32,000 nt of DNA from an uncultured archaeon (GTDB lineage Archaea; Asgardarchaeota; Thorarchaeia; Thorarchaeales; Thorarchaeaceae): contig CAZYLT010000014.1 in NCBI GenBank assembly GCA_964648855.1, positions 2,400-34,399 of the forward strand, given 5' to 3'. Below the pieces are notes generated by a model. The model made no database searches, was not told the origin of the DNA, and saw only the letters and a list, made by a program, of their open reading frames with translations. A program made the position numbers and the translations under genes. Positions 1 through 32,000 of the stretch are shown one piece after another; position 1 is the stretch's first letter; each line of letters starts with the position of its first letter.

Positions 1-951
1 AATCAGAGCATTTTGTTTTCCATTGGATATGTCTTGGAAACGGTGAAACTGCCTGAAGAAGCGAAAATGAAGATCCGAGAGGCGATTTGGGAGATAAGAA
101 GAGGATCGAGGATGATATCCAATCTTCGCAAACTCAATCAACTTAGGAACCATCCTTCCAAACGCGAGGCTGTAGACTTAGTATCATGCATGCGAAACGT
201 GGTTTCACAAATACAGGACCAGATAATATACAAAGAGGTCGAGATTTCTCTTGAAGGTAGTCTTGAGGGTTTGAATGTATACGCTAATGAGAACCTCGAT
301 GATGTATTCTTTAATGTAATCGAAAATTCAATTATTCATGACCCTCATGCAACATCAGATGTCAGAATCAAAATCAAGAAGCAGAATCAGAGAGGAAGAG
401 TTAGGGTCGAGATTGAAGATCAAGGTCCAGGAATATCTGACAATCTTAAGCCAATTATATTCAATAGGACGGGGTTTCTAGAGGGTCACGAGGGGGGAAG
501 AGGTCTAGGTCTAACGTTAGTTCATGAGATTGTTCAAAGCATTGGTGGAGATATTTGGATAGAAGATCGAGTGGAAGGCAAATCTTCTCTTGGAACCCGT
601 GTTATTTTTGAACTGGACCTTTGGGATGAAGATAAAGCGCTAGAATGTGACCTTGATTCGTGCATTTCATTTTATATGTCCAATCATTGCCTATTTTGTG
701 AGCCGTCCTTGGACAATTTGAAACGCGCGCTGGAACACTTTGGAATTAGCCCATCTGCAATTGAAATCATCAATGTCGATGATCCGTCGGCAAAACTGAG
801 TCGGACAGACATATCCGTGTTGCCATTAACAAGGATATGCGACAAAGAAATCACTGGTCTGGCGGATCCGGCAATGATACACGAAGCAGTAGTGGCATTG
901 ATGCTAAAGCAATGTGCAAGTTTAACCTGGTTACGAAATCCTCATGAATGA
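1..951 (+). CDS. Sensor histidine kinase (5'-truncated): end of HisKA, HATPase_c, and a C-terminal thioredoxin/KaiB-like CxxC domain
   Basis: Frame is open from base 1 (NQSILFSIGY). N-box NVIENSIIH, G1 EDQGPGI, G2 GGRGLGL, then an extra ~100 aa with FYMSNHCLFC...IEIINVD...VLP. Confidence 0.88.
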   Translation, partial: NQSILFSIGYVLETVKLPEEAKMKIREAIWEIRRGSRMISNLRKLNQLRNHPSKREAVDLVSCMRNVVSQIQDQIIYKEVEISLEGSLEGLNVYANENLDDVFFNVIENSIIHDPHATSDVRIKIKKQNQRGRVRVEIEDQGPGISDNLKPIIFNRTGFLEGHEGGRGLGLTLVHEIVQSIGGDIWIEDRVEGKSSLGTRVIFELDLWDEDKALECDLDSCISFYMSNHCLFCEPSLDNLKRALEHFGISPSAIEIINVDDPSAKLSRTDISVLPLTRICDKEITGLADPAMIHEAVVALMLKQCASLTWLRNPHE

Positions 952-997
952 TAGCAAGATTAATTCGGGAATTATGACATCAACCTAATCGATTGCA

Positions 998-1945
998 ATG
1001 ACGGGCTTTGGCATTCAGATTGAACCGCAGTTTGGTTTTGAGTTCGATGAAATCGTGGAACTAGCTGACTTGGCACTGAAGAATGAATTTGCTACTCTTT
1101 GGTTCTCTGATCATTTCATGTTGAATAAAGACGCAACAGACCGCGTTTTGCTTGATCCTTGGATTGCCATGGCCGCCCTTACTCAGCTCAACAAGCAAGT
1201 CAGAATTGGTAGCCTTGTATTCTGCAATAGCTATCGGCAACCTCCATTGCATGCAAAAATGGGTGCGACACTAGACTACATCTCCGATGGTAGACTAGAA
1301 TTTGGTATCGGTGCCGGTTGGAAGAAATTGGAGTATAATGCATATGGAATCCCCTTTCGCGACGATTCAATTAGAATAGCACAGCTCGCGGAGGCCATTC
1401 AAATCATCAGAGGCATATGGACTGAAGAGAGGTTCTCAATGAGTGGACAATATTACGAAGTACAAGAGGTCGTGTCATATCCAAAACCAGTTCGAAAACC
1501 AAATCCGACAATTTGGGTTGGTACAATGAAGGCAGGTCCTAAGATGCTTGATGTGGCAGCTGAATCCGGGGATGGAATCAACATTGCTTGGTCATTTACC
1601 CCAGACGATACTAAGGATGTCTTTGAACGATTGGATGAGAAACTGGATACGCACGACAGAAATCCTGATGAGTTTCAACGTTCTGTTGGGCTTTGGACAC
1701 ATATTTTTGAAAATGATAAGCAGATGGAAGAGGCCATCAGAGAGAATGCAAAACAGAGAGGGATGAGTCAAAAAGAATACCGCGAACGTGTAAAATCCGC
1801 TCTTTGGGGTACTCCCGAAACTGTCTTAGAATCTATCCAAGAGTATATTGAACTTGGCTGTGACCAACTGATATTCATGTTTCCACACGAGGGGGAGGAA
1901 GAACAGATTGAGCTGATGGGCAGGCTGGTTTTGTCCAAGCTTTGA
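998..1945 (+). CDS. LLM-class (luciferase-like) probably F420-dependent oxidoreductase
   Basis: Motifs WFSDHF, DPW, RIGSLV, GATLDYISDGRLEFGIGAGW and PKP...PTIWVG. Confidence 0.9.
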   Translation: MTGFGIQIEPQFGFEFDEIVELADLALKNEFATLWFSDHFMLNKDATDRVLLDPWIAMAALTQLNKQVRIGSLVFCNSYRQPPLHAKMGATLDYISDGRLEFGIGAGWKKLEYNAYGIPFRDDSIRIAQLAEAIQIIRGIWTEERFSMSGQYYEVQEVVSYPKPVRKPNPTIWVGTMKAGPKMLDVAAESGDGINIAWSFTPDDTKDVFERLDEKLDTHDRNPDEFQRSVGLWTHIFENDKQMEEAIRENAKQRGMSQKEYRERVKSALWGTPETVLESIQEYIELGCDQLIFMFPHEGEEEQIELMGRLVLSKL

Positions 1946-1981
1946 CTGCAAGAACTCCAAGCAGGAGGGAAACCCTCCTTA

Positions 1982-2359
1982 CTAGAAGTGCATCGTACGA
2001 TCATATGTGAGCGTGTCATCCACCATAGTAGCTGCACCGGCTATGGTGATTCTATTATCCCGGAATTGATCTGATGTTAGCCCTCTGAATTCAGCGGAAT
2101 TTGAACATACCTCGATCTTGCCCCCTTCCTCAAGGAATGTATCTATGAGATCGGGCAATGGTGGAAAGCCTGGAGCACGGATTTTCTCAGCAACGCCTTT
2201 TTTCACAAGCCAGACTGCATCCATCATCAAGAAGATCTTTGCTTCCACTTCTTGAGCTTGAGCCGTTGTGCCTGTTACAAAAGGGGCATAGCAGCGTTCA
2301 GCCGCTTCAGGACCCCATTGTGCGATTATATATATCGAGTTATTACTGCTTTTTTCCAT
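1982..2359 (-). CDS. DsrE/DsrF-like family protein (sulfur relay/peroxiredoxin-like)
   Basis: ERCYAPF, IFLMMDAVWL, GGKIEVCSNS, IAGAAT; 125 aa. Confidence 0.85.
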   Translation of the reverse strand: MEKSSNNSIYIIAQWGPEAAERCYAPFVTGTTAQAQEVEAKIFLMMDAVWLVKKGVAEKIRAPGFPPLPDLIDTFLEEGGKIEVCSNSAEFRGLTSDQFRDNRITIAGAATMVDDTLTYDRTMHF

Positions 2360-2373
2360 AATTTTTCATCTCC

Positions 2374-2781
2374 TCACATTATTGCTGCAATATCCACATA
2401 ATAGATGACCATCGCAAGAGCCAGAAACATTGTTACCAACAGATTAGTAATGTGTGAGCTGTGTATTGGAGCCCCTTGCATAGTCTTCATTAGAATCGGC
2501 AGGACTTGGATAAATTCCATCAGGGTTGCTAGAAGGATTAGGACAAAGTCAACCAATACTATCAGATGCAGCAGGTCGAATAATACTGGTACTGCCGGGA
2601 ACAGAAAGACACCAAATACTAGTCCAACTAGTCCTGCAAACATTGCTAACATCAACGCCATTACTTGTGTCATTAGATACATTCCCATTCGCCTCGCCAA
2701 CATAAAACCTGAAAACATTGCGCTTACGTTCAATGCAAAGAGGACGAATAGAAGTAGTTGGTATACCGCCATCTCATTCAC
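2374..2781 (-). CDS. Hypothetical membrane protein (~4 TM helices)
   Basis: Four long hydrophobic segments; 14 bp upstream of the DsrE gene on the same strand. Confidence 0.7.
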   Translation of the reverse strand: MNEMAVYQLLLFVLFALNVSAMFSGFMLARRMGMYLMTQVMALMLAMFAGLVGLVFGVFLFPAVPVLFDLLHLIVLVDFVLILLATLMEFIQVLPILMKTMQGAPIHSSHITNLLVTMFLALAMVIYYVDIAAIM

Positions 2782-2951
2782 CTAGACTTTAATTAACTAT
2801 AGATAATGCCACTGATAAATGTGTTGGAAAGACAAAAAGAGGTTTGAATATAAGTTGCATTTTGTAATCATATCGTGTATTGATGAACGAATAGGTAAAT
2901 GAAAACCCATAAAAAACAAACGAACCTCATCTTGGTACTAGTTGATATCCT

Positions 2952-3191
2952 ATGAAAGAACATCAAGTTGCCAGGGAGTTTGACGCAAGCGGTTTGCGAT
3001 GCCCTATGCCGATTCTCAAGACAAAGAAGGAAATGAAGGAAATCGAAGTTGGAGAGATACTGAAGGTAATTGCAACGGATATTGGTACCAAGAAAGATTT
3101 TCCAGCATGGGCTGACCGCACTGGCAATGAGATCCTCGAACTGCGAGAGGAAGATGATAAGCTGGTCTGGTTCTTGAAGCGCAAGAAGTAG
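2952..3191 (+). CDS. tusA: Sulfurtransferase TusA/SirA family protein
   Basis: DASGLRCPMP signature, GEILKVIATD...DFPAWADRTGNE; 79 aa. Confidence 0.92.
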   Translation: MKEHQVAREFDASGLRCPMPILKTKKEMKEIEVGEILKVIATDIGTKKDFPAWADRTGNEILELREEDDKLVWFLKRKK

Positions 3192-3313
3192 CAGCGAACA
3201 AGTGAATTATTCTAGAAAAATCAGGTGTTCATCCGCTGATCATTTAGTTTGAAGTCAATCTGAGGGCATTGACAAGTAGCATCTCAAGATTTGAATCGCT
3301 GGTATGAGAGACA

Positions 3314-4123
3314 CTAATTCGAATTGGTATTACTGAGTATGGAGTCCAGTTTCTGCTTGAGCCCTTTTAGTTCTTCAATTGCCGGCCCAGTTTCAGCCAT
3401 ATCCAGCGGTGCCATTGCCTTAAGGTCAGCTGACTTGAGTCTTCGGTCAAACGGGATATATGCAAGGACTTTGATTCCATGCTCGGATGCGTATTGCTCA
3501 ATGATTCTCCTATCCGATTCTCCGTCTACTCTATTAGCAACAGCAAATACTCTATCGGTCCCAATGTCTTCGGCTAGCTTTTTTATTCTACCAAGGGTTT
3601 CCAGAGAACGTCTCCCGGGTTCTACTACAACTAACAGAGCATCCATTCCCTTTGTTGTTCCTCTTCCCATGTTTTCAATTCCTGCATCCATATCCATGAC
3701 CAAGGCTTCATCCTGCTGGAGGGCAAGATGCTGAATTAGGGATTTGAGCAGTGCTGCAGAAGGACACATGCAGCCTGAGTCTCCCATGGTCACCGTGCCA
3801 GCAACGAGCAACCTTACATTGTCTGGTCCATCGACTGCGAATTTGTCCGCAATGTCATCTACCTGTGGATTCAATGCAAAATAGTCACCTAGAACTCTCA
3901 CAATCTTGCTACGGGTCCTGTCTTGTACCAAGCTTTCGTCATTCAGTAATGGTACAATTCTCGAAGCACGGTTCTCTTCTATGCCAATCACTGACCAGAG
4001 ATTATAGTTAGGATCTGCATCAACAGCGAGGACATTGTTGCCATCGCGCCCTATCAATCTAGCAAGCGTTCCAGCCACTGTTGTCTTTCCAACGCCGCCC
4101 TTTCCAACTACTGCTAGCTTCAT
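3314..4123 (-). CDS. cooC: CooC/AcsF-type nickel-insertion ATPase (CODH/ACS maturation)
   Basis: Deviant Walker A GKGGVGKT, DADP, metal-binding GCMCP, DMDAGIENMGRGT. Confidence 0.88.
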   Translation of the reverse strand: MKLAVVGKGGVGKTTVAGTLARLIGRDGNNVLAVDADPNYNLWSVIGIEENRASRIVPLLNDESLVQDRTRSKIVRVLGDYFALNPQVDDIADKFAVDGPDNVRLLVAGTVTMGDSGCMCPSAALLKSLIQHLALQQDEALVMDMDAGIENMGRGTTKGMDALLVVVEPGRRSLETLGRIKKLAEDIGTDRVFAVANRVDGESDRRIIEQYASEHGIKVLAYIPFDRRLKSADLKAMAPLDMAETGPAIEELKGLKQKLDSILSNTNSN

Positions 4124-4285
4124 GGTTGATCCATCGAATAGTGACCAGTAATGAAGCTTATGTTATTCGAACATTAGACAGACTGACTCCTTGAAGCCTA
4201 AGAACGAATCATGCGAAGTTGTATTTCTCGTCTGAAACAGACATCTTAATATGGCGAGTAGAAAGGGGGAGATATAGTGTTGATA

Positions 4286-4681
4286 ATGGGCGTAATCGGC
4301 CATATTTCCAGTCTTCTTGATGCAATTGACATACAGCACACACAAGATGAAAATGTCCTTACAATGCGATGGCGAACAGACCACTTTGAGGATTTGAAGG
4401 TCAAGGTGGTCACGAATGCTGATGAATCATGGGTCTACATAGTGGCACCATTTACGAACTTCTATCAGGTAGATGAGGATGAAAGAACAGAGCTGGCTAT
4501 TGACATGCTTCGAGAGTCTTGGAAGGTTAATGGCGTGAAGTTCGCTATTGATGAAGAAGACGATATCATTGTTCTAGCTGAAACTAATGATACTAATATA
4601 ACCTCCGAGGAAATCAAGATACTGATCGGTCATGTTGTCAATGCATGTGATACTCTCTGGAGGATTTATCCGTCAGAGTGA
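4286..4681 (+). CDS. YbjN/T3SS-chaperone-like fold protein
   Basis: Acidic ~130 aa with the pattern MLRESWKVNGVKFAIDEEDDIIV typical of YbjN/CesT-like proteins. Start chosen at ATG 4286 (ORF opens at 4277). Confidence 0.6.
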   Translation: MGVIGHISSLLDAIDIQHTQDENVLTMRWRTDHFEDLKVKVVTNADESWVYIVAPFTNFYQVDEDERTELAIDMLRESWKVNGVKFAIDEEDDIIVLAETNDTNITSEEIKILIGHVVNACDTLWRIYPSE

Positions 4682-4764
4682 GTTTCGAACTGTCATGGTT
4701 TTGCTAATCAAGCAGAGAACCAGACCTTAAATGAGAAAATGCAATAACCGATGATGTGTGATAA

Positions 4765-5310
4765 ATGAGTGGTGTAGAAAAACCCGAATCTGTTCAAAGA
4801 GAGCAGCTAATTACTACGTTTCGTCCCAAAAGGATTTCTTCTCTATTCAACTACATATCTGGTGCTATCTTTATCGCTGTTGGATTAGTGTTCATGATTG
4901 GCAGTTCTGCAGGTTTCGTTGCATTTAGCTTCATCGCTTGGTCCTTAGGACTTGGTGCCATTGCTTTTGGTTCTGTCTTTATGATATGGACTGAACTAAA
5001 ACGAAGAAGCACATTATATATTATCACAGACTGGAACGTCAGAGTGAGAACTGGTTATCTTAACAAGACAACTCGCAGAGCGTTTTATGACGATATCGAC
5101 ACAGTTGAAGTTGAAACTGATGCCCAAGATGAGATAGCAGACCAAGGAAGATTAGAAATCTATGCGGAAGGTGAAGATGAACCTGTTCTCTCATTGGATG
5201 ATGTCGAGAATCCTTATGGAATTCGAGAGATCATCCTGAGGTTCAAAGAAACCACTAAAGATCCTGTCCCATGGAATCATATTGAGAAAACTCAAATTGC
5301 TCCATATTAG
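4765..5310 (+). CDS. Membrane protein with bacterial PH domain (bPH_2-like)
   Basis: Two TM helices, then YIITDWNVRVRTGYLNKTTRRAFYDDIDTVEV...GRLEI...LDDVENP. Confidence 0.75.
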   Translation: MSGVEKPESVQREQLITTFRPKRISSLFNYISGAIFIAVGLVFMIGSSAGFVAFSFIAWSLGLGAIAFGSVFMIWTELKRRSTLYIITDWNVRVRTGYLNKTTRRAFYDDIDTVEVETDAQDEIADQGRLEIYAEGEDEPVLSLDDVENPYGIREIILRFKETTKDPVPWNHIEKTQIAPY

Positions 5311-6479
5311 AAACGAGGGTAGGCAACCAGTGGTTCGAGAGGGAGTATAGATTCGAGCTTTTGAGCCACTTCCTCAGAGGAAGATATTTCCTGCAAAGAA
5401 TACAACTGGTTCACGGAATTGAATCCTGATACTACCTTTGACAATTGAAAATCACTAAGAACTATGTCCGGATTTTCATCAACACGTTCAGCTTCAAGCT
5501 TTCCTTGTGAAGGGGTTATCTTGTAAATCCCACTATTCCAGGGACAATTTTCGTCTTCGAGCTCTATCACCACGCTCTCAGTAGCATCTTTTGGTACTTT
5601 AACCTGGGCACAATACCCTTGGAAATCAACTAATCGAATCATCATTCTCCCTTCCACGGTGGTTGTCAGATCATCACTATCAATAATGAAATTCCTGATT
5701 GGGAATGACGGGTCGGTTATCATCTCAATTTGACTAACATTGGTTGCATATTTGTATATTAGATTCATCAGTGAAAGGATATATCTCTCGTGAACGTAGG
5801 CAATTGTATCCGCATGAAGTTTCCTTTTACCATTTTTCATCTCGCTGAATGAAAAACGTACCATGGCAACTGTTACGTCTCCATCTCTAATAGCATAAAG
5901 ATGATTCTTCTTGATATACGTCTGCAGCCACCTCTCTGAGTGAAAGACTCTCGCGCCGTATCGACCCATTGACTGCTGAACCTGCATCAGTTCTGAGCAG
6001 TCGTCATCTTCTTCCATTTGATGGAAGGTCACCCCTTTGTTCTCATGTACAAACCTGAGTAATCCTCTGGTCATTAGATGCCTTTCAAATCGCTCAGCTT
6101 TCGCATATCCAAATTTCTCATAGAATGGGATATAGAATGGGTCTAGTATTGAGAATACCAGTTTCTCTTCTCTCATGCGCTGAAAAGCCGCTTTCATCAA
6201 CTTCCGTACCAATCCCTGATATCTATACTTAGGAGCCGTAGCAACTCCCCATACGCCTGCAATCGGTAGCTCAACCCCTCGAATTGAATTATCGAAGTGT
6301 GAAAATGATGCGGTTGCCACAGGCTTCTTATCCCGTTCTGCAACATACGACCAGTTCTTTTTCTCAGGTGTATTCCAGTAAGGGACTTCTTCTACTTCGC
6401 CTAGAACGTTAAAGGACTTCCAGAATAGCTTGTAGATTTCTTCTCTATCTTCATTCCGAGCTTCTCGAATCAGCGACAT
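5307..6479 (-). CDS. Eis-like GNAT acetyltransferase with C-terminal SCP2-like domain
   Basis: GVWGVATAPKYRYQGLVRKLM acetyl-CoA motif, LDPFYIPFYEKFGY, DENCPWNSG; 390 aa. Confidence 0.88.
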   Translation of the reverse strand: MSLIREARNEDREEIYKLFWKSFNVLGEVEEVPYWNTPEKKNWSYVAERDKKPVATASFSHFDNSIRGVELPIAGVWGVATAPKYRYQGLVRKLMKAAFQRMREEKLVFSILDPFYIPFYEKFGYAKAERFERHLMTRGLLRFVHENKGVTFHQMEEDDDCSELMQVQQSMGRYGARVFHSERWLQTYIKKNHLYAIRDGDVTVAMVRFSFSEMKNGKRKLHADTIAYVHERYILSLMNLIYKYATNVSQIEMITDPSFPIRNFIIDSDDLTTTVEGRMMIRLVDFQGYCAQVKVPKDATESVVIELEDENCPWNSGIYKITPSQGKLEAERVDENPDIVLSDFQLSKVVSGFNSVNQLYSLQEISSSEEVAQKLESILPLEPLVAYPRF

Positions 6480-6620
6480 AAATTAGTCAAAATAGCAAGT
6501 CATTCAAAAACGTAGGCATATGTGATAAAATAGCACGGGCATTGGTTGGATGCTAGCGAGTCATACGCAGGCAACACTAGCTCTAATCTTTTGTGCCTAG
6601 TTTGGTATCCTGTGGTTTCA

Positions 6621-7295
6621 ATGGGAACTGCAGATGAAACAGCAGCTAAACTAACGCTCAAGATGGCAGGAGTCTTTCAAGAAGTTCGTGATATTTGGGT
6701 GTCCAGACTCGACGCCTACTTTTCCCAACTAGGTCAGCTGATTGAAGGGCAATGGTTTGATGCTTCAGATATGAACGGAATCATCAAGGAATCGCACATG
6801 GCAGCAAAAGAAGCTCTTGACGGATTAGCCAATGACCTCAGTACCGAATTAGTTCATTCATCTTCAGGATCATTTGGCAGATTTGAGTCAGAGCGGGCTT
6901 GTCTCGTTGAAGAGATTAATGATTTGAGGTCAACGCTTTCTACCTACATGCAAAAAGATGAAAACGCTGTTCTCAGACAGAATCTTCTGCTTCGAGATGC
7001 CATCTTTTCTGTGAGCCAGTTTAGGATACTGGAAGTAATCCGGGGTCTAGGAAATACCACCTACAAGGAAGTATCTGAAGAGTCAGGCGTTAGCATTGGT
7101 AAGACTCGGAAGCATGTCAAAGGATTGCGGAAAAAGGGTTACGTTGAGATTGACAAAAACACACGGCCACACTCTATCAGTTTTCTATCTGCTCCGTGGG
7201 GAAAAGGGTCTCCCACGGCATCTGGTGATACGCTTAGCATACCCAATTCAAAATACCATCAGCACTATTTCGAGAATGTTGGTACATCTGAATAG
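6621..7295 (+). CDS. Helical/coiled-coil protein with C-terminal winged-helix DNA-binding domain
   Basis: FRILEVIRGLGNTTYKEVSEESGVSIGKTRKHVKGLRKKGYVEI is a wHTH pattern. ATG 6621 preferred over TTG 6546. Confidence 0.65.
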   Translation: MGTADETAAKLTLKMAGVFQEVRDIWVSRLDAYFSQLGQLIEGQWFDASDMNGIIKESHMAAKEALDGLANDLSTELVHSSSGSFGRFESERACLVEEINDLRSTLSTYMQKDENAVLRQNLLLRDAIFSVSQFRILEVIRGLGNTTYKEVSEESGVSIGKTRKHVKGLRKKGYVEIDKNTRPHSISFLSAPWGKGSPTASGDTLSIPNSKYHQHYFENVGTSE

Positions 7296-7371
7296 GGTAT
7301 TGAATACTGGGAGAAATCAATTGCTTCATATTCGAATGTGCGATAACAACGCACAGTTGTGGCTGGCATCG

Positions 7372-7950
7372 ATGAACGCTGAGAAGATTATAATCGGAAG
7401 TGTGATTGCGGCAATCGTAATTGTCGGACTGGTGATTGGATTCTCACTTGCTTCGTTTTCACCTAGTGATCAGGACACTGGCAGTGATTCAGAGGACTCG
7501 TCAAACCTCCAGACCGATGTTGACTTGATTGACAAAGAGCTGGAAGTACCAAATTGAGGTTTAATTATGTCTGACGGTGAGGTACTAGAACTCGAATCGC
7601 TTGAAAGCAAATTCATAGTGGTCGACCTCATGACATTTGGTTGTTCAGCCTGCGAACTACAGAATGATGAGTTTGAAACACTGATAGATGACCTGGGGGA
7701 CAATGTTCACGTGATTTCGCTAAATGTGGATGCCAGTGCCACGGCAGATCAAATGGCTGACTATAAGGAGGTCCGTTCACTAACTTGGCATCACGGACTG
7801 GATACAGATGGCGTATTTTCATCATATTTCAGTATAAGGTTCACACCCACACTCGTAATAATCGACGATGCGGGATACTTTAGAATGTACCACGAAGGCG
7901 TCTGGGAAAGTGACTCTATTCAAGAGCAAATAACATTGATGGATAGTTAG
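7372..7950 (+). pseudogene. Membrane-anchored TlpA/ResA-like redoxin interrupted by an in-frame TGA at 7555-7557 (nonsense mutation, sequencing error or recoding)
   Basis: N-terminal TM anchor, acidic linker and EVPN*GLIMSDGEVLELESLESKFIVVDLMTFGCSAC run in one frame; FTPTLVIID cis-Pro motif follows. ORFs 7096..7557 and 7567..7950 share the frame. Confidence 0.75.
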
Positions 7951-8006
7951 TTCATTTTACCCGTATTCGAAACGGAGTGTACAAGACAGACTAATATCGT
8001 TGCGGA

Positions 8007-8633
8007 TTAGGACACAGCGTTGGAAGAATCTATTTCTGATGAGTGAAGGTTGTCATAATCTTTGAACCCAGCAGCTATGCGTAAATCCTCAGGTATTATC
8101 CGATAGAAAACTCCTCCCCCAATTACATTCACAAGTGCCTGAATTACATTCCATGGTACATATAGCGCAGATGTCGTCATTGCTATTTCGAACGGGATGC
8201 CATAGAAAAGTGGAAGCAGAAACATGTTAGCTACGTACATTCCAGTGGCACAAAAGATGGATGATATGACTGCATAAATTCCCAATTTTTTGCCATAAGA
8301 AACATCTCTATTTCTTAGAAGAACCCATCCAACTGCAATCCCTAGAACCCTGAATGTTTCTGCGAGTCCTTTGAATGCAGCCCCTGGGAAATTTCGGAAT
8401 GCAATTGATGTCCACATTATTGCAATTGCAAACAAGGAATAGGCAAAACCAAAGGCCATGAATACTATAATGATAGGTATGCCTGTCCAATCAAGAGTGA
8501 AATTCAACCCTGGCACCTTTATATCAGTGATTCCGATAATTGGAAATGCTTCCAGTGAAACTATCATGGAGCAAAAAATCGCTAGAAGAGAAATACTCTT
8601 CGCATCTCTTCGTATTTTGATTGAAGGACCCAT
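8007..8633 (-). CDS. ECF transporter S-component-like membrane protein
   Basis: About 6 TM helices, FTLDWTGIPIII, ANMFLLPLFYG, PWNVIQALVN. Confidence 0.72.
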   Translation of the reverse strand: MGPSIKIRRDAKSISLLAIFCSMIVSLEAFPIIGITDIKVPGLNFTLDWTGIPIIIVFMAFGFAYSLFAIAIMWTSIAFRNFPGAAFKGLAETFRVLGIAVGWVLLRNRDVSYGKKLGIYAVISSIFCATGMYVANMFLLPLFYGIPFEIAMTTSALYVPWNVIQALVNVIGGGVFYRIIPEDLRIAAGFKDYDNLHSSEIDSSNAVS

Positions 8634-8797
8634 TTTCTGTCATTTCCTTGTTAATCTGCCACAAGTTACAGATTAGACCGATTCAGGAGCGACACATTCA
8701 GCTAATAAAAGACTCGCATATGATTAATTGTACAGGCATGTTCATGTGGAAATCCTTTTCAAACTGTGAGTACTGGAAACGAGGCAAGTGATTCGCC

Positions 8798-10549
8798 ATG
8801 TTCCTTGGACGAGTAAAAGAATATCCTGTTGATCAGATGATTGATGTGGCCTCTGGGCGCACTAGAGCAGATATTGTGCTCAAGAATGCATCAGTCGTGA
8901 ATGTATTCAACCGTGAAATTGAGTCGGGAGATGTTGCAATACACCAAGGTTTTGTGGCTGGTATTGGCGAATATGTTGGAAAGACAGTATATGATCTAGA
9001 CGGGAAGTATATCGCACCCTCATTCATTGACGGACACGTCCACGTTGAGTCTTCTTTGGTTATGCCGATTCAATACGCTCGTGCGGTTGTTCCTCATGGT
9101 ACAGGCGCAGTCATTGCAGACCCACACGAGATTGCAAACGTGCTTGGAATGGAAGGGATAATGTACATGTCCAAATCGATGCGAGGCGGGCCACTTGACT
9201 TCTACATCATGTTGCCTTCATGTGTTCCTTCTACAGAATTGGAAACAAATGGCGTCACTCTTGATTTTCTGGACATAAAGCCTCTGATGACAGAAGACTA
9301 TGTTCTGGGTCTTGCAGAGGCTATGAATTATAGAGGAGTGATTTTCAGAGACCCTGAGATTCTTTCCAAAATCAAAGTTGCATTATCTATGGGGAAACGA
9401 ATTGATGGTCATGCTCCAGGCTTGTCAGGAAATGACCTCATGGCTTATGCTGCTGCACGAATAACATCAGAGCACGAAGCGACCACACTAGAGGAGGCCA
9501 AAGAGAAGCTATCCGCTGGTATGCATATTCACATACGAGAGGGTTCTACTGCAAAGAACCTGACCTCCTTAGTCAAACTGATCACTCCGAGCACGGACTT
9601 ATTCTGCAGTTTTGTGACTGACGATCGTAACACTTTGGATTTGATATCCAAGGGCCACATCGATAGTATGGTTCGGCGAGCAATTGAAATGGGCGTTGAT
9701 CCTGTTTCAGCCATTAGAGTCGCTTCATACTCGACTGCCAGACATTATGGCCTACAATATATCGGAGCAGTCGCCCCTGGCTTCCATGCCGACGTGGTTG
9801 TCTTGGACTCGCTTGAGAATATTGATGTTGAAATGGTCTTCAAGGAGGGCACCCTAGTAGCAAAGGACGGAAAGCTAGTGCAAGAGTTCGGTGCCGAGCA
9901 GCAACCTCAACTTAGAAGATCTGTTAACATACACTGGTTAGAGCCCGAAGATCTTCAGATTAAGGCTAAAGGAAACCAAATGAATGTCATTGGTCACGTT
10001 GCTAATCAACTCGTGACAGAGCATCTTCTTGAAGAAGTCAATGAGTTAGATGGCATTGCAGTGCCAGATATCGATGAGGACATCGCCAAGGTTGCTATCA
10101 TCGAAAGGCATAACGCGACAATTCCACGAGGAATAGGATTTGTCAAGGGCTTTGGATTGAAAGAGGGCGCTATTGTGTCCTCCATAGCACACGATTCACA
10201 TAACATAGTCGTGGTCGGCACTAATGATCACGACATGATTGAAGCAGCTGTTCAGATAGTAAGAATGCAAGGGGGTCTCTCAGTGGTGCAAGATGGCACT
10301 GTGCTTTCGTCATTGCCTCTACCCATAGCCGGGCTCATGTCCGATCGTCCAGTAGAGGACGTTAGCAAGAAACTGATAGAACTCCGTGAGAAAGCAGAAA
10401 ACATTGGTTGCGTTCTTGAGGAGCCATTTATGGCAATGGCATTCCTCTCGTTGCCTGTGATTCCAAAACTCAAGATTACAGATAGAGGGCTAGTGGATGT
10501 TGAAAAATTCCGAATCATAGACCTTTTTGATACCGCAGATTATCAATAG
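8798..10549 (+). CDS. ade: Adenine deaminase (AdeC type)
   Basis: DGHVHVESS, DPHEIANV, IDGHAP, HEATT, REGS, VTDD, AHDSHN, LPLPIAGLMS. Confidence 0.95.
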   Translation: MFLGRVKEYPVDQMIDVASGRTRADIVLKNASVVNVFNREIESGDVAIHQGFVAGIGEYVGKTVYDLDGKYIAPSFIDGHVHVESSLVMPIQYARAVVPHGTGAVIADPHEIANVLGMEGIMYMSKSMRGGPLDFYIMLPSCVPSTELETNGVTLDFLDIKPLMTEDYVLGLAEAMNYRGVIFRDPEILSKIKVALSMGKRIDGHAPGLSGNDLMAYAAARITSEHEATTLEEAKEKLSAGMHIHIREGSTAKNLTSLVKLITPSTDLFCSFVTDDRNTLDLISKGHIDSMVRRAIEMGVDPVSAIRVASYSTARHYGLQYIGAVAPGFHADVVVLDSLENIDVEMVFKEGTLVAKDGKLVQEFGAEQQPQLRRSVNIHWLEPEDLQIKAKGNQMNVIGHVANQLVTEHLLEEVNELDGIAVPDIDEDIAKVAIIERHNATIPRGIGFVKGFGLKEGAIVSSIAHDSHNIVVVGTNDHDMIEAAVQIVRMQGGLSVVQDGTVLSSLPLPIAGLMSDRPVEDVSKKLIELREKAENIGCVLEEPFMAMAFLSLPVIPKLKITDRGLVDVEKFRIIDLFDTADYQ

Positions 10550-10566
10550 GTTACTTGCTCATCTTC

Positions 10567-11400
10567 CTACCACGCATCACCTTCGCCAGTCAATCCCAAT
10601 TCCTTTCTTGCATGCTTGATTTGTCTTCGTTTCTTGAATCCAGTATGAATAGCTAGAGTAGAACCAATCAGAATCATCAATGCACTCACGCCGAAGGCGA
10701 TTAGTAATGTGAGCGGATATTCTCTCATCGGATAGTTTAGAAGATTGAAATGTATGCCTCGGTAGATGAGAAATGCTACCTCTAGTATTAATAGAACAAA
10801 GAGCACCAGTCCCGCACTCAATTGCCTCTCATGCACATAAACTTGAAGAGCTGTTTGAAGAAGCAACGCTGAGAGCAAATTGCCCAGAATCATCATAATT
10901 ATGACTTGGTCACCTCTGACGAACCAATATGGTATATTTGGCGGATCCGCGAAACCCCAAGTAGTGAAGTACTGGATATACAGCATGGTAATGACGAATA
11001 TGAGTTCAAAAATCATCATTAGAACCGACCCTAGACCTGTAACTCGCAGGATCTTGTTATCGATTGAATCTGCCCAATCCATGTTGGTGAGGCGTTGGTA
11101 CTCTTGATTCAAGGGTTGAGCCCAACTGCTTTCCCGTCTACACTCATCTTTGAAACAGTTGACAATTGTAAAGAGCTTGCCGCCATAATCTGCAACGCGT
11201 TTCTCCATGCAGTCTTCGCAGACTAAATCTCCACAGACATGACAGACACCCTTCGCCAATCTATCTGGATGATTAACACAATTCCTGCCTTGGTCGGCAC
11301 CCAAAACGGGACTATTGCAATACGTACATCGACTGACTTGGTCTTTGCTTGAAAATTCGACCTTGCCACCACAAACCGGACACATTACATGAACCTGCAT
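10567..11400 (-). CDS. Membrane protein with N-terminal Zn ribbon + B-box-type zinc finger and ~4 TM helices
   Basis: CPVC-x14-CTYC; CVNH-x8-CHVC-x4-CEDC...CFKDEC; hydrophobic C-terminal half. Confidence 0.75.
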   Translation of the reverse strand: MQVHVMCPVCGGKVEFSSKDQVSRCTYCNSPVLGADQGRNCVNHPDRLAKGVCHVCGDLVCEDCMEKRVADYGGKLFTIVNCFKDECRRESSWAQPLNQEYQRLTNMDWADSIDNKILRVTGLGSVLMMIFELIFVITMLYIQYFTTWGFADPPNIPYWFVRGDQVIIMMILGNLLSALLLQTALQVYVHERQLSAGLVLFVLLILEVAFLIYRGIHFNLLNYPMREYPLTLLIAFGVSALMILIGSTLAIHTGFKKRRQIKHARKELGLTGEGDAW

Positions 11401-11404
11401 GACA

Positions 11405-12841
11405 TCACGTCCTGAAAAAGCCCTCCGCAGGAGCTCTTTCTTTCTCGCGGCTTTTATTAACCCAGCTCCTGGAATCCTCTCTGAGAACTGATTCCTTCTT
11501 CTCTACATGCTTACCAAGCCGAATACCTTCTTCTCTTGCTTTGTTTAATGAAAGGAAATCTGTATGTCTGATTATTTTGACTGCTTCGATTGTAATTCCA
11601 ATCAACCCAGCATAGAAGAGGACTGGTATAATGACAATGCCTCCTAGAAGCATTAGTAGAGCAACTACAATTGGAACTGCGACAACAATGATGATGAGCA
11701 CCAACAAAAATGCAGCTGCATCATCGCGATTTCCTCCACTTCGTTTACCACCTGATTTTCCCATTTGAGCCGCAAATCGGAGCCCCCAGTATAGAACCCA
11801 TTTCATAGCTGAAGCGTATTTCCTCAAAAAGCTGGCATACATCCTGCCAATTTTGGCAAAACGACCGCTGGCCTTACCAAATAGCTCGTCTATGGGAATC
11901 ACCAAGGATGTTGTCGTGACAGCAGGTCGATACCGCCCCTCAAAGCACTTCTTGCACAGGAACACCATCGAGCCCTCCCATTTTTCATCAACAGGAGGCT
12001 CCTGTGCGGTCAGACATTCTCTACAATAGAAGTCGCCACAGACTGCACACTTGGTAGCAGCCAGAAGGTTTGGATGATTTTCACAGGGCACAAAGACGCT
12101 TGAAACTCCTAGTTGTACGCCACAATAGTTACATTTTACAGTGTTATCTTCTCGTATCTCCTCAATCGGTGTCGCACCACCACAGTTTGAGCAGAGGATG
12201 GCCATGCCCTCCTCGGTTTCCAATCTGCGAACATCCAGAATATGCCTGCTATCTTCTTCTGAGAGGACTGTTTCACCGTCTGGGCCAACGAGCCTTGTTT
12301 CCATAGGTGATGGAATTGTCCCGCGTTCAATGAGCTCAGCTCGAGCCTTGTCTCGTTCTATCATCGCATCCGCTGGGGGTGCCACTGTACTCCACATAGC
12401 TATCAGATAGAGGGCAAAAATCGCTTCGAGTCCCAATATTGCAGCAGCTAAGTTGCCGATAAATACGTCAAATGAAAAATCAAACCAAGGGAATGTCCAG
12501 TGATAATCCAAGCCAAATTCCCAAAGAAACCAAGCCGCAATTACGGCTGAAGCTAGACTGTATATTATCTGAGCGATAACTGCCTTTCTTCGGAGATCAT
12601 CAACGTAGTTTCCGATAACAAGACATGGTATTGCTACACCAACAAAAAGCAGAATCGAATAGATGTAACCCACATCTGCAAGCTGAGGAACCCCTTGCCA
12701 TGTCGCTACCACCAGTCCCAGTGAGCCTAGGAGGCCAAAGATGCCAAATAGCATTTGGGTGAGACCAATAAAGCGCAAGGCTCTGGGCCTATCTAATATT
12801 GTGTCAATTTTGTTTTCTTCTTCAGGCAATCTCCTCACCAT
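11405..12841 (-). CDS. Membrane protein: ~4 TM, Zn ribbon + B-box-type zinc finger, C-terminal TM segment
   Basis: CSNC-x16-CNYC; CENH-x8-CAVC-x4-CREC...CKKC. Start uncertain within 12829-12850. Confidence 0.75.
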   Translation of the reverse strand: MVRRLPEEENKIDTILDRPRALRFIGLTQMLFGIFGLLGSLGLVVATWQGVPQLADVGYIYSILLFVGVAIPCLVIGNYVDDLRRKAVIAQIIYSLASAVIAAWFLWEFGLDYHWTFPWFDFSFDVFIGNLAAAILGLEAIFALYLIAMWSTVAPPADAMIERDKARAELIERGTIPSPMETRLVGPDGETVLSEEDSRHILDVRRLETEEGMAILCSNCGGATPIEEIREDNTVKCNYCGVQLGVSSVFVPCENHPNLLAATKCAVCGDFYCRECLTAQEPPVDEKWEGSMVFLCKKCFEGRYRPAVTTTSLVIPIDELFGKASGRFAKIGRMYASFLRKYASAMKWVLYWGLRFAAQMGKSGGKRSGGNRDDAAAFLLVLIIIVVAVPIVVALLMLLGGIVIIPVLFYAGLIGITIEAVKIIRHTDFLSLNKAREEGIRLGKHVEKKESVLREDSRSWVNKSREKERAPAEGFFRT

Positions 12842-12879
12842 GCAGAACACACTAGATTAGTTCCGTTGTACTGCTTGGA

Positions 12880-13815
12880 CTACACCTTTTTACTCTTTAC
12901 GGATAAGTTCTGCTGTGGTTTTTCATTGGGCGAGAAGCTGACAATACCAACTCCTGAAATGACCAGTACCAACCCTACCATAAAGGTCCAGTAGAAGGGT
13001 TCTTGAAGTATGAGAAGAGAAAATAGAGTTCCAAACACGGGGACGAAATTTATGAATCCGCCTGACTGCGTTGCTCCAATTTCCTTTACGGAGATGAAGT
13101 ATAGAAGGAATCCAATGAAGGTAACTGCTATGCCAAGATACGCCACATTTCCCCAGAATACTAAATTGCTGAATGATGATAAATTCCATGGCTGCTCGAA
13201 TAGCATGGCTACTCCAAAGAATGAAGCACCAATAGCACTACCACCCGCATTTGCCTCCAGGGGCGTAACCTTCTTCATTGCCTCCTTTCCGATTGAAGAA
13301 TAGAGGCCCCACAATATCATTCCTGCAAGAATAATCACATTTCCGAGAAGATAGTCCAGGCGAAAATCTAGTAACGCCTGTACTCCAACCACAAAAATCA
13401 CTCCCGCGAAACTGAGTGCGAAACCTACATACTGCCATTTTCTTACAAGCTTCTCTTTGTGAATCATCGCTGCAAAAATGCTCGTGGTGACAGGGTTGAA
13501 TCCTGCTATTATGGAGCCCTGTGCTGCTGTAGTAAATCTCATCCCTGTGAGAAAGAGAACTCCGTAGCCAAAGATGCCAGTCGCTCCGAGGAGCAAGAAT
13601 AGTTTAATATTTCGTTTCTTAAACAGATTCTGAATCGTTCCCTCAGATATCCTAAGTGCAATGATAAATAGAACGGCTGCGATTAAGAATCTGAAGAATC
13701 CAATGGTCATTGGAGGTGCTACTTCTACCACAACTTTGGCTGAAACCCAAGAGCCTCCCCAAGCAACCATGGCTACCATCAGGCCAACGTAATATTTCAG
13801 ATTGCTGTTAGGCAT
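12880..13815 (-). CDS. DMT/EamA family transporter
   Basis: AWGGSWVSAK, FFRFLIA, about 10 TM helices in two repeats, FINFVPVFG. Confidence 0.92.
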   Translation of the reverse strand: MPNSNLKYYVGLMVAMVAWGGSWVSAKVVVEVAPPMTIGFFRFLIAAVLFIIALRISEGTIQNLFKKRNIKLFLLLGATGIFGYGVLFLTGMRFTTAAQGSIIAGFNPVTTSIFAAMIHKEKLVRKWQYVGFALSFAGVIFVVGVQALLDFRLDYLLGNVIILAGMILWGLYSSIGKEAMKKVTPLEANAGGSAIGASFFGVAMLFEQPWNLSSFSNLVFWGNVAYLGIAVTFIGFLLYFISVKEIGATQSGGFINFVPVFGTLFSLLILQEPFYWTFMVGLVLVISGVGIVSFSPNEKPQQNLSVKSKKV

Positions 13816-13962
13816 GTTCCTTAGACTCCAAGGGTGTGACGGCACAGATGAAGGATGTATTAAAGCGATTCATTTGAACATCATTCCAATGGATTTTCAC
13901 GAATCGAAGTATTGATATACGGTTGTTCGAATCTCAAGCACAGACGAAAGAGGTTTTCAACT

Positions 13963-14382
13963 TTGAGTGACGATGAGTTGGCGGAGATTAGACGTCGTAA
14001 AATTGAACGACTCAAACAGATGGCTGCAGAACCTGCGGTCAAAGAGCCACTAGCAAATGGTAGTGTCAACTTATTGACAGATGCAAATTTCTGGAACACC
14101 ATTCAGAAGACAAAGACCGCAGTAGTTGACTTCTTTGGCACATGGTGCAATCCATGCAAGGCATTAGCACCCATATTTCAACAATTGGCACAGGACTACA
14201 AAGGAGACGTATTTTTCGCCAAGATTGATATTGATCGCAATCCTCGTATCACTGCACAGTTTGGGGTTCAGTCAGTCCCCATGGTGGTAGTATTCAAAAA
14301 CGGGAAACCTGCGGGCGATCTTCCTGGGCTCCGAAGGTATGCAGACTACGATATGGTAATTCAACAATTGCTAGAGACTTAG
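13963..14382 (+). CDS. trxA: Thioredoxin with archaeal-type N-terminal helix
   Basis: VDFFGTWCNPCK, FGVQSVP. Likely TTG start giving MSDDELAEIRRRKIERL. Confidence 0.9.
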   Translation: MSDDELAEIRRRKIERLKQMAAEPAVKEPLANGSVNLLTDANFWNTIQKTKTAVVDFFGTWCNPCKALAPIFQQLAQDYKGDVFFAKIDIDRNPRITAQFGVQSVPMVVVFKNGKPAGDLPGLRRYADYDMVIQQLLET

Positions 14383-14426
14383 TGCTATCAACTGTATCCA
14401 TGTTGATAAGCTGCAGAATGGAATAC

Positions 14427-15068
14427 TCACTTCGTCAAAATAGACGCGATTTTGACGGCATCTTGGGCATCTTTGGCGTATCCATCTGCTTCTATAGAAT
14501 CCGCGAAGTCTTGAGTGATTGGACCGCCTCCAACCATGGTCTTTACTGGGATATTTCTTTTACGAATATCTTCGATTACCTTCTTCATTGAGTCCATGGA
14601 CGTAGTCATCAGTGCAGAAATCGCAACTATATCAGCTTCTTCCTTCAGAGCAACGTCACCGAAATTGCTCAGGGGAACATCTTCTCCTAGATTTATGACA
14701 TCGAAGCCTGCGGCGCCAAGCATAGATGCGACAAGATTTTTTCCAAGGGAATGGATATCTCCCTGGCATGTTCCGATAACAATAGTACCCTTGGCCTCAA
14801 TATCAGTATCCTTTAACTTGGGTTTAATAACGGTCATCGCAGCCTCGAACGCCCTTGCTGACATCAGCATTTCTGGTATGAAATACTCTCCATTTTGATA
14901 GAGATCTCCAACCTCTGACATGGCCTTGCTGCAGCCATCTATAACAATCTTGAAGGGCGGAATTTCTGAGTCTAACGCCCTTTCTGCTTCTCTGGCAGCT
15001 TCCTCTCGATTTCCCTCTACTATTGCTTCAATTAATGATTGCATGTTTGTTTTTGATGCCATTGTCAT
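14427..15068 (-). CDS. Methyltransferase cognate corrinoid protein (MtaC/MttC-like)
   Basis: Cap domain (GEYFIPEML), B12-binding DIHSLGKNLV, SALMTTSM, MVGGGP. Confidence 0.93.
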   Translation of the reverse strand: MTMASKTNMQSLIEAIVEGNREEAAREAERALDSEIPPFKIVIDGCSKAMSEVGDLYQNGEYFIPEMLMSARAFEAAMTVIKPKLKDTDIEAKGTIVIGTCQGDIHSLGKNLVASMLGAAGFDVINLGEDVPLSNFGDVALKEEADIVAISALMTTSMDSMKKVIEDIRKRNIPVKTMVGGGPITQDFADSIEADGYAKDAQDAVKIASILTK

Positions 15069-15169
15069 AATCCCTCTAGATGCGCACCTTTATCAAGTAT
15101 TCATTCACTGACGCTATTAAATCCAAGTTAAACCAATAATAAAGTGCTCGGTCTGGTAGGGAGAATCTA

Positions 15170-16180
15170 ATGACATCAACAGGATTGGAATTGATACGCA
15201 AAACACTTACACATCATGAACCAGAACGAGTTCCGATATTGCCTCTGGTTGGGCTGTTTGCTTCAAGAATTGCAAATGTACCAATCTCTGAAATGTTGCA
15301 TAATCCTGCCAAACAAAGCCAAGCCCTGTTGGAGGCTAGAGAGAAGTTTGGATATGACGGAGTCTTCAATGTCATGGATTTGACACTGGAGGCTGAAGCA
15401 TTAGGAGCAGAGGTAGTATTCGACAAGGGTGGATTTCCATATGTTAAGAAACACCCCTTGGATTCATTTGATGATTTGAATGCCTTAGAATTGCCTCCAA
15501 TTTCCAGTACAAGATTACAGGTTTTTGTGGAAAGTAGCAAGGAGCTGTTTCTTGAGATTGGCGATACGCAACTTGTCAGTAGCTACATAATTGGGCCATT
15601 CACTCTAGCTGGACATTTGTTTGGGATAGAGAAACTTCTAACTGCAACATTTGAAAATCCGGATGAAGTAGACGAGGCTATTGAGAATTGTGCTAGGATT
15701 TTGACGCCTTACCTGAGAGAGCTCCTTGACACAGGCTCACATAATATCGTGATCTTGGAACCCAGTGCAAGCAATAGCATCATTTCACCGGCATACTTTG
15801 AGAGATTTTCGGCACCACACATAGAACGTATGAATGGTATAATACATTCCGAAGACGCGTATGCAACTCTACATATCTGTGGAGATACTAACAGAATGAT
15901 GCGAGCAATGACTGATACAAATGCTGATGCCCTGAGTATTGATTCTGCAGTTGACTTACAAGCGGCGAAGAAAATTGTTGAAACGAAATCAACGCTCATT
16001 GGTAGTGTTGATACCACTCTTCTTCTGAAGGGCAGCATAGAGCAGGTGCGAAAAGCCGCGCTAACATGTATCAAAGATGCTGCGAAAGGCGGTGGATATA
16101 TACTGAGCAGTGGATGCGACTTTGCTATAGAAACACCCACGGATAATCTGTCCTCACTCGTTGAAACCGTATTTATCTAG
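15170..16180 (+). CDS. MtaA/CmuA-family (UroD superfamily) corrinoid methyltransferase
   Basis: EAEALGA, GPFTLA, EPSASNSIISP, Zn ligands LHICG...SSGCD. Confidence 0.85.
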   Translation: MTSTGLELIRKTLTHHEPERVPILPLVGLFASRIANVPISEMLHNPAKQSQALLEAREKFGYDGVFNVMDLTLEAEALGAEVVFDKGGFPYVKKHPLDSFDDLNALELPPISSTRLQVFVESSKELFLEIGDTQLVSSYIIGPFTLAGHLFGIEKLLTATFENPDEVDEAIENCARILTPYLRELLDTGSHNIVILEPSASNSIISPAYFERFSAPHIERMNGIIHSEDAYATLHICGDTNRMMRAMTDTNADALSIDSAVDLQAAKKIVETKSTLIGSVDTTLLLKGSIEQVRKAALTCIKDAAKGGGYILSSGCDFAIETPTDNLSSLVETVFI

Positions 16181-16229
16181 ATGAAAGATTTGGTGTCACG
16201 ATTGTTTGGTGATTGGGAGAGAGATATTA

Positions 16230-17855
16230 TTGGTTGATACGGAACTCATTCTGGAGCCTTCGGGTTTGAGAATAGTTGTTGACACTAATGAGACGATTAT
16301 GGATGCAATTCGAGCAGCTGGTCAATATTTGCCCTCTGATTGTGCAGGACGTGGAACCTGTGGGAAATGCAAAGTCGTGGTAAACCCCATACCTGAACCT
16401 AGCGCTTCGGACTTGGAGCTGCTCAGTATCTCCGACATAAGAGATGGTACGCGTCTAGCGTGTCAACACAAAGTTGGGACTGCCAAAAGAGTAGGGATTC
16501 CTAGTCAATCTATCAGTGCGCAGATTCTCACGGATTCGCTGATGTCTGAGCGTGTTGAAGCTGATCTCGGTGATACAAATGATATTGGTGTAGCCATAGA
16601 CATAGGAACAACAACTATTGTGTGCTATTTCATGAATATGGGTACAGGAATTCAGCTGGGTCAAAAGAGCGCAATTAACCCGCAAATTGTGCATGGTGAG
16701 GATGTCATGAGCCGTCTTACCTATGCGATTGAGAATCCAGAAGGGTCCACTGAACTTCAAGAACAAATTTGGTCAAAGGTAGAAGAGCTCGTTGATTCAT
16801 TTCTCGATGAAAGAGATATTGACCCTCGAAGCATCATAGCTGGGTCCGCTGTTGGCAACACAGCCATGCAATACTTAGCTCTAGGATATGATGTTCAGTC
16901 ACTAGCCATGGCACCCTATATTCCACATAAGAAAGAATCAACATTGGTCAGAGGTACTGAAATCGGATTGAGTCGGTTCTTCAATGTATCAATATACTTC
17001 TCGCCTGTTGTTGCGGGCTTTGTCGGTGGTGATGCGCTAGCCTTTATGTTATCTCGACGAATGGAGGGTTCTTCGGGCATTTCCATGGGCATCGATATAG
17101 GCACAAATGGAGAGATGTTGCTTTCAAAGCATGGAGAGATATTCTGCTGTTCAGCGGCAGCCGGTCCGGCTTTTGAAGGAGCAAGAATAAAAGATGGAAT
17201 GCGAGCGCAAAAAGGAGCTATAGAATATGCGAATATAAGAGATATTCAAAGCACTCCTGACATCGGTGTCATCGGAAATGTGCCACCTGAGGGCATATGC
17301 GGGTCCGGAGTTCTAGATATTGTGGCAGAACTGCGCAAGATAGGTCAAATTGATGAAACAGGGCGCATTCTTGAAGGACCAAGAGTGGATGATGTCAGCA
17401 AACACGGACGCATATATAGAGTCGTGAAGCTGGGCGAAGGGAACGCTAAGAGGGAAATCATTCTCACCCAGAAAGATGTACGACAAGTTCAGTTGGCAAA
17501 GGCCGCAATCAGAGCAGGAACTGAAATCCTCCTTTCCAAGGCTAGTTTGAATTCATCCGATATTGATACCCTGTTCTTAGCAGGTGCATTTGGAAATTAC
17601 ATGAGACCTGAAAGTGCACTCAATATTGGTTTACTACCACCAGTAAGCTCGGATAAGGTAATCCCGGTGGGAAATGCTGCTGGTGCGGGTGCAAAAAGAA
17701 TCTTGGTATCCTCAAGTGAAAGACAGCGAATAGAAATGGTAGCACAAGAAGCACATTATGTGGAATTGGCAAATGCTGACGGATTCAATTCTCTATTTGC
17801 GAGTTGTACACGTTTGACGTCTGAGATTGTTGACCTGGAGCTCAAGAGAAAATGA
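16230..17855 (+). CDS. ATP-dependent reductive activator of corrinoid proteins (RamA/RACo-like; 2Fe-2S + ASKHA)
   Basis: CAGRGTCGKC...RLAC ferredoxin domain, DIGTTT, GEDVMSR, DIGTNGE, AGPAFEG, GICGSG, LAGAFG, GNAA. Start approximate (ORF opens at 16206). Confidence 0.92.
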   Translation: MVDTELILEPSGLRIVVDTNETIMDAIRAAGQYLPSDCAGRGTCGKCKVVVNPIPEPSASDLELLSISDIRDGTRLACQHKVGTAKRVGIPSQSISAQILTDSLMSERVEADLGDTNDIGVAIDIGTTTIVCYFMNMGTGIQLGQKSAINPQIVHGEDVMSRLTYAIENPEGSTELQEQIWSKVEELVDSFLDERDIDPRSIIAGSAVGNTAMQYLALGYDVQSLAMAPYIPHKKESTLVRGTEIGLSRFFNVSIYFSPVVAGFVGGDALAFMLSRRMEGSSGISMGIDIGTNGEMLLSKHGEIFCCSAAAGPAFEGARIKDGMRAQKGAIEYANIRDIQSTPDIGVIGNVPPEGICGSGVLDIVAELRKIGQIDETGRILEGPRVDDVSKHGRIYRVVKLGEGNAKREIILTQKDVRQVQLAKAAIRAGTEILLSKASLNSSDIDTLFLAGAFGNYMRPESALNIGLLPPVSSDKVIPVGNAAGAGAKRILVSSSERQRIEMVAQEAHYVELANADGFNSLFASCTRLTSEIVDLELKRK

Positions 17856-17904
17856 ATAACACAGAAGTTTGCTACTCCTGCATCATTCTTTCAGGTCTCT
17901 CTTG

Positions 17905-18555
17905 TCACTTCTTGTGTTCCGCTATAACAGATAGAAATGCTTCCACATTCTCGGTTATCTTGCCGAAATCTCCAGCTGCAATGGCCTTTTTGTCCGTGAT
18001 AGAACTTCCAACACCCAATGCAAAGGCACCCGCATCCAATAGTGGTCCAGCTGTATCTATATTAACCCCGCCAGTCGGAATAACAGGAACTTGTGGAAGT
18101 GGTGCTTTTACTGCCTTGATATAAGAGGCACCTCCCAGATTCCCGCATGGGAATACCTTTACGGCATCTGCTCCCATGGTATACGCTTCAAGAATCTCCG
18201 TTGGCGTAACGGCGCCTGGAAAGACCGGCTTTGAGTATCTTCGAGTAGTTTCTATCAAATCCCTCGAATATATGGGACTAACAATGAACTCACTTCCAGC
18301 GAGAATAGCTTGTCGGGCAGTTGCACCATCTAGGACTGTCCCGGTTCCGATCAGCACCTTATCTCCCAATTTTTCAGACAATTCCTTGACAACATCTACT
18401 GCACCAGGAACACTGAATGTCACTTCAATTATTGAAACTCCTCCATCCAAGAATGCGTCAGCTACTCTTAGGGCGGTCTCACTAGAGTCTACTCTGATGA
18501 TAGGAATCAGGGCGGTCTTTTCTATCAAATTCATAGCTTCATGCTTATTCCACAC
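17905..18555 (-). CDS. eda: KDPG/KHG aldolase (bacterial-type class I)
   Basis: IPIIR, IEVT, GTGTV, FIVSP, TPTEI, VKVFP (Schiff-base Lys), PTGGV. Confidence 0.93.
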   Translation of the reverse strand: MWNKHEAMNLIEKTALIPIIRVDSSETALRVADAFLDGGVSIIEVTFSVPGAVDVVKELSEKLGDKVLIGTGTVLDGATARQAILAGSEFIVSPIYSRDLIETTRRYSKPVFPGAVTPTEILEAYTMGADAVKVFPCGNLGGASYIKAVKAPLPQVPVIPTGGVNIDTAGPLLDAGAFALGVGSSITDKKAIAAGDFGKITENVEAFLSVIAEHKK

Positions 18556-18567
18556 GTCTAACCACCT

Positions 18568-19563
18568 CTACCTCTGGATTCTAAGCCCTCTCTCATAGCC
18601 TTCAACGAGTTTCTCGATTTCTTCTTTATTCACGAAAGCAAGGTCGCCTGGTATTGTTTGCTTGAAGGCTGAGAATGCTGAGCCAAAGTTAACCGCTTGT
18701 TGCAAGTCTTCGAGTTCCAAATATCCATAAATGAAACCGGCACTGCAAGAGTCGCCGCCGCCAAGACGATCTATGACTTCTATATCGTATGTCGGACTGC
18801 GATAGACGTTTCCATCCGCGTAAGCAAAGACGGACCATTTATTCTCAAGAACGGATGGCGTTTCACGAAGTGTGATTAGTACTACTTCGAAACCAAACTT
18901 GTCCGTCAATTTTGACGCTACTTCCTCATAGTTCTCGCCTTCGATTCCGTAAACGACTTTGGTGTCCTCTTCAGTGGTAATGAGGATGTCAATATATTCT
19001 GATGCAGGTTCAGTAAATTTCCTTGCCTCTTTTGGAGTCCAGAGCTTGCCTCTATAATTGACATCGTAAGACACCTTGACACCGTGTTTTCTGGCTGCTT
19101 TGAAAACCTCCATGGTTGTATCTGCACAGCCGTTACTGAGGGCAGGAGTTATTCCGCTTGTATGGAACAACCGTGTTCCATCTAGGAAATCATCCCAGGG
19201 TACCTCTCCTGGTTTAATTTTGCTAATTGCTGAATGAGCCCTATCATAGATGACTCGATTTGTCCGAGGTGCCGCACCAAACTCAACGAAGTAAACTCCA
19301 CATCGACTATCCGGGTCCCAAAGGATGTGAGAGGTATCCACATCATGCATTCTTGCCTGATTTCTGATGAAATGGCCGATTGAATTATCACCAAGCTTTG
19401 TAACATATGCAGAATTCAATCCTAGTCGGGAACATGCGACTGCAACGTTCATCTCAGCTCCTCCTGCATTAGCATCATAGCTATGTGTCTGCTCAAACCG
19501 TCTGAAATCGGGGGGAGATAGCCTTAGCATGACTTCTCCGAAGGTAACTACATCAAAATTCAT
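18568..19563 (-). CDS. kdgK: 2-keto-3-deoxygluconate kinase (PfkB family)
   Basis: FGEVMLRLSPP, GGAEMNVA, YDRAHSA, SGITPAL, DVNYRGKLW, DRLGGGDS; directly upstream of eda. Confidence 0.9.
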   Translation of the reverse strand: MNFDVVTFGEVMLRLSPPDFRRFEQTHSYDANAGGAEMNVAVACSRLGLNSAYVTKLGDNSIGHFIRNQARMHDVDTSHILWDPDSRCGVYFVEFGAAPRTNRVIYDRAHSAISKIKPGEVPWDDFLDGTRLFHTSGITPALSNGCADTTMEVFKAARKHGVKVSYDVNYRGKLWTPKEARKFTEPASEYIDILITTEEDTKVVYGIEGENYEEVASKLTDKFGFEVVLITLRETPSVLENKWSVFAYADGNVYRSPTYDIEVIDRLGGGDSCSAGFIYGYLELEDLQQAVNFGSAFSAFKQTIPGDLAFVNKEEIEKLVEGYERGLRIQR

Positions 19564-19586
19564 CTTTCACACTCACATTTTCTCTC

Positions 19587-19607
19587 TTGAATTTAAGTTG
19601 AATTTAA
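19587..19607. promoter_or_regulatory. 10-bp direct repeat TTGAATTTAA-G-TTGAATTTAA upstream of kdgK, possible operator
   Basis: Exact repeat with 11-bp period in the GRE-kdgK intergenic region. Confidence 0.35.
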
Positions 19608-19651
19608 TATTGGAGCACTGAATGTTAAACCTGTCGTAAGCCCCATATTGG

Positions 19652-21997
19652 TTAGTGAGCAGAAGAAAACTCAGTTCTCGCGATTATTTCATCCTGCACG
19701 AAGGGATCTAGTTCAATGAAATATGCACTATATCCCGCCACTCGAACAATGAGATTGCGATGCTGAAGGGGGTGTACCTTCGCATCCTCCAAAGTGGCCC
19801 TATCTACAACATTGAATTGGACATGTAATCCATTCATCTTGAAATACCCTTCAACGAGTCCGATGAATTTTTCTCTTGACTTTTTGCTGCTAAACATATC
19901 TGGAGTGAATTTCATATTATACAGGGTTCCATTATAGCAGCGCTGATGATCCAACCGAGCAACCGATTTCATTGCAGCAGTGGGTCCATTAACATCTCGA
20001 TTCTGAGTTGGTGATACACCATCCGAAAGCATGATGCCGGCCTTTCTCCCATCTGGGGTGGCTCCTAAGACCTCACCTTGAGGAATATACATTGAAACCG
20101 AGAATAGCGCCCCATGATATGACCCGTCACGCGTTGTCATACGACTTTGGATTGCATCACAGAATGCGACACCTGTATCTCGTGCTAGAAAATCTACTCT
20201 TTCAATATCATTTCCATACTTGCATGGGTCATTTTCAAGAAGAATTCTTAGTTCTTCGTAGCCCTCATAATCTGCATGCAATGCCTCTAACAGATTATCC
20301 ATCGTTGTCGTTTTCTGCTCAAAAACGTGCTTTCTAATCATCTCAAGCGAATCAGCAACTATTGCGACCCCAACCCCCATAATGCCGCCGGAGTTATATA
20401 GCGCTCCACCATCCTGCATAGTCCTACCGCTTTCAAGGCAGCCCTCTAGTAGAGACGAAATGAATGGGGTCGGCTTGTTTTGAGAGAGGATTCCTGCCGC
20501 AACTCGGTCCGCCTGTGTGAGCAATTCAATAGTATAATCGATTTGCTCTTCGTAGGCATCCCATAGCTGCTCAAAGGATGTAAATTCTGTGACATTACCA
20601 GTTTCCAATCCTACTTTCTCGCCGCTAATTGGATCAATTCCATTATTGAGAGTTATCTCTAATATTTTTGGTAGATTGACATAGCCAATATTCGGTCTTG
20701 GATCCGACTTCCCAGCCATTATTGGCTCCACGCAACCGAGGATTGAGTAATCATGTGCCTCTGAAGGATCCGTTCCCTTGTCGGTCATCAGGGGAATTAT
20801 GACTTCATCATTGAATATTCCTGGCATGCCCAAGCCCTTAGATACAACCTCGACAACCTCCCTCATGAACCTGTCAGGAGTACCCTCATGCCATCTGAAC
20901 GAAACTGTAGGTTGCGTGACTCGAATATTCTTGGTTGCCTCCAAAACCAGACTGGTCAAATCATTGCAGGCATTATTGCCATCAGCATCTTGTCCCCCAA
21001 TTGTCAAATTCTGAAACATGGGATGTCCCGCAAAAGCGACGCTGTAGTACTCGTTTCTTAGTTTGATTAGTGAAGTGAACTTGATCCATAGCATTTCAAG
21101 AAGCTCGAGGGCTTGGTCTCTGGTGAGTTTGCCTGACCTCATATCTTGCTGAAAATATGGAAACATGTATTGGTCAAAACGGCCCGTGGATATAGAATGA
21201 CCGTTTGACTCCGTCTGTACAAGCAGATGAATAAACCAGAACGACTGAAGTGCCTCATGAAATGATTCTGCAGGATATTCTGGAACCCTTGCGCATATGC
21301 GTGAGATTTCCTCCAGATCTGCTTTTCTTTGTAGGTCTGATTCTGCATCTGCAAGACTTGCCGCAAGTTTGGAGAATCTCTTTGCGAATGCAGTTACCGC
21401 CTCCAACTGAGTAATCACTGCTTCATAGAATTTCCTCTCCTCCTCAGAGGTAGAATCCTGAAACTTATCTTTTGTATCAGATATAATGCTCGCTATTCCT
21501 TTCCCAAGTACTGTAGGATAATCCACAATAACATGGCCGATCCCAGTCCCTGGTGCACCTATTGTGAACAAACCCGCCTTGGACGCTCTCTGAGAATCCA
21601 TTGGCATTTTGCTCCGGGCTATTTCCGCAGTACTCTTTCCATTCCAGTATTCGAAGACTTCTCTGAGAATATCTTTATCATCTTCTCCTATCTGAAATGG
21701 TTCTGTTCTACGCGCATCGAACCTATCCAGCTCCTCGTTGAGCCATTCCCAGCTATACTCTGGGAATATCTGACAAGAACGAGGTGTTGGGCCCATGTTC
21801 CCCACAATCAATTCCTCTGGCTCTATCCGAATAGTCATGTCTTCGAGAACCTTAGCAAACGCATTAGCCAATCGAATCTTAATAGGTTCCGACTCATGAG
21901 ACCTCAAGTAATCGGTGAAAATGGATGCTCGTTCGCTTGAGATGGTGGGTTCTGCAGCAAGCATTCTGTCTTTGATTCGTTGCGTTCTAGAGGTCAT
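19652..21997 (-). CDS. Glycyl radical enzyme, diol dehydratase/PFL2-like eliminase class, substrate unknown
   Basis: Gly loop RVAGYSAYF, Cys loop ILGCVEP (single Cys, not the PFL CC pair), GHVIVDY, ESNGHSISTGRFDQY, ATPDGR; 781 aa. Confidence 0.93.
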   Translation of the reverse strand: MTSRTQRIKDRMLAAEPTISSERASIFTDYLRSHESEPIKIRLANAFAKVLEDMTIRIEPEELIVGNMGPTPRSCQIFPEYSWEWLNEELDRFDARRTEPFQIGEDDKDILREVFEYWNGKSTAEIARSKMPMDSQRASKAGLFTIGAPGTGIGHVIVDYPTVLGKGIASIISDTKDKFQDSTSEEERKFYEAVITQLEAVTAFAKRFSKLAASLADAESDLQRKADLEEISRICARVPEYPAESFHEALQSFWFIHLLVQTESNGHSISTGRFDQYMFPYFQQDMRSGKLTRDQALELLEMLWIKFTSLIKLRNEYYSVAFAGHPMFQNLTIGGQDADGNNACNDLTSLVLEATKNIRVTQPTVSFRWHEGTPDRFMREVVEVVSKGLGMPGIFNDEVIIPLMTDKGTDPSEAHDYSILGCVEPIMAGKSDPRPNIGYVNLPKILEITLNNGIDPISGEKVGLETGNVTEFTSFEQLWDAYEEQIDYTIELLTQADRVAAGILSQNKPTPFISSLLEGCLESGRTMQDGGALYNSGGIMGVGVAIVADSLEMIRKHVFEQKTTTMDNLLEALHADYEGYEELRILLENDPCKYGNDIERVDFLARDTGVAFCDAIQSRMTTRDGSYHGALFSVSMYIPQGEVLGATPDGRKAGIMLSDGVSPTQNRDVNGPTAAMKSVARLDHQRCYNGTLYNMKFTPDMFSSKKSREKFIGLVEGYFKMNGLHVQFNVVDRATLEDAKVHPLQHRNLIVRVAGYSAYFIELDPFVQDEIIARTEFSSAH

Positions 21998-22039
21998 CTT
22001 GATGTATTACACCTCATTCTAGATTATTTTTTGCATCCA

Positions 22040-23209
22040 TCACTTTGGTCTTCTTAGTAGCTTTGGAAGGAAGGTGTCAAGCCTTTGGAGTGCCTCTTCA
22101 ATGCTCTCAGTTGACATTGCATAACATAATCTAAGGAATCCTTCACCAAAGTGTCCGAATGCAGACCCATGAACAGTAGCAACATTTACCTCATTGAGGA
22201 TTCTCATAACCAATTCGAAGGTTTCCATGCCAAATGCAGAAACATCTGGAAATACATAAAACGCTCCACCTGGCGGTTCCAAATCAACTCCCTCGATTTG
22301 CTGTAAACCCTTGACCATAATATCTCGTCGTTCTCTGAAGGTATCCAGCATCTCCTTGACGCAATCTTGCGGGCCCTCGACAGCTTCAGCCGCTGCTTTT
22401 TGCGAGATGGAGGTCGGCATTGCAATCACATGTTCTTGCAGTTTTGTCATTGCACCAATTACCTCAGACGGCCCGGTACAGATACTAATTCGCCATCCGG
22501 TCATAGCATATGTCTTAGACAGCGAGAACAGAGATACTACTCGTTCTTTCATTCCGGGCAATGAGCCGATGAACAGCGGTTTCTCATTATCATAGCGGAA
22601 TTTTTCGTAGGCCTCGTCTGAGAGAATGTAGAAATCCTTCTCGATTGCAAGTTCTGCGATTTTCTTGAGTTCTTCATTGGAGATAACTCCGCCTGTTGGA
22701 TTGTTTGGGGAGTTCAAGACCAACATCTTGGTCCTATCTGTGACCAACTTCCTAACTCCCTCAGCAGTCACCCCAAAACCATGTTCCTTCTTGAGTTGTA
22801 GTGGAATCGCTTTTCCTTCTGCCAATTTCACATGGGCAAAATGGCTGACGAATCCAGGATCTGGATATATTACTTCATCACCAGGTTCAACAAGAACAAG
22901 GTTTGCAAGCACAAGTGCACCCATGCCGCCAGCGGTCGCCATAATCTCGCTAACGGGGTCAGCGTCAATGTCATTATCTCGCTTTAGCTTCCTGGCGAAT
23001 GATTCTCTTACGTCCATGAAACCTGCATTGTGGGTGTATTTGGTAAAACCATCATCGATTGCCTGCTTTGCTGCTTCTTTGATGTGATTTGGAGTATCGA
23101 AATCCGGGATTCCAACTGTCAGGTCAATAACGTCATCTCGTCCTAGAATCATGTTGTAGATTTTTCTTATCTCACTGGCTGGAACAAACTGGTTTCTTTC
23201 GGCGAGCAT
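22040..23209 (-). CDS. PLP-dependent aminotransferase class I/II (AspAT-like)
   Basis: GIPDF, NSPNNPTG, SDEAY, SLSKTYAMTGWR, GAFY, LRLCYA. Confidence 0.94.
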   Translation of the reverse strand: MLAERNQFVPASEIRKIYNMILGRDDVIDLTVGIPDFDTPNHIKEAAKQAIDDGFTKYTHNAGFMDVRESFARKLKRDNDIDADPVSEIMATAGGMGALVLANLVLVEPGDEVIYPDPGFVSHFAHVKLAEGKAIPLQLKKEHGFGVTAEGVRKLVTDRTKMLVLNSPNNPTGGVISNEELKKIAELAIEKDFYILSDEAYEKFRYDNEKPLFIGSLPGMKERVVSLFSLSKTYAMTGWRISICTGPSEVIGAMTKLQEHVIAMPTSISQKAAAEAVEGPQDCVKEMLDTFRERRDIMVKGLQQIEGVDLEPPGGAFYVFPDVSAFGMETFELVMRILNEVNVATVHGSAFGHFGEGFLRLCYAMSTESIEEALQRLDTFLPKLLRRPK

Positions 23210-23344
23210 TATAATGCACCACTGATGTTTTGAAGTTTAATCTGCAATTTATATCCTTTTAAACAACCAAAGAATACTTTAACTTCTAACACATCCCGAT
23301 TCTAAATGAATTTAAGAAAGCATGTTCGTTGAATGGTGAATACT

Positions 23345-23815
23345 ATGACCGAACCATCAGCAGATGAAGTAAGAAAGGTGAATATGGCAACATTGGCTAG
23401 CGCTCATGCAGTCTATGTTGAGGCAATGAGAGACCATTGTGGAAAAGAAGGTTTGGAGGCACTAAGAAAAGCAAATCTACAACACGGACTTGAATTGGGT
23501 GAGGCTGGTATTGAGAGTGGTGGGTTAAGAAAAGGAGAACCGAAATCACTTTTTGACTTTTTTGAGGCAGCACATCCTTATTTTGGATTTGATTTGGAGC
23601 TGATAGATTATAGTGACGATATGGTTGAGATGAGGGTTCAATCCTGTCCTTGGATTGACACATTCAAAGCAGAAGGCGCACAAGAAGACATCTGTCATTG
23701 GGTATGTGCTATGGATGACGGGATAGGTCAGGCAGTTGACCCAGATTTGAGATTGTCAATTCCCAAATGCATGATGCGTGGCGATGACTATTGTGTTTAT
23801 CTCTGGAAGAAATGA
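23345..23815 (+). CDS. L-2-amino-thiazoline-4-carboxylate hydrolase-like / V4R-fold Cys-rich protein
   Basis: VQSCPW...ICHWVCAMD...KCMMRGDDYC. GGTGA RBS before ATG 23345. Confidence 0.72.
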   Translation: MTEPSADEVRKVNMATLASAHAVYVEAMRDHCGKEGLEALRKANLQHGLELGEAGIESGGLRKGEPKSLFDFFEAAHPYFGFDLELIDYSDDMVEMRVQSCPWIDTFKAEGAQEDICHWVCAMDDGIGQAVDPDLRLSIPKCMMRGDDYCVYLWKK

Positions 23816-23825
23816 GTGATTGACC

Positions 23826-24491
23826 ATGGTAAACAAAGATTTGATAATAGACAGAACACTGAAACTCTATGTGGCTGCGGTATCAGATGCAGCTGACGAA
23901 GCTGGGCTAAGCCCGGTCTGTATGGATTGGGAAATAAAGCCCGTAACGAACAACTATCGCATGGCAGGCTTTGCAAGAACTGGCAAACTTGTTCGTACAC
24001 CTCCAAATAGGCCGTATGACGAGGGGCAGCTGGACTTATTCATGAGCTTGGCTACAAAGGCGGAGCAATGGGACATTGTATGCATTACCTCAAGTGGTGC
24101 AACAGATTGTTCAGTCTGGGGTCAGGTGCTAACTAGAATTGGCATCCCAAAGGGGCTTAATGGAGCAGTTGTAGACGGAACCTCAAGAGATATCGAGGAT
24201 ATCAACAACATGAATTTTCCAGTATTTGCTCGTGGGCGTCACCCAGGAACTATGAGAGGTCGTTTGGATATGGAGTCTGTTGGCGAACCAATTACTTGTG
24301 GTGGCGTGAAAGTTGCGATGGGTGACTTGATTTTTGCTGATGGTGACGGAGTTGTCGTTATTGCAAAAGACCGAATCGAAGAGGTTCTCGCAGCAGCAGA
24401 AGAGGTTGTTTCCACTGATGTATGGTGGGCGGACAAGCTGGATGAGGGTGAAGACCCTCATGAGATGCATAAAGAGAAGCCAATCCCCTAA
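23826..24491 (+). CDS. RraA family protein / HMG-CHA aldolase-like
   Basis: VSDAAD, SVWGQVL, GAVVDGTSRD, FPVFARG, GDLIFADGDGVVVI. Confidence 0.88.
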   Translation: MVNKDLIIDRTLKLYVAAVSDAADEAGLSPVCMDWEIKPVTNNYRMAGFARTGKLVRTPPNRPYDEGQLDLFMSLATKAEQWDIVCITSSGATDCSVWGQVLTRIGIPKGLNGAVVDGTSRDIEDINNMNFPVFARGRHPGTMRGRLDMESVGEPITCGGVKVAMGDLIFADGDGVVVIAKDRIEEVLAAAEEVVSTDVWWADKLDEGEDPHEMHKEKPIP

Positions 24492-25615
24492 CTAATGGGA
24501 TACTGCCCTTTCTCTGCCGCATAGTCATACATTTCAAGTATCTTCTCCGGAGTCGAGTCAGGCTGTATATTATGAGCGGGCGCCAGAATGTATCCACCGC
24601 CGGGTGCAAATGCTCTCAATCTAGTATCGATCTCCTTTCTTAGGTCATCAATCTTCCCAACCGAGGCCATAGCCTGCTGCAAATCAATTCCTCCATGAAA
24701 GGTTAATCTGTCGCCGTATTTCTGCTTGAGAGTTTCTGAGTCCATACCTTCTGCCAAGGGCTGCACCGGGTTAAGAATATCAACTTCTACATCAATCAAA
24801 TCTTCTATCATGGGCTCAATGGCTCCACAACTGTGATACAAAATCTTGACGTGAGGGGCTCTCCTGTGGATATCTGAGTAGATTTTCTTATGTTTCGGTT
24901 TGATCTTGTCGCGATACATCTTGGGACTCATTATCAGTCCGTTCTGATGACCTAGGTCATCGCCCACCTGCACGATATCGAGATAATCCCCAACTGCATC
25001 GAGAAAAACGGCATTCATGTCTAGAGCAAGCTCCATTGACTTGTTCATCATGGCTTCAGCCAATTCTGGACGAGATATTAGGTCTATGAGAAACTTGTCA
25101 AACCCTCTCATGTAGTGAGCGCAGACTTCGAATACGCCCCATGGACCTCCCACCATTCCTGTGACCGCATAGTCTGTTTCTTCATGAAGATATTTCGCCC
25201 ATTCTACTACACCATCTAATCTTGAAGGGTCTTGAGGATCAAGCCACTCATAGTCCTCTACTTCTTGCACCTCGGTGAAATCAGCCCACGGAAAGTGGAC
25301 TATCTCCCAATACTCACCAATCCATTTCCCCCTGCATCCGAATTCGGTTTCAACGCTTCCATCTGGGTATTCCTTTGGCTTGAAGTCAGCAGCAGATTTC
25401 ATGTATACTCTCCGAAAGTCAATACTGAGTCTTTGTAGCATTTCTTCAGAGATTTGCCAGACACTCATTATACCCCATTCTTGGGTTTCCGGGGCATCAA
25501 TCCCCAAGTAGTCCCTAAGACTTTCATATGCCTGCGGAGTAATCCACAGGTCAAGTGGTACTCTGTCGGGTTCTTCGTGGGACACAGCCTTATGGAATCG
25601 CTCTCTTGGTTTCAT
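24488..25615 (-). CDS. Uroporphyrinogen decarboxylase superfamily protein (putative corrinoid methyltransferase)
   Basis: HEEPDRVP, MRGFDKFL, GDDLGHQNG, YHSCG, NPVQP, GGGYILAPAHNIQ. Confidence 0.85.
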   Translation of the reverse strand: MKPRERFHKAVSHEEPDRVPLDLWITPQAYESLRDYLGIDAPETQEWGIMSVWQISEEMLQRLSIDFRRVYMKSAADFKPKEYPDGSVETEFGCRGKWIGEYWEIVHFPWADFTEVQEVEDYEWLDPQDPSRLDGVVEWAKYLHEETDYAVTGMVGGPWGVFEVCAHYMRGFDKFLIDLISRPELAEAMMNKSMELALDMNAVFLDAVGDYLDIVQVGDDLGHQNGLIMSPKMYRDKIKPKHKKIYSDIHRRAPHVKILYHSCGAIEPMIEDLIDVEVDILNPVQPLAEGMDSETLKQKYGDRLTFHGGIDLQQAMASVGKIDDLRKEIDTRLRAFAPGGGYILAPAHNIQPDSTPEKILEMYDYAAEKGQYPIS

Positions 25616-25697
25616 GATTGGTCCACGAATAGGAGCGTGGATTTTGGGTATTTTAATCTCTTCTTAGATACGTAAGGTCTGGACCGTTCGAAAAACC

Positions 25698-25746
25698 TTC
25701 ATCATTCCGTTCGATATAGATTGAAGCAATATATCGACGAGATGAA
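25698..25746. repeat. Long imperfect inverted repeat in a divergent intergenic region
   Basis: TTCATC...CGTTCGATATAGATTG AAG CAATATATCGACG A GATGAA; core TCGATATA/TATATCGA. Confidence 0.5.
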
Positions 25747-25835
25747 TTCCGAGTACGCCTGACTCCTTGGATGTTTGTAGCAATGCTTTTCAGTTTGTGT
25801 TTCATTACATAAAGTCAAAGACTAGGTGAAGTAAA

Positions 25836-26051
25836 TTGACTGAAGAAAGCGTGTACAAATTTATCGAACTTGTTGGCGTTAGTGAGAAGAGCTGGGAGCA
25901 TGCGATGCAGAATGCTATTCAGAAGGCATCAGAAAGCCTTAGAGACCTTCGAGTAGCAGAAGTCATCCGGCAAGATGTTAGGTTAGACGGTAATAAGATC
26001 ATTGAATACCGGGTTCGAATCAAGCTAAGCTTCAAGTATGAGAAGGAGTAG
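25836..26051 (+). CDS. Dodecin (flavin-binding protein)
   Basis: VYKFIELVGVSEKSWEHAMQNAIQKASESLRDL...YRVRIKLSFKYE. GGTGA RBS. Confidence 0.93.
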   Translation: MTEESVYKFIELVGVSEKSWEHAMQNAIQKASESLRDLRVAEVIRQDVRLDGNKIIEYRVRIKLSFKYEKE

Positions 26052-26084
26052 AGGAGTACAGTCCTCTCTCAACTCTCTTTTTTT
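26050..26084 (+). terminator. Putative terminator after dodecin
   Basis: AGAGGA-gtacag-TCCTCT hairpin followed by a CT-rich tract and T7. Confidence 0.55.
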
Positions 26085-26214
26085 GCGAAAACCACAGAGA
26101 ATCGCCGCTTCCCATATTAAGCTTGTATTAAAGAAACTTCGCGACCAGAGAGCTTAATTAGCATTTATTATACTCTTGAATTCAGAACCAAAGAATCTGG
26201 AGCAGCGGTTGACA

Positions 26215-27594
26215 ATGGATATCCAAAAAATGACAAGTCGTCTTGAAGACATTGTTGGGTCAAAGCGAGTCACTGACAAGGAATTCGATATCGTGGCATA
26301 TAGTCGTGATTTAAGCCCTGCAAAACAGAAGATGGCTACTCATATAGTGATGCCTGAAACAAAAGAAGAGATTCAAGAGATTCTCAGGATTGCTAACAAA
26401 CATGATATCCCGATTTATCTACGGGGTGGTGGAACCTCACATTGGGATGCGTTTCTTCCTCAAGACCCGGGTATCATGCTTGATTTAGCGCTGATGAATC
26501 GGATAATAGAAATCGAGGAAAGAGACCTTACTGTCACCGTTCAGCCAAATTGCACTTGGGCAAAACTGGATGCCGCGCTTCAGGAAAAGGGGCTAACTTA
26601 TCTTTGCAGTGAAGCTGGAGGTCCCGCTATGACCGTTGGTGGGTCGGTGATGAAGGCTGGCGGAGGGCCACGTGGCACTGCCAAGTTTGGTTTCCACGGA
26701 CATCGTGATATCGTCACGCTTGAGATGGTTCTTCCCAATGGAGATGTAGTACATACGGGCTCTGCGGCGTGGCCAAGTGCAGGGAAGTTCAAGAGACAGT
26801 GTCTAGGTCCAGACCTTGCTGGCATGTTCATTGGAGCAGAGGGTATTCTCGGGGTTTGCACAGAGTTAACACTCCGAATTAGACCATCTTCAGATTATGA
26901 AGAGCGCATCATGGCAGTCATTCCAACACTTGATGAAGCAATTGAATTAGGGCATTTTGTCAATCGGCTAGTTGGAGATGAATACCTGCAGGGCTTCTAT
27001 TTATGGGTTGAACCAACAGACCCTGACACGTTTATTGTGATGGCAGATATTTTCGCGTATGAAAAGAAGATAATGGAGTTTCGAAAGAAGAAACTCATAG
27101 AGAAAATCGAGGACCTGGGAGGGAAAATTGGCGACCCGGCTCCTGCAAATGACTATTTCGATAGAATTCTCACAGGACTAACAGACATCTTTGCAACTGG
27201 AGTTTGGCATTTCTTTGGCTCCGGCTCTTGCAGAATTGACGATATTGGCTTTCTGTACAAGGTATGGAAGGAAGAGCTAATTGAAAAGAGAGGCTATACA
27301 AAGGCTGGATTTGGGGGTCAGGTCCTCCCAAGAGACTGGTTGGCTTTTATGGTCACTAACTACCAAGAGCCAGAGGAATGGGACCAACTCGTCGAGATGG
27401 CTGATGAAATCAACGAGATGATTCTCAATGGGCCTGTTGTCCCTTATGGAATTGGCGGAAGAGATGGCCTAAGATCGTTCGTGGCTGAGCGAGATACAGG
27501 ATACTACCGTCTCCTGAAGACTCTGAAAAGAACACTTGATCCCAAGAATATTCTACAGCGTGGGATTTTCATTGCAGAGGAGGAATTAGAATGA
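26215..27594 (+). CDS. FAD-binding oxidoreductase (GlcD/D-lactate dehydrogenase-like, VAO/PCMH family)
   Basis: RGGGTS, MNRIIEI, TVGG, LEMVLPNG, FIGAEGILGVCTE, LDPKNIL. Start at ATG 26215 (ORF opens at 26176). Confidence 0.88.
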   Translation: MDIQKMTSRLEDIVGSKRVTDKEFDIVAYSRDLSPAKQKMATHIVMPETKEEIQEILRIANKHDIPIYLRGGGTSHWDAFLPQDPGIMLDLALMNRIIEIEERDLTVTVQPNCTWAKLDAALQEKGLTYLCSEAGGPAMTVGGSVMKAGGGPRGTAKFGFHGHRDIVTLEMVLPNGDVVHTGSAAWPSAGKFKRQCLGPDLAGMFIGAEGILGVCTELTLRIRPSSDYEERIMAVIPTLDEAIELGHFVNRLVGDEYLQGFYLWVEPTDPDTFIVMADIFAYEKKIMEFRKKKLIEKIEDLGGKIGDPAPANDYFDRILTGLTDIFATGVWHFFGSGSCRIDDIGFLYKVWKEELIEKRGYTKAGFGGQVLPRDWLAFMVTNYQEPEEWDQLVEMADEINEMILNGPVVPYGIGGRDGLRSFVAERDTGYYRLLKTLKRTLDPKNILQRGIFIAEEELE

Positions 27595-28787
27595 ATATCA
27601 GCGACTACAAGGACATGATTTACGCCTGTGGTAGATGTGAGTTTTGTCGTGGATATGATTTCGACGAGCGATGTCCCGAAATCTACACTCAAACTTGGGA
27701 ATCATCAACTGCTAGAGGGAGGATGGCAATAGCCAGAGCCATACTAGAGGGTAAATTGGACTACACTGAAGACCTTGCTGAGCGAATATTTGGCTGCTTT
27801 ATGTGTGGTAGATGCAAATACGAGTGCAAGAAGGCCGCCCAGATAGACATCATCGCAGTGACGAAGGCCATGAGGAAGGACTTTGTTGAACAGGGAGTCG
27901 CTATTCCTGAAGGCGGCGAAAATATGGCTGATACTGCTCAAGAAACAGGGAACATCTTTGCGGACACACCAACTGTACATACCCAATGGGCGGAAGGACT
28001 TGAGTTCACCGAAGGTTCAGGAACCCTCTTTTATCCTGGCTGCTTAGCCAGTCACCGCTTTAAGGAAAAGACCAACATCCTTGTCCGTGTGCTCCAAGAG
28101 GCGGGCTATGAGCTTGACTTTCTTGGCGAAGACCAGCGATGTTGTGGCACACCGTACTGGATAACTGGGAAGATGGAGCACGCAAAAGAATGGGCAGAGG
28201 ATTACCTGAACAATCTACAGGAACGTGGTGTTGAAACAATCATTACTCCGTGCCCCAGTTGCTTCCGAGCATTCGATGAGATCTATCCAGAATTGTTGGG
28301 AATGGATGAGTTTCCAATAAAAGTTCGTCACACAAGCGAGGTTCTGGCAGAGATTGTGAGAGAAGGCAAACTGGACCTGAAGAAACCAGTCGATGTTGTC
28401 GTTACCTATCACGACCCCTGCGAGATTGGACGTTATCGAGATATCTATGAACCCCCCCGGGAAGTCATTGAGGCAATCCCCGGTGTTGATTTCCGTGAGA
28501 TGCCGCGCAATAGAGAACAGGCATTTTGTTGTGGCGGTGGCGGCGGAGTCAAGATAATGTATGAGGATAACTCGCAGATGGCTGCTAGAAGACGTTTAGA
28601 AGATATCGAAACCACAGAGGCTACGATTATTGCGACAGTCTGTCCAGCATGTGAGATGAATCTCACCCATGCAGTGTACGAGGCAGATGCTGAGATGCGG
28701 GTGCTTGACATTGCTGAACTCATGGCTGTATCAGCCGGAATCGTTGATGAGGAGATTCTGGATCCCTACTACATTCCTGAGGATTGA
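27591..28787 (+). CDS. Fe-S oxidoreductase, GlcF/HdrD-like (two [4Fe-4S] motifs + two CCG domains)
   Basis: CGRCEFC...CP, CFMCGRCKYEC, YPGC, CCG, CPSC, HDPC, CCGGGGG, CPAC. ATGA overlap with the upstream gene. Confidence 0.92.
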   Translation: MNISDYKDMIYACGRCEFCRGYDFDERCPEIYTQTWESSTARGRMAIARAILEGKLDYTEDLAERIFGCFMCGRCKYECKKAAQIDIIAVTKAMRKDFVEQGVAIPEGGENMADTAQETGNIFADTPTVHTQWAEGLEFTEGSGTLFYPGCLASHRFKEKTNILVRVLQEAGYELDFLGEDQRCCGTPYWITGKMEHAKEWAEDYLNNLQERGVETIITPCPSCFRAFDEIYPELLGMDEFPIKVRHTSEVLAEIVREGKLDLKKPVDVVVTYHDPCEIGRYRDIYEPPREVIEAIPGVDFREMPRNREQAFCCGGGGGVKIMYEDNSQMAARRRLEDIETTEATIIATVCPACEMNLTHAVYEADAEMRVLDIAELMAVSAGIVDEEILDPYYIPED

Positions 28788-28843
28788 CCGGGAGTCCCAG
28801 ACCTCACTCATAAGCTTGAATTAAGAAAGGAGTCGAATGTGCT

Positions 28844-29140
28844 TTAAAATGAGCCGCCAACAGCAGCTATCATGAAGACAATCATATCGCCATCACGAAG
28901 ATTTGTGTGAAGTCCATTATGTGCCACAATGTTACTACCATTTACGATAACGATGGCATCACGCCTCAGGGTTTGATTCTCATGGTCTTCCAAGAACACT
29001 TCAAATCTCGGGCCATAAGCCTGATGAAGCTGGTCTACCAATGTGCCCACTGTCGCATTCTCACTTATTTGAACGGGGAATTTGTCGTGCTCCTCTGATT
29101 TTAGACCACGATTCATGAGTTTCACATAGACCTGGCTCAT
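28844..29140 (-). CDS. MoaD/ThiS/SAMP-like ubiquitin-fold protein ending GG-SF
   Basis: ATVGTLVDQL...AIVIVNG...LRDGDMIVFMIAAVGGSF. Confidence 0.85.
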   Translation of the reverse strand: MSQVYVKLMNRGLKSEEHDKFPVQISENATVGTLVDQLHQAYGPRFEVFLEDHENQTLRRDAIVIVNGSNIVAHNGLHTNLRDGDMIVFMIAAVGGSF

Positions 29141-29338
29141 ACCTTGCACCTTTCAAGTATATTACACGCTTAAGATAATATTAAAGTGACGATAAAGCAC
29201 CAAATTTAGAATTTTGCAAGACTTTACTATAATTAATGTCGTCTGGAAAAGCTTTTTACCTGTACTAAAGCCTGCAAAGGTACACTCAAGTGGCATCAAA
29301 TCTTAGATGGGCAATGAAAGAACAGGTGGCATCCCGAA

Positions 29339-30121
29339 TTGACAGAGAACAATGGAAGAACTACTCTACGAAAATGGCTAGCCCAACATGCAAAGGAAGA
29401 GCCGATACACTATCGGAACATTGCAGACGCTCTAGACCGTACACCAGAGTCAGTTTCAGCGTCCCTGTCTATAGAAAAGAAGCAAGCTGAACAGGATGAA
29501 CGACCGCCTTATTTTGTTCGTGTTGCTCCAGGTCTCTACAGATATAACGAGGTCTGTGAGGGTGCCATTGATGAGGACAAGATCAGTGAGGTTCGCGAAC
29601 GGGCAAATCAATTCAATCTTCGGGCACGGGAACAACTGTCCTATGCCATTGCTGAGCTCGATCTTGAGGCATTCGAAAATCTCACAAAAGTGTTGCTGAC
29701 CAATATACGGGCTCACACTGAACCCAAATCAGACGGTGGATTCCTTCAGGTGCATGAGCGACGGAATGGCACCACGGTCATCATGACTAGTGCATGGTGG
29801 GACGATCGTGGAAAAGCCCCTGTTGTATATTATGCTAGGAAGTGCGACCTGGATGAAGAGATTGGCAAAGAGACTATTCTTGAGATCAGAGGGGACCTTC
29901 CTACCTATGGAGCCAATCAGGGTGTGCTCCTATCCAACGGGATCTGCAATGAGGAGGCTCGAAGAGTTGCTGTACAAGAAAACCGGTCGGTGCCCCCAAT
30001 CCATATCATGGATAGGGACATTATTCTCAATATCCTGTTTGAGAGCAGAACAGGCATTCGAGAGGTCCCGGTGAATGTGTACCTCATCGACAAGGAGTTC
30101 TTCGACAATATCTCCAGCTGA
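29339..30121 (+). CDS. HARE-HTH-like domain + Mrr-like restriction endonuclease-fold domain (catalytic motif degenerate)
   Basis: TPESVSASLS...FVRVAPGLY; AFENLTKVLL, SDGG, IGKETILEIRG, QGVLLSNG, PIHIMD, IDKEFF. Confidence 0.72.
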   Translation: MTENNGRTTLRKWLAQHAKEEPIHYRNIADALDRTPESVSASLSIEKKQAEQDERPPYFVRVAPGLYRYNEVCEGAIDEDKISEVRERANQFNLRAREQLSYAIAELDLEAFENLTKVLLTNIRAHTEPKSDGGFLQVHERRNGTTVIMTSAWWDDRGKAPVVYYARKCDLDEEIGKETILEIRGDLPTYGANQGVLLSNGICNEEARRVAVQENRSVPPIHIMDRDIILNILFESRTGIREVPVNVYLIDKEFFDNISS

Positions 30122-30276
30122 ACCCGCAGCTCTACATACGTCGTAGCTATCTTCGACAGTATCCTCATTCCAGCAGTAGAATTTCTATAACATCGTTTAA
30201 AATTCCGAAATCAGCCTTGTTTATTCTCTCCTTAAGTTTTTATACTGGTATTGCCTTGTTCAATGTATCACGGAGA

Positions 30277-30289
30277 GCGAATGATTCGC
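30277..30289. promoter_or_regulatory. Palindrome GCGAAT-G-ATTCGC downstream of a TATA-like TTTTTATA, upstream of the APC permease
   Basis: Perfect 6-bp arms; TATA-like element at about 30237-30244. Confidence 0.35.
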
Positions 30290-30330
30290 AAACGTGAGAG
30301 AGAAAAAAATAGAACGGAGATTTCCGAAAA

Positions 30331-31881
30331 ATGGAAGACGAAGACCAACTCTTATTCGTGCGAGAGAGCAGTGGTCTAGTAAAAGAAGTAGGGCCTTGGT
30401 TTGCTTTGCTATTACCAATAGCACTGACAGTCGGTCCATACTTCCACTTCGTAGCCCCGCAAGTTTCAACCTGGTATCCAGGTGCACTACTTGTCCCAAC
30501 CTTCGCTTTAGGTACATTTGCAATCCTATTCGAGGGCATTGGTACGATGGTGCTAATGCTTGCGATGCCTCGAAGCGGTGCTAGCTACCACTTTGTCGGA
30601 CGAGGCTTGAGCCCAATCTTTGGGGTCATGGAAGGGTGGAGATCGGTCATAACAAACCCAGTATTTCGCGGGTCAGCCAGCTTCTTCTCAGCGAAGGTGA
30701 CTGGCGGTGGTTTTGTGGCAATTGGAATTATTGCTGACAACCCCACGATACTGGCTATAGGTCAAGCTCTGAGTGACTCAGACATGCTTGACCTAGTGAT
30801 ACTAGCTCTGATTTTGACATTCATAGGTTTCATATTTAGCTATCTGAGTGTTAAGATACTGGGTTACTTCACGATAGTACTTGGCGTTGTTGTGATTGGC
30901 CTACTACTAATATCGGATATTATTCTTATCGCGAATCCGATTACCCAAACCTCGTGGGATGCACTCTTTGCTGGCACAGGTTATGAATTAGCTGACCTGC
31001 AAGCAAACTCGTGGATCACAGACATCACCCAGTATACGACGTTGAACATTGCAGCCTTGGCAGGGGCTATGGTCCTGGCAGTGGGCATCATGTGGCCCTA
31101 CCTGATCATGCCCGTTGCAGGCGAGGTTTCACAGCCAAGCCGAAACATTCCCCTAAGCTGCATGGGTGGCGTTATTGGCATCGGTGCCCTCTTCATGCTC
31201 TCAGCCTACGCGGTTGAGGTAGGCATGGGTGAGATTCTCTACTGGAACAACAGTGGTGGCGGTGTATTCCCCGGATTTGGCAACTTTGCTGCGATTGCGC
31301 TTGGGCCTAACTATTGGTGGCTCGGTGCAGTTCTGGTACTACAACCAATCTTGGCAAATACCCTTGACGGACCAAGCAATGCCCTGTGGGTTACAAGACC
31401 CTTCCACGCAATGGCGATGGACAGGATGTGCCCCGAGGCGATGGCTCAGATCCATCCGAAGTATCACGTTCCACACAACAGCCTCTACTATTGGCTCATA
31501 GTGCAGATTGTCATCATTGGCATGTCAGTCTTCTACGATGTGTCAGTTGCAATCGGTGTCGCGTTTACATACGTGTTCATCCGCTGGCAATTCACACTGG
31601 CAGAGGTATCACTACCGTACTACCGGCCAACGTTGTGGGAGCGGTCTGGTGCTTGGACCATAGGCGGGATTCCGCTAGTATCAATAGCGGGTCTTATCAG
31701 TGGTGCTATATTCTTCTACTCCTTAGTGAGCTTTGTACCGACTTCAGGTGTCGTATACGAGACCCTGTTCACGGTTGGAGTTTACTTCTGGGGTCAGATG
31801 ATGTACATCTACTACGGTCACAAGAACAAGGCCAAGGGCGTCGACATGGGCGCTATCTTCGGACAACTACCCCCCGAGTAG
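30331..31881 (+). CDS. APC family amino acid/polyamine permease
   Basis: FVRESSGLVKE, AMPRSGASY, AGEV, RPFHAMAMDR...HPKYHVP; about 12 TM helices. Confidence 0.9.
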   Translation: MEDEDQLLFVRESSGLVKEVGPWFALLLPIALTVGPYFHFVAPQVSTWYPGALLVPTFALGTFAILFEGIGTMVLMLAMPRSGASYHFVGRGLSPIFGVMEGWRSVITNPVFRGSASFFSAKVTGGGFVAIGIIADNPTILAIGQALSDSDMLDLVILALILTFIGFIFSYLSVKILGYFTIVLGVVVIGLLLISDIILIANPITQTSWDALFAGTGYELADLQANSWITDITQYTTLNIAALAGAMVLAVGIMWPYLIMPVAGEVSQPSRNIPLSCMGGVIGIGALFMLSAYAVEVGMGEILYWNNSGGGVFPGFGNFAAIALGPNYWWLGAVLVLQPILANTLDGPSNALWVTRPFHAMAMDRMCPEAMAQIHPKYHVPHNSLYYWLIVQIVIIGMSVFYDVSVAIGVAFTYVFIRWQFTLAEVSLPYYRPTLWERSGAWTIGGIPLVSIAGLISGAIFFYSLVSFVPTSGVVYETLFTVGVYFWGQMMYIYYGHKNKAKGVDMGAIFGQLPPE

Positions 31882-31891
31882 ACTTAGTACA

Positions 31892-31928
31892 GAGAGAGCT
31901 CAGCTCTCTCCCCCTCTCTTTATTTTTT
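31892..31928 (+). terminator. Putative terminator after APC permease
   Basis: GAGAGAGCT-C-AGCTCTCTC inverted repeat followed by a CT tract and TTTATTTTTT. Confidence 0.6.
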
Positions 31929-32000
31929 CATATCCTGCTTCATTGAGCGTGGTATTTTATTGGAAAGGAGCTATTATGCTACAGTCCAATCTTTTTCGCA

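Follow-up and report, generated by a model that had tools for sequence, protein, structure and literature searches.

A conserved accessory gene block of Thorarchaeia with a glycyl radical enzyme of a separate clade and a candidate methyltransferase

A 32,000-nucleotide stretch of archaeal DNA (the whole stretch analysed, hereafter the window) was found to cover most of a gene block that is accessory in Thorarchaeia and spans about 14 kb, from an aldolase gene to an APC permease gene. The host is a Thorarchaeia (Asgard/Thor) metagenome-assembled genome (MAG) with a completeness of 94.6%. Around the orthologue of the glycyl radical enzyme (GRE), gene order and orientation were retained in 40 species-level genomes of many genera: KDPG aldolase, KDG kinase, GRE and aminotransferase; ATC-hydrolase-like and RraA-like proteins; a divergent URO-D protein (MT1); a GlcD/GlcF-like pair; and ThiS-like protein, Mrr-like protein and APC permease. 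We tentatively read the whole block as serving one catabolic route, at slightly less than an even chance, and its substrate class is probably a methylated, hydroxylated acid.

Gene identities were assigned by Pfam and NCBIfam profile searches and by comparison with solved (PDB) structures. Every gene named in an earlier note on this DNA was recovered in place by the Pfam and NCBIfam profiles, including the RraA-like gene and the GlcD/GlcF-like pair, and the resulting map confirmed methyl-transfer genes on both sides of the GRE and Entner-Doudoroff (ED) genes. The GRE operon lies on the minus strand in the order class I aminotransferase (22040-23209; Pfam Aminotran_1_2, 240.6 bits; 318 bits to the aromatic aminotransferase PDB 1dju), GRE (19652-21997; PFL-like 715 bits, Gly_radical 114 bits), KDG kinase-like PfkB kinase (KdgK, 18568-19563; closest solved relative the T. 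maritima KDG kinase, PDB 2afb, 281 bits) and KDPG/KHG aldolase (Eda, 17905-18555; Pfam Aldolase 156 bits; TIGR01182 185 bits, above the cut-off of 156); in this genus the aminotransferase gene is the first of the operon and the aldolase gene the last. A 90-aa open reading frame antisense to the aldolase gene (17852-18124) is probably not a real gene.

Upstream of the operon, on the plus strand, lie genes for an ATC_hydrolase-family small protein (23333-23815; PF14196, 62 bits) and the RraA-like protein (23820-24491; Pfam RraA-like 103 bits; 74 bits against the LigK equivalog, cut-off 304), the latter predicted to have an aldolase/decarboxylase fold. They are followed by MT1 (24488-25615, minus; URO-D 109 bits), a candidate substrate-side methyltransferase and, with these two companions, a constant part of the block. 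The gene for dodecin, a flavin-binding protein of 71 aa (25836-26051, plus; Pfam Dodecin 86.7 bits), occurred at that position elsewhere only in a genome of the same genus and is a genus-specific insert. The GlcD-like FAD-linked oxidoreductase subunit (26176-27594, plus; FAD_binding_4 107.7 bits) scored 120.6 bits against the glcD equivalog (cut-off 568), and the best NCBIfam match of the CCG/4Fe-4S subunit (HdrD/TfrB/GlcF-like; 27591-28787, plus; CCG 135 bits, Fer4_8) was TfrB, at 177 bits and under the cut-off. The block ends with a ThiS/MoaD-like small protein (28844-29149, minus; Pfam ThiS), an Mrr-fold protein (29339-30121, plus; Mrr_cat 23.7 bits), possibly the regulator of the block, and an APC-superfamily permease (30331-31881, plus; AA_permease), its likely importer; such permeases also stand alongside clusters of MT1 and corrinoid proteins elsewhere (L183, L202, L205). 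Of the two nearby transporters reported earlier, DMT and APC, both were found; the DMT one (EamA, 12880-13845, minus; 146.9 bits) was near the GRE in just 3 of 40 related loci and belongs to the flank, outside the conserved block.

The cohesion of the block was evident from counts of matches of at least 50% identity near the GRE orthologue in 40 loci: aldolase in 37, kinase in 39, aminotransferase in 38, RraA-like in 34, MT1 in 36, the GlcD-like gene in 28 and the ThiS-like gene in at least 23, the counts falling toward the edge of the loci compared. Across 87 genomes, the GRE orthologue and MT1 were both present in about 60 and both missing in 22, with 5 discordant cases (incomplete MAGs). 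In five Thor genomes that were 93-98% complete, the GRE orthologue, MT1, KdgK (no homologue at E<=1e-20) and the GlcD-like, Mrr-like (E<=1e-10) and APC permease (E<=1e-60) genes were all missing together. The ThiS-like and Mrr-like proteins are co-inherited with the block; since neither has an obvious catabolic role, the conserved adjacency may partly reflect plain descent.

The remaining methyl-transfer genes behaved differently from the block. The corrinoid (B12-binding) protein (14427-15068, minus; B12-binding 88.8 bits, B12-binding_2 77.1 bits), an MtaA/CmuA-like URO-D methyltransferase (MT2, 15170-16180, plus; URO-D 227 bits) and a RACo-type reductive activase (16206-17855, plus; Fer2, Raco_middle, RACo_C_ter) adjoin the block only in this genus. 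Their distribution marks the three as a mobile cassette, inserted by this genus at the border opposite MT1. Among 40 other loci, one had the cassette beside the block; it was absent from 38 of 40 GRE loci when the separately retrieved G019 was counted. A second genus (g8) carries a non-orthologous RACo-MT2-corrinoid cassette at the opposite border of the block, with 41-42% identity and a different gene order. MT2-like genes (E<=1e-20) were present in only 38 of the 87 genomes, and MT2 of the type in the window (g18) was not seen in more than half of those bearing MT1. The left flank of the block was broken in at least four ways across related loci. The earlier note had proposed a single island whose unity was unproven: the genes from aldolase to APC permease were indeed co-inherited (40 loci and the five block-less genomes), and the independent assortment of sub-clusters named there as speaking against it was found for the cassette (1 of 40 loci) and, in genus g2, for the GRE, the aminotransferase-kinase-aldolase operon and the MT1-MT2-corrinoid cluster, which lie apart.

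MT1 and the cassette are most likely two halves of one zinc/corrinoid methyl-transfer system, as suggested by gene neighbourhoods and a complex model. The corrinoid protein scored 202.6 bits against TIGR02370, below the cut-off of 215, and its D104-x-H106-x-x-G109 motif was invariant in 17 relatives. MT2 scored 174.7 bits against TIGR01463, below the cut-off of 235; its best solved relative is MtaA (4ay7), and the H-x-C...C zinc motif is retained. The only solved relative of MT1 was MtaA, at 25 bits; its conserved H261-x-C263...H348 site aligns with the zinc ligands of MtaA. Besides one weak URO-D-like match on contig C19, MT1 and MT2 are the only MtaA-like methyltransferases in the genome. 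MT1 clusters with MT2 and a corrinoid protein in five further genomes, which belong to four genera: it adjoins MT2 in G010, G028 and G030, is separated from it by one RACo gene in G016, and lies roughly 4 kb away from the cassette in G019. MT1 relatives also adjoin corrinoid proteins in other Asgard lineages; outside Thorarchaeia, no MT1 relative in the loci compared had GRE, KdgK or Eda neighbours. In genus g10, a second MT1 copy is clustered with MttB, a corrinoid protein and an APC permease, with no GRE there; in this separate cluster (L202, L205), which also holds MT2, the ATC_hydrolase-family gene stays beside MT1. When MT1 was modelled in complex with the corrinoid protein, the score was 0.78, against 0.00 for the best of three controls; the runs shared at least 85% of contacts, with a partner pLDDT of at least 79. 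Of the solved complexes in the benchmark, 58 of 80 attained this mark, as did 2 of 110 mismatched pairs; these counts hold only roughly here since our own alignments were supplied for the MT1 run, and the pass may mirror a resemblance to solved methyltransferase-corrinoid complexes.

The GRE belongs to a new Thor-only clade of 1,2-eliminases, hitherto unstudied and of an oxygen-sensitive enzyme type. C422, E424, H267, S268, G755, R434, N436, F328 and F632 were invariant in 40 orthologues; the catalytic residues of eliminases (Cys-x-Glu, His, Ser and the radical Gly) are thus retained, while in the pocket the glycerol-binding Asp/Tyr/Tyr are replaced by Asn/Phe/Phe and an invariant Arg is gained. 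A GRE activase was not found within the window; the sole one in the genome is on another contig (C3:13457-14317; TIGR02494, 307 bits), and activation in trans is predicted. It is very improbable that the enzyme is an ordinary pyruvate formate-lyase (PFL) or B12-independent glycerol/propanediol dehydratase beside a general ED branch of kinase and aldolase. That reading draws on the nearest solved relatives, glycerol dehydratase 1r8w (692 bits) and 5i2a (683 bits), and on the only NCBIfam placement, the broad PFL2/glycerol dehydratase family TIGR01774. However, the C-x-E loop has a single Cys in place of the Cys-Cys of PFL, and the PFL1 model gave 163 bits (cut-off 994). A glycerol dehydratase is opposed by the invariant change of Asp447, Tyr339 and Tyr640 to Asn, Phe and Phe and of the GWHD of bacterial relatives to PRPN, and a housekeeping ED branch by the lack of KdgK in block-less Thor genomes.

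As its second option, the earlier note had the GRE expel methanol or a methylamine that the corrinoid module would take up. This appears unlikely, since neither MtaB nor MttB, which it would need, was found in the genome search. More broadly, release of methanol (from a 3-O-methyl-aldonate), methanethiol or methylamine by the GRE is given a small probability. GRE eliminases such as CutC and IslA do expel groups on the carbon adjacent to the radical (PMC13450708). The His/Cys/His site of MT1 at the MtaA zinc-ligand positions is consistent with this reading, and loss of methanol from a 3-O-methyl-aldonate would yield KDG directly. Methylthiols are handled by zinc-dependent URO-D methyltransferases, for example MtsA, which also speaks for it, whereas methyl groups from thioethers or amines are poor donors to pterins. 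The MT2 cassette is moreover missing in most genomes with the GRE operon and MT1, and the CutC-type Asp position that binds trimethylammonium was not evident in the GRE, whose loop there is PRPN.

A more serious alternative, which we consider possible though on the doubtful side, is that the block holds two or more unrelated functions with different substrates, adjacent through common descent alone: a sugar-acid-type operon (aminotransferase-GRE-KdgK-Eda) and a methylotrophy module around MT1, plus the cassette where present, with GlcD/GlcF, ThiS and Mrr as further passengers. The two parts do separate. In genus g2 the GRE stands alone beside a thermosome gene, with an aminotransferase-KdgK-Eda operon and an MT1-MT2-corrinoid cluster elsewhere, and in G016 MT1 and the cassette share a contig that does not carry the GRE operon. 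The MT1 family elsewhere occurs only with corrinoid proteins, APC permeases, MttB and aminotransferases, and the general lack of the cassette and the conserved ThiS-like and Mrr-like neighbours fit this alternative as well; to our knowledge, no known chemistry joins KDG formation and demethylation. Yet in most genera the breakpoints fall outside the aldolase-to-MT1 core despite repeated rearrangement of the flanks, the block as a whole is either kept or missing, genomes with unlinked modules still retain both, and corrinoid cassettes were recruited by the block twice, independently. Methyl transfer, aminotransferase and GlcD/GlcF-like genes are also paired again in a paralogous Thorarchaeia cluster (GlcD-like, Fer4/CCG, aminotransferase, URO-D, corrinoid protein, MT2), whose genes adjoin one another in L171, L181 and L182 and are more loosely arranged in L180.

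Under the single-route reading, a methylated, hydroxylated amino or 2-hydroxy acid would be imported by the APC permease and demethylated: MT1 would hand the methyl group to Co(I) of the corrinoid protein, MT2 would relay it to the C1 carrier pathway, of which the genome encodes Mch (264 bits) and MTHFR (116 bits), and RACo would re-reduce oxidised cobalt. The aminotransferase and the GlcD/GlcF-like dehydrogenase may interconvert the 2-amino, 2-oxo and 2-hydroxy forms. The GRE, in which Arg434 would hold a carboxylate or phosphate, would take the carbinol hydrogen and eliminate the adjacent hydroxyl or alkoxy group to give a 2-keto-3-deoxy acid, which KdgK would phosphorylate for cleavage by Eda to pyruvate and glyceraldehyde-3-phosphate. 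Against a single route count the GRE paralogues, near methyl-transfer genes in just 2 of 21 loci, and acetyl-CoA synthase (CdhC), not found in the 94.6%-complete genome. KDG is in any case formed from aldonates by polar dehydratases, so a single route would still have to account for its use of radical chemistry.

Among known systems, glycerol dehydratase 1r8w and 1,2-propanediol dehydratase 5i2a have the highest sequence similarity to the GRE, which shares with them the glycyl radical motif, the thiyl Cys, the Glu that serves as general base and the His/Ser binding site of the migrating hydroxyl. Unlike them, it has replaced the C3-OH-binding residues (D447N, Y339F, Y640F), carries PRPN for GWHD, an invariant Arg and small residues for a Tyr-rich loop, and its locus is without an adjacent activase, microcompartment or aldehyde-handling genes. 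The kinase and aldolase are homologous, and likewise adjacent, to the KdgK/Eda lower branch of hexuronate and semi-phosphorylative ED pathways (T. maritima TM0067/2afb), but the Thor pair is confined to block-bearing genomes and has no gluconate, mannonate or altronate dehydratase beside it; GRE and aminotransferase stand in the place of the sugar-acid dehydratase. In E. coli, the GRE C-O lyases YbiW and PflD act on 1,5-anhydrohexitol-6-phosphates, and an aldolase takes the next step (PMC13450708). The logic of phosphorylation, GRE C-O cleavage and aldol cleavage to glyceraldehyde-3-phosphate is similar, whereas the Thor GRE is of a separate clade (483-514 bits), the aldolase family is Eda, an aminotransferase is in the operon, and isomerase-type chemistry is not indicated.

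The methyl-transfer genes resemble the Mto O-demethylase system (MtoB, MtoC, MtoA, MtoD) of Methermicoccus shengliensis and Archaeoglobus fulgidus (PMC8630106, PMC8359953) in the four parts, URO-D-type MT1, corrinoid protein, MtaA-like MT2 and RACo-type activase, and in a non-methanogenic archaeal setting. In contrast to the Mto MT1 and to the UroD-superfamily MT1s MtvB, OdmB, VdmB and CdmB (PMC13222342), Thor MT1 is very remote (25 bits to MtaA). Its gene also lies 8 kb from the partner genes, among ATC-hydrolase-like, RraA-like, aminotransferase and GRE genes, with no sign of methoxylated aromatics as methyl donor. In the bacterial catabolism of hydroxyproline betaine and N-methyl-4-hydroxyproline, an MttB-family demethylase works with a corrinoid protein, and the GRE dehydratases HpyG/HpzG act next (Jiang et al. 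2024, summarised in PMC13450708). As described there, it is one anaerobic path for a methylated, hydroxylated amino acid, in which corrinoid demethylation is joined to a GRE C-O eliminase with a C-x-E loop like that of the Thor enzyme; for the Thor block, this coupling is proposed from the genes. By comparison, Thor MT1 is a divergent URO-D protein and not MttB, the host is archaeal, and the downstream genes are aminotransferase, KDG kinase and KDPG aldolase. With 692 bits to glycerol/diol dehydratases, the Thor GRE is also closer to these than to HpyG (8id1, 508 bits) or HpzG (8iof, 446 bits).

Every gene listed in the earlier note, which had proposed one catabolic island at 14427-28787 coupling methyl transfer, radical elimination, aldol cleavage and hydroxyacid oxidation, was confirmed by Pfam and NCBIfam. 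Four minus-strand genes with gaps of 43, 89 and 13 bases form an operon: a class I aminotransferase (22040-23209), a glycyl radical enzyme of 781 aa (GRE; 19652-21997), a PfkB kinase (KdgK; 18568-19563) and a KDPG/KHG aldolase (Eda; 17905-18555). On one side are located an ATC_hydrolase-family protein (23333-23815, plus strand), an RraA-like protein (23820-24491, plus), a divergent URO-D protein (24488-25615, minus) as the candidate substrate-side methyltransferase (MT1), a GlcD-like FAD protein (26176-27594, plus) and a CCG/4Fe-4S protein (27591-28787, plus). On the other side is a cassette of a corrinoid protein (14427-15068, minus), an MtaA/CmuA-like URO-D methyltransferase (MT2; 15170-16180, plus) and the corrinoid-protein reductive activase RACo (16206-17855, plus). 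A 71-aa gene for a flavin-binding dodecin (25836-26051, plus), under the ORF-list threshold, was found between MT1 and the GlcD-like gene; it was present at this position in the window's genus only, with two paralogues elsewhere in the genome. A 90-aa ORF (17852-18124, plus) that overlaps the end of the RACo gene and is antisense to the aldolase gene had no family match; it is probably not a gene, its apparent conservation mirroring the aldolase on the opposite strand. A search for a shared regulatory motif in the intergenic regions of the island yielded just AT-rich, promoter-like words, none of them convincing.

All of the nearest relatives of the GRE, at 67-72% identity, came from Thorarchaeota MAGs, and the next-best match was from a Pseudodesulfovibrio MAG at 46% identity. 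The Gly_radical Pfam score was 114 bits, and the C-terminal glycyl radical motif (RVxG) was present as VRVAGYS with the radical G755, invariant in 40 Thorarchaeota orthologues. The GCVEP segment provides a single C-x-E loop with the thiyl Cys (C422) and the general-base Glu (E424). Full-length alignment gave 692 bits to glycerol dehydratase (1r8w) and 683 bits to diol dehydratase (5i2a); C422, E424, the His of GIGHV and H267-S268 aligned to C433, E435, H164 and S282 of glycerol dehydratase, so that the His and His-Ser handling the leaving hydroxyl are retained. Judged by these residues, the GRE is predicted to belong to the 1,2-eliminase class, carrying its glycyl radical motif, thiyl Cys/C-x-E loop and His/Ser features. 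The Asp447, Tyr339 and Tyr640 that bind the C3-OH of glycerol are replaced by Asn436, Phe328 and Phe632, and the GWHD loop, carried by the fetched bacterial GRE relatives, by PRPN with a new Arg434. C422, E424, H267, S268, G755, R434, N436, F328 and F632 were invariant in the 40 orthologues. Many GRE orthologues had been flagged for internal stops; in both of the two checked (L129 and L147), the flagged stop proved to be the natural one of a protein two residues shorter. A B12-independent glycerol dehydratase was rejected because the C3-OH-binding residues and the GWHD loop are invariantly replaced. Pyruvate formate-lyase was also rejected, since the enzyme has a single Cys rather than a Cys-Cys pair and scored 163 bits with TIGR01255 against a cut-off of 994.

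No GRE activase was found in the window. The sole activase of the genome (contig C3, 13457-14317; TIGR02494, 307 bits, cut-off 174) adjoins a second GRE paralogue of 35% identity, in the region C3, 11496-14317 (loci L081 and L116). With two GREs and one activase located beside the other paralogue, the window's GRE must be activated in trans. In genus g13 (loci L206, L208, L210 and L213), orthologues of the EamA and thioredoxin genes (56-66%) adjoin a different GRE paralogue (35-36%), and the break in synteny left of the aldolase might stem from recombination between GRE paralogues. A 2026 review described archaeal PFL-like GREs as having no characterized or assigned function and listed none with this gene context (PMC13450708).

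The companions of the GRE were assigned by homology to differing depths. The best solved relative of the kinase was the KDG kinase of T. maritima (2afb, 281 bits), and the aldolase exceeded the TIGR01182 cut-off (185 vs. 156 bits), so that the two are assigned by homology as a KDG kinase/KDPG aldolase pair of the characterized KdgK and Eda kind. The aminotransferase was closest among solved structures to the aromatic aminotransferase of P. horikoshii. A bona fide glycolate oxidase was rejected for the GlcD/GlcF-like pair (glcD, 120.6 vs. 568 bits; GlcF, 55.9 vs. 333); no GlcE gene accompanies the pair, the FeS subunit (27591-28787) best matched TfrB, and by these scores the pair is better called an FAD/FeS-CCG oxidoreductase. 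For the RraA/HMG aldolase candidate of the earlier note, an HMG/CHA aldolase of the LigK type was not supported at the equivalog level (TIGR02798, 74 vs. 304 bits), and only the Pfam RraA-like family was recovered. For the ATC-hydrolase-like protein, the ESM Atlas returned the family name only.

A total of 87 Thorarchaeia genomes were searched, about 20 kb around the GRE orthologue was fetched in 40, and the window proteins were mapped by tblastn. The GRE orthologue was present in 61 of the 87 genomes. Among the 40 loci, the following genes were found near it at 50% identity or more: the kinase in 39, the aminotransferase in 38, the aldolase in 37, MT1 in 36, the RraA-like gene in 34, the ATC-hydrolase-like gene in 31, the GlcD-like gene in 28 and the GlcF-like gene in 27, with ThiS, Mrr and APC permease genes following in the same order and orientation; for these last three, the counts drop near the edges of the fetched stretches. 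By our reading of the searches, about 60 genomes had both the GRE orthologue and MT1, 22 had neither, and five incomplete MAGs were discordant. Both were absent from five genomes, each of a different genus and 93-98% complete, and in the same five no KdgK was found at E≤1e-20, nor a GlcD (g28-type) or APC permease (g32-type) homologous to those of the window, nor the Mrr-like gene. These absences and the conserved order indicate that the stretch from aldolase to APC permease acts as a single unit of presence or absence. This does not alone prove shared function, as the genes are linked and ThiS-like and Mrr-like genes are included. The left flank varies: most genera have a second GlcD/GlcF-like pair and an inositol-phosphate-synthase-like gene after the aldolase (the pair on the same strand at 4487-7057 of locus L120 and in 23 other loci), the window's genome has this second pair on contig C26 (7761-10387) instead, and B-box proteins, EamA and thioredoxin lie left of the aldolase in genus g9 and the window's genus.

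The cassette behaved differently from the block. Its corrinoid protein has the B12-binding and cap domains, both by Pfam, with D104, H106 and G109 (D-x-H-x-x-G) invariant; RACo has the Fer2, Raco_middle and RACo_C_ter domains; and MT2 (URO-D, 227 bits) has an H-x-C...C zinc motif aligning to MtaA (4ay7), which assigns it to the MtaA/CmuA type by sequence at the family level only, below the NCBIfam subfamily cut-offs (183 vs. 244). Between thioredoxin and aldolase, the cassette was found only in the window and one other genome of the same genus (L119, 78-84% identity), and it was missing at that site in the syntenic g9 loci and L002. Of the 87 genomes, 38 had MT2-like genes, which almost always lay on other contigs. 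A different cassette, in the order RACo, MT2, corrinoid protein and with 41-42% identity to the window's, lies at the opposite block border, between MT1 and GlcD, in genus g8 (genome G019), and a RACo-corrinoid pair with no methyltransferase partner nearby was found at L111 in another Thorarchaeota genome. The cassette is mobile. Of the single island, the aldolase-to-APC block stood, being kept and lost as a unit, whereas the corrinoid cassette assorts separately.

MT1 (URO-D, 109 bits) conserves H261-x-C263...H348 at the MtaA zinc-ligand positions. In at least nine other loci it accompanies corrinoid proteins and MT2, and orthologues or recent copies share one cluster with both MT2 and a corrinoid protein in four genomes (G016, G010, G028 and G030), in G016 as corrinoid protein, MT2, RACo and MT1; in G019 it lies about 4 kb from the cassette. 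The contexts of distant homologues (P0102-P0120) were examined by genome searches and sequence retrieval: in other Asgard lineages, MT1 relatives (34-54% identity) directly adjoin corrinoid proteins, one locus also having an APC permease and an AGXT-type aminotransferase, and GRE, KdgK and Eda were never beside them. A model of MT1 in complex with the window's corrinoid protein, built from our own alignments, scored 0.78, against 0.00 for the best of three controls; 58 of 80 solved complexes attained that mark, as did 2 of 110 mismatched pairs. Runs agreed in at least 85% of contacts with a partner pLDDT of at least 79, and resemblance to methyltransferase-corrinoid complexes already known may account for the pass. 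MT1s of the URO-D superfamily are well established (MtvB, OdmB, VdmB, MtoB and CdmB; PMC13222342). The data suggest that MT1 is probably a substrate-side corrinoid methyltransferase of a deep URO-D branch widespread in Asgard archaea. MT1 and MT2 were the only MtaA-like methyltransferase proteins in the genome besides one weak URO-D-like match on contig C19, and no MttB or MtaB was found, which makes the earlier suggestion that the GRE releases methanol or a methylamine for capture by the corrinoid module very improbable.

In genus g10, an ATC-hydrolase-like gene adjoins MT1 copies in a cluster that also has MT2, an MttB-family methyltransferase, a corrinoid protein and an APC permease (L202, G030 contig C10, 9200-16000; L205, G028 contig C59, 7100-14000). 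Its MT1 is 71-73% identical to the window's, and its MttB-family enzyme is of the non-Pyl type, with 444 bits to the trimethylamine methyltransferase model, below cut-off; such a set of genes points tentatively to a quaternary amine being demethylated step by step.

The host genome (3.1 Mb, 94.6% complete), in which the window is 2400-34399 of contig C14, has the C1 carrier enzymes Mch and MTHFR, and no CdhC (acetyl-CoA synthase beta subunit, PF03598) was detected anywhere in it; the carbonyl branch of its Wood-Ljungdahl pathway may be missing, and the methyl group is more likely to be oxidized than used for acetogenesis. The gene at 998-1945 (plus) encodes a luciferase-like oxidoreductase of the F420 type, weakly similar to Mer. 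In two other Thorarchaeota loci, L180 and L205, a homologue of it lies within a few kb of MT2/MT1 genes, and a link to methyl-group oxidation is possible.

With the enzyme classes and their partners established by homology, we infer the following steps. A methylated, hydroxylated amino or 2-hydroxy acid would be imported by the APC permease. MT1, the corrinoid protein and MT2 would remove its methyl group and pass it into the C1 carrier route, and RACo would repair oxidized cobalt. The aminotransferase and the FAD/FeS-CCG dehydrogenase would interconvert the 2-amino, 2-oxo and 2-hydroxy forms; the GRE would abstract the carbinol hydrogen and expel the neighboring hydroxyl or alkoxy group, and KdgK and Eda would convert the resulting 2-keto-3-deoxy acid to pyruvate and glyceraldehyde-3-phosphate. 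Glucosaminate, 3-O-methyl-aldonates, 4-O-methylglucuronate, muramic-acid-type 3-O-ethers and sulfonium compounds such as S-methylmethionine were considered as substrates, and the computation did not discriminate among them. The complete reading, a new Thorarchaeota glycyl radical C-O lyase that forms a 2-keto-3-deoxy sugar acid by beta-elimination of hydroxyl or alkoxy from a 2-hydroxy or 2-amino acid, in a block that also demethylates the substrate via an undescribed zinc/URO-D MT1 and feeds C1 metabolism, is speculative and rather unlikely.

That methyl transfer and the GRE route form one shared pathway falls a little short of an even prospect. Counted in its favor, the core from the aldolase to MT1 has stayed intact through repeated rearrangement of both flanks, the block has acquired a cassette on two occasions, gains and losses affect the block as a whole, the two modules persist where they are unlinked, and a paralogous cluster occurs in L171, L181 and L182 and, more loosely, in L180. 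Mere co-inheritance of the modules with no shared pathway is a real possibility that we judge somewhat improbable. Counted against one shared pathway, in genus g2 the GRE is out of the operon, beside a thermosome gene, with MT1, MT2 and the corrinoid protein elsewhere; MT1 can apparently function in clusters with no GRE; many block-bearing genomes have no MT2 of the window's type (g18-type); and GRE paralogues are not regularly near methyl-transfer genes. Among 20 further GRE paralogue loci, a corrinoid protein was nearby in L215 only, L171 adding one more, and both adjacencies were treated as coincidental.

The cluster in L171 (G044 contig C305, 1-7600) comprises CbiQ, GlcD-like, Fer4, CCG, aminotransferase, URO-D, corrinoid protein and MtaA-like MT2 genes, shares the window's enzyme classes without the kinase and aldolase, and may represent a second system for methylated 2-amino/2-hydroxy acids. 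Because it recurs, methyl transfer with an aminotransferase and a GlcD/GlcF-type dehydrogenase is a repeated combination. In genus g2 (L007/L153, L008, L226 and L227), the GRE orthologue has been cut out of its place between aminotransferase and KdgK; it stands alone next to the thermosome gene, and further out are genes for pyruvate:ferredoxin oxidoreductase and fumarase/succinate dehydrogenase. Aminotransferase, KdgK and Eda are still an operon, and in G010 several such genes have in-frame stops. A lone aminotransferase orthologue in G012 (L203), next to Pirin and phosphorylase genes, was not informative.

In about 60 Asgard genomes, the GRE now has a defined genetic context (aminotransferase, KDG kinase and KDPG aldolase), and this context together with the distinct invariant active-site signature makes the enzyme directly testable. 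If the reading is true, an archaeal PFL-like GRE would get its first assigned function, within an anaerobic pathway that handles methylated or 3-O-substituted (amino-)sugar acids; if the modules are coupled, close relatives of eukaryotes would have a new anaerobic means of using methylated organic matter in sediments. The system belongs to none of the hydroxyproline-betaine, Mto or YbiW/PflD families, and its GRE clade, its MT1 clade and its combination of genes are uncharacterized. Bacterial hydroxyproline-betaine catabolism, in which an MttB-type demethylase is followed by HpyG/HpzG, is the nearest precedent for joining corrinoid-dependent demethylation to a GRE dehydratase; the methyl-transfer layout resembles that of the archaeal Mto system, and the logic of kinase, GRE and aldolase resembles that of YbiW/PflD.

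What the first reader, a model, noticed from the sequence alone, without database searches (positions are those of the whole stretch)
17905..23209. Candidate new pathway: glycyl radical enzyme in the dehydratase slot of an Entner-Doudoroff-type operon
Seen: aminotransferase > GRE > kdgK > eda on one strand with gaps of 42, 88 and 12 bp, and no enolase-family or IlvD/Edd aldonate dehydratase in the window. Known: KdgK and Eda consume 2-keto-3-deoxy-aldonates; GRE eliminases abstract H from a carbinol carbon and expel the vicinal group, giving a keto/deoxy product; E. coli YbiW/PflD do related chemistry on anhydro-sugar phosphates upstream of aldolases. Inference: C2 H-abstraction with C3 elimination on a sugar acid gives exactly KDG, so this may be a radical aldonate dehydratase or C-O/C-N lyase. 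The aminotransferase hints at an amino-sugar-acid or hydroxy-amino-acid substrate. I know of no characterised GRE with this role.
Basis: partly seen in the sequence, partly recalled or inferred. Interest (0 to 1): 0.88.

Follow-up and report, generated by a model that had tools for sequence, protein, structure and literature searches.

The report
Asgard radical enzyme feeding KDG pathway
A Thorarchaeota (Asgard archaeon) gene cluster puts a lineage-specific, uncharacterised glycyl radical enzyme directly before a genuine sugar-acid kinase and aldolase. It probably makes their 2-keto-3-deoxy substrate by radical chemistry, an activity not yet described, but the real substrate is still unknown.

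Summary
On the minus strand lie an aminotransferase, a GRE, KdgK and Eda, with gaps of 42, 88 and 12 nt. The 95%-complete genome has no conventional KDG-forming dehydratase. The organism is a Thorarchaeon from a microbial mat.

- **The GRE.** It is a CXE-type 1,2-eliminase, closest to B12-independent glycerol and propanediol dehydratases (692 and 683 bits). It reaches no curated equivalog. It keeps the Cys/Glu/His catalytic set but has a rebuilt substrate hairpin (GD W445/H446/D447 become R434/P435/N436).
- **Its range.** Orthologs (67% identity or more) occur only in one GTDB family. The next relatives among 1.84 billion representatives are 42-43% identical.
- **New here.** The unit is about nine genes. 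It also holds an ATC-hydrolase-like protein, an RraA-like protein, a divergent URO-D protein and a GlcD-like FAD dehydrogenase with a CCG iron-sulfur subunit.
- **Losses.** The GRE, KdgK and URO-D genes are lost or decay together. The aminotransferase survives alone in four genomes, so it is a weak clue to the substrate.
- **Activation.** The single activase lies elsewhere in the genome and must act in trans.

Best reading (about 0.45): a radical eliminase that makes KDG from an aldonate or a C3-substituted aldonate. This scan found the same operon earlier in other Thorarchaeota genomes.

The parts
19652..21997 (-). Glycyl radical enzyme (GRE1), 781 aa. It is a CXE-type 1,2-eliminase with Cys422, Glu424, His155, ESNGHS 263-268 and the glycyl motif RVAGYSAYF. 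Its hairpin is clade-specific: D432-P-R434-P-N436-I-G-Y439.
18568..19563 (-). 2-keto-3-deoxygluconate kinase (PfkB family), 331 aa.
   Evidence: The best solved relative is T. maritima KDG kinase 2afb (281 bits). The Y-x-R, N-x-R and GxGD segments align with KDG kinases of T. thermophilus and S. solfataricus. NCBIfam KDG/KDGal kinase scores 314 bits, below the 440 cut-off.
17905..18555 (-). KDPG/KHG aldolase (Eda), 216 aa.
   Evidence: TIGR01182 scores 185 against a 156 cut-off. The best natural solved relative is T. maritima KDPG aldolase 1wa3/1vlw. The VKVFP lysine motif and the PTGGV and GVGSS phosphate motifs are kept.
22040..23209 (-). Class I aminotransferase, 389 aa. It is co-oriented with the GRE 42 nt upstream of it.
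   Evidence: The best solved relatives are P. horikoshii aromatic and aspartate aminotransferases (318 bits). Its ortholog is kept in G317, G326, G329 and G330 without GRE or KdgK. In G315 it is intact beside a decayed KdgK.
23333..23815 (+). ATC_hydrolase-family protein, 160 aa, Cys-rich, divergently transcribed from the aminotransferase.
   Evidence: PF14196, 62 bits. No solved relative by sequence. It holds the same position in g8, g9, g10, g12 and g15.
23820..24491 (+). RraA-like protein, 223 aa (the family of class II pyruvate aldolases and oxaloacetate decarboxylases).
   Evidence: PF03737, 103 bits. Hits to CHA aldolase/OAA decarboxylase 3noj. Conserved in the cluster except in G324, where a metallo-beta-lactamase-fold gene takes its place.
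24488..25615 (-). Divergent URO-D-family protein (UROD2), 375 aa, with HSCG 261-264 and APAH 345-348 motifs.
   Evidence: PF01208, 109 bits. Its phyletic pattern follows the GRE: 62 of 86 genomes, absent in G315 and a pseudogene in G379. Relatives lie next to a corrinoid protein (54% identical) or inside a bacterial Man-PTS amino-sugar operon (42% identical).
26176..27594 (+). GlcD-like FAD-binding dehydrogenase subunit, 472 aa. Only the FAD-binding half resembles GlcD.
   Evidence: Conserved next to UROD2 in g9, g10, g12 and g15.
27591..28787 (+). 4Fe-4S / CCG-domain subunit, 398 aa (GlcF, TfrB, LdhH type).
14427..17855 (.). Context only: corrinoid protein (14427-15068, -), MtaA-like methyltransferase (15170-16180, +) and RACo-type reductive activase (16206-17855, +). 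Of the six more distant family genomes whose flanks I annotated, none has these genes next to the cluster.
   Evidence: The sister species of the same genus (G386) was not checked.

Best explanation
GRE1 is an oxygen-sensitive radical 1,2-eliminase that supplies the 2-keto-3-deoxy-hexonate used by the adjacent KDG kinase and KDPG aldolase.

**Proposed mechanism (inferred).**
1. The glycyl radical is installed in trans by the genome's only GRE activase, on another contig.
2. The radical passes to Cys422.
3. The thiyl radical abstracts H from the C2 carbinol of a sugar acid.
4. Glu424 deprotonates the C2-OH.
5. His155 protonates the group on C3 (OH, or a substituent such as O-methyl), which leaves.
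6. The alpha-keto radical takes H back from Cys422, giving KDG or KDGal.
7. KdgK phosphorylates C6.
8. Eda cleaves the product to pyruvate and glyceraldehyde-3-phosphate.

The invariant Arg434 and the new polar residues (Asn436, Tyr439, His628, Tyr637) would hold the carboxylate and the polyol tail.

Five co-inherited genes probably prepare or trim the real substrate. They are the GlcD-like/CCG dehydrogenase, UROD2, the RraA-like protein and the ATC-hydrolase-like protein. One example would be oxidation of a sugar to its acid.

**What is shown and what is not.** The gene identities, the motifs, the synteny, the co-loss and the absence of conventional dehydratases are shown. The substrate, the product, the regiochemistry and the roles of the five extra genes are inferred.
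For: **Operon anatomy.** Gaps of 42, 88 and 12 nt on one strand.

**KdgK and Eda are genuine.**
- Their nearest natural solved relatives are the T. maritima KDG kinase and KDPG aldolase.
- The kinase segments Y-x-R, N-x-R and GxGD and the aldolase lysine and phosphate motifs are kept.

**No other KDG source in the genome.** It has no UxuA, UxaA, UxaC, UxuB/UxaB or SGL lactonase. MR_MLE_C gives only one weak match in an enolase-sized frame. The only IlvD is the branched-chain dihydroxy-acid dehydratase equivalog.

**The GRE keeps the eliminase apparatus.**
- CXE, the GD His164 equivalent, ESNGHS and the glycyl motif are present.
- The review assigns the Glu and His the deprotonation and protonation roles in GD (PMC13450708).
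- The pocket is rebuilt and invariant in 120 orthologs: R434, N436, Y439, H628, Y637.

**Not a known enzyme.**
- All equivalog scores are about half their cut-offs.
- The family collapses to one 50% cluster, and the next hit is 42-43% identical.
- It sits on a long stem of 0.56-0.63 substitutions per site.

**Phyletic pattern in the family (86 genomes).**
- GRE orthologs are in 59, KdgK in 61 and UROD2 in 62. Most mismatches are fragmented or incomplete assemblies.
- In G315 the GRE (3 stops, on contig C15) and KdgK (2 stops, on contig C6) have decayed at separate loci, while the neighbouring aminotransferase is intact.
- In G379, GRE and KdgK are gone and UROD2 is a pseudogene.

**Activation.** There is one activase per genome. 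In G389, GRE1 is the only GRE candidate, and in G389 and G387 the activase is not next to any GRE.
Against: - No biochemical or expression data exist.
- Orthologs are confined to one GTDB family, so conserved synteny and co-deletion of adjacent genes are largely non-independent.
- No route to an aldonate is evident in the genome. There is no lactonase and no glucose dehydrogenase equivalog.
- No dedicated sugar-acid transporter sits in the cluster.
- The nearest GRE clades by tree have amino-acid-type neighbourhoods.
- Five co-inherited genes have no role in a simple aldonate to KDG scheme.
- Archaeal dihydroxy-acid dehydratases are known (from memory) to act on gluconate in Sulfolobus, so IlvD is not excluded as a KDG source.
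- I could not inspect a three-dimensional pocket or dock any substrate.
Confidence: 0.45

Rival explanations
1. GRE1 acts on an amino acid-like or amino-sugar-acid substrate, for example a hydroxylated or cyclic amino acid, or glucosaminate or a 3-O-substituted derivative. The carboxylate would be bound by Arg434. The product would enter KdgK/Eda only after further steps, with the aminotransferase, UROD2 and the ATC-hydrolase-like protein handling nitrogen or substituents.
For: - The nearest clade (P0121, P0125, P0146, P0159) shares the hairpin D-x-R.
- That clade lies in neighbourhoods with proline-dehydrogenase-like genes, an SSF transporter, an AA_kinase, saccharopine dehydrogenase, an M20 peptidase and two P5C reductases.
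- A class I aminotransferase is co-transcribed upstream, and an APC-type permease lies nearby.
- A 42%-identical UROD2 relative sits in a bacterial sigma54/Man-PTS/NagB-like amino-sugar operon.
Against: - The sister grouping is only moderately supported: 95 by FastTree but 86 SH-aLRT by IQ-TREE.
- GRE1 keeps the GD/PD-type ESNGHS segment. By my numbering estimate, which I did not test by alignment, the essential amine-handling Asp278 of HypD (PMC7077986) would fall in this segment. GRE1 has no Asp there.
- The aminotransferase persists without the rest of the module.
- KdgK and Eda keep sugar-acid and phosphate motifs.
Confidence: 0.22
2. GRE1 is a diol-type dehydratase for a small molecule not on the KDG route, such as glycerol, 1,2-propanediol or another vicinal diol or polyol. 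Its position beside kdgK-eda would then be inherited synteny without a direct metabolic link.
For: - Its highest similarity is to glycerol and propanediol dehydratases (692 and 683 bits).
- It has PD-like residues at GD Tyr339 (Phe) and Ser642 (Val).
- Orthologs are limited to one family, so the synteny may simply be vertical.
Against: - The GWHD hairpin seen in GD, PD and 9rco is replaced by PRPN/PRQN in all orthologs. Tyr640 is also lost.
- The GRE and KdgK decayed at separate loci in G315.
- There are no microcompartment or aldehyde-handling genes beside it.
Confidence: 0.2
3. GRE1 is an alkyl- or benzylsuccinate synthase for anaerobic hydrocarbon activation, as Thorarchaeota and Hermodarchaeota GREs have been annotated in databases and in Zhang et al. 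2021 (PMC8163825).
For: - One homolog (72% identical) is named 'Benzylsuccinate synthase alpha subunit' in NCBI.
- The paper bases its assignment on a single active-site Cys and 29-33% identity to AssA/BssA.
Against: - Similarity to solved succinate synthases is far lower (TutD 301 bits, MasD 294 bits) than to GD (692 bits).
- The CXE motif and the His of dehydrating eliminases are present.
- A single Cys is common to all non-PFL GREs.
- The neighbourhood holds sugar-acid genes, not beta-oxidation or small-subunit genes.
Confidence: 0.02
4. GRE1 is a 2-oxoacid formate-lyase that works with the aminotransferase in amino acid fermentation.
For: The aminotransferase lies directly upstream.
Against: - It has a single Cys in GCVEP, not the Cys-Cys pair of PFL.
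- TIGR01255 scores 163 bits against a 994 cut-off.
- PFL structures score only about 150 bits.
Confidence: 0.02

Closest known systems
B12-independent glycerol dehydratase (C. butyricum DhaB1, PDB 1R8W/1R9D) and 1,2-propanediol dehydratase (R. inulinivorans, PDB 5I2A)
   Same: - Full-length GRE fold.
- CXE Cys loop, the His164 equivalent, ESNGHS and the glycyl motif.
- The highest sequence scores (692 and 683 bits).
- Hence probably the same ketyl-radical elimination mechanism.
   Different: - The substrate hairpin GWHD is replaced by PRPN/PRQN (Asp447 becomes Asn, Trp445 becomes Arg).
- Tyr640 becomes Phe and Asn645 becomes Tyr (in GD, also Tyr339 becomes Phe and Gln636 becomes His).
- There is no adjacent activase.
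- It is archaeal.
- Its neighbours are KdgK/Eda rather than aldehyde-handling or microcompartment genes.
E. coli YbiW and PflD (1,5-anhydrohexitol-6-phosphate C-O cleaving GRE isomerases upstream of an aldolase; PMC13450708)
   Same: A GRE turns a sugar derivative into a keto-deoxy compound, which a downstream aldolase cleaves.
   Different: - Only 483-514 bits.
- The NCBIfam PflD-type model scores 589 against a cut-off of 1109.
- Those substrates are anhydro-sugar phosphates imported by a PTS.
- The aldolase there is of the transaldolase/FSA type, not Eda.
Semi-phosphorylative Entner-Doudoroff pathway of archaea and the Thermotoga KdgK/KdgA module
   Same: KDG kinase plus KDPG aldolase, with conserved substrate motifs. 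The T. maritima enzymes are the nearest natural solved relatives.
   Different: The conventional dehydratase (enolase superfamily, IlvD/Edd, UxuA or UxaA) is missing from the cluster. Apart from the branched-chain IlvD, it is missing from the genome too. A GRE stands in its place.
Salmonella dga operon (D-glucosaminate PTS, ammonia-lyase DgaE, KDPG aldolase DgaF); recalled from memory
   Same: An amino-sugar-acid route that ends in an Eda-type aldolase. A UROD2 relative sits in a similar sigma54/Man-PTS operon.
   Different: There is no PTS, no PLP ammonia-lyase and no sigma54 system here. The link is a lead only.

Membership tests
Glycyl radical enzyme superfamily | PFL-like barrel plus a C-terminal glycine-radical domain with the RVxG motif | tested here: met
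   PF02901 715 bits and PF01228 114 bits. RVAGYSAYF is invariant across the compared relatives.
Glycyl radical enzyme superfamily | A radical-SAM activating enzyme is available | tested here: met
   One TIGR02494 match above its cut-off (307 bits) lies on contig C3, next to a second GRE and not in the window. The five relatives checked have one activase each. Action in trans is inferred.
GRE 1,2-eliminases / isomerases | [quoted passage not shown] | tested here: met
   G421-C-V-E-P425 is invariant in 120 orthologs. The definition of the motif comes from PMC13450708.
Glycerol / propanediol dehydratase (GD/PD) | His164 equivalent and the ESNGHS segment | tested here: met
   His155 and E263-S268 are invariant.
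Glycerol / propanediol dehydratase (GD/PD) | Hairpin G-W-H-D (GD Asp447), seen in the GD, PD and 9rco alignments | tested here: not met
   It is replaced by P-R-P/Q-N in all orthologs. The catalytic role of Asp447 is recalled from memory, not from a paper I could read.
Glycerol / propanediol dehydratase (GD/PD) | Sequence-level orthology | tested here: inconclusive
   692 and 683 bits to the solved enzymes. However, it sits on a separate long-branch clade, and the nearest 50%-cluster representatives are 42-43% identical. None of the NCBIfam models that matched is a GD or PD equivalog.
HypD, CutC, HpfG, HpsG, PflD-type | NCBIfam equivalog cut-off | tested here: not met
   Scores against cut-offs: 616/1100, 599/1050, 598/1000, 581/1000, 589/1109.
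Pyruvate / 2-oxoacid formate-lyase | Adjacent Cys-Cys pair; TIGR01255 | tested here: not met
   Single Cys. 163 bits against a 994 cut-off.
X-succinate synthases | Closest similarity to BSS/ASS alpha subunits; small subunits | tested here: not met
   TutD scores 301 bits and MasD 294 bits, against 692 for GD. I did not search specifically for small subunits. None of the neighbouring genes carries such a domain.
KDG kinase (PfkB) | PfkB fold with the KDG-binding Tyr/Arg residues and the catalytic GxGD | tested here: met
   Aligned with 2afb, 1v19 and 2v78. The Y-x-R, N-x-R and GGGD segments are conserved. The residue roles are recalled from the T. thermophilus and S. solfataricus structures.
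KDG kinase (PfkB) | NCBIfam equivalog cut-off | tested here: not met
   The best score is 314 bits against 440 (NF041332).
KDPG/KHG aldolase (Eda) | TIGR01182 cut-off; Schiff-base Lys and phosphate-binding motifs | tested here: met
   185 bits against 156. VKVFP, PTGGV and GVGSS align with T. maritima KDPG aldolase.

The most novel reading that the evidence does not exclude
Thorarchaeota run a 'radical Entner-Doudoroff' entry. A glycyl radical enzyme replaces the metal-dependent aldonate dehydratase. It expels the C3 substituent of a sugar acid (hydroxyl, or a natural O-methyl, amino or ether substituent) to give KDG. It works inside a nine-gene module whose FAD/FeS dehydrogenase makes the sugar acid anaerobically. 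This would be the first functionally assigned archaeal GRE and a new substrate class (sugar acids) for the superfamily.
Probability: 0.35. Interest if true: 0.85.

Novelty: new variant of a known kind. Interest (0 to 1): 0.7.

Why it matters
- The June 2026 review of the field (PMC13450708) lists no GRE acting on sugar acids.
- It also states that no archaeal PFL-like GRE has a characterised function.
- This clade offers a concrete assay: KdgK and Eda can serve as built-in coupling enzymes.
- It would add a new reaction class to anaerobic sugar-acid catabolism.
- It bears on what Asgard archaea eat in mats and sediments.
- It also corrects a published and database annotation of such Asgard GREs as alkyl- or benzylsuccinate synthases. 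That annotation has been used to argue for hydrocarbon degradation by Asgard archaea.

Tried and rejected
- **RNA evidence.** No RNA holder was listed. The only holders were four DNA runs of one microbial-mat study, probably the source of the window. I did not lay reads.
- **Papers on the GD and CutC active sites.** LaMattina 2016 and Bodea 2016 are not held. A search for Asp447 found only the review, which does not mention it. Statements about Asp447, Tyr339 and Tyr640 therefore rest on memory.
- **Solved-structure searches.** ATC-hydrolase-like: nothing. UROD2: one weak hit to 4ay7. RraA-like: only family-level hits.
- **Atlas look-ups.** For UROD2 and the ATC-hydrolase-like protein these returned only their own Pfam families.
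- **Literature search** for a GRE with 2-keto-3-deoxy acids, or with kinase, aldolase and aminotransferase: only sulfoquinovose papers.
- **In-frame stops** flagged in many g12 orthologs. Some orthologs are called as 770-aa forms that begin about 11 residues later. I suspect the stops lie upstream of that start and are not pseudogene marks. I did not check positions gene by gene.
- **Corrinoid genes as part of the module.** Rejected as a general feature. They are absent next to the cluster in g8, g9, g10, g12 and g15.
- **Structure prediction, fold search and complex prediction** were not run. No tool returns coordinates or docks sugar acids, so they could not decide the substrate.


Full report
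**Observation.** The four genes lie on the minus strand at 22040-23209, 19652-21997, 18568-19563 and 17905-18555, with spacers of 42, 88 and 12 nt.
- Pfam and NCBIfam identify a class I aminotransferase, a full-length glycyl radical enzyme (PFL-like 715 bits, Gly_radical 114 bits, TIGR01774 above its cut-off), a PfkB kinase whose best models are KDG kinases, and an Eda aldolase above the TIGR01182 cut-off.
- No aldonate dehydratase lies in the window.
- The window is contig C14 of a 3.1-Mb, 94.6%-complete genome. Protein hits and earlier notes of this scan place it in Thorarchaeota. The DNA occurs in microbial-mat metagenomes.

**The GRE.**
- Its best solved relatives are C. butyricum glycerol dehydratase (692 bits), R. 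inulinivorans propanediol dehydratase (683 bits) and an unnamed GRE, 9rco (654 bits). CutC, PflD, HypD, YbiW, HplG and IslA follow. The succinate synthases (about 300 bits) and PFL (about 150 bits) are far behind.
- Every curated equivalog score is about half its cut-off.
- The alignment to GD shows the catalytic set intact: Cys422 and Glu424 (CXE), His155 (GD His164), ESNGHS and the glycyl motif.
- The hairpin after the Cys loop reads GKSDPRPNIGYVN, where GD has GKTEGWHDSAFFN and PD and 9rco also have GWHD.
- Across 120 orthologs, D432, R434, N436, Y439, H628, F632, S633, M636, Y637 and Q640 are invariant and differ from GD/PD-like sequences.
- The June 2026 review assigns Glu435 and His164 of GD the deprotonation and leaving-group protonation roles. 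It lists all characterised eliminases and isomerases: GD, PD, HpfG, HypD, HpyG, HpzG, CutC, IslA, IseG, HpsG, HplG, YbiW and PflD. None acts on a sugar acid, and it notes that no archaeal PFL-like GRE has a known function (PMC13450708).

**Distribution.**
- Among 1.84 billion 50%-identity representatives, the whole family is one cluster (representative 73% identical). The next hits are 42-43% identical.
- In 400 Asgard genomes, orthologs (67% identity or more) occur only in the window's own GTDB family. All other Asgard GREs are at most 41% identical.
- In trees the clade sits on a long stem. Its nearest neighbours are four uncharacterised bacterial-type representatives (P0121, P0125, P0146, P0159). 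Support is 95 by FastTree but only 86 SH-aLRT by IQ-TREE, where a CutC-like sequence joins the group.
- Three of the four share the hairpin D-x-R. None is a known equivalog.
- The three whose contigs I fetched (P0121, P0125, P0146) have amino-acid-type neighbourhoods.
- Another representative with a PRCN hairpin (P0124) sits in a sugar ABC transporter / FGGY kinase / AFOR locus.

**Kinase and aldolase.**
- The kinase's best solved relative is T. maritima KDG kinase. The segments that bind KDG in the T. thermophilus and S. solfataricus enzymes (Y-x-R, N-x-R, GxGD; roles recalled from memory) are conserved.
- The aldolase's best natural solved relative is T. maritima KDPG aldolase. The lysine motif and both phosphate-binding motifs are kept.
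- These two are therefore a genuine KDG to KDPG to pyruvate + GAP module.

**Other KDG sources.**
- The genome has no UxuA, UxaA, UxaC, UxuB/UxaB or SGL lactonase. MR_MLE_C gives one weak match in a 438-aa frame, read as enolase. The one IlvD scores as dihydroxy-acid dehydratase.
- Its three medium-chain dehydrogenases are threonine-dehydrogenase/IolM-like, not glucose dehydrogenase equivalogs.

**The module is larger than reported.**
- In genera g1, g8, g9, g10, g12 and g15 the arrangement is Eda-KdgK-GRE-aminotransferase, then divergently ATC-hydrolase-like and RraA-like, then UROD2 on the opposite strand. G324 of g8 has a metallo-beta-lactamase-fold gene in place of RraA-like. GlcD-like and CCG follow UROD2 in g1, g9, g10, g12 and g15; the stretch fetched for g8 ends before that point.
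- Some genomes add a second GlcD/CCG pair, an SCP2 protein and a Zn-dependent alcohol dehydrogenase.
- In g15 a PAS histidine kinase is inserted between the GRE and KdgK.
- The corrinoid protein, MtaA-like methyltransferase and RACo activase abut Eda in this window. They are absent next to the cluster in the six more distant family genomes I annotated.

**Phyletic pattern in the family (86 genomes).**
- GRE orthologs are in 59, KdgK in 61 and UROD2 in 62. Most mismatches are fragmented or incomplete assemblies.
- Because the genes are adjacent, co-deletion alone says little. Three cases are more informative:
  - **G315.** The GRE (three stops, four ORF pieces) lies on one contig. KdgK (two stops) lies on another, beside an intact aminotransferase. 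UROD2 is absent.
  - **G379.** GRE and KdgK are gone and UROD2 carries four stops.
  - **G329.** The aminotransferase is kept between unrelated genes and the window's own left-flank genes. Both the GRE-KdgK-Eda side and the ATC-hydrolase-to-CCG side are gone.
- The aminotransferase ortholog also survives alone in G317, G326 and G330. It therefore has a role of its own and is a weak clue to the GRE substrate.

**Activation.**
- The window has no radical-SAM gene. The genome has one GRE activase, on contig C3, directly after a second GRE (35% identical, GCLEN loop).
- Each of five relatives checked also has exactly one activase. In G389, GRE1 is the only GRE candidate, and in G389 and G387 the activase has no GRE beside it. 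The activase must therefore serve GRE1 in trans there.

**UROD2.**
- It keeps an HSCG motif and an APAH motif in place of the third Cys of MtaA-type enzymes.
- A 54%-identical relative lies directly before a corrinoid protein. A 42%-identical relative lies in a bacterial sigma54/mannose-PTS/NagB-like operon without any corrinoid gene.
- Its chemistry (methyl transfer or something else) is open.

**Interpretation.**
- The best-supported reading is that GRE1 makes the KdgK substrate by radical elimination at C2/C3 of a sugar acid.
- In favour: the retained Glu/His ketyl-radical apparatus, a new invariant Arg and polar pocket, genuine KdgK/Eda partners, no conventional dehydratase, and parallel decay.
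- Unexplained: where the sugar acid comes from, what five co-inherited genes do, and why the nearest GRE clades look amino-acid-related. I put this reading at about 0.45.
- A variant in which the substrate is an amino acid or amino-sugar acid gets about 0.22. A small-diol dehydratase with only inherited synteny gets about 0.2.
- The published or database annotation as alkyl-/benzylsuccinate synthase (PMC8163825; NCBI name) and a formate-lyase role are not supported by the sequence.

**Relation to earlier notes of this scan.** The same operon was reported and followed up in other Thorarchaeota genomes with similar conclusions. New here are:
- the restriction of orthologs to one GTDB family;
- the nine-gene extent of the module;
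- the independent persistence of the aminotransferase;
- the co-behaviour of UROD2;
- the argument for activation in trans from g15;
- the neighbourhoods of the nearest GRE clades.

Noticed in passing
window 14427-17855: A corrinoid protein (MtgC-like), an MtaA/MtbA-like methyltransferase and a RACo/RamA-type reductive activase lie directly beside Eda. They are absent next to the cluster in the six more distant family genomes I annotated.
   Followed up: partly
window 10567-14382: A syntenic block of two Cys-rich (zinc-ribbon/B-box-like) multi-pass membrane proteins (277 and 481 aa, no Pfam family), an EamA transporter and a thioredoxin. It is conserved at 57-66% identity in G328 and G329.
   Followed up: partly
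G000 contig C3 9317-15233 (L022): A second GRE (809 aa, GCLEN Cys loop, below the TIGR01774 cut-off) is followed by the genome's only activase and a PNPOx-like protein. It is preceded by a 522-aa protein with no Pfam family. Its function is unknown, and it is conserved at about 80% identity in G329 and G363.
   Followed up: partly
L057 10772-14215 (G389 contig C12): An 1147-aa histidine kinase rich in PAS domains is inserted between the GRE and KdgK in genus g15. It is a possible dedicated sensor for the pathway's substrate.
   Followed up: no
L077 9001-10146 and L075 4680-6464: The UROD2 subfamily (HSCG ... APAH motifs) occurs in two very different settings. One is a bacterial sigma54/mannose-PTS/NagB-like operon. 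The other is directly before a corrinoid protein. This URO-D subfamily has no assigned function.
   Followed up: partly
L024 4362-12885: A bacterial locus with two GREs, two activases, a ribose-type ABC transporter, an FGGY kinase, an aldehyde:ferredoxin oxidoreductase and a cupin-type phosphoglucose isomerase. It looks like another uncharacterised GRE sugar or polyol pathway.
   Followed up: no
window 1982-2781: A DsrE-family protein lies next to a DUF5400 protein.
   Followed up: no
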